A stretch of 62,553 nucleotides of DNA, filler included, from Nemertoderma westbladi (taxonomy: Eukaryota > Animalia > Xenacoelomorpha), in NCBI GenBank assembly GCA_032718475.1. It is 4 parts of 4 records of this genome, joined end to end, with 100 filler letters (N's around TTAATTAATTAA, not from the genome) between each part and the next. Parts side by side here need not be neighbours in the genome. Positions count along the whole stretch, not along the records: positions 18,840 to 50,207 come from JAUCBJ010000628.1; 3 more parts are not named here. One strand, given 5' to 3'. The translations under genes and the position numbers were made by a program. Shown here one piece after another: positions 1-62,553 of this stretch. How positions within the stretch are numbered: position 1 is the stretch's first letter; each line of letters opens with the position of its first letter. The notes beneath the pieces were generated by a model that did not search any database, was not told where the DNA came from, and saw only the letters and a program-made list of their open reading frames with translations.

Positions 1-229
1 TTTCTTATTAATTACTGTTACAGTAAAACTTTCGATTTTTTTATACAGCCAGACTCATAATTCAACATTCGAATACAATGACATAACAATAATATTTTCG
101 TTTTTTATTGAGAAATGAAATTGTTTGGAAATTTAGCGATAATTGCGGTATTATTACTAAATGCTAAATTTTATTACAAAGGCATAAGTTTGAAGAAAGT
201 AGCGCGATTGAATTATTATAGACAAGAAT

Positions 230-330
230 CCTAATCCTATATAGAATCATTTTATTGTATATTTTGGCAGCTACCACAAGCAGACAGATCCCACGATAGT
301 TTGTTGGTATGCCGAGGTCTCCTTTCTTGG
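230..330 (-). repeat. Inverted 101-bp copy of the RTE RT segment at 893-993
   Basis: Reverse complement matches 893-993 (encodes KKGDLGIPTNYRGICLLVVAAKIYNKMILYRIR). Confidence 0.9.
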
Positions 331-342
331 AAAATTCATTTA

Positions 343-2147
343 TACAGTATTTAGGCCTTTTTAACCGAACAACCAACAACCGAAAACATTAACAAGGTTG
401 AAAAAGCTAAGGACGATCTTAAATTGGCCTACAACATCAGCCAGGAAAAGTACATACATGATAAAACTGAAGCAATTACAACTGCTCACATACAGCAACA
501 ATCAAGACTTACCTGGCAAACTGTAAATGAGGTATCTGGTCGGAAAAGTTGTGCAAAGGGGCGCCTCAAAGCCGATAGTCCTGAAGAACGTGTTGGAAAG
601 TGGAAAAATCACTTCAGCAACTTGCTTGGGCAGCCACCAAACATCGAGGTCAGCCCTACAAGGAAAATATATGACAAGACACTACCTATAGAAACAGGGG
701 ACTTCACACCTGCCGAACTCCAAAGAAGCATTAAAAGCATGTCCAATAATAAAGCGAGTGGATTAGATGAAATCCCAGCGGAGGTATGGAAAACCGGAGT
801 GCTAAATAGACCATTATTGAATGTTTGCAACCGGATGTTAAAAGGGGAAAAGCCACCACCAATTTTGACTAAAGGTCAACTAAAGCCTCCCCCCAAGAAA
901 GGAGACCTCGGCATACCAACAAACTATCGTGGGATCTGTCTGCTTGTGGTAGCTGCCAAAATATACAATAAAATGATTCTATATAGGATTAGGCCTCACA
1001 TAGAGAAACTACTGCGTAAGAAACAAAACGGATTTCGACCAAATAGATCAACAATAGCTCAGATACTTACACTACGGAGACTGATTGAAGGAATTAAGTC
1101 AAAGAATCTCCCCGCAGTCATGACTTTTGTGGATTTCAAGAAGGCATTCGACTCCATCCATAGAGGTAAAATGCTTGAAATCCTAAGAGCTTATGGAATA
1201 CCAGAAGTAATTGTTGCTGTGACACAGAAGCGCAGGTACTCTCACCAGATGGTGAAACTGAGTTTTTCTCAATCCTGGTTGGCGTACTGCAAGGTGACAC
1301 ATTAGCACCATTACTATTTGTAATTGTGCTGGATTATACGCAATGAGGACGGCCACAAAAGGTGAAGATCTGGGATTCACACTTCAAGAACGCATAAGTA
1401 GTAGATATCCGGCAACTAGTCACAGTCACCGACTTTACGGATGACATCGCCCTGCTCTCTAATACGCTAGCAGATGCACAGCTTCTACTAAATAAAGTGG
1501 AGAGGGCTGCTAAGGAGGTTGGATTGCATATAAATGCTACCAAGACCGAATTCATGACCTTTAATGTTGTTGGAAACTTGACAACCATTGATAATAATCA
1601 ACTAAGGAAGGTCGATGACTTCCAGTACCTTGGATCCTAGGCTTGGGTAGCTCTATCAAAAAAGGATACCATCTGGAAATCAGATCTCCCCAGGCACCTG
1701 AAGACTAAGTTCTTTCGAGCCACAGTGGAAAGTGTATTTTTATACGGGGGTAAAACCTGGACACTGACTAAATCACTCGAACAACGAATTGATGGTTGCT
1801 ACACAAGACTACTAAGGGCAGGCCTAAACATCAGCTGGAGACAACACATGACAAACGCCGAGCTTTATGGTACAATACCACCTGTATCAACCACCCTCCG
1901 TGAACGCAGATTAAGATTCAGTGGGCACTGCTGGCGAAGCAAAGACGAGGTCATACCAGATCTACTTCTCTGGCAACCAACTCATGGAAAGCGTAGTCGT
2001 GGACGACCGGCCATAACATATATAGATCAACTTGAAAGGGATACTGAACTTGGGAGAAACGAAATTGCGACAACTATGGAGAATCGGGAAGCCTGGAAGG
2101 ATCTCATTTCCACTGTCCGAGTTCGCTCGACCTAGTAGTAGTAGTAG
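343..2147 (+). mobile_element. RTE-clade non-LTR retrotransposon (family A), 5'-truncated and frameshifted
   Basis: RT motifs KASGLD, NYRGICLL, QNGFR, FVDFKKAFDS, GVLQGD (out of frame), FTDD; C-terminal RRLRFSGHCWR and GRPAITY; ends in a (TAG)n tail at 2133-2147. Confidence 0.92.
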
Positions 2148-2159
2148 GCCTTTTTACTG

Positions 2160-4118
2160 GTCACTGGCTGTTATCTTTGTTGACTTCTTCAAGGCCTTTG
2201 ATTCAGTCTCCCGCTCACGTATGTTCGGCATACTTTCATTATATGGGATTCCTGATGAAATTATTGCAGCAATCAGATCAGTATACGATGGTTCGACAAT
2301 ATTTGTGTCTACTGTTGGCGGTGACACAGAACCATTTGAAGTGTTATGGGGCGTCCTCCAGGGAGACACACTTGCACCATTCTTGTTCATAATTGTTGTT
2401 GATTATGTTCTACGCATGTCCTTAGATCATCATTATACTAGTATCGGCATGCTGCATTGCAGCTGCATTTTTAAGAATGCTGTGCTGGCTTGTCGACAAA
2501 ATTGCGCCGCCACAACTCCCTATCACCCATGACATTTTCTAGATCATCCGCATCTTCAAGACCAGTGTCCTTTAAGATGCGTCTCAAGAAAGTCATGGGC
2601 TGTCCACCATGCTTAGTCACTCCATGAGGCTGCCAAAGTACAAGATTATGCACTGGCTGGTCCTCACGGCGAAAGCAATGTCCTGCAAAGCGGAGGCGAT
2701 TTTGTTCTAGTGTCAAGCTTGGGGGAACCAATGAGACACCTCCAATGTTATATAGTGTCTGGTTGGAGATGTGTGCATTGTACTTGACACAATGAACCCG
2801 GCGTAGCATCCTTGTGAATGTGCCATCCAGAGATTTGGTGTCCTCAGCAGTTAGAGCCCAACATGGACTCCCATAGAGGAGTACTGGAACTACTGCTGCT
2901 CTAAATAATCGGACCTTAAGTTTCCAATTAATTCGCGGTGACTTCCAAATCGTGGAAAGCCTATTCAAGGCTGCCCATGCCTTTCCCTTACGTATTCGAA
3001 GGTCCTCACCTGACTTCCGGATCCATGATCCCAGGTAACAGAAGTCGTCCACATGCTCAAGCATACCATCCTTTGAGCATATGCTCATCCGATCAGAGAC
3101 TTGCTGAGAACTTTCAAAGTTAACTGTCAAAATTTTGATCTTTCTGGAGTTAATAAAAAGACCAACACTAGAAGCAGCATGTTCTAATGAGCTGAGGAGC
3201 CGTTGGACTCCCTCTAGTGATTCTGAGAGTACTCCTAAGTCATCAGCAAAGTCTAGATCAGTTAGGATTTCCTCGACTTCTGGAGCCAGTAGGTGGAGTT
3301 ATCATCACCCCCATCATCATTATGATGATCTAAGGACATGCGTAGGACATAGTCAACCACAATAATGAACAAGAATGGTGCAAGTGTGTCTCCTTGGAGG
3401 ACGCCCCATAACACTTCAAATGGTTCTATGTCACCATCAACAGTAGACACAAATGTTGTCGAACCATCGTATACTGATCTGAATGCTGCAATAATTTCAT
3501 CAGGAATCCCATATAATGAAAGTATGCTGAACATACTAAACATACTGAACATAGTATGCTGATACCAACATCATTATGATGATGGGGTGATGATAACTCC
3601 ACCTACTGGCTCCAGAAGTCGAGGAAATCCTGCCAAGTACCTAACTGATCTATACTTTGCTGATGACTTAGGAGTACTCTCAGAATCTCTAGAGGGAGCC
3701 CAACGGCTCCTCAGCACATTAGAACATGCTGCTTCTAGTGTTGGTCTTTTTATTAACTCCATTTTTAAGAATGCTGTGCCGGCTTATCGACAAAATTGCA
3801 CCGCCACAACTCCCCATCACCCATGACATTTGCTAGATCATCCGCATCTTCAAGGCCAGTGTCCTTTAAGATGCGTCTCAAAAAAGTCATGGGCTGTCCA
3901 CCATGCTTATTCACTCCATGAGGCTGCCAAAGTACAAGATTATGCACTGGCTGGTCCTCACGGCGAAAGCAATTTCCTGCAAAGCGGAGGCGATTTTGTT
4001 CTAGTGTCAAGCTTGGGGGAACCAATGAGACACCTCCAATGTTATATAGTGTCTTTTTGGAGATGTGTGCATTGTACTTGACACAATGAACCCGGCGTAG
4101 CATTCTTGTGAATGTGCC
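2160..4118. mobile_element. Patchwork of RTE family B fragments in alternating orientation (+2160-2432, -2436-3545, +3567-3760, -3761-4118)
   Basis: FVDFFKAFDS, GVLQGDTLAPFLF, YFADD, DDFCYLGSW and RLRFAGHC motifs; near-identical to 49115-50098. Confidence 0.9.
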
Positions 4119-4137
4119 ATATAATAATATAAATATA

Positions 4138-4200
4138 GTGTCGCGGGAAAGGGGGGCGTTGGTGAGTCTACCTCCCACTCTGACTAGACCGTCAAACATG
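4138..4200 (-). mobile_element. Short BEL/Pao LTR retrotransposon pol relic
   Basis: Translation DGLVRVGGRLTNAPLS resembles the BEL/Pao G(L/I)xRVGGRL motif; very short. Confidence 0.45.
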
Positions 4201-4469
4201 ACACTCGAAAATTTGTCGTTTGACTGTGAGGCAGGGTTCTTAAGGTGATATTCGTAGGTCGGAGCCTTTTCCTCTATTTGGGATAGTCGAATTAGTTGTC
4301 TGTTAGTATGTGAGTGTAGTTGAATGTAGTTGAGTGTGTGCAACACTCAACCCGACTCAACTCTACCCTATACCCCAAACATATTTACTGCCAGACCAGT
4401 CAGAGTCTTTGTGCTTCACCCTAAGTTACCATTTCTACTACTTACTTACTTACTGGTAGCTACAATAGT

Positions 4470-5520
4470 GGGTCGCCACTATTGGCTACAACAGAGTCGT
4501 GGTTGAGAAGGAATGAATTATATGACGTGTCTTTTGACGATTTAAAACCACCTAGATTTCAATTAAATCACGTTCCGACGAGAACGCATACAGTTGGAGG
4601 GGGGGTGGGGGGGGGGGGGGGGGGGGGGGGTGCTGCATATAGAATAGTACACTTAAGTTCAAGCACAGTATGGAATCTGCTATTATTTATAAATCATTCG
4701 AATATATTGAATTAACATTGTTATATCCAGGATTTCTATTTAGGATAATGATTGTCTATCGTACATTTCCATCTATGGAAAATGGGTTAAATATTAATAC
4801 ATTTTTTGATGAATTTAGTGATACATTGCAGAGACTAATTGTGGCCCCAGGGAAACTAATTGTACTTGAGGACTTCAATTTTCACGTAGACGACCAACAT
4901 GACAAAGAAGCGGCCGCGTTTATGTACCTAATCGGATATTTCGGATTAGAACAGTTGATAACAGAACCCACTCATAAGAAATGGCACCCATTAGACTTGG
5001 TACTAGTACATAAACATGATGCCATTCAGGTCAGAAACATACAAGTGCGTAATATTTGACTATCTGACCATTTCTTGGTATTTTTTAACCTATTTTAAGA
5101 AAACCACCGCGTCAAAATGTCAATAATCTTTTAGGAGGGTTAATTCCATAGACATCGACCAATTTATCAGGGACATTCATGAATTGTTTCTGAGGTGTCT
5201 TGAAAATAAAAATTATTATTATTATTATTATTATTATCTCCTCTATGTTCAAATCCAAAGAAGGCAGATATTACGGAACTAGCAAATCAATATCACGACA
5301 CATTAAGCGATGTATTCAATAAACACGCCCTATTTATAAAAAAAAAAGCTGAATTCAACCCACCTCTGAAAAATGGTACAACGAAACTATATTATATACA
5401 TGTAGTTGTGGAAAAAAGAAAGAGACGCCGTTTAGAACGCAAGTTCAATAACTCCAAACTAAATGTTGACCTCATAGAGTACAAAAAACAATGCAATATC
5501 AGATTCAACATAATAATATC
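4470..5520 (+). mobile_element. Degenerate L2/CR1-group LINE ORF2 fragment (APE endonuclease region)
   Basis: TESWL, IVYR, EDFNFHVD, PTH..HPLDLVL and out-of-frame SDHF motifs; frameshifts and stops. Confidence 0.8.
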
Positions 5521-6311
5521 AGAAATAGCAACTAATAGAGTACCGGTACTCCTCAAGGTCAGGTTACTATTATTTTGAACTGGCTGTCAACAGCACTGCC
5601 ATACCGGTTGCCAGCAGTAGGCCTACTGGCATCCCGGTTACAATAATTAATTAATTTTGGATGGACACGCACGAAATCATATTGACAGCCTCATCGCCTA
5701 TAAGACGGATTGTACTTGAATTCTGCTTCCATAAGTTATATTTTAATCATCTCAAAGCTGAATGTCACAGTGAAAATCAATTTATTCTGCGAAATATAAG
5801 AGATTAACCACTTCGCTATGGTGAAAAACTCTATGATTGGAAACCTCCAGGAACTTGTCGACATTTCCACTCGGTTCCATCTAATGCCTTCATTTAGGGG
5901 TGGTTTCAGGAAGGACAATGAGTAACCTAAAATTCAAAAAGTTACTTACGTTGTCTCCCACCAACATGCAGATTTAAGAAGCTTTAAACCACTGGCATCC
6001 AAGCTATATCCATTTTCAAGGTGATACGTTTGTTTGTTTCCTTTTTAATATTGTGGTGCTCGATGAGCAGCTAAGTAAATTATACATCCAGCCAGAGATA
6101 ATAAAATTAAAGGAAAACCAACAATACTCATTACCCTAAAGTATAAACTTATTTTAAATTTCCCGCCATTTGGCTTTTAGTTAATGATAAATATTGGTAC
6201 TAGTGGGTGCTGATTTATGTATGTTTTAATTATTTTTATTTTTGTTGTTTAATATACATTGTTGAGCGCCGTTAGATGGGAGGAAAAAAAATACACATGG
6301 CAGAACTCGAT

Positions 6312-6486
6312 TGTTGATTACCTGAGTTTAATGTCAGAAACATTGAATAGTGCCCAAAGAATACTCAGCAATCTATAGAACTAGCAGCAATGAATGTTGG
6401 TCTATTAATGAAACACTATCAGTGTTTGCAGTCGTTAGATGATCTAGGTTTGTTTATTGAAGACTTCAGCCACCTAGTAGCATGGT
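6312..6486 (+). mobile_element. Highly degenerate RTE RT relic
   Basis: VDYLSLMSETLNSAQRILSNL/ELAAMNVGL...IEDFSHLVAW resembles ADDLGVLSESLEGAQRLLSSLEHAASSVGL...VDDFCYLGSW of family B. Confidence 0.6.
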
Positions 6487-6496
6487 AAACAACAAG

Positions 6497-9400
6497 GGTA
6501 CAGAAATGACTTGGAATCAAGCCTTCTCTCTCGGGTACAGAAATGACTTAGAATCAAGCCTTCTCTCTCGGGTACAGAAATGACTTGGAATCAAGCCTTC
6601 TCGATCAGGTACAGAAATGACTTGGAATCAAGCCTTCTCTCTCGGGTACAGAAATGACTTGGAATCAAGCCTTTTCTCTCGGGTACAGAAATGACTTGGA
6701 ATCAAGCCTTCTCGATCAGGTACAGAAATGACTTTGAATAAAGCCTTCTCTCTCAGGTACAAAAATGACTTGGAATCAAGCCTTCTCTATTGGGTCCAGA
6801 ACTGACTTGGAATCAAGCCTTCTCTATCAGGTACAGAAATGACTTGGAATCAAGCCTTCTCTCTCGGGTACAGAAATGACTTGGAATCAAGCCTTCTCTC
6901 TCGGGTACAGAAATGACTTGGAATCAAGCCTTTTCTCTCGGGTACAGAAATGACTTGGAATCAAGCCTTCTCTATCAGGTACAGAAATGACTTGGAATCA
7001 AGCCTTTTCTCTCGGGTACAGAAATGACTTGGAATCAAGCCTTCTCTCTCGGGTACAGAAATGACTTGGAATCAAGCCTTCTCTCTCGGGTACAGAAATG
7101 ACTTGGAATCAAGCCTTTTCTCTCGGGTACAGAAATGACTTGGAATCAAGCCTTTTCTCTCGGGTACAGTAATGACTTGGAATCAAGCCTTCTCTATCGG
7201 GTACAGAAATGACTTGGAATCAAGCCTTCTCTCTCGGGTACAGAAATGACTTGGAATCAAGCCTTTTCTCTCGGGTACAGTAATGACTTGGAATCAAGCC
7301 TTCTCTCTCGGGTACAGAAATGACTTGGAATCAGGCCTTCTCTCTCGGGTACAGAAATGACTTGGAATCAAGCCTTCTCTCTCGGGTACAGAAATGACTT
7401 GGAATCAAGCCTTTTCTCTCGGGTACAATAATGACTTGGAATCAAGCCTTCTCTATCGGGTACAGAAATGACTTGGAATCAAGCCTTCTCTATCGGGTCC
7501 AGAACTGACTTGGAATCAAGCCTTCTCGATCAGGTACAGAAATGACTTGGAATCAAGCCTTCTCTCTCGGGTACAGAAATGACTTGGAATCAAGCCTTCT
7601 CTCTCGGGTACAGAAATGACTTAGAATCAAGCCTTCTCTATCAGGTAAAGAAATGACTTAGAATCAAGCCTTCTCTCTCGGGTACAGAAATGACTTGGAA
7701 TCAAGCCTTCTCGATCAGGTACAGAAATGACTTGGAATCAAGCCTTCTCTCTCGGGTACAGAAATGACTTGGAATCAAGCCTTTTCTCTCGGGTACAGAA
7801 ATGACTTGGAATCAAGCCTTCTCGATCAGGTACAGAAATGACTTTGAATAAAGCCTTCTCTCTCAGGTACAAAAATGACTTGGAATCAAGCCTTCTCTAT
7901 TGGGTCCAGAACTGACTTGGAATCAAGCCTTCTCTATCAGGTACAGAAATGACTTGGAATCAAGCCTTCTCTCTCGGGTACAGAAATGACTTGGAATCAA
8001 GCCTTCTCTCTCGGGTACAGAAATGACTTGGAATCAAGCCTTTTCTCTCGGGTACAGAAATGACTTGGAATCAAGCCTTCTCTATCAGGTACAGAAATGA
8101 CTTGGAATCAAGCCTTTTCTCTCGGGTACAGAAATGACTTGGAATCAAGCCTTCTCTCTCGGGTACAGAAATGACTTGGAATCAAGCCTTCTCTCTCGGG
8201 TACAGAAATGACTTGGAATCAAGCCTTTTCTCTCGGGTACAGAAATGACTTGGAATCAAGCCTTTTCTCTCGGGTACAGTAATGACTTGGAATCAAGCCT
8301 TCTCTATCGGGTACAGAAATGACTTGGAATCAAGCCTTCTCTCTCGGGTACAGAAATGACTTGGAATCAAGCCTTTTCTCTCGGGTACAGTAATGACTTG
8401 GAATCAAGCCTTCTCTCTCGGGTACAGAAATGACTTGGAATCAGGCCTTCTCTCTCGGGTACAGAAATGACTTGGAATCAAGCCTTCTCTCTCGGGTACA
8501 GAAATGACTTGGAATCAAGCCTTTTCTCTCGGGTACAATAATGACTTGGAATCAAGCCTTCTCTATCGGGTACAGAAATGACTTGGAATCAAGCCTTCTC
8601 TATCGGGTCCAGAACTGACTTGGAATCAAGCCTTCTCGATCAGGTACAGAAATGACTTGGAATCAAGCCTTCTCTCTCGGGTACAGAAATGACTTGGAAT
8701 CAAGCCTTCTCTCTCGGGTACAGAAATGACTTAGAATCAAGCCTTCTCTATCAGGTAAAGAAATGACTTAGAATCAAGCCTTCTCTATCGGGTACAGAAA
8801 TGACTTGGAATCAAGCCTTCTCTCTCGGGTACAGAAATGACTTGGAATCAAGCCTTCTCTCTCGGGTACAGAAATGACTTGGAATCAAGCCTTCTCTCTC
8901 GGGTACAGAAATGACTTGGAATCAAGCCTTCTCTCTCGGGTACAGAAATGACTTAGAATCAAGCCTTCTCTATCAGGTACAGAAATGACTTAGAATCAAG
9001 CCTTCTCTATCGGGTACAGAAATGACTTGGAATCAAGCCTTCTCTATTGGGTCCAGAACTGACTTGGAATCAAGCCTTCTCGATCAGGTACAGAAATGAC
9101 TTGGAATCAAGCCTTCTCTCTCGGGTACAGAAATGACTTGGAATCAAGCCTTCTCTCTCGGGTACAGAAATGACTTAGAATCAAGCCTTCTCTATCAGGT
9201 ACAGAAATGACTTAGAATCAAGCCTTCTCTATCGGGTACAGAAATGACTTGGAATCAAGCCTTCTCTCTCGGGTCCAGAACTGACTTGGAATCAAGCCTT
9301 CTCAATCAGGTACAGAAATGACTTGGAATCAAGCCTTCTCTATCGGGTACAGAAATGACTTGGAATCAAGCCTTCTCTCTCGGGTACAGAAATGACTTGG

Positions 9401-10826
9401 AATCAAGCCTTTTCTCTCGGGTACAGTAATGACTTGGAATCAAGCCTTCTCTCTCGGGTCCAGAACTGACTTGGAATCAAGCCTTCTCAATCAGGTACAG
9501 AAATGACTTGGAATCAAGCCTTCTCTATCGGGTACAGAAATGACTTGGAATCAAGCCTTCTCTCTCGGGTACAGAAATGACTTGGAATCAAGCCTTTTCT
9601 CTCGGGTACAGTAATGACTTGGAATCAAGCCTTCTCTCTCGGGTACAGAAATGACTTGGAATCAGGCCTTCTCTCTCGGGTACAGAAATGACTTGGAATC
9701 AAGCCTTCTCTCTCGGGTACAGAAATGACTTGGAATCAAGCCTTTTCTCTCGGGTACAATAATGACTTGGAATCAAGCCTTCTCTATCGGGTACAGAAAT
9801 GACTTGGAATCAAGCCTTCTCTATCGGGTCCAGAACTGACTTGGAATCAAGCCTTCTCGATCAGGTACAGAAATGACTTGGAATCAAGCCTTCTCTCTCG
9901 GGTACAGAAATGACTTGGAATCAAGCCTTCTCTCTCGGGTACAGAAATGACTTAGAATCAAGCCTTCTCTATCAGGTAAAGAAATGACTTAGAATCAAGC
10001 CTTCTCTATCGGGTACAGAAATGACTTGGAATCAAGCCTTCTCTCTCGGGTACAGAAATGACTTGGAATCAAGAATTCTCTCTCGGGTACAGAAATGACT
10101 TGGAATCAAGCCTTCTCTCTCGGGTACAGAAATGACTTGGAATCAAGCCTTCTCTCTCGGGTACAGAAATGACTTAGAATCAAGCCTTCTCTATCAGGTA
10201 CAGAAATGACTTAGAATCAAGCCTTCTCTATCGGGTACAGAAATGACTTGGAATCAAGCCTTCTCTATTGGGTCCAGAACTGACTTGGAATCAAGCCTTC
10301 TCGATCAGGTACAGAAATGACTTGGAATCAAGCCTTCTCTCTCGGGTACAGAAATGACTTGGAATCAAGCCTTCTCTCTCGGGTACAGAAATGACTTAGA
10401 ATCAAGCCTTCTCTATCAGGTACAGAAATGACTTAGAATCAAGCCTTCTCTATCGGGTACAGAAATGACTTGGAATCAAGCCTTCTCTCTCGGGTCCAGA
10501 ACTGACTTGGAATCAAGCCTTCTCAATCAGGTACAGAAATGACTTGGAATCAAGCCTTCTCTCTCGGGTACAGAAATGACTTGGAATCAAGCCTTCTCTC
10601 TCGGGTACAGAAATGACTTGGAATCAAGCCTTCTTTCTCGGGTACAGAAATGACTTGGAATCAAGCCTTCTCTATCGGGTACTGAAATGACTTGGAATCA
10701 AGCCTTCTCTCTCGGGTACAGAAATGACTTGGAATCAAGCCTTCTCTATCGGGTACAGAAATGACTCGGAATCAATCCTTCTCTATCGGGTACAGAAATG
10801 ACTTGGAATCAAGCCTTCTCTCTCGG
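6497..10826. repeat. 37-bp tandem array (~117 units) with higher-order structure
   Basis: Unit GGGTACAGAAATGACTTGGAATCAAGCCTTCTCTCTC; rare variants recur at 1110-bp and 1221-bp offsets. Confidence 0.98.
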
Positions 10827-11199
10827 AAGGAAAATTGATTCCGGATAGCCCCAGTGATTTTTACAAGATTGCGAGGCAATGAGCTATCACTATAGTGACC
10901 CAAGAAATGGCAAAACCAATCACCACCCTGCCGACATTACGGATGGGAGTAAATCCCACTGCCGTTATAGATGTGACCTGTAAGCCTACATACCTATACC
11001 GGATGAGTCAATGGCGCGGATTGAACGCAAACACAAAATAAATTTTAGTGGGTTTGAAAAATTAATTTAATTTTAATAAAAACATCAAGGGAAAGGAGCA
11101 GGTTACAGTGGCAGTCTTTTCTAACCAAAACACACATACATACATTATTTCACTTGCGGTCATATTGCGCCACTCTGTACCGGATACCTATAAGCTGTT

Positions 11200-11667
11200 C
11201 TACCCTGCAAAGGCAAAGGCACGTAACTCCAAATTTTACAGTTTTGAGTTTATTGCGAAATTTGATGTTATTACAAAGTCAAAAGCACCCAAATCAAATT
11301 ACAAAGTCAAATTAACGGAATTGTTGACAATTTAAATATGAGTTATGTCATTCTGCCATTGAATCCGTTTTCTATTTCATGTGGGTACTTCCAGACTGCA
11401 TAAGGCAAAAACCCTTAACTGAGTTTAAGTGGCCTCGTTTGGCTCTATATCTATATGGATATGTACGACAAGTATAAGACATAACATATCAGCTCTATCC
11501 AATGATATATAACACACCCCTAGTAACTACAGCATACTAAAAGCGCATACAAAAAAACTTTTGAGGCTTGATATCTCAGAATGAGTACGTCCCAGTAGTA
11601 ATAGTTTACCCTACCTCTGAAGTAGGGTAAACTATTACTACTCGTGCCTTTACCTTTTGAGGGCAGC
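11200..11667. mobile_element. Possible MITE-like element bounded by imperfect ~23-bp inverted repeats
   Basis: TACCCTGCAAAGGCAAAGGCACG at ~11201 versus CGTGCCTTTACCTTTTGAGGGCA at ~11643; no TSD established. Confidence 0.4.
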
Positions 11668-12718
11668 ATTATAGATGTGACCTGTTTGTGCGTAATATTG
11701 CATTATGATATCCCAGTTTTAGTGGTGTGAGTGGCCGATATGTTTGTGTAATTTTGACTGCCACAACATGATGTAGGCAACATTGCTCATTCATTTTTAT
11801 ATACTCTCTTGGGAAACTTCTTTGTATAACATAATTGAAAATATAACATCTTGTTGTGCTGATAGAGTGATATGACAAGGGAAAAGGTACAGGTAGTGAG
11901 TGAGTGATCGATAGCTAACAAAGGGCTTGGAGCATACAAATGCACTAATATAAAATCATTCTATATTTCTATTGGCTAACCTACCTTTATTGCCAGTTCT
12001 CCTATTGGATAGATTACCTATGCATTTGTTAATTTACCTGATATCAACAACACAAATTTTTCTGATTGGTTGATTAATTTTGAGGGAGATTCCCTAAAGC
12101 ACTGTATTTATTATTATCTATATAAAATGCATTAAATTTAGGAAAATTAACAAAAAATACGAAATTTATTATTTTATTATTATTTTATCAGTTCGTATTA
12201 CTAATACTATGCATTACACGAAATTAAACGTAATTTATATATATATTCTTTACCATTACTTCAATTATAAAATATAATTACAAACACAAGATACAAATAA
12301 GTCGCCACTGAATAAATCAGGCAATAGCAAGCAGAATACATATAGCTGTAGAAAGCATAGTAGCACCACTGCAATATTATAATCTTACGACTTCATTAAA
12401 ATTAATTTATTTAAATTTTAATAAGAAATTGAAATGAATCAAAACACGTCCACCTGGTATATTAATGAATTCATAAGGATGTGGACCTACTGATAAAATT
12501 TATAAATATCTGACAAAAGATTCCTTGATTCATGGACGGTAAGGGGTTCATAAACCAAGGGTTGTACAATCTAGGTATAGTGACCGTAGCCCAACACCAC
12601 TCTGCAGGCACAATGGTGGCGGGGTGGGGGGGGGGGGGGGGGGTCCAGCGATGCGCTCTGGCTCTAGAACATCCAAGCTGCCGGCGATGCACCATAGTGG
12701 TCACTGTTCGGACCAACA

Positions 12719-12774
12719 TATGTATGTGTACGTGTATGTGTATGTGTATGTGTGTGTGTATGTGTATGTGTATG
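12719..12774. repeat. (TATGTG)n microsatellite
   Basis: Direct reading. Confidence 0.9.
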
Positions 12775-13429
12775 ACAACGATTTATTTTCCAGAGTTTTC
12801 CACTCCGCTCCAAGGATATTCGAGATTCCCTACACTATTTCCGCCCCGGGTATATTGTGATTATTTATCTAGCTATCCTTGATCCGTTACAGTTGAAGAT
12901 AAATAATTGCTCTTCTCATCAATTTCCATCTCTCCCATCATCCACAGAGCAATCAATCTGTCTGCCCCCGAGTATGGCTAGTTATCCACTGCCATAGGCA
13001 ACTCTTTAACTACTCAATGCAGCAGGCCTTACAGTGCTGATTGCTCTGTTACTACCGGTAGTATAATAATTATGCTATTATAAGCTACTTACTGTACTTC
13101 CATTGCATCCCAGGTTAGCTGCCTGCAAAGTGCCCTCATGCTGTTGTTAATAAGAATATTTACTAAAAGTGTGACGTCAAACCATCCACCAAATAATTTT
13201 ATAAAATTTTATTTTTTGCACTATAAACTCGAAACTCGACTATATCATTATAACACCAGTCATTAAACAAACATTTTACACTCCACCGATAACTTTTATG
13301 TAATTTGTTAATTAATAACTTTTAATAAGATAAATTATTTTTACCCTGAGGCCTACCTTGAAGCACTGAAACTCTGCCGATTATTTCCGCGCTTATTTCC
13401 ACAACATTTTGCAACTTTCTCAGGCGAAA

Positions 13430-16400
13430 TGATGGAGAGTTTCTATCTGTCTACCTTACATTGATGATGGAGAGTTTCTATCTGTCTACCTTACATTGAT
13501 GATGGAGAGTTTCTATCTGTCTACCTTACATTGATGATGGAGAGTTTCTATCTGTCTACCTTACATTGATGATGGAGAGTTTCTATCTGTCTACCTTACA
13601 TTTGGTTTCCTCTCTATGATGGAGAGTTTCTATCTGTCTACCTTACATTTGGTTTCCTCTCTATGATGGAGAGTTTCTATCTGTCTACCTTACATTTGGT
13701 TTCCTCTCTATGATGGAGAGTTTCTATCTGACTACCTTACATTTGGTTTCCTCTCTATGATGGAGAGTTTCTATCTGACTACCTTACATTTGGTTTCCTC
13801 TCTATGATAGAGAGTTTCTATCTGTCTACCTTACATTTGGTTTCCTCTCTATGATGGAGAGTTTCTATCTGTCTACCTTACATTGATGATGGAGAGTTTC
13901 TATCTGTCTACCTTACATTTGGTTTCCTCTCTATGATGGAGAGTTTCTATCTGTCTACCTTACATTTGGTTTCCTCTCTATGATGGAGAGTTTCTATCTG
14001 TCTACCTTACATTTGGTTTCCTCTCTATGATGGAGAGTTTCTATCTGACTACCTTACATTTGGTTTCCTCTCTATGATGGAGAGTTTCTATCTGACTACC
14101 TTACATTTGGTTTCCTCTCTATGATAGAGAGTTTCTATCTGTCTACCTTACATTTGGTTTCCTCTCTATGATGGAGAGTTTCTATCTGTCTACCTTACAT
14201 TTGGTTTCCTCTCTATGATGGAGAGTTTCTATCTGTCTACCTTACATTTGGTTTCCTCTCTATGATGGAGAGTTTCTATCTGTCTACCTTACATTGATGA
14301 TGGAGAGTTTCTATCTGTCTACCTTACATTGATGATGGAGAGTTTCTATCTGTCTACCTTACATTTGGTTTCCTCTCTATGATGGAGAGTTTCTATCTGA
14401 CTACCTTACATTTGGTTTCCTCTCTATGATAGAGAGTTTCTATCTGTCTACCTTACATTTGGTTTCCTCTCTATGATGGAGAGTTTCTATCTGACTACCT
14501 TACATTTGGTTTCCTCTCTATGATGGAGAGTTTCTATCTGACTACCTTACATTTGGTTTCCTCTCTATGATAGAGAGTTTCTATCTGACTACCTTACATT
14601 TGGTTTCCTCTCTATGATAGAGAGTTTCTATCTGTCTACCTTACATTTGGTTTCCTCTCTATGATGGAGAGTTTCTATCTGTCTACCTTACATTGATGAT
14701 GGAGAGTTTCTATCTGTCTACCTTACATTGATGATGGAGAGTTTCTATCTGTCTACCTTACATTTGGTTTCCTCTCTATGATGGAGAGTTTCTATCTGAC
14801 TACCTTACATTTGGTTTCCTCTCTATGATAGAGAGTTTCTATCTGTCTACCTTACATTTGGTTTCCTCTCTATGATGGAGAGTTTCTATCTGACTACCTT
14901 ACATTTGGTTTCCTCTCTATGATGGAGAGTTTCTATCTGACTACCTTACATTTGGTTTCCTCTCTATGATAGAGAGTTTCTATCTGTCTACCTTACATTT
15001 GGTTTCCTCTCTATGATGGAGAGTTTCTATCTGACTACCTTACATTTGGTTTCCTCTCTATGATGGAGAGTTTCTATCTGACTACCTTACATTTGGTTTC
15101 CTCTCTATGATAGAGAGTTTCTATCTGTCTACCTTACATTTGGTTTCCTCTCTATGATAGAGAGTTTCTATCTGTCTACCTTACATTTGGTTTCCTCTCT
15201 ATGATAGAGAGTTTCTATCTGACTACCTTACATTTGGTTTCCTCTCTATGATGGAGAGTTTCTATCTGACTACCTTACATTTGGTTTCCTCTCTATGATG
15301 GAGAGTTTCTATCTGACTACCTTACATTTGGTTTCCTCTCTATGATAGAGAGTTTCTATCTGTCTACCTTACATTTGGTTTCCTCTCTATGATGGAGAGT
15401 TTCTATCTGACTACCTTACATTTGGTTTCCTCTCTATGATAGAGAGTTTCTATCTGTCTACCTTACATTTGGTTTCCTCTCTATGATGGAGAGTTTCTAT
15501 CTGTCTACCTTACATTTGGTTTCCTCTCTATGATGGAGAGTTTCTATCTGTCTACCTTACATTTGGTTTCCTCTCTATGATGGAGAGTTTCTATCTGTCT
15601 ACCTTACATTTGGTTTCCTCTCTATGATGGAGAGTTTCTATCTGACTACCTTACATTTGGTTTCCTCTCTATGATGGAGAGTTTCTATCTGACTACCTTA
15701 CATTTGGTTTCCTCTCTATGATAGAGAGTTTCTATCTGTCTACCTTACATTTGGTTTCCTCTCTATGATGGAGAGTTTCTATCTGTCTACCTTACATTTG
15801 GTTTCCTCTCTATGATGGAGAGTTTCTATCTGACTACCTTACATTTGGTTTCCTCTCTATGATGGAGAGTTTCTATCTGACTACCTTACATTTGGTTTCC
15901 TCTCTATGATGGAGAGTTTCTATCTGACTACCTTACATTTGGTTTCCTCTCTATGATAGAGAGTTTCTATCTGACTACCTTACATTTGGTTTCCTCTCTA
16001 TGATGGAGAGTTTCTATCTGACTACCTTACATTTGGTTTCCTCTCTATGATGGAGTTTCTATCTGACTACCTTACATTTGGTTTCCTCTCTATGATGGAG
16101 AGTTTCTATCTGTCTACCTTACATTTGGTTTCCTCTCTATGATGGAGTTTCTATCTGTCTACCTTACATTTGGTTTCCTCTCTATGATGGAGAGTTTCTA
16201 TCTGTCTACCTTACATTGATGATGGAGAGTTTCTATCTGTCTACCTTACATTGATGATGGAGAGTTTCTATCTGTCTACCTTACATTTGGTTTCCTCTCT
16301 ATGATGGAGAGTTTCTATCTGTCTACCTTACATTGATGATGGAGAGTTTCTATCTGACTACCTTACATTGATGATGGAGAGTTTCTATCTGTCTACCTTA

Positions 16401-16466
16401 CATTTGGTTTCCTCTCTATGATAGAGAGTTTCTATCTGACTACCTTACATTTGGTTTCCTCTCTAT
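13430..16466 (-). repeat. 47/35-bp tandem array carrying a donor-like AAG|GTAG(A/T)C on the minus strand
   Basis: Plus-strand unit GATGGAGAGTTTCTATCTGTCTACCTTACATTTGGTTTCCTCTCTAT, interspersed with a 35-bp variant. Confidence 0.97.
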
Positions 16467-16759
16467 GGTTTGTTCTTTTATCATTTTGCTTGCAGTATAA
16501 ATCCATAAAGATTTTGTTCAACATCGTTGACATAATTAATAATAGCATTTTAAGGGGTGTGTCTGTTTCCTGACGCCGCTAATGTATTGACTGGATAAAA
16601 TATTGGACTACAATTACCTTGATTAACATTGAAATTAGTTGTCCTATTAAATATATGTCATTTTGCACAATTGTTAGCTCTATCTTTTAATGGTTCTTAC
16701 TTTACAATGTTGTTTCTATGGGGATGGCCTGGTCAAAAAATAAAAATACATAATAATTA

Positions 16760-17447
16760 TTTATTACATGGGAAGAAAAACTTTTTTTTCCTTATTGTCG
16801 AGGCATTTTATTTACCGAGCGTCAGCGAGGTTAATAAATGGTCGAGAGAATTTTGAAAAAAATGTTCTACGTTTTTTTTCCCATGTAATACATAATTTTA
16901 TTCTTAAATTGGTACTTTTTTGTTGCTAAATTCATTAATAAAACATAGCAATTTATACTACAGTACAGTTGTGTTACAAAATAAATTGACTGCAGTATTT
17001 TACTATATTGCTTCCATAGTTACTGCGATTCCTATTATTGTACTCTTAAACTCTCAATGTTGCCTTACTCAATGTTAAAATAATTTAGTGTTCCCGAATA
17101 TTTATCACGTAACTAGAGAGCCGCTTAACTACATAAACCAATATTGGATATTGAGTTCCGTTTAGGGGTTCGCCTTGCAGACATTAAAGTTGCAATAACT
17201 TTTGAGTGTGCGAATCGATTTTGCTCAAATTACTTGCAAACCTTTTCTACGTCGATGCTCTTTCAATATATGTAATAAAATTTAAGAAATTCCACCAAAA
17301 ATATTTTACTTTACTTTTTTCGTCGGGAAAAAAAGTAAAATCAATGCATTCCTATTGATTACTTTTTTTCCCTAGGGTAAAAAAGTGAAACTTTTTCTCC
17401 CGATTTTGTGGTTTATTCGAGCGAAAAAGTAACAATTTAAGAATAAA
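16760..17447. mobile_element. Interspersed repeat with internal inverted repeats (non-autonomous DNA element, possibly Crypton-like), long copy
   Basis: TATTACATGGGA...TCCCATGTAATA inverted repeat and CCGAGCGTCAGCGAGG motif; both ends match 18331-18605. Confidence 0.55.
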
Positions 17448-18330
17448 AAATATAATCGCGTACATTCATTATTTTTTCACCCCAATAATAAATGGAACAC
17501 GTCCCTAGAAAAAAATTATTACATAAGCTACAATTTATTTTTCTGTCGAGCTATTTAATTAATATTACGTTACCATGACTCACAGTCTGTAGATAAAGTA
17601 ACAAATACTGTTTTCTGTTCAAAATTTTTTCATACAAATTTGCAACAATATTTCGCAAACCAGAATTTATACCGACCGATCGATATAAAAAAAAACACTT
17701 AAAAATATTGGTCTCTCTTGTAAATATTCGCTACATTTTTGCTTGCATCCTAAAATCAAAAATGATTAAAAACAAAATTTGCATTATAATAATATTATCC
17801 CTCATTAAACGGAACAATCCCATAACACAAAACATTATCAGTCAACATTCATTTCATCGGTAGTTCGCCATTCAAAAAGAAAGAAAACACTGTATTCCCA
17901 ATATCCATTATCCCCGTAATTTAAGCTGTAGGCCTATGTAGGAAGGTAATACTGCTCTGATGTCCATTAAATGTTCTCGCCACATCGGCTATGGATCAAG
18001 TTTATTTGGTTGACTTTGGATGTCCGTTAACTTACATGAGCGCAATGAATATAACTCTGTTAAACTTGGTGTTTATAATGCCGGGAGTTACCATGGCAAC
18101 TACAAGGTATCGAAGGACTATTGGAGGTGAGTAGGTCCTAGTATATTATTTAGGTATTCGATGGAAGGTCCGAATGAGACGAAAGTCAATAAGTAGCCAT
18201 CAGTGATGCAGGGGCCAAAACAAGGCGGCGAGGGGGGGGGTTAAGTTAATTTGCACTGACTTAAATTGAAACGGTTCAACTCTGCTTGCATTAGTAATAA
18301 TTTATATTAATAAAATAATAAAAAATTATT

Positions 18331-18605
18331 ATTTATTACATGGGAAATATGCAGAACTTTTTTTCACTATTCTTGAGGCATTTTATTTACCAACAGCAAG
18401 CGAGGTAAATAAAGGGTCGAGCGATTATTTTAAAAATGTTCTACGTTTTCTTCCCATGTAATACGTCATTTTTTTTTTACTTATTTCTCTCGGAAAAAAA
18501 TAAAATCAATGCAATCATTACTTTTTTCCCTGGGGAAAAAAAGTGAAACTTTTATTCGGGGTAGCCTATATATTCGAGCGAAAAAGTAACAAGTTTAGAA
18601 TAAAA
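18331..18605. mobile_element. Internally shorter copy of the 16760-17447 element
   Basis: Matches ~16760-16900 and ~17310-17447 of the long copy. Confidence 0.6.
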
Positions 18606-18739
18606 TATTCACTTTTAAGCCGTGGTAATTTTAATAGTATTGTAAAGTTTTATTAAATTGTTCCAACAAAGTGATATTTAAAACGAAGTAGTGTAGTAGG
18701 CTACTACAGTAATTTAAATAAGTTTACAAAAAACTTTCA

Positions 18740-18839
18740 NNNNNNNNNNNNNNNNNNNNNNNNNNNNNNNNNNNNNNNNNNNNTTAATTAATTAANNNNN
18801 NNNNNNNNNNNNNNNNNNNNNNNNNNNNNNNNNNNNNNN
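18740..18839. other. Assembly gap with artificial six-frame-stop spacer TTAATTAATTAA
   Basis: N44-TTAATTAATTAA-N44; the same spacer occurs at 50208 and 56111. Confidence 0.97.
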
Positions 18840-21800
18840 TGTACTGCCTAACTCACCTCCACTATTCTATCCCCAGGGTGCAGTTGGCCTGTATTACTGC
18901 CTAACTCACCTCCACTATTCTATCCCCAGGGTGCAGTTGGCCTGTATTGTACTGCCTAACTCACCTCCACTATTCTATCCCCAGGGTGCAGTTGGCCTGT
19001 ATTGTACTGCCTAACTCACCTCCACTATTCTATCCCCAGGGTGCAGTTGGCCTGTATTGTACTGCCTAACTCACCTCCACTATTCTATCCCCAGGGTGCA
19101 GTTGTGCTGTACTGCCTAACTCACCTCCACTATTCTATCCCCAGGGTGCAGTTGGCCTGTATTGTACTGCCTAACTCACCTCCACTATTCTATCCCCAGG
19201 GTGCAGTTGTGCTGTACTGCCTAACTCACCTCCACTATTCTATCCCCAGGGTGCAGTTGGCCTGTATTGTACTGCCTAACTCACCTCCACTATTCTATCC
19301 CCAGGGTGCAGTTGTGCTGTACTGCCTAACTCACCTCCACTATTCTATCCCCAGGGTGCAGTTGGCCTGTATTGTACTGCCTAACTCACCTCCACTATTC
19401 TATCCCCAGGGTGCAGTTGGCCTGTATGTACTGCCTAACTCACCTCCACTATTCTATCCCCAGGGTGCAGTTGTGCCTGTATTACTGCCTAACTCACCTC
19501 CACTATTCTATCCCCAGGGTGCAGTTGGCCTGTATTGTACTGCCTAACTCACCTCCACTATTCTATCCCCAGGGTGCAGTTGGCCTGTATTGTACTGCCT
19601 AACTCACCTCCACTATTCTATCCCCAGGGTGCAGTTGTGCTGTACTGCCTAACTCACCTCCACTATTCTATCCCCAGGGTGCAGTTGGCCTGTATTGTAC
19701 TGCCTAACTCACCTCCACTATTCTATCCCCAGGGTGCAGTTGTGCTGTACTGCCTAACTCACCTCCACTATTCTATCCCCAGGGTGCAGTTGGCCTGTAT
19801 TACTGCCTAACTCACCTCCACTATTCTATCCCCAGGGTGCAGTTGGCCTGTATTACTGCCTAACTCACCTCCACTATTCTATCCCCAGGGTGCAGTTGGC
19901 CTGTATTACTGCCTAACTCACCTCCACTATTCTATCCCCAGGGTGCAGTTGGCCTGTATGTACTGCCTAACTCACCTCCACTATTCTATCCCCAGGGTGC
20001 AGTTGGCCTGTATTACTGCCTAACTCACCTCCACTATTCTATCCCCAGGGTGCAGTTGGCCTGTATTGTACTGCCTAACTCACCTCCACTATTCTATCCC
20101 CAGGGTGCAGTTGGCCTGTATTGTACTGCCTAACTCACCTCCACTATTCTATCCCCAGGGTGCAGTTGTGTTGTACTGCCTAACTCACCTCCACTATTCT
20201 ATCCCCAGGGTGCAGTTGGCCTGTATGTACTGCCTAACTCACCTCCACTATTCTATCCCCAGGGTGCAGTTGGCCTGTATTGTACTGCCTAACTCACCTC
20301 CACTATTCTATCCCCAGGGTGCAGTTGTGCTGTACTGCCTAACTCACCTCCACTATTCTATCCCCAGGGTGCAGTTGGCCTGTATTGTACTGCCTAACTC
20401 ACCTCCACTATTCTATCCCCATGGTGCAGTTGTGCTGTACTGCCTAACTCACCTCCACTATTCTATCCCCAGGGTGCAGTTGGCCTGTATTGTACTGCCT
20501 AACTCACCTCCACTATTCTATCCCCAGGGTGCAGTTGGCCTGTATTGTACTGCCTAACTCACCTCCACTATTCTATCCCCAGGGTGCAGTTGGCCTGTAT
20601 TACTGCCTAACTCACCTCCACTATTCTATCCCCAGGGTGCAGTTGGCCTGTATTACTGCCTAACTCACCTCCACTATTCTATCCCCAGGGTGCAGTTGGC
20701 CTGTATTGTACTGCCTAACTCACCTCCACTATTCTATCCCCAGGGTGCAGTTGGCCTGTATTGTACTGCCTAACTCACCTCCACTATTCTATCCCCATGG
20801 TGCAGTTGTGCTGTACTGCCTAACTCACCTCCACTATTCTATCCCCAGGGTGCAGTTGGCCTGTATTGTACTGCCTAACTCACCTCCACTATTCTATCCC
20901 CAGGGTGCAGTTGTGCTGTACTGCCTAACTCACCTCCACTATTCTATCCCCAGGGTGCAGTTGGCCTGTATTGTACTGCCTAACTCACCTCCACTCTTCT
21001 ATCCCCATGGTGCAGTTGTGCTGTACTGCCTAACTCACCTCCACTATTCTATCCCCAGGGTGCAGTTGGCCTGTATTTTACTGCCAAACTCACCTCAACT
21101 ATTCTATCCCCAGGGTGCAGTTGGCCTGTATTGTACTGCCTAACTCACCTCCACTATTCTATCCCCAGGGTGCAGTTGACCTGTATTACTGCCTAACTCA
21201 CCTCCACTATTCTATCCCCATGGTGCAGTTGGCCTGTATTACTGCCTAACTCACCTCCACTATTCTATCCCCAGGGTGCAGTTGGCCTGTATTGTACTGC
21301 CTAACTCACCTCCACTATTCTATCCCCAGGGTGCAGTTGGCCTGTATTGTACTGCCTAACTCACCTCCACTATTCTATCCCCATGGTGCAGTTGTGCTGT
21401 ACTGCCTAACTCACCTCCACTATTCTATCCCCAGGGTGCAGTTGGCCTGTATTGTACTGCCTAACTCACCTCCACTATTCTATCCCCAGGGTGCAGTTGT
21501 GCTGTACTGCCTAACTCACCTCCACTATTCTATCCCCAGGGTGCAGTTGGCCTGTATTGTACTGCCTAACTCACCTCCACTATTCTATCCCCAGGGTGCA
21601 GTTGGCCTGTATTGTACTGCCTAACTCACCTCCACTATTCTATCCCCAGGGTGCAGTTGGCCTGTATTTACTGCCTAACTCACCTCCACTATTCTATCCC
21701 CAGGGTGCAGTTGGCCTGTATTGTACTGCCTAACTCACCTCCACTATTCTATCCCCAGGGTGCAGTTGGCCTGTATTACTGCCTAACTCACCTCCACTAT

Positions 21801-23478
21801 TCTATCCCCAGGGTGCAGTTGGCCTGTATTACTGCCTAACTCACCTCCACTATTCTATCCCCAGGGTGCAGTTGGCCTGTATTGTACTGCCTAACTCACC
21901 TCCACTATTCTATCCCCAGGGTGCAGTTGTGCTGTACTGCCTAACTCACCTCCACTATTCTATCCCCAGGGTGTAGTTGGCCTGTATTTTACTGCCAAAC
22001 TCACCTCCACTATTCTATCCCCAGGGTGCAGTTGGCCTGTATTGTACTGCCTAACTCACCTCCACTATTCTATCCCCAGGGTGCAGTTGGCCTGTATTTT
22101 ACTGCCTAACTCACCTCCACTATTCTATCCCCAGGGTGCAGTTGGCCTGTATTGTACTGCCTAACTCACCTCCACTATTCTATCCCCCGGGTGCAGTTGG
22201 CCTGTATTACTGCCTAACTCACCTCCACTATTCTATCCCCAGGGTGCAGTTGGCCTGTCTTGTACTGCCTAACTCACCTCCACTATTCTATCCCCAGGGT
22301 GCAGTTGGCCTGTATTACTGCCTAACTCACCTCCACTATTCTATCCCCAGGGTGCAGTTGGCCTGTATTGTACTGCCTAACTCACCTCCACTATTCTATC
22401 CCCAGGGTGCAGTTGGCCTGTATTGTACTGCCTAACTCACCTCCACTATTCTATCCCCAGGGTGCAGTTGTGCTGTACTACCTAACTCACCTCCACTATT
22501 CTATCCCCAGGGTGCAGTTGGCCTGTATTGTACTGCCTAACTCACCTCCACTATTCTATCCCCAGGGTGCAGTTGTGCTGTACTGCCTAACTCACCTCCA
22601 CTATTCTATCCCCAGGGTGCAGTTGGCCTGTATTTACTGCCTAACTCACCTCCACTATTCTATCCCCAGGGTGCAGTTGGCCTGTATTACTACCTAACTC
22701 ACCTCCACTATTCTATCCCCAGGGTGCAGTTGGCCTGTATTACTGCCTAACTCACCTCCACTATTCTATCCCCAGGGTGCAGTTGGCCTGTATTACTGCC
22801 TAACTCACCTCCACTATTCTATCCCCAGGGTGCAGTTGGCCTGTATTACTGCCTAACTCACCTCCACTATTCTATCCCCAGGGTGCAGTTGTGCTGTACT
22901 GCCTAACTCACCTCCACTATTCTATCCCCAGGGTGCAGTTGTGCTGTACTGCCTAACTCACCTCCACTATTCTATCCCCAGGGTGCAGTTGGCCTGTATT
23001 GTACTGCCTAACTCACCTCCACTATTCTATCCCCAGGGTGCAGTTGGCCTGTATTACTGCCTAACTCACCTCCACTATTCTATCCCCAGGGTGCAGTTGT
23101 GCTGTACTGCCTAACTCACCTCCACTATTCTATCCCCAGGGTGCAGTTGGCCTGTATTACTGCCTAACTCACCTCCACTATTCTATCCCCAGGGTGCAGT
23201 TGTGCTGTACTGCCTAACTCACCTCCACTATTCTATCCCCAGGGTGCAGTTGGCCTGTATTGTACTGCCTAACTCACCTCCACTATTCTATCCCCAGGGT
23301 GCAGTTGGCCTGTATTGTACTGCCTAACTCACCTCCACTATTCTATCCCCAGGGTGCAGTTGTGTTGTACTGCCTAACTCACCTCCACTATTCTATCCAC
23401 AGGGTGCAGTTGGCCTGTATTACTGCCTAACTCACCTCCACTATTCTATCCCCAGGGTGCAGTTGGCCTGTATTGTAC
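18840..23478 (-). repeat. Splice-donor tandem array J (50-55-bp unit, ~87+ copies, runs into the gap)
   Basis: Minus-strand unit = 43 nt of exon end (GTACAATACAGGCCAACTGCACCCTGGGGATAGAATAGTGGAG) + GTGAGTTAGGCA. Confidence 0.97.
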
Positions 23479-23652
23479 GCCGCCCCGCCTTCCATGATGT
23501 CCTTCACGAAGATTCCCGTATCCGTTCCCGCTATGCTGATTCCCAGACTGTTCTTGACGTCACGTGTTACCGGGACAACGCGTACAGGACCCCATTGCGG
23601 TTCCATTGGCGACACTCTGGTCGGATCTGAAGGTCGACTGCGGGGGCGAGGT
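23436..23652 (-). CDS. MPDZ: MPDZ/PATJ-like exon J (N-terminal half of PDZ7)
   Basis: CCCGCAG| acceptor and GAG|GTGAGT donor; encodes PQWGPVRVVPVTRDVKNSLGISIAGTDTGIFVKDIMEGGAAYNTGQLHPGDRIVE; phase 2 to 0. Confidence 0.9.
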
Positions 23653-23901
23653 CTGCGGGTAATAATTAGAGTCTTATTTTACAAAAATAAAGTAACATTA
23701 TTTTGTTCGACTTTCCAATCCGCATTTCCGAGGAATAGTTAAAGGAAATTTATTTTGAGGCCGAGGAAAATATGCTTTTAGTATTTGAGGAAATGGGATT
23801 ATAAAGTCTTTTAAAAAAATGTCTTTCTTTTTGTAAAAGAAGCTGTTTTCCTTTAAATACAAATTGTGAGTGAATATTATATTCCAGAAAGTACAACTAA
23901 T

Positions 23902-25438
23902 GTACGCCCCCTACCATGGATATACGAATAAACTTACTTTGGTGCGGTAGGGGGTCTATCTGTACGGTACGCCCCCTACCATGGACACGAATAAACTTAC
24001 TTTGGTGCGGTAGGGGGTCTATCTGTACGGTACGCCCCCTACCATGGATATACGAATAAACTTACTTTGGTGCGGTAGGGGGTCTATCGGTACAGTACGC
24101 CCCCTACCATGGACACGAATAAACTTACTTTGGTGCGGTAGGGGGTCTATCTGTACGGTACGCCCCCTACCGTGGATATACGAATAAACTTACTTTGGAC
24201 CGGTAGGGGGTCTATCGGTACAGTACGCCCCCTACCATGGATATACGAATAAACTTACTTTGGTGCGGTAGGGGGTCTATCTGTACGGTACGCCCCCTAC
24301 CATGGACACGAATAAACTTACTTTGGTGCGGTAGGGGGTCTATCTGTACGGTACGCCCCCTACCATGGATATACGAATAAACTTACTTTGGTGCGGTAGG
24401 GGGTCTATCGGTACAGTACGCCCCCTACCATGGACACGAATAAACTTACTTTGGTGCGGTAGGGGGTCTATCTGTACGGTACGCCCCCACCGTGGATATA
24501 CGAATAAACTTACTTTGGTGCGGTAGGGGGTCTATCGGTACAGTACGCCCCCTACCATGGATATACGAATAAACTTACATTGGTGCGGTAGGGGGTCTAT
24601 CTGTACGGTACGCCCCCTACCGTGGATATACGAATAAACTTACATGGAGCGGTAGGGGGTCTATCTGTACGGTACGCCCCCTACCACGGATATACGAATA
24701 AACTTACTTTGGTGCGGTAGGGGGTCTATCTGTACGGTACGCCCCCTACCGTGGAAACGAATAAACTTACTTTGGTGCGGTAGGGGGTCTATCTGTACGG
24801 TACGCCCCCTACCGTGGATATACGAATAAACTTACTTTGGTGCGGTAGGGGATCTATCTGTACGGTACGCCCCCTACCGTGGATATACGAATAAACTTAC
24901 TTTGGTGCGGTAGGGGGTCTATCGGTACAGTACGCCCCCTACCATGGATATACGAATAAACTTACATTGGTGCGGTAGGGGGTCTATCTGTACGGTACGC
25001 CCCCTACCGTGGATATACGAATAAACTTACATGGAGCGGTAGGGGGTCTATCTGTACGGTACGCCCCCTACCACGGATATACGAATAAACTTACTTTGGT
25101 GCGGTAGGGGGTCTATCTGTACGGTACGCCCCCTACCGTGGAAACGAATAAACTTACTTTGGTGCGGTAGGGGGTCTATCTGTACGGTACGCCCCCTACC
25201 GTGGATATACGAATAAACTTACTTTGGTGCGGTAGGGGATCTATCTGTACGGTACGCCCCCTACCGTGGATATACGAATAAACTTACTTTGGTGCGGTAG
25301 GGGGTCTATCTGTACGGTACGCCCCCTACCATGGACACGAATAAACTTACTTTGGTGCGGTAGGGGGTCTATCTGTACGGTACGCCCCCTACCATGGATA
25401 TACGAATAAACTTACTTTGGAGCGGTAGGGGGTCTATC
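23902..25438 (-). repeat. Splice-donor tandem array I (63-65-bp unit, ~24 copies)
   Basis: Minus-strand unit = GATAGACCCCCTACCGCACCAAA|GTAAGTTTATTCGTATATCCATGGTAGGGGGCGTACCGTACA. Confidence 0.97.
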
Positions 25439-25517
25439 AGAACGGCCCCTTTCCGGTTCTTTAGATGACTTTTTATCTAAGAAATCTCTGACGACCAGCG
25501 ACGGTATATATCGAATT
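25416..25517 (-). CDS. MPDZ: MPDZ/PATJ-like exon I (end of PDZ6 and linker)
   Basis: TTTTCTAG| acceptor and AAA|GTAAGT donor; IRYIPSLVVRDFLDKKSSKEPERGRSDRPPTAP; phases join exons H and J in frame. Confidence 0.85.
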
Positions 25518-25669
25518 CTAGAAAAATAAATATAATAGAACGATGTTTAACTTAATAAGGAAAAAAATTAAATACTATTAAAAATATTAATTAAAATTAA
25601 ATACTAATACAGAGTTGGTCCCGGGTTGCTAATTATTAGCACGAACAATGATATTGTATGGCCTCAATG

Positions 25670-27890
25670 TATGTCCTCTAAGTATATAAACTCACTATAT
25701 ATCCTCTAAATAAATAAAGTCACTGTATATCCTCTAAGTAAATAAACTCACTGTATATCCTCTAAGTAAATAAACTCACTGTATATCCTCTAAGTAAATA
25801 AACTCACTGTATATCCTCTAAGTAAATAAACTCACTGTATATCCTCTAAGTAAATAAACTCACTGTATATCCTCTAAGTAAATAAACTCACTGTATATCC
25901 TCTAAGTAAATAAACTCACTGTATATCCTCTAAGTAAATAAACTCACTGTATATCCTCTAAGTAAATAAACTCACTGTATATCCTCTAAGTAAATAAACT
26001 CACTGTATATCCTCTAAGTAAATAAACTCACTGTATATCCTCTAAGTAAATAAACTCACTGTATATCCTCTAAGTAAATAAACTCGCTGTATATCCTCTA
26101 AGTAAATAAACTCACTGTATATCCTCTAAGTAAATAAACTCACTGTATATCCTCTAAGTAAATAAACTCACTGTATATCCTCTAAGTAAATAAACTCACT
26201 GTATATCCTCTAAGTAAATAAACTCACTGTATATCCTCTAAGTAAATAAACTCACTGTATATCATCTAAGTAAATAAACTTACTTTATATCCTCTAAGTA
26301 AATAAACTCACTGTATATCCTCTAAGTATATAAACTTACTTTATATCCTCTAAGTAAATAAACTCACTGTATATCCTCTAAGTAAATAAACTCACTGTAT
26401 ATCCTCTAAGTAAATAAACTCACTGTATATCCTCTAAGTAAATAAACTCGCTGTATATCCTCTAAGTAAATAAAGTCACTGTATATCATCTAAGTAAATA
26501 AACTCACTGTATATCCTCTAAGTAAACAAACTCACTTTATATCCTCTAAGTAAATAAACTCACTGTATATCCTCTAAGTAAATAAACTCACTGTATATCC
26601 TCTAAGTAAATAAACTCACTGTATATCCTCTAAGTAAATAAACTCACTGTATATCCTCTAAGTAAATAAACTCACTGTATATCCTCTAAGTAAATAAACT
26701 CACTGTATATCCTCTAAGTAAATAAACTCACTGTATATCCTCTAAGTAAATAAACTCACTGTATATCCTCTAAGTAAATAAACTCACTGTATATCCTCTA
26801 AGTAAATAAACTCACTGTATATCCTCTAAGTAAATAAACTCACTGTATATCCTCTAAGTAAATAAACTCACTGTATATCCTCTAAGTAAATAAACTCACT
26901 GTATATCCTCTAAGTAAATAAACTCACTGTATATCCTCTAAGTAAATAAACTCACTGTATATCCTCTAAGTAAATAAACTCACTGTATATCCTCTAAGTA
27001 AATAAACTCACTGCATATCCTCTAAGTAAATAAACTCGCTGTATATCCTCTAAGTAAATAAACTCACTGTATATCCTCTAAGTAAATAAACTCACTGTAT
27101 ATCCTCTAAGTAAACAAACTCACTTTATATCCTCTAAGTAAATAAACTCACTGTATATCCTCTAAGTAAATAAACTCACTGTATATCCTCTAAGTAAATA
27201 AACTCACTGTATATCCTCTAAGTAAATAAACTCACTGTATATCCTCTAAGTAAATAAACTCACTGTATATCCTCTAAGTAAATAAAGTCACTGTATATCC
27301 TCTAAGTAAATAAACTCACTGTATATCCTCTAAGTAAATAAACTCACTGTATATCCTCTAAGTAAATAAAGTCACTGTATATCCTCTAAGTAAATAAACT
27401 CACTGTATATCCTCTAAGTAAATAAAGTCACTGTATATCCTCTAAGTAAATAAAGTCACTGTATATCCTCTAAGTAAATAAACTCACTGTATATCCTCTA
27501 AGTAAATAAACTCACTGTATATCCTCTAAGTAAATAAAGTCACTGTATATCCTCTAAGTAAATAAAGTCACTGTATATCCTCTAAGTAAATAAACTCACT
27601 GTATATCCTCTAAGTAAATAAACTCACTGTATATCCTCTAAGTAAATAAACTCACTGTATATCCTCTAAGTAAATAAAGTCACTGTATATCCTCTAAGTA
27701 AATAAACTCACTGTATATCCTCTAAGTAAATAAACTCACTGTATATCCTCTAAGTAAATAAACTCACTGTATATCCTCTAAGTAAATAAACTCACTGTAT
27801 ATCCTCTAAGTAAATAAACTCACTGTATATCCTCTAAGTAAATAAAGTCACTGTATATCCTCTAAGTAAATAAACTCACTGTATATCCTC
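25670..27890 (-). repeat. Splice-donor tandem array H (28-bp unit, ~79 copies)
   Basis: Minus-strand unit = GAGGATATACA|GTGAGTTTATTTACTTA. Confidence 0.97.
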
Positions 27891-28078
27891 GTTCTGTAAG
27901 GTTGTTTTCTTCAGGACATTCCGCGCGTCCGTGTTCGACATATTCTTTAGAGACTCCCCATTTATTGCGACAACGTAGTCAGCGACTTGTAGACGTCCGT
28001 CTATGTGGAGCGCGCTGCCCTTCAGTATTGTTCGGACACAGTGACCGTTACCTCGGTCGTCCCGGACTAATGTTAGAC
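27880..28078 (-). CDS. MPDZ: MPDZ/PATJ-like exon H (body of PDZ6)
   Basis: CCCTGCAG| acceptor and ACA|GTGAGT donor; GLTLVRDDRGNGHCVRTILKGSALHIDGRLQVADYVVAINGESLKNMSNTDARNVLKK. Confidence 0.9.
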
Positions 28079-28646
28079 CTGCAGGGAGAGAGTAGGTTTC
28101 GAGTGGATAGGGGGAGAGATGGTCTAGTTTTTAAGTAGTTAATAAATAAAATTGTTAATAAATAATAAAAAGCCCATTTTCAATAAATTTTATACATTTT
28201 AAACAATACATTTTAATATAATGTACTTTAATATTATTTTCATTATTATTATAATTAATTGATAATAAGTTGGCTTCAATACAGGAATTGAGTACCAAAT
28301 TAATAAATTAATAATTTTTAGTTTCATGCAACAGACAAAAAAACAATAAAATAACAAACACCAAACATGCGTCGTTTATTATCCAGAGTTGTTTTCAATA
28401 AATTATGGGCTTATTTCTACTGTAAATGTAAATTAACTGTAAATGTATTTATTGTAAAACTTCAACCAGTCTTTCTACTGAGAATCATTTGGACTTGTTA
28501 AGACTTATCATGAAAATGAGACGTGCATGACTGCAACTATTTTTACATTCGTATCTTAGTAACAGCTTACCGAATAGACACCCTATAAAACGAAAAAATA
28601 GATACCATTTAGTATTTTTCGCTGCTGAATGGAGACATAATGTTAA

Positions 28647-29651
28647 GGGGGGGGTACACCCCCCCTCAGGTCAAAATTTTCGTTTTTTGTTTTTTTATTT
28701 TATCTAGAGTAGAATTTAATGCGGATTTCAAATCTGGAAACGGCTTAGCGAGATCTCTTTTACTTCTTCTGTGTAAAGGCTTATTATAAAATTATGCGGA
28801 AATTTTTATATAATTTTGAATGTTTCTTAAGGTTGTCTCATTATTCCATGACTATTTATTACTAAATGACAAAATAGTATGCGATCAAATTAATACGCCA
28901 AAATGAAATTTGTTCACGTGCTGCGCGAAGTGATTTTTGGCAAGCACTCTAAATTATTTTAACAGGTTGTTAAAAGTGGGTAGGGGTTTTTTTGAACCAA
29001 ATTTCATGAAATCCATTGAAAAATCACAAAATATGGATAGGGGATAAACAATGGGAAAAGAAAAGGAGATACCAGTACTGAAAATAGCGGGAACATTTGA
29101 AATATATTGTTCTTAAACTTTAAATGCGTTTATCTCGGAATTGTATTTTTCACATTCAAAATACTACTACTCAGCCATTTCTTAACCAATTTTCGAAATT
29201 TTTTTTTTGTTTGATTTCTTTTCGGGTTGTGATCAAAAGTTATCGGTTAGAATTTTGAATTGTGCCATATTAATTTCTTGAAATTAGTTAATATCTAATA
29301 AGTAATAATTAATATTAGTTAATAATATTTAAAAAATATTTAAGACCTAAATAAAAAATGTAACCGATAAGTTTTGTGGAGTCGAGGATGCTGATTCAGA
29401 AAAACCAAGTTTCGAAAATTTTCGCCCAAAATTGTGAGACTAGTAGTGTTTTTAGGGAAATTAACAATTTCGCTGGTGGCCGCTAGAGGGCGACGAAAAT
29501 TTGAAAAAATTTTTTTGAACCCAATCTTTGGCCATATGTTAATCCCACGAAAGGTATAAAATATACAAAACTACACACAAGCAGAAATTATAGCCATTTA
29601 CAAAAAAGGTCCATAGGGGGGTGTACCCCCCCCCCCCCCCCCCCCCCCCCC
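28647..29651. mobile_element. Non-autonomous DNA transposon with TTAA TSD (Kolobok-like)
   Basis: TTAA|GGGGGGGGTACACCCCCC ... GGGGGGTGTACCCCCCCC|TTAA terminal inverted repeats; GG terminus fits Kolobok better than piggyBac. Confidence 0.75.
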
Positions 29652-29814
29652 TTAAATTAACCATGAATCACTCCCTCTAATCGCACACGGCCATCATTAA
29701 GGTCATTAAAAACAAACAACACAAAATGACCCGGCTCTGGGACTAAAAACTACGCCTGACTCAACACTAAAACATGGCCCCTTCCACCTGGCGTAAATAT
29801 AACTTGCATTCACA

Positions 29815-30000
29815 TCTCACGGAGGTCGCGCGTTCGATCCCCGCATGGGTCCAGGGGAGTTTACCTATCTGCATTCTTTAAATGGACTATAGACAGGGCG
29901 TATCTCTGCCTTGCACTCTTAAATGGTAGCTAAATGAGTACCGGAGTTTCCTATGGGGAGTATAGTTCTGCGGGGACCGCACTGGAAATAAGTCGTTAGA
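29815..30000 (+). mobile_element. tRNA-derived SINE fragment
   Basis: B-box-like GTTCGATCCC followed by TAAATGAGTACC, a motif typical of the Deu/Nin SINE core. Confidence 0.55.
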
Positions 30001-30271
30001 ATTTGTGCACAATCACTAGCCTAACAGGAGAAGAAACCTTTGCCTCAAACTAACCCGAACTACAACACACCAAAGGGAACTGCACAAATACTATGGCAAT
30101 TATTCTAGGAGAGAGAAAAATACATGAAATACGGATTGAAACAGGAACCTCTGAAAATAACTATTTATTTTACAAAGCAAGTTACATTTTTTTGTCCGAC
30201 TTTATAAGCTTCCGCATTTTCTTCCGAATATTATTCTAATTGTTGATCTGCGTGCCAAATTGATAGATCAA

Positions 30272-30996
30272 TAGATCAGGTTCACACAGATCTATAGATC
30301 AGGTTCACACGGATCTATAGATCAGGTACACACTGATCTATAGATCAGGTTCAAACAGATCTATAGATCAGGTTCACACAGATCTATAGATCAGGTTCAC
30401 ACATATCTATAGATCAGGTTCACACAGATCTATAGATCAGGTTCAAACAGATCTATAGATCAGGTTCACACAGATCTATAGATCAGGTTTACACAGATCT
30501 ATAGATCAAGTTCACACAGATCTATAAATCAGGTTCACACAGATCTATATATCAGGTTCACACAGATCTATAGATCAGGTTCAAACATATCTATAGATCA
30601 GGTTCACACAGATCTATAGATCAGATTCACACAGATCTATAGATCAGGTTCAAACAGATCTATAGATCAGGTTCACACAGATCTATAGATCAGGTTCACA
30701 CTGATCAATATATCAGGTTCACACAGATCTATAGATCAGGTTCACACAGATCTATAGATCAGGTTCAAACAGATCTATAGATCAGGTTCACACAGATCTA
30801 TAGATCAGGTTCACACTGATCAATATATCAGGTTCACACAGATCTATAGATCAGGTTCACACAGATCTATAGATCAGGTTCACACAGATCTATAGATCAG
30901 GTCCAAACAGATCTATAGATCAGGTTCACACAAATCTATAGATCAGGTTCAAACAGATCTATAGATCAGGTTCAAAGATCTATAGATCAGGTTCAC
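30272..30996. repeat. 23-bp tandem array (~31 units) containing the palindrome GATCTATAGATC
   Basis: Unit ATAGATCAGGTTCACACAGATCT; lies ~90 nt into the intron after exon G. Confidence 0.95.
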
Positions 30997-31088
30997 TATG
31001 AACTCAAACTTTCAAAAGTTTATTTTAAGTTACTACTATCAAAAGAAAAGTTAAAAAACAGACAAAACAATCCGAAGTTATGACTTAC

Positions 31089-31166
31089 CTAGAGATTCGT
31101 GGCCTTTCTTTAGAACAATAGTTCTCTCTAAATTCTCCGGTAAACCGCCAGAATCAGGTGGCGAAT
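31089..31166 (-). CDS. MPDZ: MPDZ/PATJ-like exon G (start of PDZ6)
   Basis: TTTTGCAG| acceptor and TAG|GTAAGT donor; SPPDSGGLPENLERTIVLKKGHESLG continues in frame into exon H. Confidence 0.85.
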
Positions 31167-31350
31167 CTGCAAAACAAATTAAATATAAATATTTTATCAG
31201 GAATCTTCTTCAGACTTAAGGTTTTAGAAAATAAAAGAGTTGAATAGATACTGAGTGTTCAACCTGTTACTTCCCTCCTTATATATGTGTGTAATATTAT
31301 GGGTTTGTTCAGAAGTGGAAAAAATGAGAAAGCGCGTCATCGGGGGTTGA

Positions 31351-31403
31351 ACCAGCGCTATACGTACGTTTCGGCCTAATAGGCCTCATCAGTAGCGCTA
31401 ACC
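31351..31403 (-). ncRNA. Minimal type I hammerhead ribozyme (Penelope-like element type)
   Basis: Minus strand: TAGCGCTA-CTGATGA-GGCCT(ATT)AGGCC-GAAAC-GTAC-GTA^-TAGCGCTG; complete core, stems I and II pair, palindromic short stem III. Confidence 0.85.
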
Positions 31404-32076
31404 AGCTCAGCCACTAGACTAGCCCCCGACACTCACAGTCCCACCTAATCCACTTCTATTGAACGGGCAGTCTTAAATAGGCAACAGGCGATGGGAGCTG
31501 TCGAATTCACCGATAACACTTATACATACGATACACTTAAAGAATACAACCGGCAATTGTTGCTATAGTAACTTGAATTGACTGGAACACCAACGGAATA
31601 ATATATAGAAATAATTTAACTGAAATAATAATAATATCGGCAATATCGCTAAATATTTATAATATAAAAAAGGAAACACAAAGTAAAATTAGCAATCTTG
31701 TTATCTGTGAACTTTGAATAATTCCCTCTTCTACACAAAGGTAATGGCGTTATTTCATTGGTTGCTATGGAACAAGTATTTCCCTAAACATTCCCTATAG
31801 AATCGATCTATCTGCTCCTATCACTTCCCCGTTAGTTGCGGTAGGCCTAAATACCATTTGGCAAGATAAAATTATGTCATTTCATTATTATTGCAGTGTT
31901 GATATGTAAAAATTTGCATACAGCATTTTATTTTGTAAATACGTATAATATTCGATATCAAATTTACGATAAAAATTCAGCCAATTAATTAATTAATTTA
32001 ATTAATTTCAATGTTTTAATTTTTCTATCGAAAATTATCACCGAATCAGGAGATTTAGTATAATTCGAGGGTTGCT

Positions 32077-32931
32077 ATGGAATTGAAACCCACGTCACTG
32101 AACTACGCAATAGAACAGGTCCTCAGATCGGTGACGTCATCGCATCGCGTCGCTAAGGAGATCTCAGAATCCATGGGAGTAACCCCGGATGACGCCAAGG
32201 CCCTACTAGCCGACCACCCATTGGACAGCCGACTGTGGAAGGGAGAGCAGCCCCCTAGCGGCTACCCAGTACATCCGCTGTATCGGATTCTAGGCATCCG
32301 ATTGGTCCAATGGGCCCTAACTGGCCAATCCCCAGTCGAAACGATGAATAACTTCCATCTATTGGACGAGAAGGGCTACCAGAAAGATAGGCAGAACATG
32401 TTCACCGAGATCAAACCCTTTATAAAGAAGCTGCAATCTGATTGGTTCACCTACGACGAATCAACTCGCTTCAGTTTAATTAAACTGATACTTAAATCGT
32501 TGAAGCGACGAGGGATTCAGGATTTACTAGGAATGCGAAGGACTATCAGCAGTTTGGATGTATTCCCTCCCGCTAGGAGCGACTTACTGGCATCCTTTAC
32601 GGCGGTAAACTCGCCAGACAACCCGCACTCGCGGCTGACAGTGGGGGCCCGCGCGTTATCCAAACATTGCCACCGAGACGTGAGTTCCGCCTGGTGGGGC
32701 GAGTGTTCCGGCGCCGAGGAACGCCGGAACGCGCACGCGTTGGGCGTTGTGGAACGGATTCTGGATGACGCCGCGTGGTTGAACGCCCACGCCATGGTGC
32801 ACGATACCCAGGTGGTGGAGGTGCGGACGGGCGATGGGTACGGGGCGAGGTGGGGCGCGGACGGGAGGGCGTTCAGGGGGTTCCTGGAGCCCCAGATGGA
32901 GGACGGGCACGATGTGGGGTGGAGACACTAG
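32077..32931 (+). CDS. Intronless 284-aa conserved protein nested antisense in an MPDZ intron; resembles the C-terminal domain of plant 'RNA-binding ASCH domain' family proteins
   Basis: Clean ATG-to-TAG ORF; motifs LTVGARALSKH, WWG, WLNAH, EVR..DGYGARW, FRGFLEP.MEDGH..GWRH (family recalled from memory). Confidence 0.8.
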   Translation: MELKPTSLNYAIEQVLRSVTSSHRVAKEISESMGVTPDDAKALLADHPLDSRLWKGEQPPSGYPVHPLYRILGIRLVQWALTGQSPVETMNNFHLLDEKGYQKDRQNMFTEIKPFIKKLQSDWFTYDESTRFSLIKLILKSLKRRGIQDLLGMRRTISSLDVFPPARSDLLASFTAVNSPDNPHSRLTVGARALSKHCHRDVSSAWWGECSGAEERRNAHALGVVERILDDAAWLNAHAMVHDTQVVEVRTGDGYGARWGADGRAFRGFLEPQMEDGHDVGWRH

Positions 32932-33018
32932 GGGGCGCTGTAAGGGCACGATGTGGGGTGGAGACACTAGGGGGCGCTGGTAAGGGCACAATGTGGGGTG
33001 TAGACACTAGGGCGCGCT
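32905..33018 (+). repeat. 3x 39-40-bp tandem duplication spanning the stop codon of the nested ORF
   Basis: GGGCACGATGTGGGGTGGAGACACTAGGGGGCGCTG(G)TAA starting at 32905, 32944 and 32984. Confidence 0.9.
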
Positions 33019-33234
33019 CGACATGGAGTATATACTAACTATATAGGTCATTGGTCATAAAATAGCGCTTTATAGCGTTACGATTTTGTTTCCCAAGCGA
33101 CAGCGAGGGAAATAATAAAACGAGGGCCGTAAAACCTTTGAAGTGCTAATTATTTGTGATTATGAACTAAACATTCTAGAACAACCCTGTAACAGGAAAG
33201 CATGACATGTTAATTATAAACCTTTTCATCTCGT

Positions 33235-33300
33235 GCCACATTAGCGTAGTGGATAACGCGTCGGGTTATGAATGTAAAGGCCACTGGTTCGATTCTAACC
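33235..33300 (+). pseudogene. tRNA-like relic or SINE head
   Basis: A-box TAGCGTAGTGG and B-box GGTTCGATTC at tRNA-like spacing; no complete cloverleaf. Confidence 0.5.
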
Positions 33301-33337
33301 TAATTAAATTTTGAAAGTTTTAGAATTGTGAAATAGT

Positions 33338-33870
33338 TACACCATGTCCTGGAATATAGTGTCGTTATTCAGGTACATGCCCCCCCCCCCCCCCAAAAAA
33401 AAAAAACTTTCTACAAATCTTAATGAGATTGCATGACATTTGAAACAGAGATAGTTTCACCTCCCTCCTCCTTACTGGGTGAGCCAGAATTTTTATTTTT
33501 GCTTTTATTCTTTAGATACAAGTGTTTAAAAAAAGTGTCTCCGTCGATATTGCACCAGTTACACCGCAGTTATCTTCTACCCTATAGCTGTTTGTTGGTA
33601 CCAATGGAAAGCTGGTCATGCAAGGATTCCAAATATGTAAAAACATTAGAATTTGGTTGGGAAATATCTGAGATATGGGTATTCGAATGTTGCATGTATT
33701 TACTTGCCCTGCAGGCCATTTATTCTATTTAATAAATACACAATGTTCTAGAACATTTTGTTTATCTCTTAAGTAGCTTGGCAACAATGCAATGCCTACA
33801 TGATAATACTAGTTTATAGATATTCATACATAATCAAAATGTTCTAGAACATTGTGTATTATTATTAATA
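33338..33870. mobile_element. Foldback MITE copy 1 (Tc1/mariner-like TA|CACC terminus), truncated
   Basis: Highly similar to 36782-37416; central ACACAATGTTCTAGAACATTTT inverted repeat. Confidence 0.7.
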
Positions 33871-34272
33871 GAATTACTACATTGGCATACTGTAAACTGT
33901 AAGATAAGTTTTAACATTTCTTACAAATTGTGGTGCGAGCATAAATCAAATCACGCAAATTTAAAAGAACCGGGTGTGTTGTCATAGCAAAGTTTCATTT
34001 GTTATTATGTGGGACGAGCCACAAAGTCAGCTAGCCTCACGCCTTATAGTTTAGACAATTGTTTAGTTTACTTACTGCTGACCGACAAGGTTTATTTCTA
34101 ATAGTCTTGTAAATAGGATTATTCCCCCAGGCTCCTTCCAGCCAGCTTGCTGGCTTTCTAGTGAAGTATCGGAAGAAAGAAAGAAATAATCTAATCAAAT
34201 CAAATCTGAATGTTTTCGAAGTATTAATGTTGGCGCACATAATTTTAAATGGAACAATTATATTATTATTAC

Positions 34273-34806
34273 CAGGGACGGGATACGATACGATACGAAA
34301 ACGGATTTTCGTGTTTCGTTTCTCAGTATTTTCTTCGTATCGAATTTCGTATCGTATCATAAAAATTGACTTCGTATCGTATAATACAAATAAATATTTT
34401 CTCGTATTTCGTATTTTTTTTCGATATTGGTACATCAAATTCACAATTATTCCATAACTATAATATTGGGCCGTGTTGCATAACGTCCTTATGGATATTG
34501 TAGCCAGTAGACACACTATTGCTATAGCAAGTATACTGGAATATTGAAATAAAAAATATTTGCCTAGGCCTATTACATTGAGATTTTTATGATTTTCTAA
34601 GTGTATTACAAAATACAATACATATTAATATATTTATCAATTCTTAGATAAAATACGATACGATAAAAACACGAAACATTTTTCGTATTTCGTATCGTAT
34701 CTTGGATTTTTCTTATCGTATCGTATTTTCTCAGATTTGCGTTCGTATCGTATCGTAAAATGTTGCTTTGTACCGTATCGTATTTTCGTACCGTATCCTG
34801 TCCTTG
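34273..34806. mobile_element. hAT-type MITE with 8-bp TSD
   Basis: TIR CAGGGACGGGATACG / CGTATCCTGTCCTTG flanked by identical ATTATTAC; many subterminal (GATAC)n motifs. Confidence 0.85.
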
Positions 34807-35590
34807 ATTATTACAGCATACATTAATAGTACTGTACTGTATATACCAATATATCGGTAAGCACTCGTTACTCTATAAGTTTGTTGCAACATAGAATTGC
34901 GCCGAGATTGCAGCCTCGGATAATAATTTACGATTATTAAATAACTCAGACACCTGCCACCCGATAACGTTTCCAACAGTTATACTGCACATTCAGTTAT
35001 ATAGTTCGTTCAACACACTTATACTGTAGACTCAATGTCTTTCGTACATACAGCAGAGTATCTCCCTACCTACAGTACCTTACATAGTGTACAGTTGGTC
35101 TGTCAAACACACTCCACGTGTCTTACTGTAGGCCTAGTATTTTTGCCGCAGAGCAGTATGTTCCTTTAGGCCTATATATACAATACCCACTCACTCTAGT
35201 CTGCTACTTTTTGAGGAAATCTTGTAGTTTTGTTAACAGGAAAGTCTTGCTGAATTTTCAAATACATAATATAATAATTTGTCATATTTCATATAATTAG
35301 GTACATTGAAATAAAGCGTGAAATAAATTGAAGGGAAATAGTTCATATACCTCGGAACCCTTGGTATACAATTTGCTGGTGTTCGATATTGTGTAATATT
35401 ACACAATTTATTGCTGTCAGTGGGACTAGAGTCTGAAATAATGTTCAAATTTTTTTTTCAAAATTTCGATTTTTTTAAATTTCTAATTTTTTTTTCAGAA
35501 TTTTGAATATTCGACTTCCCCAATCTTTTGTTTAAATAAATTATTTTGATTTCAAACTTGTGTGGTTACAAATAAATAAATTCTGTGAAA

Positions 35591-35770
35591 ATGTTGAAAT
35601 TATTGGTATTTGCAACATTTGTTGTAGTTGGATACAGTTTGAGGTGCAACCACTTAGACATGCCCGAAGAAATGATACGTTACATAGGATACGAAGACCA
35701 GCCAATAGAAGACATAGAGTTATATATTAGACATTTTATAGTTATAAAAGGAAATTGCCTAATTTGCGCG
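35591..35770 (+). CDS. Secreted Ly6/uPAR three-finger-like protein, exon 1
   Basis: Signal peptide MLKLLVFATFVVVGYS followed by LRC; ends ...GNCLICA|GTAAGC (phase 0). Confidence 0.75.
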
Positions 35771-36175
35771 GTAAGCGAGCACACAGTGTCTGTACTGTAA
35801 AGGAATAAATGGCATAGGTTAGGGTCACGACCTTCCAAATAACGGGCCTGGCAAAATTCTAAACAACAACCAGTTTCACCGATTTAGCTAACACCAGAAA
35901 TGTATTAACCTTCACACACACACAAGCACCCCAGTTAATATTATTAACAAGTAGAAACGCGTTTGACGAATTTCAATTGATTACCTCTGATTCTATGTCT
36001 CACTTTAGGTCTTAATAAATTATATTGTCATTTTCCGGGTTTGGCTCTTGAGACCTTGGGTTGTACGAAACCTACCAATCAGCTGACTATCGTCAAATTA
36101 TTACTGATATATACAATTATTATTATTATATAGCTACACTAACGGTAATGTAACAAATATTCTTATTTCATTCAG

Positions 36176-36337
36176 ACTTTAACCATGGAAGATAAAACAA
36201 TGCCGTTTTGCGCAACTGAGGACAATTTGCATCTACCAACATCTTTTGGTTCTGATTTCGAATCTATAGAACGTTTTGTTTGTGAAGGAAAAGACAACTG
36301 CAGCCTCCGTTTCTGCATTGAAGATCTTTGTAACTAA
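36176..36337 (+). CDS. Secreted Ly6/uPAR three-finger-like protein, exon 2
   Basis: TTTCATTCAG| acceptor; TLTMEDKTMPFCATEDN...FVCEGKDNCSLRFCIEDLCN*; AATAAA right after the stop; 113 aa and 8 Cys in total. Confidence 0.78.
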   Translation, partial: TLTMEDKTMPFCATEDNLHLPTSFGSDFESIERFVCEGKDNCSLRFCIEDLCN

Positions 36338-36781
36338 ATAAACTTTCCAATAAACTATGTTTGCATCAGTACTACTTGGTGTTGTTAGGTGATGGAAATA
36401 TATTTATAATAAAGTGTATCGTTGGGTTTTGTGTCTTGTGTAACTGTGTAGACATAAGAAAGCTAATCTTATATGTATAATCTGCATTGATAATAAATAA
36501 GCTAAAATTTCATCCGGAGCCGGAGTTCCGGCCGGAGCCGGAGTTCCGGCCGGAGCCGGAGCCGAGGTTTCGTGATTGTTAATTCAAGTGTATTATTATA
36601 GTAGACATAGACAGATATGCGATCATGAAACATGAGGGGGGGGGGGGGGGGGGGGGGGGGATTTGATGCAAATTCTTACTTGGCGACTTAATATTTCGCG
36701 CCTCAATGTTAAATTATCAACTATGGGAAATGAGCAGTTTACAGTCGCATGCTATTCTATTCTAATCAATATACAATAAAC

Positions 36782-36820
36782 TACACCGTGTCCTGGAATA
36801 TAGTGTCGTTATTCAGGTAC

Positions 36821-36855
<35 letters not shown>

Positions 36856-37416
36856 TTTTCTACAAATCTTAATGAGATTGCATGAAATTAGAAACATACA
36901 TAGTTTCACCTCCCGACCACAGACTGGGTGAGCCAGAATATTTATTTTCGCTTTAATTCTTTAGCTACAAGCGTTTGAAAAAAGTGTCTCCTTCGATATT
37001 GCACCAGTTACACCGCAATTATTCTTCAAACATTTAGTGATTTGTTGGTACCAATGGAAAGCTGACCATGCAAGGATTCCAAATATGTAAAAATATTGAA
37101 TTTGGTTGGGAAATAGCTGAGATATGGGCATTCGAATTTTGCATGTATTAGCTTGCGCTGCAGGCCATTTATTCAATTAATAAATACACAATGTTCTAGA
37201 ACATTTTGTTTATCTCATAAGTAGCTTGGCAACAATGCAATGCCTACATGATAATACTAGTATATGGATATTCATACATAATCAAAATGTTCTAGAACAT
37301 TGTGTATTAATTAAATAGAATAAATGGCCTGCAGCGCAAGTAAATACATGGAAAATTCAAATGCCGATAACTCAGCTATTTCCCAATCAAATTCAAATGT
37401 TTTTACATATTTGGAA
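36782..37416. mobile_element. Foldback MITE copy 2
   Basis: Same orientation and sequence as 33338-33870; long imperfect palindrome ~37076-37416. Confidence 0.7.
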
Positions 37417-38342
37417 TAAAGGTACATTATACACAATATATTATGTTGTTTTATTGTTAAATTTCATGATTACTTAACAAGATGTATAATAGATAATATT
37501 GGCCATTTCTTATATTTGTATATGTTGTACACGATTCACAAACATTTTAGCTATACTAAAATTCTAGAACTATGTTCTAGACCTCTTAAAAAGGTTACAG
37601 AAAAAATTCTGAAACATTTTATATAATCCACAAACATGTTCTAGAACACAATGAAAATATAACAAAAACTAGCTAGTGCTAATACTCTGTTATTAACAGT
37701 AACCAAAACAGCGTGAGCTATAAATAAATAGGTGGATTACTTACGGTTCGTCCGTTAAGACGAGCGTTTAAGTAATCCAGAAAATTAACAATAAAATATT
37801 TACATGTTTCGAGAAGAGGTATTAAGAATTACGCCATATAATTCCAATAAAAACCGATATGTTTTATCCCTTATGAACCCCGGGTGTATATAATAAACCT
37901 AGATCGGCGAAATATCGCGTAGGAGCGGGAACAAACCCGATTTCATTTTCATGTAATAATGTGTTATTTTACCCGAGAAAAAAAGAACCGGTGCGGATAG
38001 ACTGGAGAGCAAGTAAGTAGCTCACTAGAGTGTTAAAGTACAGTAATTAATTAACATGCCGGAGACAGTAATATATTGTTAAGCAGTAAGTAATAATTGT
38101 ATAATGTAACTTGTGTATCTAACTACAAACTTTTATATGACGCTAATAAAGTGTTCAACCCACCACGTTCACGTTGTTCAACCTTTGCAGCAACCTTTAC
38201 GGGACTATCATCTAGCGTAATTGCCGCGGTTTGAGGAATATCTATTGAGTAATCGGCAGTTGAATGATGCTGCGAGAACAAGTAAACGGTTTATCTAAAC
38301 TAATAAAACTATATTTATTGATGATGAATTTATATAGTAGAA

Positions 38343-38638
38343 CCCAAATAGCCCCGTCCGCGCCCACCCCACCCCCCAAATAGCCCCGTCCGCGCCCACC
38401 CCACCCCCCAAATAGCCCCGTCCGCGCCCACCCCACTCCCCAAATAGCCCCGTCCGCGCCCACCCCACTCCCCAAATAGCCCCGTCCGCGCCCACCCCAC
38501 CCCCCAAATAGCCCCGTCCGCGCCCACCCCACTCCCCAAATAGCCCCGTCCGCGCCCACCCCACTCCCCAAATAGCCCCGTCCGCGCCCACCCCACCCCC
38601 CAAATAGCCCCGTCCGCGCCCACCCCACTCCCCCAAAT
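38343..38638. repeat. 32-bp GC-rich minisatellite (~9 units), G-rich on the minus strand
   Basis: Unit CAAATAGCCCCGTCCGCGCCCACCCCAC(C/T)CCC. Confidence 0.95.
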
Positions 38639-39180
38639 AATAACAGCACATGATATGGTATACATTTGGTTTTTATATTCGATTTTGTGGACGTAAATTT
38701 TCACATATCGAATTTTTGCGCGAAAAAGTGTAGATTTTGAGCGAAAAAATAGTTTTTGCGAGAAAAAAAATAGTTTTTACAAGCCTAAGGAATTTTTGGG
38801 AGAGGTTAATAGAAATTGTGAACCTACTTGCTGCACTTTTTTTTTATTGTCGACTCTAGTCTGCAAGTCTGTTCAACAGCTATCTCTGTCTTTCTCTACA
38901 GCAGCCCTGCGGGCCTACAGCCAGGTAGTGTAGTGTGCCAGCAATCAGATTATGGAAATGTATGGCGCGCAAAGCGAGCAGAGAATATTGTACACATCGT
39001 CGCTTATGACACATCCAGACATTTAAAATAAATGAAATTCCCTGACTCTTCCAGCTGAGTGGCAACCCTGTAACTAATGAACCACAAATATATTTTCGTT
39101 GATTTGATTTTAAATAATATATTTCGTCTGCAGATGTTATACAATGTAAATATTATAAATGATCACTAAACGATATTTAC

Positions 39181-39258
39181 CCTTTCCTGACGTGGTGGCC
39201 GACTTTCTAATTCAACAGTCCTTAGTTTCTCAGGGGAGGATATGGGGTCATCGTAAGG
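39181..39258 (-). CDS. MPDZ: Probable MPDZ/PATJ-like linker exon F
   Basis: TTTTTTAACAG| acceptor and AGG|GTAAAT donor; open only in phase 0 (PYDDPISSPEKLRTVELESRPPRQER); a phase 0-to-1 exon before exon G was not found. Confidence 0.6.
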
Positions 39259-39913
39259 CTGTTAAAAAAAACAACAATTAATAATAACATAAAGAAAAAG
39301 TGTTAATATTTACTACAATTAATTAACTAACTAACTCGCTATTAAAAGTGCATTGCTTTTTTGTTGAGGAAGAATTTAAAATAAAATAAAAACATGTTAA
39401 TAGATATCAAAATGTTTACAAATTTAAGATATAAAAAATGATAAGTATATAACATATTAATTGATGTTTATACTCGTACGAGTTTCTAAGCATGCAACTA
39501 ATAACTGTAGATATATTATACTCTTTTGTTTCAATATACATGCAAACATGCAACTAATAACTTATATATGTAGATAATTACTTATGTGTGTAGATCCTAC
39601 TATATACATGCAACTAATCACTAATGTGCAGATTCTATATACAATAAATTACAATACATGCAACTAATAACGTTATGTAGGTACAGTAACATCATGCACA
39701 GTCGAGCTGTATGTAGGTGGGTGGATAACAACAGGCTGCTATTCTAGAACGAAATAAATTCCAGCCTTAATCATTCATTCTTAGAAATAAACGGCATTTG
39801 AGAGGACAATGTGGGGTTGTCATAGAAACTATATACTTTAGAACATTTTCGGGAAAGATTTCCAGTTTGATATGAATCAATCAGAACCACCTTGGGGTTG
39901 TTGGGGAACAAAC

Positions 39914-42190
39914 CTCTGTGTAGTAATCGGTGTAGTCCACGGCGGATTGGCGCTGTGGGGCCAAGTTGGAAGGGAGGGAGCCGTTAGCATACGGGCGAGT
40001 ATAACGGAGGCGACCAATGGGAGGGCGGCAGTGGTCTACCGTGGCGGGGCGGTGGGAAGCGAAGGTGTTCGGAGAGTGAACGCGGGGGTTGAGGTTCACT
40101 GCAGAGTGAACGTTGGGGTTGGCGTTCATCTCATAGTGAACGCGGGGTTTGGCATTCATGTCGGGGTGAACGCGGGGGTTGGCGTTCATCTCAGAGTGAA
40201 CGCGGGGGTTGGTGTTCATGTCAGAGTGATCACGGGGGTTGGCGTCCATCTCAGAGTGAACGCGGGGGTTGGAGTTCATCTCAGAGTGAACGCGGGGGTT
40301 GGAGTTCATCTCAGAGTGAACGCGAGGGTTGGCGTTCATCTCAGAGTGAACGCGGGGGTTGGCGTTCATGTCAGTGTGAACGCGGGGATTGGCGTTCACC
40401 GTAGAGTGAACGTTGGGTTTGGCGTTAACCTCAGAGTGAACGCGACTCTCATTATTCGCTGAACAATGAACACGAGTACCAACGACCGCGTTCAGCTCCC
40501 TTCTGGTCTGGAAGCGACTCAGCGGGGTAGAGGTTGAGCCGGTCGTCGGTTCGAAACAAACCGGCGACTCTGACTGACGGACCGGTACTGTGGCCCGTCG
40601 CCATGGGCGACTGTATCCCGACCAATCAGCGTCCACCGACATCACGGACACGTCGTGGCTCGACGATCCGTGATTGGTTGATCCCATAGCGACGTCATCC
40701 GGTAAATCGAAGGATAAATATTTCCGACGCGGCAACGTGTGAGGCCCCCTAGCGGCGCCCGACGACACCGGTGTTGTATCTTCCAGTTGGCGTGGCAACA
40801 CGTTCATCACAAGGTAACTATCGTCTGGCGTGATGTCACCATCCACCACCGGCTTCAGGTACTCCAGTGACTCATCGCAGCGCCATCTACCATCGAACTG
40901 TGGGAACGAGAAATCCGCATGGTAAAGGTTACCTTTATTGGCCGCTAGACGGCCAACCTGCTCGTATACGCCGTCTGGGGTGGGGTAGCCGGGGGTCAGG
41001 GGGGTGGGTTGACGGGGTCGGTCGTACATAGGCTGGTTGTCGTCACACCGCTCCCTTAGTGGTTGACCCCACTCACACTGCTTCCCAGCTGACTCTTGTC
41101 CCCCCTCCCGCCCCCGAGCTCCCTCCAGCTCTCCAAGGGTCGCGTAGATTCCACTCGGGGCTTCCGAAAAACTCCGCGGCGTCGGACAGCGCGGCCGGTA
41201 GCCTTCCGGGACCACTGTACCCATAGCAACCGCATCGACAGAGGTGAAGGAATCGAACTCGAGAACTCGATAGGAAGGATCATCGTCTCGGTTGCTATTG
41301 GATATATCGTTGTCATGGTAACCACCAACTAGTTCTTGATAAACCTCAGGGGAGTGGTCTGAAGTTCGGCGACAGGGAAAACCATCAAAGTTTTCCCTGC
41401 GATTTAACTTTTCGGATGGAAATTCTTTGGTGAATTCTGTGTAATAATCGGCGGTATATTCCTCTAGCCTGGAAGATTTCTTGTTAAATTCATCAAGATA
41501 TTCATCATTATATTCCTTAGGGTGTTTCTCGAGATATTCCTTGGAGTGTTTCTCGAGATAATCCTTAGGATGTTTCTCAATAAATTTCTTAGGGTGTTTC
41601 TCGAGATATTCCTTGTAGTGTTTCTCAAGATATTCCTTGGGGTGTTTCTCAAGATATCCCTTGGGGTCTGCCTCAAGATATTCCTCTTCATATTTCTTAG
41701 GGTGTTTCTCGAGATATTCCTTGGAGTGTTTCTCAAGATATCCCTTGGGGTCTTCCTCAAGATATTCCTCTTTATACTTCTTAGGGTGTTTCTCGAGATA
41801 TTCCTTGGAGTGTATCTCAAGATATCCCTTGGGGTCTTCCTCAAGATATTCCTTAGGAATATTCAGCTTTTTGTGCGGCATAACGGGTCCTCCATGCACC
41901 AAGGGCGTATTCTCCGCTATAGAAAGGAAACTAGGATTATCCTCCGAGGAATGTTCTATAAGGCTCGCCCCACTACTAGCGCCACCTAACGAGTATTCAG
42001 AGCCTTTGGATTCTCTAGAGGAGTTTATTCCCTCGCCGTTAGGTGGCGTTCGGAATATAGCGAAGGAGACACTGAACTTTTCTTGATACTGCGGTTGGAA
42101 TGTTTTATTGCGACCCCTAGTGGTTATTATTGGTATTTCTTTGCAATTTGCTTCTTCGGAATTCTGACGCCGGGTGTGTAACTGGGTAGC
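39914..42190 (-). CDS. Probable giant (2277-nt) low-complexity exon E of the PDZ gene, cassette or alternative terminal (stop at 39881)
   Basis: Lies within the 841-codon ORF; pyrimidine-rich CCCCCACCAG| acceptor in phase with exon D; candidate phase-0 donor GAG|GTTTGT; EYLEKHPK and NANPRVHSEM repeats. Confidence 0.65.
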
Positions 42191-43278
42191 CTGGTGGGGG
42201 TGCAAAGGGTTGGATAACAGAGAACAGGTGGAACATACAGGTATGTAATGAATTTCATAAATATTAAATTGTGGAACAGAAAAGTTTATTTTCGATTTTC
42301 GTTCTTGGGTTACAGAATGACTCATCATTATTTCGAAAGTGATATGTAAAAGGCTGACAGACGTACAGGACAGGTAGACACGGTTAGTATGGGCTGGGTG
42401 CCACAAAATGGGTGTCGTTCAAGCTTTACGAAATTAATAAATAAAAATACACAGTTTGTATTTGAATTTAAAACAAGGCAGCAGATTTAGAACTCTGTTC
42501 AGAATAAAAGGTAAACGGTTTAATTGAATTCCACTTTCATTGTAATTTCTAACTGAAAGATGTCAAAAGTTAAACTTTGGCTCCCAACACGGGAATAAAA
42601 CGACATTCTTTTCTCGAGTCTCTTCAAGTCTTCAACATAATTGCTTATAAAGTGAAACTCTATGTCACATTATTACAGTTTATATCACTTTGTATATAAA
42701 ACTGTTGAGTAAATAAAGTTTCTGTATAGCATAGGGCCTATAATTGTAAAGATTGTTACAACACTGACACGGTGCAAAATATCATGCGATGGTAAATTAC
42801 ATTAAATGTGCAGTGGAGTGCACCAGTACATGTGCACTGCGTGCAGTGCACTAGTACTAGTGCACTGTGCGTTTCCAATGCCTAGAAATTGCATCTGATA
42901 CCATAAATGTAATTGAATTTTATTCGAAATTTCATATTTTTTAGAATTAACGCGTAAATAAATAATAATAATTAGAATAAATAAGAAAAACTTTCTCACC
43001 GAATATCAATAAATTCATTATACAAAATTAAAAAATGAATATATTTAATGCTCTTAATATAAACATTTAAATTACAGACAGAAGTTGTTGAATTTTCCAA
43101 ATTTCTAATAAAATAATAATTAATAAAAAAAAATTAATTTAATTTAAAATTTGAAATTTAATTAATTAAAAAACCTGTAAATGAATATCTGAATGCTATT
43201 AAAATAACAGGGAGTATTGGGGAATATTTAAATAAACTCTGATAAGCAGATAAAAGGATATTTAATATTTTAACGAAC

Positions 43279-43512
43279 CTGTTTATCAGCGGCGGCTGGC
43301 GGTATCGAAGCTTTCTGCACACCAATACGCACCGGGCCTCTAGGGGCGCCCTTCAATGCCTGGACAGCGACATCTAGCGTCGAGTTCTCTAACCGGGTGT
43401 CGTTCACGTAGACCAGTCGGTCGCCGGGCGACAGTCGGCCGTCGCGGTCGGCGACGCCGTCGTTAACAACGTTACGAACCACAGTGACTGTGTGCTGGGG
43501 GTTGGTGGGGTC
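43279..43512 (-). CDS. MPDZ: MPDZ/PATJ-like exon D (PDZ5)
   Basis: DPTNPQHTVTVVRNVVNDGVADRDGRLSPGDRLVYVNDTRLENSTLDVAVQALKGAPRGPVRIGVQK matches MPDZ PDZ5; AG/GT boundaries. Confidence 0.92.
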
Positions 43513-43745
43513 CTAGGGAGTGAGCCAATAGGAACACAGATACAGTATAAAGAGACATACATTCATACACACACACACTTAACCCAAATCACAATAAACG
43601 AGAGTTAATAGCTCATGTAGACATGTTCTTGTTGGTAATCGGTTTTTTTTCTGGAGAATTTTGATTGTGTCAAGAGTACCCGCCACCCGTATTGGTCGGT
43701 TCGAGACTGGTTGAATCATATTCCTGTACACTAATCCGCCCCTAC

Positions 43746-43932
43746 CTGGTAGTCGAGTATAGAGAATCCTAGACCCCTGTCCCCTTTGTCCAACTCTATG
43801 TGTGAGACGCGGTTCTGCCACACTGGTTCACTAGGTGGCGCTATCGATTCACTAGGGGGCGCTGTCGGCTCCAAGGATTGGGAACGGGGGATTACGGGGG
43901 AGGCGTCTGGTTGCTTCTGTTCCGATAGACAC
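43746..43932 (-). CDS. MPDZ: MPDZ/PATJ-like exon C
   Basis: Ends HIELDKGDRGLGFSILDYQ|GTAGGG, the diagnostic GLGFSILDYQD motif of MPDZ/PATJ PDZ5. Confidence 0.92.
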
Positions 43933-44092
43933 CTAAATAAATACAAGAGATATTAAGAGATATTAATATTAATATTATTACTACAATCACAATAATATAT
44001 TATATATTTAAAATATTTTTTGATGACAATTTAGTAACATTTCGATTATTCATAGGTCAAATACAATATAAATAGGTTTTAGTGATACTAAC

Positions 44093-44205
44093 CTATCTCT
44101 CCGCTCGTTAATAGTAAATGGGTCCTCGCTACCATCCACAGAAGTACGCCTCCTTGCGGCAACAACACGAACCTTTTTCGGCAACTCCTTTAATACTTGT
44201 ACAAC
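44093..44205 (-). CDS. MPDZ: MPDZ/PATJ-like exon B (end of PDZ4)
   Basis: CCATCAG|VVQVLKELPKKVRVVAARR...|GTTAGT; phase 0 to 2. Confidence 0.9.
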
Positions 44206-44245
44206 CTGATGGAATTCAGTTTTATTCATATTTAGGGTTTGACAT

Positions 44246-47200
44246 TGTATAAAGATAATACCTGAATGCATATGATGGAGGCCAAACACCTGTTAGCCAT
44301 TGTATAAAACTATTACCTGCATATGGTGGAGGCCATACACCTGTTGGACATTGTATAAAACCATTACCTGCATATTATGATGGAGGCCATACACCTGTTA
44401 GCCATTGTATAAAACTATTACCTGCATATGATGGAGGCCATACACCTGTTAGCCATTGTATAAAACTATTACCTGCATATGATGGAGGCCAAACACCTGT
44501 TGGACATTGTATAAAACCATTACCTGCATATTATGATGGAGGCCATACACCTGTTAGCCATTGTATAAAACTATTACCTGCATATGATGGAGGCCATACA
44601 CCTGTTTGCCATTGTATAAAACTATTACCTGCATATGATGGAGGCCATACACCTGTTGGACTTTGTATAAAACTATTACCTGCATATGATGGAGGCCAAA
44701 CACCTGTTAGCCATTGTATAAAACTATTACCTGCATATGATGGAGGCCAAACACCTGTTAGCCATTGTACAAAACTATTACCTGCATATGATGGAGGCCA
44801 TACACCTGTTAGCCATTGTATAAAACTATTACCTGCATATGATGGAGGCCATACACCTGTTGGACATTGTATAAAACCATTACCTGCATATTATGATGGA
44901 GGCCATACACCTGTTGGACATTGTATAAAACTATTACCTGCATATGATGGAGGCCATACACCTGTTAGCCATTGTATAAAACCATTACCTGCATATGATG
45001 GAGGCCATACACCTGTTAGCCATTGTATAAAACCATTACCTGCATATTATGATGGAGGCCATACACCTGTTGGACATTGTATAAAACCATTACCTGCATA
45101 TTATGATGGAGGCCATACACCTGTTGGACATTGTATAAAACTATTACCTGCATATGATGGAGGCCATACACCTGTTGGACATTGTATAAAACCATTACCT
45201 GCATATTATGATGGAGGCCATACACCTGTTGGACATTGTATAAAACCATTACCTGCATATTATGATGGAGGCCATACACCTGTTGGACATTGTATAAAAC
45301 TATTACCTGCATATGATGGAGGCCATACACCTGTTAGCCATTGTATAAAACCATTACCTGCATATTATGATGGAGGCCATACACCTGTTGGACATTGTAT
45401 AAAACTATTACCTGCATATGATGGAGGCCATACACCTGTTAGCCATTGTATAAAACCATTACCTGCATATTATGATGGAGGCCATACACCTGTTGGACAT
45501 TGTATAAAACTATTACCTGCATATGATGGAGGCCATACACCTGTTAGCCATTGTATAAAACTATTACTTGCATATGATGGAGGCCAAACACCTGTTAGCC
45601 ATTGTACAAAACTATTACCTGCATATGATGGAGGCCATACACCTGTTGGACATTGTATAAAACCATTACCTGCATATTATGATGGAGGCCATACACCTGT
45701 TAGCCATTGTATAAAACTATTACCTGCATATGATGGAGGCCAAACACCTGTTGGACATTGTACTAAACTATTACCTGCATATGATGGAGGCCATACACCT
45801 GTTAGCCATTGTATAAAACCATTACCTGCATATTATGGAGGCCAAACACCTGTTAGCCATTGTATAAAACTATTACCTGCATATGATGGAGGCCAAACAC
45901 CTGTTGGACATTGTATAAAACCATTACCTGCATATTATGATGGAGGCCATACACCTGTTGGACATTGTATAAAACTATTACCTGCATATGATGGAGGCCA
46001 TACACCTGTTAGCCATTGTATAAAACTATTACCTGCATATGATGGAGGCCAAACACCTGTTAGCCATTGTATAAAACTATTACCTGCATATGATGGAGGC
46101 CATACACCTGTTAGCCATTGTACAAAACTATTACCTGCATATGATGGAGGCCATACACCTGTTGCACATTGTATAAAACCATTACCTGCATATTATGATG
46201 GAGGCCAAACACCTGTTAGCCATTGTACAAAACTATTACCTGCATATGATGGAGGCCATACACCTGTTGGACTTTGTATAAAACTATTACCTGCATATGA
46301 TGGAGGCCATATACCTGTTGGACATTGTATAAAACCATTACCTGCATATTATGATGGAGGCCATACACCTGTTAGCCATTGTATAAAACTATTACCTGCA
46401 TATGATGGAGGCCAAACACCCGTTAGCCATTGTACAAAACTATTACCTGCATATGATGGAGGCCATACACCTGTTAGCCATTGTATAAAACTATTACCTG
46501 CATATGATGGAGGCCATACACCTGTTGGACATTGTACTAAACTATTACCTGCATATGGTGGAGGCCATACACCTGTTGGACATTGTATAAAACCATTACC
46601 TGCATATTATGATGGAGGCCATACACCTGTTGGACTTTGTATAAAACTATTACCTGCAATGATGGAGGCCATACACCTGTTGGACATTGTACTAAACTAT
46701 TACCTGCATATGGTGGAGGCCATACACCTGTTGGACATTGTATAAAACCATTACCTGCATATTATGATGGAGGCCATACACCTGTTGGACTTTGTATAAA
46801 ACTATTACCTGCATATGATGGAGGCCATATACCAGTTGGACATTGTATAAAACCATTACCTGCATATTATGATGGAGGCCATACACCTGTTAGCCATTGT
46901 ATAAAACTATTACCTGCATATGATGGAGGCCAAACACCTGTTAGCCATTGTACAAAACTATTACCTGCATATGATGGAGGCCATACACCTGTTAGCCATT
47001 GTATAAAACTATTACCTGCATATGATGGAGGCCAAACACCTGTTAGCCATTGTACAAAACTATTACCTGCATATGATGGAGGCCATACACCTGTTGGACA
47101 TTGTACTAAACTATTACCTGCATATGGTGGAGGCCATACACCTGTTGGACATTGTATAAAACCATTACCTGCATATTATGATGGAGGCCATACACCTGTT

Positions 47201-47258
47201 GGACATTGTATAAAACTATTACCTGCATATGATGGAGGCCATACACCTGTTTGCCATT
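44246..47258 (-). repeat. Splice-donor tandem array A (51/54-bp unit, ~57 copies)
   Basis: Minus-strand unit = 36 nt of exon end (AATGGCTAACAGGTGTATGGCCTCCATCATATGCAG) + GTAATAGTTTTATAC. Confidence 0.97.
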
Positions 47259-47328
47259 AACTTCTAGGAGCTCATCACCCGGTTTCAATCGTCCATCAAC
47301 ACCAACTGGACCTTGATCAATAACACTC
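47223..47328 (-). CDS. MPDZ: MPDZ/PATJ-like exon A (middle of PDZ4)
   Basis: GATTTAG|SVIDQGPVGVDGRLKPGDELLEVNGKQVYGLHHMQ|GTAATA. Confidence 0.9.
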
Positions 47329-47499
47329 CTAAATCACCAAATAAATAGACTAATTATTAACCGCCTCGCTTATTAAACTAAACTGATAATAATTATGTAC
47401 TGATTACTTTCTTTCATCAGCTTTTTTAGAGTCATATTGTTTTTTTAATGAAATAAACATTCGCAAAAATTTTTATTGTCCGTTTAAATCACTCATGAT

Positions 47500-47703
47500 G
47501 TCCTTTTTTTTTACTTTTTATGTCCACCAGAAATTTACCGTTAGGTTCCATGCTACCGGTTTCTCTACTGCTGTTCTCTCAGGCTATCAGTACCGGTATT
47601 AGTTTTTTTTTTGACTTTTTATGTCCTCCAGAAATTTACCGTTAGGTTACATGCTACCGGTTTCTCTACTGTTGTTCTCTCAGGCTATCAGTACCGGTAT
47701 TAG
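47500..47703. repeat. Two-copy ~100-bp tandem duplication
   Basis: ACTTTTTATGTCC..CAGAAATTTACCGTTAGG...GTACCGGTATTAGT occurs twice. Confidence 0.85.
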
Positions 47704-47859
47704 TATATAGAGCACTATTTTGCAGTACTGCATGTACAGATGTAGGTATAAAGCAGGTATTTTAGGTATTTTAGTACCGGTACCGGCACCGGTACTGCTG
47801 TAGGCCTACTGTGTAACCTACCATTTAAATACGGTACTGGTAGGCCTACCGGCTGACCG

Positions 47860-48400
47860 GTTGTTTTGGTTAGAAAATCCCGCCTCTGCAATCTGCTCCT
47901 TTCCCTGATTTGGTAAAGTGACCCTTTAATGTTTTGGTTAGAAAGGCCCCCTCTTTAACCTGCCCCTTTCCTTCATTTTGTAAAGTGACTGTTTATTGTT
48001 TTGGTTAGAAAATCCCGCCTCTGTAACCTGCCCCTTTCCCTCAATTAGTTAAATGATCGTTAATTGTTTTGGTTAGAAAATCCCGCCTCTGTAACATGCT
48101 CCTTTTCCTCAATTAGTTAAGTGATCGTTTATTGTTTTGATTAGAAAATCCCGCCTCTGTAACCTGCTCCTTTCCCTCAATTAGTTAAGTGATCGTTTAT
48201 TGTTTTGGTTAGGAAATCCCGCCTCTGTAACCTGCTCCTTTCTCCCAATTGGTAATGGTATCGTTTATTGTTTTGGTTAGAAAAGACCATCTATGTAACC
48301 TGCTCCTTTCCTTCATTTGGTAAAGTGACTGTTTATTGTTTTGACTAGAAAATCCGGCCTTAACCTGCTCCTTTCCATCAATTGGTAATTGTTTTTGGCT
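47860..48400. repeat. Diverged ~69-bp minisatellite (~8 units)
   Basis: Recurrent TTGTTTTGGTTAGAAAATCCCGCCTCTGTAACCTGCTCCTTT. Confidence 0.85.
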
Positions 48401-49114
48401 ATAAAATGAGTGTTTTGCTACATCGTGTGGTATTAGATTATCGACAACAACCACAAACTATTAAATTTAGAGTCTTTTACCACAGGCGCATATGGAAATC
48501 TCTCTCATAGTCTATAAATCATGGAATTTTGAATGTTTTGGTACAGGCATAGTGAAACCAACTGTCCGACAGACCAGAAATCAACTAATGTTGAATGTTT
48601 TGGCATAGGCATGTTTAAATCAACTGTCTGACAGTCCAGAAATCAGCAGTCTGACAGTTTGAAGAAATACATACATAAAAAGGACAACAAAAGTCATTAA
48701 AGGGACAACAAAAGTCATTATGCACAATTCGTAAAAAAGGAGGACAAAAAAGTCAAATAAAAGGACGTAAAAAATCACTGCCTTAAACATTTGACAGTAT
48801 TATAGCGAGAAATAAGTACAACAATAATAAATTATGTAGTCGAAGAATGTATTCAGTTTCTAGCGGAGTTGCAGATAAATACCGGTAATTCAGGTGGCTG
48901 TGTTTAGGGAACACAAGCAATTGCGGTTCATTTAATATCAAGGCGATAAGTGCAATAGTTAACGGATAATTTGTGACATGATAACATATTTAATATGTTG
49001 TCAAAAAGTTGTGTTGGGTGTGTTGAGGTACGGGTTGTGGAGGGTCCTATAATGCTCTATTTTTTTTGTATTGTAGTTGCTTTGAGAAAGCCAACGTGGA
49101 GTGTGTCTCCTTGA

Positions 49115-50098
49115 GGGAGACACACTTGCACCATTATTGTTCATAATTGTGGTTGACTATGTTCTACGCATGTCCTTAGATCATCATAATGATGATGGGG
49201 TGATGATAACTCCACCTACTGGCTCCAGAAGTCGAGGAAATCCTGCCAAGCACCTAACTTAACTAGTAACTAACTAGACTTTGCTGATGACTTAGGAGTA
49301 CTCTCAGAATCATTAGAGGGAGCCCAGCGGCTCCTCAGCTCATTAGAACATGCTGCTTCTAGTGTTGGTCTTTTTATTAACTCCAGAAAGACCAAAATTT
49401 TGACAGTTAACTTTGAAAGTCCTCAGCAAGTCTCTGATCGGATGAGCATAAGCTCAAAAGATGGTATGCTTGAGCATGTGGACGACTTCTGTTACCTGGG
49501 TTCATGGATCCGGAAGTCAGATGAGGACCTTCGAATACGTAAGGGAAAGGCATGGGCAGCCCTGAATAGGCTTTCCAGGATTTGGAAGTCACCGAGAATT
49601 AATCAGAAGGTCCGATTATTTAGAGCAGCAGTAGTTCCAGTACTCCTCTATGGGAGTCCATGCTGGTCTCTAACTGCTGAGGACACCAAATCTCTGGATG
49701 GCACATTCACAAGAATGCTACGCCGGGTTCATTGTGTCAAGTACAATGCACACATCTCCAACCAGACACTATATAACATTGGAGGTGTCTCATTGGTTCC
49801 CCCAAGCTTGACACTAGAACAAAATCGCCTCCGCTTTGCAGGACATTTCTTTCGCCGAGAGGACCAGTCAGTGCATAATCTTGTACTTTGGCAGCCTCAT
49901 GGAGTGAATAAGCATGGTGGACAGCCCATGACTTTCTTGAGACGCATCTTAAAGGACACTGGCCTTGAAGATGCGGATGATCCAGCAAATGTCATGGGTG
50001 ATAGGGAGTTGTGGCGGCGCAATTTTGTCGACAAGCCGGCAGAGCATTCTTAAAAATGCAGCTGCAATGCAGCATGCCGATCCTAGTAGTAGTAGTTG
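49115..50098 (+). mobile_element. RTE family B, 5'-truncated copy with (TAG)n tail, followed by an inverted 3' fragment (50113-50207)
   Basis: GDTLAPLLF, DFADD, DDFCYLGSW and RLRFAGH motifs; near-identical to 2436-3545 (-). Confidence 0.92.
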
Positions 50099-50207
50099 TA
50101 TTTTAGTTGCTTTGAGAATGCTATGCCGGCTTATTGAGAAAACAAACGCCGCCACAACTCCCTATCAACCATGACATTTACTAGATCATCCGCATCTTCA
50201 AGGTCAG

Positions 50208-50307
50208 NNNNNNNNNNNNNNNNNNNNNNNNNNNNNNNNNNNNNNNNNNNNTTAATTAATTAANNNNNNNNNNNNNNNNNNNNNNNNNNNNNNNNNNNNN
50301 NNNNNNN
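50208..50307. other. Assembly gap with TTAATTAATTAA spacer
   Basis: Direct reading. Confidence 0.97.
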
Positions 50308-50308
50308 T

Positions 50309-53300
50309 GAAACCAATAGTACATTAAAAGGTGAGAATATCAAACTACAAAGTGAAATAGGGGAATTAATAGCTGATAAAAACACATTAGAAGAAAATAA
50401 CAGGACTGTTGTTGAATCAAATAGAAGGTTGGAGTTAGAAAATTGTGTTCTCAGTCTTTCCAAAGATCAGGAAGAATTGGGTAGAATAAGTTATTTAGAA
50501 GAAAGAGTTGCCTCATTGGAGAATGAATTACATGCAAATAAAGCAATTGATGATAAAATGCATAAACATCACACTGAAATTTGTGAAGATTATGAAACAA
50601 AAATAAATAAAATTTGTAATCAGAAAGATATTACATTAGAAGAGAACACAAATTTAAAGGATTTAAACATTGCAGCGAATGTTAGGTTAGTGGAACTTGA
50701 GAGGGAAGTAGAAAGACTTACTGAGACTAATGTTGTACTTGCAGAAATGCACACAAAAGTTGAACATGGTATCCATGTGCAGGCTAATGATGAGACATGT
50801 GACCTCCACAATAAAATTGAGAGATTGGAGAAAGAAGTAAGTGCGCTAAATAATAAAGGATCCAAAGTCTCTGCTCCAATCCTGGATGACCAAATACATC
50901 TTAATGAGAAAGACGATTATCAAAATGAGATACTGGGTTTATCTTCAAAGCTTGCTGATAAAAATAGATGTGTTTCAGAGCTATGGGATAATATCAGCCG
51001 TTTATCTGAAGAAAATTGTGCTTTAGTTGAAGAAAACGAAGCCTTGAAACTACAAATGATATCATTGAACTCAGTTGGGAATACTAGTAGTGCTTTCACA
51101 GAACAACATACAGAATATAAAGATCAATATGTTCAATGTATGGAGTATCTATCAACTGCAGATGTAACTGATGTATCTTCTACATTAAAATACCTTGAGC
51201 AAGAAAATAACACATACGAGCAACTAGTAGATATGCTAAAGGCTGAGAATGAAACATTAATGAAACTCAGAAATAATTTGCAGAGTAGCACAACTGCTGG
51301 TGAGACTACCTGCAATATATATAAGGAAGAACTGAATCTCTTCAAACGGCGTAATGAGCATCTTGTTCTTATAGAGTCAGAATTAAAAAGAAAACTAGAA
51401 ATTTATCGATTGCAGTATGAAGAATTGGAACTTGAGCTTGATAATATTATCAAAGATAATTGCAAAAGGCAAAATACAACATCTGAACATGAACAGATGA
51501 AAAGTAGTATGTACCATGACATTGAGGGTTTGACATCAGAGCTATCTGCTTTGAAGAGTCAGATATTGCAATTACGTGATTCAATCACCAAACTAGAAAC
51601 GGAGAAACGATTTCTACTTTGTGAAAATACAAAATTGAAGGAAGCCAACAAATTCGATAATGAAGAAATTACACAACTTCATCTAAATCTAAATCGGCAA
51701 ACAGACGAACTGGAGCAAATGAAATGCAGGGTGATGGAAATTACAAGTATTACAATTGATTCTGAAACACAAACAAATGATACAGATGAAGGAATTCATT
51801 ATAGTATAGAAGGTTCAGCTTCAGACCTCCTAAAGGTGGATGCCTTCACTTCCACTGATGTCGACAATGATTACATATCCTTACAAGACCAACTTAGACT
51901 AGCCGTACAAGCGTGTTCCACTCTTAAGGAGAAGAACAGCGACTTACTAAAGCAAATTACTGTTTTAGAGAATGTCAAAATCAGTGCAGAAAATTACAAT
52001 GTCAATCTGGAAATGCAGTTGAAAGAATATAGTGATAATGCAAAGTTGGGGCACAAAGATTTAGAGATGGCTGATTTCGAAAAGACAATAACTAAACTTA
52101 ATTTTGAAAGACAAGAAAAGGAATCTGAATGCATTGAGCTCAATAAGCTATTAAAAATAATGTCTGAAAAATATAACAATGAGAAGGAAAACGCAACTTC
52201 TGCTAATAATTTAAAAGATAAACTGGAAAATAAAATCTCAAAAATGAAACTTTTTTTGAATAAAAGCAAACATGAAATTTCTGAAATGAAAACAAGGGAA
52301 GCTGAATTACAGAGAGCTGTGGAGGAATTGAATACTGAAATAGAAATAAAACAACAAAATATAGAAAATATTAAATGTGAATTAATTTCTTCATTTAATG
52401 ATAAAAATGATATGGCTCGAACGCATAAAGGCCTTCAATTGGAACAGAACACAATATTATCACGACTAAACATGGAAATGGGAAAATTAGTAACTGAAAT
52501 AGAGACAAAGGATAACCACCTGAAACATGTCAATGAAGAATTTGAGAATTACAAAGTCCGGGTCTGCTCAGTTTTAAAGCAGCAGAAATCAAAAACGCAA
52601 GAACTAAAAGAACAGGATTTGTTAGAAGCAAACACTGACCTGAATAAACTCGTAGACGATTTACGAAAGAGTATAGAAAATATGAAACAAGATTTGTCTT
52701 TATCTGAAAACAAAAACAAATATCTTCACGGCAAAGTAGAAGACTTGTCCAGGGAGCAGATTGAAGCAATACAAGAAAAGTTGGAAATAGAAAACGACCT
52801 GAAAGTATTGTTAGGGGAAATGGAACAGAAGTATAATTCATCAGTTCGAGAGATGCAAGAGAAACTTAGTATAAATGTGAAACGTTGTCAAGATTATGAG
52901 GATAATATTAAGGCTTTAAAAGATAAGCTCGTTACAATACAACAAGATAATTCTTTACTACTTGCTGAGTCAAAGGAAAGAAGTAAAAATAAACGTGTTA
53001 ATTGCTCGCAGACGGCAGTAGTTACTGATGAGACATCTGGGTCCGCTACTCCCACTGACATGGCCCTTGTTGAACGTCTTGAGGCTGAAGGCCAGGAGGC
53101 TGATGTTGCTGATACCCTAACCCTATTGCCACAACCGAAACTTTCTGACAGGGTGACGATGAATCCTGCCGTGTTGGAGGATGTCTCTCCTGTAATTAGC
53201 CTAGAACAACTGTTAGTACAAGATATCGCAGATGACGAGGAATACCCAGGTGGTGGTTCCAAACTGGGTAAACATTCCTCGACACCTTTGGAACACGTGA

Positions 53301-53617
53301 ATGCCTTGTTACGGGAGAGCGAAGCGTCCATAGCGCAATTGGTAGAACAGGCTACTATACTGAAAGCCGAGATCCGGAGGTTGGAACGAAACCAGGAACG
53401 CCATAAATCCATAGCTAATATGGAGTATTTGAAAAATATAATTCTGAAGTTTGTTTCCCTTCCGATTGGTGACGAGAGACAACAATTGGTGGCGGTTTTA
53501 GATGTTATGTTGAAGTTCAGCAAGGAAGAGCGACAGCAATTGTATAGTCAAGCGACCTCCGCGGAAACTGACCCTGGTTGGAGTTCTTATTTATATAAAT
53601 TTACAGGTATTCTATAA
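50309..53617 (+). CDS. GCC2: GRIP and coiled-coil domain golgin GCC2/GCC185 (5' end lost in the gap)
   Basis: Open from the gap edge; long coiled coil, EFENYKVRV.SVLKQQK, GRIP domain NMEYLKNIILKFV...VMLKFSKEE and terminal GWSSYL. Confidence 0.9.
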   Translation, partial: ETNSTLKGENIKLQSEIGELIADKNTLEENNRTVVESNRRLELENCVLSLSKDQEELGRISYLEERVASLENELHANKAIDDKMHKHHTEICEDYETKINKICNQKDITLEENTNLKDLNIAANVRLVELEREVERLTETNVVLAEMHTKVEHGIHVQANDETCDLHNKIERLEKEVSALNNKGSKVSAPILDDQIHLNEKDDYQNEILGLSSKLADKNRCVSELWDNISRLSEENCALVEENEALKLQMISLNSVGNTSSAFTEQHTEYKDQYVQCMEYLSTADVTDVSSTLKYLEQENNTYEQLVDMLKAENETLMKLRNNLQSSTTAGETTCNIYKEELNLFKRRNEHLVLIESELKRKLEIYRLQYEELELELDNIIKDNCKRQNTTSEHEQMKSSMYHDIEGLTSELSALKSQILQLRDSITKLETEKRFLLCENTKLKEANKFDNEEITQLHLNLNRQTDELEQMKCRVMEITSITIDSETQTNDTDEGIHYSIEGSASDLLKVDAFTSTDVDNDYISLQDQLRLAVQACSTLKEKNSDLLKQITVLENVKISAENYNVNLEMQLKEYSDNAKLGHKDLEMADFEKTITKLNFERQEKESECIELNKLLKIMSEKYNNEKENATSANNLKDKLENKISKMKLFLNKSKHEISEMKTREAELQRAVEELNTEIEIKQQNIENIKCELISSFNDKNDMARTHKGLQLEQNTILSRLNMEMGKLVTEIETKDNHLKHVNEEFENYKVRVCSVLKQQKSKTQELKEQDLLEANTDLNKLVDDLRKSIENMKQDLSLSENKNKYLHGKVEDLSREQIEAIQEKLEIENDLKVLLGEMEQKYNSSVREMQEKLSINVKRCQDYEDNIKALKDKLVTIQQDNSLLLAESKERSKNKRVNCSQTAVVTDETSGSATPTDMALVERLEAEGQEADVADTLTLLPQPKLSDRVTMNPAVLEDVSPVISLEQLLVQDIADDEEYPGGGSKLGKHSSTPLEHVNALLRESEASIAQLVEQATILKAEIRRLERNQERHKSIANMEYLKNIILKFVSLPIGDERQQLVAVLDVMLKFSKEERQQLYSQATSAETDPGWSSYLYKFTGIL

Positions 53618-54450
53618 TATTAATTATAATAATCAGATGATATTTAGGCCTATAATATATATATATATATATAAAACAAAACAGTGACTGAATACCGTAT
53701 ATACATATGTGCATATATATATATAATATAATATAATATATCCATGATGCTCATACAAAAACTATCCGCATAACTTAGTATCTCGTTCTAAATAACTTCC
53801 TGTCGAATTTATTTTTGATTGATTTTCCCCCATTATTATTATATTTATTGTTCGTTTTTGGTTGATTTGTATTTGTTTGGTGCAAATTTAAAAAGAAATT
53901 GATAATTTCAGGCCAACTATTATTTAATTAACATCCGGGTTATATATAATAAAAGTAATTAAAACTAATATTAGTTAATTATTACCAAAAGGTAAACTGT
54001 TATATAAAACAATAACTTCTATCTACTGTAGTTATGTTAATTAATTATATACTTATATCCTAACGGAATGCCAAATAATTTATTTTACTACATTTCGTCT
54101 AAACGCCATATATTGTGAAAACCTTTAATGGGTAAATTACTATATTTCCTTGTTACTTTATTTACTTGGTACTTTGGTACTTAATTATTTTGGTGGCTGT
54201 TTTATATTATCCTTGGAGCTGTGCTGAGTAACTCGACACGACATGTGCCTTAAATTAATACAAAAGTTGAATATATATTTGTGTGCTGTGGGGTGGTTTG
54301 CCATTTGGCTATACGATATTAACCTTAATGTTCATTACAATCCAATGAGCCGGGGTAAAATTATCGTCGACTATCCAAATATATAAATACTATTTCATTG
54401 GGAAAGAGTTTCGCGGCTCAATAACAATTATTGTTTATACTTCAGAGCGG

Positions 54451-56110
54451 CTAAATAATATTCCACCCATCTACACTCTCGCTTGTACTAAATAATATTC
54501 CACCCATCTACACTCTCGCTTGTACTAAATAATATTCCACCCATCTACACTCCCGCTTGTACTAAATAATATTCCACCCATCTACACTCTTGTACTAAAT
54601 AATATTCCACCCATCTACACTCTCGCTTGTACTAAATAATATTCCACCCATCTACACTCTCGCTTGTACTAAATAATATTCCACCCATCTACACTCCCGC
54701 TTGTACTAAATAATATTCCACCCATCTACACTCTCGCTTGTACTAAATAATATTCCACCCATCTACACTCTCGCTTGTACTAAATAATATTCCACCCATC
54801 TACACTCCCGCTTGTACTAAATAATATTCCACCCATCTACACTCTCGCTTGTACTAAATAATATTCCACCCATCTACACTCTCGTACTAAATAATATTCC
54901 ACCCATCTACACTCTCGCTTGTACTAAATAATATTCCACCCATCTACACTCTCGTACTAAATAATATTCCACCCATCTACACTCTCGCTTGTACTAAATA
55001 ATATTCCACCCATCTACACTACACTCTTGTACTAAATAATATTCCACCCATCTACACTCTTGTACTAAATAATATTCCACCCATCTACACTCTCGCTTGT
55101 ACTAAATAATATTCCACCCATCTACACTCTCGCTTGTACTAAATAATATTCCACCCATCTACACTCTCGCTTGTACTAAATAATATTCCACCCATCTACA
55201 CTCTCGCTTGTACTAAATAATATTCCACCCATCTACACTCTCGCTTGTACTAAATAATATTCCACCCATCTACACTCTCGCTTGTACTAAATAATATTCC
55301 ACCCATCTACACTCTCGCTTGTACTAAATAATATTCCACCCATCTACACTCTCGCTTGTACTAAATAATATTCCACCCATCTACACTCTCGCTTGTACTA
55401 AATAATATTCCACCCATCTACACTCTCGCTTGTACTAAATAATATTCCACCCATCTACACTCTCGCTTGTACTAAATAATATTCCACCCATCTACACTCT
55501 CGCTTGTACTAAATAATATTCCACCCATCTACACTCTCGCTTGTACTAAATAATATTCCACCCATCTACACTCTCGTACTAAATAATATTCCACCCATCT
55601 ACACTCTCGCTTGTACTAAATAATATTCCACCCATCTACACTCTTGTACTAAATAATATTCCACCCATCTACACTCTTGTACTAAATAATATTCCACCCA
55701 TCTACACTCTTGTACTAAATAATATTCCACCCATCTACACTCTTGTACTAAATAATATTCCACCCATCTACACTCTCGCTTGTACTAAATAATATTCCAC
55801 CCATCTACACTCTCGCTTGTACTAAATAATATTCCACCCATCTACACTCTCGCTTGTACTAAATAATATTCCACCCATCTACACTCTCGCTTGTACTAAA
55901 TAATATTCCACCCATCTACACTCTCGCTTGTACTAAATAATATTCCACCCATCTACACTCTCGCTTGTACTAAATAATATTCCACCCATCTACACTCTCG
56001 CTTGTACTAAATAATATTCCACCCATCTACACTCTTGCTTGTACTAAATAATATTCCACCCATCTACACTCTCGCTTGTACTAAATAATATTCCACCCAT
56101 CTACACTCTC
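54451..56110. repeat. 37/33-bp tandem array (~45 units, runs into the gap)
   Basis: Unit CTAAATAATATTCCACCCATCTACACTCTCGCTTGTA. Confidence 0.97.
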
Positions 56111-56210
56111 NNNNNNNNNNNNNNNNNNNNNNNNNNNNNNNNNNNNNNNNNNNNTTAATTAATTAANNNNNNNNNNNNNNNNNNNNNNNNNNNNNNNNNN
56201 NNNNNNNNNN
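56111..56210. other. Assembly gap with TTAATTAATTAA spacer
   Basis: Direct reading. Confidence 0.97.
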
Positions 56211-57945
56211 AAAAGAAAGTATCAGATTCAAAGGATTTACAATTCGGGAGGTAGAAGTTTGAAGCACTAGCTCTGGTACTGTAAGAGTGTGTATCGCGTA
56301 CTCTGTTGAATTTTTGTTTTAGGTAATTGGGACATTTACCATTATACACTTTATGCACATGGTTAAGGCGTAGCTGCTTAACTCTACTATCTAAGTTAAG
56401 TAGTCCAGATTCAGAAAAGTCATCTGGAGTTAGGTGGTGCCTAGGTTTGTAGTCTTTAATAAATCGTACTACTTTATTCTGAGCTACTTGTAATTTACAT
56501 TTAAGCTGTTTGGTTAAGCCTTCATACCAAGAAGAGCATGCATAGTCCATGTGACACTGTATTAAAGAAGTGCAAAGTAACTTGCGGGAGTCGGTGTTTA
56601 AACTATTTTTATTTCTGTATAGAAACCTAAGCCTACTGTTATAACTTTCGAGAAAATATTTTTCACTGTACTTTCTCCTGATAAGCAGTTATCCAATGTG
56701 GCGCCTAAATATTTAACTTCCTTTTTATTTTCAATCTTATGTCCATTACTAGTGACTTCAAACTTAGTTACCTTCTTTAACTTTCTTTTGGAACCAAACA
56801 AAATACATTCAGTCTTACCGTAGTGAATGGATAGCTTATTATCAACCAACCACTCATTACAGGATTCTAGAACTGCACTTAACTTTTGGGAAATATGGAT
56901 AGGATCTTTATGAGAGAAAATAAGAGCACTGTCGACGGCATATAAAATGAGTTTAAAATCGGGATCTATACTACTTATCATATCATTTACATAGCATACA
57001 AAAAGCAGAGGACCTAATATATTACCTCGCGGTACACCACAGGTGATCTCTTGTACAGTAGACTGCGATTTGCTAATGACTACAGTTTGACCTCTGTCTG
57101 ACAGGTAGGACTTGAACCAGTCTATTTAACCTACACCCATCAGGCCTAACTTACCAAGCAGAATTTCGTGATCTACAGTATCGAAAGCCTTTTGTAGGTC
57201 CAACATTACCATACCAGTATATAAACCCTTTGCGTTATTACATCTAATTGTATCAGTTAAGTTAATAAGGCAGGTGTCTGTAGAATATGATTTACGAAAG
57301 CCGGACTGAAGTTCATAGATCAGATTTAGCCTACTAAGATGTGCTTCCAGCTGTAGAAAAACAGAACGTTCTAGAATTTTAGATACAATACTTAAGATAC
57401 TAACAGGTCTGTAATTACAGGGTTCTACTTTACTATTCTTTTTATACAGAGGAACAACCTTAGCTAATTTCAGTTCGTCTGGTACTACATTATCTACGAT
57501 AGAGTAATTAATAATAAAAGTAATAGGCACTTTAAGTACTTCAGCACCATCCTTAAGAAAACGGGCAGGTATTAGGTCTAGACCGGTACTTTTTGAGGCT
57601 GATGGCTAAGTAGATTTTGAAAAACGAAATCCTCAGAAACGGGTTTTAAAAATAACTTTAAAAAAACTAACAATAACTTAAAAATAACCTAAAGATTTTA
57701 GGGTAGACCATTGACTTTTAGGATTATCTTTATTCTCACTTATTTTGTTGTACAAATATTCAGATTTAGCTTTTTTTATTTCCCGTTGGACAAGGTTTCT
57801 ATATTTGCAGTAATTATTATAATCAGCTAAAACACGGTATTTCCTAAATTTATACAAATAGTTATCTCTTTCTCTGATATTACTAAGAATACCCGAGGTC
57901 ATCCAGGGCTCAGTGCGTTGTTTAAGACTAATTTCTTTTACTAAC
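56211..57945 (-). mobile_element. CR1-group LINE ORF2 relic
   Basis: EPWMT, NYRPVSIL, QSGFR, DLQKAFDTVDH, GVPRGNILGPLL, mutated YAVD (YADD), KYLG and DYACSSW; frameshifted. Confidence 0.9.
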
Positions 57946-57954
57946 TGACTTGAC

Positions 57955-58270
57955 TAATTTCAAAAAGTTTACCGATTATAGTAGAAAGCGCAATAGGTCG
58001 ATAATTGCCGCTATCTATCAGTGAGAGAGCCGTTCTTATCTTTCAAGACTGGTAATATTAAAAGATTGTATTAAAGCCATAGGGATAAAACCGTGAGTAA
58101 ATATACAAGAAAATAATAAGCTTAATAAAATAGGAAGCCGAGACGGCGCATAAATAATATTTTCAGAAGAGACCTGGTCAGGTCAGGGCCAGCCGCTTTA
58201 TTGCACGAAAGTTCACCAATTGCACTACTTATTTCTTTAGCATTTAGCTTACTAACATCATCTGAACTAC
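57955..58270 (-). mobile_element. Fragment of a different LINE (RTE-X-like RT N-terminal region)
   Basis: KAAGPD...SLLFSCIFTHGFIP...PVLKDKNGSLTD..NYRPIALSTIIGKLFE, with frameshifts. Confidence 0.7.
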
Positions 58271-60273
58271 CACGCCGATTTTATAAATCGGGGAATATAG
58301 ACAGATATATTACAAAGAGGAATGTAGTGAGTACTAAAGTAAAAATATCATGATGTTTGCATTGGTGAAGCACGATAGGCCTTATTGGCGAATTAATGTG
58401 CAATATATACATAGAGTTTAATATAATATACCGGTTCCGGTATATATATATATACCGGTTCCGATATATATATATATATATACTACAATACAATATATAA
58501 AAACATCAATCTATGTTCCAACAAAGAAATCAGAAAAACTTCATGAAAATTGTATCAAAGAAAGCCTTTAAGGCTAAACCAAATATTAAACACGAATATA
58601 ATGGAATGAATGATCTTTATATATACAAGAATTTAGCGAATATCTATATGTACTAAGGCAATCTATATTAATAGGAAGCGTAAATATATACCGTACCTGT
58701 GAGGGTTTGTAGGACCGAAGGGAATATATATATATGTGCCTAAAAATATAGGCGAATAATAGTGTATCTGTATATATATTAGTCGTGTCAAAGTTAGTTG
58801 AAAAAAATTAATAAACAATATAATAGATAGACCAAGTAATTATTATAAGAGTAGAGGTGTCAGACACTTAACTCCGAGAAAATGAAACTAATTCAAATCT
58901 GAGTAAAAAAAGATTAAAGGTATAAGTTACAAATGCAAAGTAAAGAAAACAAAAACCAGATACATAAATCTGCTACTATGCAGTGAGAGACATTGCTTTT
59001 GGGCGAAAGAAAGCATAAATTGTGACAATCAGTCCAACATTTGTGTTGTCGGTGCCAGTGTAAATAAATATATTTAGGATACATCCACGTTATTAATAGT
59101 TAACATAACAGTACCTACCGCAAGCATTCCAGATAAACATACAATTCCAACACTGGCACCGACAACTTTTAGTTTATATACCTGTGTTCGTAACGTGTTG
59201 GCTGTTGGTAGGAACTGATACCATTGCAGTACTACAGAATACAGAAGAACTAATATTAATCCCCATGTCTCTAATCTGGGTAAATAGAACTCAAAATTAT
59301 TAAATTGGAAATATTAATGAATAACTGCGTAATGTTGTAAATAGAGTCTATAAAAGCTTATTAAGGGAATCTTCCACTACTTGGTACACACGATATATTT
59401 ACATACGGTTCCTGCCACCTTTCCAAACTAAAAATAAAAATTTCTGCAGGTGACATTTATGCAAATAATGAAACCAGAATGAAGAAACTCCAATATATAG
59501 TGACCTAAAACAGATTCCTTAAAAGCGAAACCAGCACTTTTTATACTAAACTTAGCGAACCAGAAAGAGCAGTAAATAAAGAATAACATTGCGGGATATA
59601 AAGATGCAATTGGATTGGCTATATACTATTGGATAGCTCTACAGCCGTTTTCTATGCTTAATATAACAATAATTTATCCATGATAATAGACAATGCGATA
59701 CCCAATGAAGCAGGGAATTTATCGGCTCAAAATCACAAAAATGGCCAAATTGGTTTTGATTAAATTTTAAAAGAATAAAAGGAATGTCGATGTATACATT
59801 TATATACACATACGATATGTATTGTATATAGATATACATTCGATTATGTATTGTATACATACATTCGATATCGATATGTATTGTATATAGATATACATTT
59901 GATATGTATGATATAACAGTGTAAACGTCGTTTCGGGTAGATATTTTCCCATCGCATCGTTAAAGAGTACAGGTATTGGGAGACAACGAAGTCCCAACGA
60001 TGTAAAATTGTGGGTCTGTAATGCCAGTACCGGTACCGACAAAGAAACAACTGTAATGCGTCAATACCCGCCTGGTTATTATACCAGAAGATACTTACAA
60101 AATTTATTCTGTTCTAATTCTGTTAAAATTCTATTCAGTTATTATTTATTTATTTAAATTGACCTCCTTTGGACACTTTTTGTGACTTTGGCCCTTCCAG
60201 TTATATATTGATTTACACCAGTAGAACATTGTAAATCGTTGCTGCTTTACTTACAATAGTACTACGACGTATT

Positions 60274-62127
60274 TCACATGCCGCTTTTAGAGAAACTAAC
60301 ACGTAAATTCTGGTTCTCCCCGAGCTGGTAGTTGTGCATCGATATGAGACCGTGGAGCGCTTCCTCCACATTGGCCAGCTGAATCAACGCCATCTTGTGG
60401 TCGCGAGCGAAGAAACGAAACTCGAGAACGACGAGCCCGGCCTCCTCAAATGCTTTACGGATGTCGTCCTCGGTGGTGTGGTCCGGGATGTTGGACAGAT
60501 GCAGACAACTAGATGGCTGGTAGATATTCTGGTAGTTCTTAGAACCCGGTTTCTTGAACCGATGTAGAGTGGAGCCGGAGTAATCCTTGGTCATCGCCGT
60601 GTCGTTGGGATGACCTTCTTTGGGCATCTGAACGCTGACGTATTTGGAGACAACCACCTTCATTTCTTTATCATACAAAGTCTGCCCATTAAAGAATTTC
60701 GCGCATATTTGAGCTTGAGTGGGGTCTGCCATCTGTACCAAGCCATTATCGGGTTTCGCGTAGAGAATCTTCACCCGATGTACATCTCCGTAGACGCCGA
60801 ACAGCGTAAACAACGCGTCGGGAGTGATCCGCGTCGCGTTCAGGTTGCTCACGTGCAGCACGCAGCCGATGTTGCCACCTTGAGGCTGCGGGAACCCTCC
60901 CGATGTCATCGCTAACGAGCGGAGGTTGGCGAGCGCGGATTGGGTCTGGAAATTAAACGCCGGGAGGCCCACGGGCGAGGAGAAGACGCCCCCCAGCGGG
61001 GGGAACGGGGAGGTCTGGGGGGCGAATAGGCCGGGATTGGAGTGGGCGAATAGACTGAGAGGGAAACCCGCGGGTAGTACGGGTACACTGTTAGTAGGGA
61101 GTCCCGTGGGGAAGGTCATCAAGGGAGTGGGGGGGCCTGCTGTCTGGTTGAAGTCGAGAGGGGCGGGTGGCGTCCCAGACCCCATTGTGTCGTCGCCACT
61201 AGGTTTGGCTGCGGTGTAATCCCAACTCTTTGTGTTATTGTAACGCACGTTCAGGTTGGTCAGCTTGGAGTATTCGATGTGCAGGGTGCAGCCTCCGTTG
61301 TATATATTTTGTCCATCGAGGGACAGCTTGGCGGCCTGGGCGGACGCCGTCTCTTGGAACTGCACCAAGGCTTGCAGTTGCTCGCTCTTATTAAAAGTGA
61401 TAATCTTTAAGACGGCGCCAAACTTTGAGAATATTTCGTGAAGGGCTTCCACGGTGACCTGGTAGTTGAGATTCTCTATAACGGCCCGGAGGACGTGCGA
61501 AGGCTGATCTCCGTCGCCGCCGCTAGAGGCGCTCGTAAAGTTATTCTCAGTTTTCAACTCTTTGTAGGTTGAAAACTGAATATAAACTGGTTTTTGTCGG
61601 ACGACTGGACTCACATACCTGTAGTAGTTGACCACACCGGCGGCAACTTCCTCAGACTCGAGCTCAATAAAGGCCTGATTCTTAGAGCGCAACATAAGTA
61701 CATTGGTAACACGACCGAAAGGAACACCCAGTGATACGATTTCTGACTCAGTCGCGTCAGAAGGAATGTTACGCACATGGACAACCTTGGACTGCGCAGG
61801 GGCTGTTGAGTTTCCTGCAGTTTGCCTGTCGAACTTCGACCTTTTAGCTTCACTTAGTAGTACCTGTGTGGCTATAGTTGGATCACTTGGAATGCCAGTA
61901 ATATCAAGAGAGACGTCATCCGCAGGTTGTGGAAGCAGAACGTCGGAACGTCTTTTGAGGGGATTTGGTGGTCCCACCATAGCGGCAGGACTGTAGGACG
62001 GAGAGGCACAGAGTCTAGCGTCGTTGGACATATTGGGCATTTGAATTCCGTTCATAATTAAAGGAAGGGACATTGCTTGAGAAGGAAATCCCGCCATTAA
62101 CCATTGATGTGCCGTTACAGCATCCAT
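60274..62127 (-). CDS. PTBP1: Polypyrimidine tract-binding protein (PTB/hephaestus), four RRMs, intronless CDS
   Basis: SKVVHVRNIP...LGVPFGRVTNVLML, FSKFGAVLKIITF, TPDALFTLFGVYGDVHRVKIL, LHRFKKPGSKNYQNI, LRVSFSKS; good Kozak context ACCATGG. Confidence 0.96.
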   Translation of the reverse strand: MDAVTAHQWLMAGFPSQAMSLPLIMNGIQMPNMSNDARLCASPSYSPAAMVGPPNPLKRRSDVLLPQPADDVSLDITGIPSDPTIATQVLLSEAKRSKFDRQTAGNSTAPAQSKVVHVRNIPSDATESEIVSLGVPFGRVTNVLMLRSKNQAFIELESEEVAAGVVNYYRYVSPVVRQKPVYIQFSTYKELKTENNFTSASSGGDGDQPSHVLRAVIENLNYQVTVEALHEIFSKFGAVLKIITFNKSEQLQALVQFQETASAQAAKLSLDGQNIYNGGCTLHIEYSKLTNLNVRYNNTKSWDYTAAKPSGDDTMGSGTPPAPLDFNQTAGPPTPLMTFPTGLPTNSVPVLPAGFPLSLFAHSNPGLFAPQTSPFPPLGGVFSSPVGLPAFNFQTQSALANLRSLAMTSGGFPQPQGGNIGCVLHVSNLNATRITPDALFTLFGVYGDVHRVKILYAKPDNGLVQMADPTQAQICAKFFNGQTLYDKEMKVVVSKYVSVQMPKEGHPNDTAMTKDYSGSTLHRFKKPGSKNYQNIYQPSSCLHLSNIPDHTTEDDIRKAFEEAGLVVLEFRFFARDHKMALIQLANVEEALHGLISMHNYQLGENQNLRVSFSKSGM

Positions 62128-62427
62128 GGTACCCGGGATATAACTGTCACCAGTCTGCCAGTGTCTGAGTGTAGTTTCAGTGTTAGTCAGTAGTAGCCGA
62201 GCTGTGTAGTTAGATAGTTATTTATATATACCGGCTGACCGGTATTAAAAGTCGATTAAATAATTAAATAGGCCTACCACCTACTGAAATAACATGTTGA
62301 CCTACCGGTACACAGCATTATGCAAGTTTGCAGGTGGAGTAATGCTGTAATGACAATGTTCAAATTTCAATTTCAACTGCAGAACTGAGTTGAAATTTAA
62401 AACCCTATTTTTTTAAATTAAAATTTT

Positions 62428-62487
62428 AAATTCAGAATTGTAAATTCAGAATTGTAAATTCAGAATTGTAAATTCAGAATTGTAAAT
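62428..62487. repeat. 14-bp minisatellite (~4 units)
   Basis: AAATTCAGAATTGT repeated. Confidence 0.85.
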
Positions 62488-62553
62488 GCAACTCTAAAAT
62501 GACAGGGTGGCAGGAGACCCAAAAGGGCCCCAAGATGTGACAGGCAGGTGTAG

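Follow-up and report, generated by a model that had tools for sequence, protein, structure and literature searches.

Four introns of an MPDZ/PATJ-like gene of Nemertoderma westbladi each begin with a tandem array whose repeat unit crosses the 5′ splice site, and a spliced contig joins the exons at the first donor of each of the three arrays that it reads. We consider it likely, with a probability of roughly 0.72, that these are four unrelated minisatellites of the type termed 'mirage', probably born by slippage, probably grown by repeat turnover and probably tolerated through use of the first donor. The window, meaning the whole stretch of DNA analysed, is 62,553 nucleotides long, filler included.

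Four donor-spanning arrays in an MPDZ/PATJ-like gene

The host gene (MPDZ/PATJ-like; cell polarity) lies on the minus strand, with 10 exons modelled on the contig JAUCBJ010000628.1 (Table 1). The best matches of exon D are MPDZ and Patj, and an alignment of the 473-aa model with an eel MPDZ runs from one end to the other (34% identity, E 4e-73 when 8 proteins were compared). Judged by its sequence, the predicted product is a collinear multi-PDZ protein with MPDZ or Patj best hits, as expected of a member of the MPDZ/PATJ family. For exon F2, a donor at 38183 was discarded in favour of 38164 because it gave the wrong phase, which sets the exon after F at 38269-38164.

Table 1. Exons and arrays of the MPDZ/PATJ-like gene, with positions along the window
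Feature	Position	Strand	Properties and support
Exon A	47223..47328	-	Part of a PDZ domain (Pfam PDZ, 2.5e-5); covered by the spliced X4 contig, which continues into exon B; last 36 nt form unit 1 of array A
Array A	44267..47258	-	51/54-nt unit (36 exon + 15 intron); 57.7 TRF copies; 57 downstream donor copies; donor CAG/GTAATA, exon end 47223
Exon B	44093..44205	-	Start read in the X4 contig; homology
Exon C	43746..43932	-	No array at either end; consistent with the 995-nt X4 spacing
Exon D	43279..43512	-	Pfam PDZ, 2.4e-10; no array at either end
Exon F	39181..39258	-	Predicted; no array; consistent with the 995-nt X4 spacing
Exon F2	38164..38269	-	Predicted, phase 0 to 1; no array
Exon G	31089..31166	-	Donor without array; a 23-nt array begins ~90 nt inside the following intron
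Exon H	27880..28078	-	Pfam PDZ, 5e-9; unique end joined to exon I in X4; last 11 nt form unit 1 of array H
Array H	25663..27890	-	28-nt unit (11 exon + 17 intron); 79.6 TRF copies; 78 downstream donor copies; donor ACA/GTGAGT, exon end 27880
Exon I	25416..25517	-	Covered exactly by the spliced X4 contig; last ~23 nt form unit 1 of array I
Array I	23902..25445	-	63-65-nt unit; 24.0 TRF copies; 23 downstream donor copies; donor AAA/GTAAGT, exon end 25416
Exon J	23436..23652	-	Pfam PDZ, 1.3e-9; start joined to exon I in X4; last 42-43 nt form unit 1 of array J
Array J	18840..23478	-	50-55-nt unit; 87.1 TRF copies; at least 86 downstream donor copies; donor GAG/GTGAGT, exon end 23436

Tandem Repeats Finder (TRF) called head-to-tail arrays of minisatellite size, as in the mirage class, at exons A, H, I and J (units of 28-65 nt, 24-87 copies, 91-97% matches). 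Read along the minus strand, each array starts within the final bases of a coding exon, crosses the GT and extends into the intron, so that its first unit is the genuine exon end. Array lengths run from 1.5 to >4.6 kb and come to >11 kb in the one gene; array J stops at the contig end, at an N-linker, which makes its length and copy count lower bounds. The anatomy given by the first-pass annotation of this DNA, with four independent arrays anchored at real exon ends, three introns filled almost entirely, acceptors without counterpart and about 250 donor copies, has held up. Arrays occupy 98, 94 and 86% of the introns after exons A, H and I, which have unique tails of 61, 145 and 249 nt, and the four arrays together hold 244 downstream donor copies. 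Copies of the splice-site context were found at 4/10 donors (A, H, I and J) and at 0/10 acceptors in a search with 20-nt contexts across the 10 exons. Since the longest exact stretch common to any two of the four units is 5-8 nt, the units are unrelated.

Single arrays have features of their own. The unit of array A also carries a second CAG/GT, both flank versions are present (29 and 27 of 56 copies), and its last copy is decayed; the unit of array I contains an inverted repeat, predicted to fold so that the donor lies in the loop of a hairpin. No consistent RNA structure was shared around the four donors. Donor strength was rejected as the reason for these four sites, as the affected donors match the consensus at 5-7 of 9 positions and the other six at 5-8.

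That the arrays, or their lengths, are artefacts of assembly or amplification is scarcely credible. The window does consist of four contigs joined by linkers, two of which contigs end inside an array, and the comparison of runs rests on contigs, not long reads, with the bulk of array H and all of array J outside it. However, arrays A and I are present in sample S2 (runs X2 and X3) as well as in S1, the far end of array I is identical in X1 and X2, and the units carry structured variants. The head-to-tail junction of array A likewise appears in X1 and X2, and in the runs arrays A and I are broken up into numerous short contigs of high depth next to unique contigs of low depth; these are collapsed assemblies, in which depth does not measure copy number.

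Splicing at the first donor

One 3283-nt contig of run X4 covers exons A and I and joins A to B, H to I and I to J at the first donor; its loose ends reproduce without mismatch the beginnings of exons B and J and the unique end of exon H. The distance from A to I in this contig is 995 nt, which equals the seven modelled exons B, C, D, F, F2, G and H exactly to the base. The first donor is used at all three donors read (A, H and I), a count that leaves donor J outside the transcript reading and from which minor use of later donors could escape, as contigs drop rare variants. Arrays of this kind had been said to require a strict first-donor rule, which is what the transcript displays; it also confirms the exon boundaries at A, H and I. 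Two marks of a mirage are thereby found: normal mRNA from the real site at the three sites read, and a unit lying across the real border at all four, where the exon ends are backed by the spliced contig at A, H and I and by homology alone at J (agreement with the GDRIVE/VD of two homologues).

Use of later donors at H, I and J would give stop-bearing products that would be degraded. Copies 2 and 3 of array A are in frame and free of stops, and therefore decay of faulty mRNA fails to explain the choice of the first donor there; a single X4 contig was found over that stretch. No X4 contig with array sequence was seen at A or I.

Run X4 is listed as 'DNA?' and is interpreted here as RNA-derived, because the contig is spliced, because the intron bases adjoining exons A and I lack cover, and because its word share of 0.09 equals the exon-only share of 0.093. 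On these same grounds we rejected a retrocopy in a DNA run as its source. A 2277-nt (2.3-kb) open frame at 42190-39914 was rejected as a constitutive exon, since the X4 spacing has no room for it; its words, if included, would lift the X4 word share to 0.52.

Variation among the copied donors

The GT is intact in 56/56 (A), 75/78 (H), 21/21 (I) and 86/86 (J) copies examined. Selected U1 decoys would be expected to conserve donor positions more than the rest of the unit, which is not what we found overall: distinct substitution alleles number 9 in 36 donor sites versus 42 in 164 other sites (p = 1.0), and array H has GC at +2 in 3/77 units and C at +5 in 10/77. Such conservation is confined to array J, where alleles number 0 in 9 donor sites versus 13 in 46 others. 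In array J the 9-nt donor is complete in all 86 copies examined, against variation elsewhere in the unit, an observation that sits poorly with the explanation we prefer.

There is little chance that the arrays are kept for a job, whether as a U1 decoy or telescripting platform, in stepwise splicing, or as a dial to mRNA decay or to an altered PDZ domain, to which copies 2 and 3 of array A would add 18-35 residues. The intact GTs are in its favour, as are the spacings in array A, 55/56 of which are divisible by three (51 or 54 nt), the open frames of copies 2 and 3 and the second CAG/GT of each unit. However, homogenisation predicts high identity between copies, donor positions show no extra conservation, variants occur at +2 and +5 in array H, and the X4 contig runs unbroken through its three junctions with no array contig at A or I. 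The available parts of the lancelet and human F7 studies discussed below likewise describe no aberrant or alternative products (PMC3087553, PMC3902484, PMC1557585). The functional U1 decoy and the tunable NMD that the first-pass annotation had put forward are thus not borne out; nothing here points to function, and the copied donors are as variable as the other positions of the unit.

Excess of arrays at donors

Arrays make up 36% of the window and 44% of the JAUCBJ010000628.1 contig. Random placement of the nine arrays of this contig gives 0.17-0.18 expected donor hits versus four seen (P for four or more, 1-2e-5), a post hoc value, as the window was chosen for this pattern. The contrast between donors and acceptors (4/10 versus 0/10) is weak, with Fisher p = 0.043 one-sided and 0.087 two-sided. 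The four donor arrays are the four largest of the nine. Across the window, three of the seven arrays >1.5 kb have no identifiable donor; inspection by eye of those at 6496-10826, 13429-16467 and 54451-56110 as candidate splice-site arrays revealed no supported exon.

These figures bear on a possible but unlikely alternative, a lineage-specific mutational process by which repeats arise or lengthen preferentially at 5′ splice sites, for example through slippage or break repair at exon ends covered by an R-loop or by U1-bound nascent RNA; the arrays would be silent, and their position caused and not only filtered. The number of affected donors against the expectation, the clean acceptors and the fact that four unrelated units form the largest arrays of the contig speak for it. 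However, the evidence comes from one gene chosen for the pattern, the donor-acceptor contrast is slight, in lancelets mirages are found at either border (PMC3087553, Figure 6 legend), and near-repeats at the array ends offer a plain DNA route. RNA-templated synthesis, as suggested earlier, is excluded in its spliced-RNA form, because the units include intron sequence. It is quite unlikely that minisatellites arise or expand preferentially at 5′ splice sites throughout the genome of this animal, with a large share of donors carrying tens of silent copies.

The explanation by slippage and tolerance meets a difficulty of its own here, as a survival filter would lift donor arrays to the intron background and not above it. 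With four arrays against so low an expectation, the seeding bias is real unless the way the window was chosen accounts for much of the excess. No genome-wide survey of donor-spanning arrays was found in the literature searched, which covered few subscription journals.

Comparison with known systems

Mirage minisatellites are a known, named class in lancelets, where several may occur in one gene and both donors and acceptors are affected (PMC3087553, PMC3902484). Variation in length, among alleles or in somatic cells, is a further mark of the class. The first-pass annotation mentioned isolated donor-spanning VNTRs and missed this class and the F7 work described below; for its own example, the human CBS 31-bp VNTR, no paper was found in the literature searched. 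In the available parts of these papers the lancelet cases comprise Adh3, the globins BflGb6 and BflGb9, troponin C and PGBD5 (PMC3087553, PMC3902484; Canestro et al. 2002, cited therein). As here, the unit crosses the exon-intron border and duplicates the splice signal, a gene may hold more than one (Adh3, PGBD5), splicing is normal, edge copies escape homogenisation, and unit sizes overlap (10-72 bp in Adh3 versus 28-65). The differences lie in scale and position, with 2-7 copies in the globin and PGBD5 cases versus 24 to >87 here, >11 kb of array in one gene here, and both borders affected there but donors only here.

First-donor selection has been shown by experiment for the 37-bp VNTR in intron 7 of human F7 (Borensztajn et al. 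2006, PMC1557585). There too the first unit crosses the real donor, identical pseudo-donors follow, and only the most upstream donor is used, even where later ones are stop-free. In a repeat of the F7 type, downstream copies can serve as donors after loss of the first, and most copies here retain the GT. The F7 repeat presents five to nine donors in one intron, whereas four introns with 23 to >86 copies are affected here, and its scanning rule was tested by mutation, whereas ours is seen in an assembled transcript only. Internal tandem repeats of human duplicated genes also lie within genes at exon-intron borders (De Grassi and Ciccarelli 2009, PMC2812944). According to the available text those gave new introns or alternative transcripts, whereas the introns described here lie between ordinary exons of MPDZ, and the spliced contig showed no repeat unit. 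Nothing on donor-spanning arrays was found in the accessible part of PMC10078293.

Origin of the arrays

The standard model, as given in the available part of PMC2820488, derives minisatellites from short direct repeats. Near-repeats of 9-11 nt occur at the array ends, matching at 9/10 positions in array A (47258 and 44246), 9/11 in I and 10/11 in H, and because a partial last copy mimics an end near-repeat in any array, this evidence is clear only for A and I. The last copies are decayed and the inner copies near-identical. Comparable seeds exist at 4/6 unaffected donors and 3/10 acceptors, and so do not by themselves single out the four sites; the end near-repeats fit ordinary slippage.

The preferred course of events would begin with a slippage duplication between short near-repeats flanking a donor, continue with growth through ordinary repeat turnover, and end in tolerance, as splicing takes the first donor. 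A donor-spanning duplication would keep the coding exon whole, which may explain why growth is only into the intron. Within an exon, a duplication would disrupt the protein, and across an acceptor it would place additional AGs upstream of the real AG; selection would for these reasons retain donor arrays more readily. A satellite-rich genome, this selective filter and the way the window was picked may account for the cluster of four, perhaps together with a modest preference for seeding at exon ends. Intron gain by tandem duplication, in which matching units bound the intron and the far unit serves as acceptor, does not describe these introns: 61-249 nt of unique sequence separate the array from the acceptor at A, H and I, and no acceptor context is repeated.

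Implications

The arrays probably belong to a harmless kind of repeat already described in lancelets and humans, here at unusual density, and provide a transcript-checked example of a known oddity. They widen the range of first-donor selection, which now includes arrays of 23 to 78 copies, in an invertebrate-like lineage, with array A, whose second and third donors are in frame, as a clean test case. PTBP matches showed 44-53% identity, spread over fish, hemichordates and arthropods, and did not single out a lineage. They also carry a warning for annotation, as such arrays imitate alternative exon ends and break assemblies. Their importance would be greater if the donor excess held genome-wide: seeding at 5′ splice sites on that scale, if true, would link repeat mutation to transcription or U1 binding and would provide natural tests, in the thousands, of how splicing picks the first among many identical donors.

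Donor-spanning arrays in an MPDZ/PATJ-like gene

The gene that carries the arrays sits on the minus strand of the window contig 18840-50207 (the linkers between the four contigs read N44-TTAATTAATTAA-N44). Pfam PDZ matches were obtained for its exons A, D, H and J and none for exons B, C and I, while a protein search with exon D matched MPDZ and Patj proteins. The ten-exon model (A, B, C, D, F, F2, G, H, I, J) encodes 473 stop-free residues, a sequence that aligns over its full length with an eel MPDZ (34% identity). Homologues stay in register across the A|B join and at the close of exon J, and in two of them VD follows the GDRIVE that ends exon J.

The ends of exons A, H, I and J are the start points of four tandem arrays, each crossing GT, as the first-pass annotation had accurately described. 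Downstream of the real site we counted 57 donor copies for A, 78 for H, 23 for I and at least 86 for J, a sum of 244 that bears out the proposed figure of about 250 in the pre-mRNA. Three introns had been described as nearly all array, and indeed arrays make up 98% (A), 94% (H) and 86% (I) of their length, leaving unique tails of 61, 145 and 249 nt. The units are unrelated, as claimed, since the longest exact match between those of different arrays is 5-8 bases. Among the ten modelled exons, four donors have downstream copies and no acceptor (0/10) is copied, again as first reported.

Arrays A and I recur in a second sample (runs X2 and X3, from a different study to X1, which may be the source of the window), and we consider it very unlikely that the arrays are an artefact. 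In both samples their units form many short, deep contigs next to shallow unique ones; at I in X2, depth is 117-331 over units versus 25 over unique sequence (27 of 54 pieces shown), although contig depth does not equal copy number. X1 and X2 agree on the far end of array I and both contain the head-to-tail junction of array A, this comparison covering arrays A and I.

Splicing at the first donor

Six sequencing runs are listed, none of them recorded as RNA, and run contigs were compared for four of them over two short stretches (exons A and I). A single 3283-nt contig of run X4 covers exon I (25416-25517) exactly, its loose ends there matching the first bases of exon J on one side and the unique end of exon H on the other, and the same contig spans exon A before continuing into exon B. 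The A-to-I spacing within it, 995 nt, equals the summed modelled exons B to H, and the X4 word share of 39000-44300 is 0.09 versus 0.093 expected from exons alone. Because the contig is spliced and the word share lies at the exon-only level, we infer that X4 is RNA-derived. The contig is joined at A|B, H|I and I|J; therefore the first donor is in use at A, H and I, in keeping with the predicted first-donor rule, on a reading that covers one sample's contigs, in whose assembly rare forms are lost. At H, I and J any later donor among copies 2-12 would introduce a stop. Copies 2 and 3 of array A are in frame and open, so mRNA decay alone is insufficient to account for first-donor use at A. The contig extends 90 unseen bases past the modelled end of exon J. 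At window position 47253, within the array-copied part of exon A, X4 shows one synonymous difference from the window and X2.

Copies in use as U1 sites would be expected to show less variation at their donor positions. Analysis of the copies revealed no extra conservation, with 9 alleles at 36 donor sites versus 42 at 164 other sites (p = 1.0; donor alleles per array range from none in J to five in H), and the suggested role as a U1 decoy was not upheld. Nor do X4 contigs at A and I include a record containing array sequence. We find no sign of function, although X4 contigs could miss rare products, and consider it very unlikely that the arrays are retained for one.

Origin and placement of the arrays

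The exonic start of the first unit resembles the far end of the array at 9/10 bases in A, 9/11 in I and 10/11 in H, where the match may be just a decayed last copy, and both flank versions occur within array A (29/56 and 27/56 copies). These end near-repeats and mixed flanks fit the standard model of minisatellite birth, in which a segment lying between short direct repeats is duplicated (PMC2820488). Comparable near-repeats occur at 4/6 unaffected donors and 3/10 acceptors, so such seeds do not account for site choice. Inner copies are near-identical, and at fixed positions (three in array I, one or more in array A) most copies depart from the true exon end; homogenisation that leaves the edges untouched has this signature, which is likewise described for BflGb6 (PMC3087553).

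Random placement of the contig's nine arrays gives 0.17-0.18 expected donor hits versus the four observed (P for four or more, 1-2e-5), and the donor versus acceptor test gives p = 0.043 one-sided and 0.087 two-sided, statistics that are post hoc because the window was picked for this pattern out of a very large scan. This excess is the sole result contrary to slippage-born arrays that are simply tolerated, since survival alone cannot raise donor arrays above the intron background. It would favour seeding of repeats directed to donors, which we nevertheless regard as unlikely given the selection of the window, the 36% of it that arrays occupy and the 3/7 arrays of >1.5 kb with no identified donor. 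The literature searched yielded no genome-wide survey of donor- versus acceptor-spanning repeats.

Other features of the window

Features of the window
Feature	Position	Strand	Remarks
Array A	44267-47258	-	51-nt unit
Array H	25663-27890	-	28-nt unit
Array I	23902-25445	-	65-nt unit
Array J	18840-23478	-	55-nt unit; cut by contig end
PTBP1-like gene	60274-62127	-	single unbroken 617-aa frame, RRM domains
GRIP-domain gene	50558-53617	+	unbroken 1019-aa frame with C-terminal Rab-binding and GRIP domains; nearly intron-free; presumably GCC2-like
Intronless 284-aa frame	32077-32931	+	nested in F2-G intron, opposite strand to host gene
845-codon open frame	39881-42418	-	within D-F intron; in-frame repeats of 24 and 30 nt
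47/35-nt array	13429-16467		first minus-strand unit has donor-like site after 30-codon open stretch
37-nt array	6496-10826		4.3 kb
37-nt array	54451-56110		>1.6 kb, up to contig end
Broken LINE-like reverse transcriptase pieces	355-4350, 49440-50050, 56600-58280		named by eye from translations

The PTBP1-like protein is 44-53% identical to 120 listed matches (fish, hemichordates, arthropods and others). Since PTBP genes in most animals are intron-rich, its unbroken frame may reflect a retrocopy or intron loss. The nested 284-aa frame has no Pfam match, and its Atlas look-alikes (0.95-0.97) are unnamed eukaryotic clusters. The 845-codon frame, with an in-phase AG at 42190 and GT at 39914, is possibly a large alternative exon; it is not in the X4 contig. 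The 47/35-nt array lacks exon evidence and was left out of the donor-array count. The two 37-nt arrays are mutually unrelated, and the one downstream of the GRIP-domain gene begins 5 nt past an acceptor-like AG.

Relation to known border-spanning repeats

The term mirages was introduced for repeats across the exon-intron borders of lancelet Adh3, whose units measure 10-72 bp. Further cases are described in globins, troponin C and PGBD5; donor and acceptor borders are both affected, and splicing is undisturbed (PMC3087553, PMC3902484). In human F7, a 37-bp VNTR creates five to nine identical donors of which only the first is used; the choice follows a scanning-type rule, for which 50 constructs served as the test (PMC1557585). 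New introns can also arise from repeats at exon-intron borders of human genes (PMC2812944), a route that is inapplicable to the arrays described here. The four arrays are real and, on the three features tested, are members of this known class. The best reading, to which we assign a probability of about 0.72, is that they are mirage-type arrays, born by slippage and tolerated through first-donor splicing; those of the MPDZ/PATJ-like gene are notable for their density and size.
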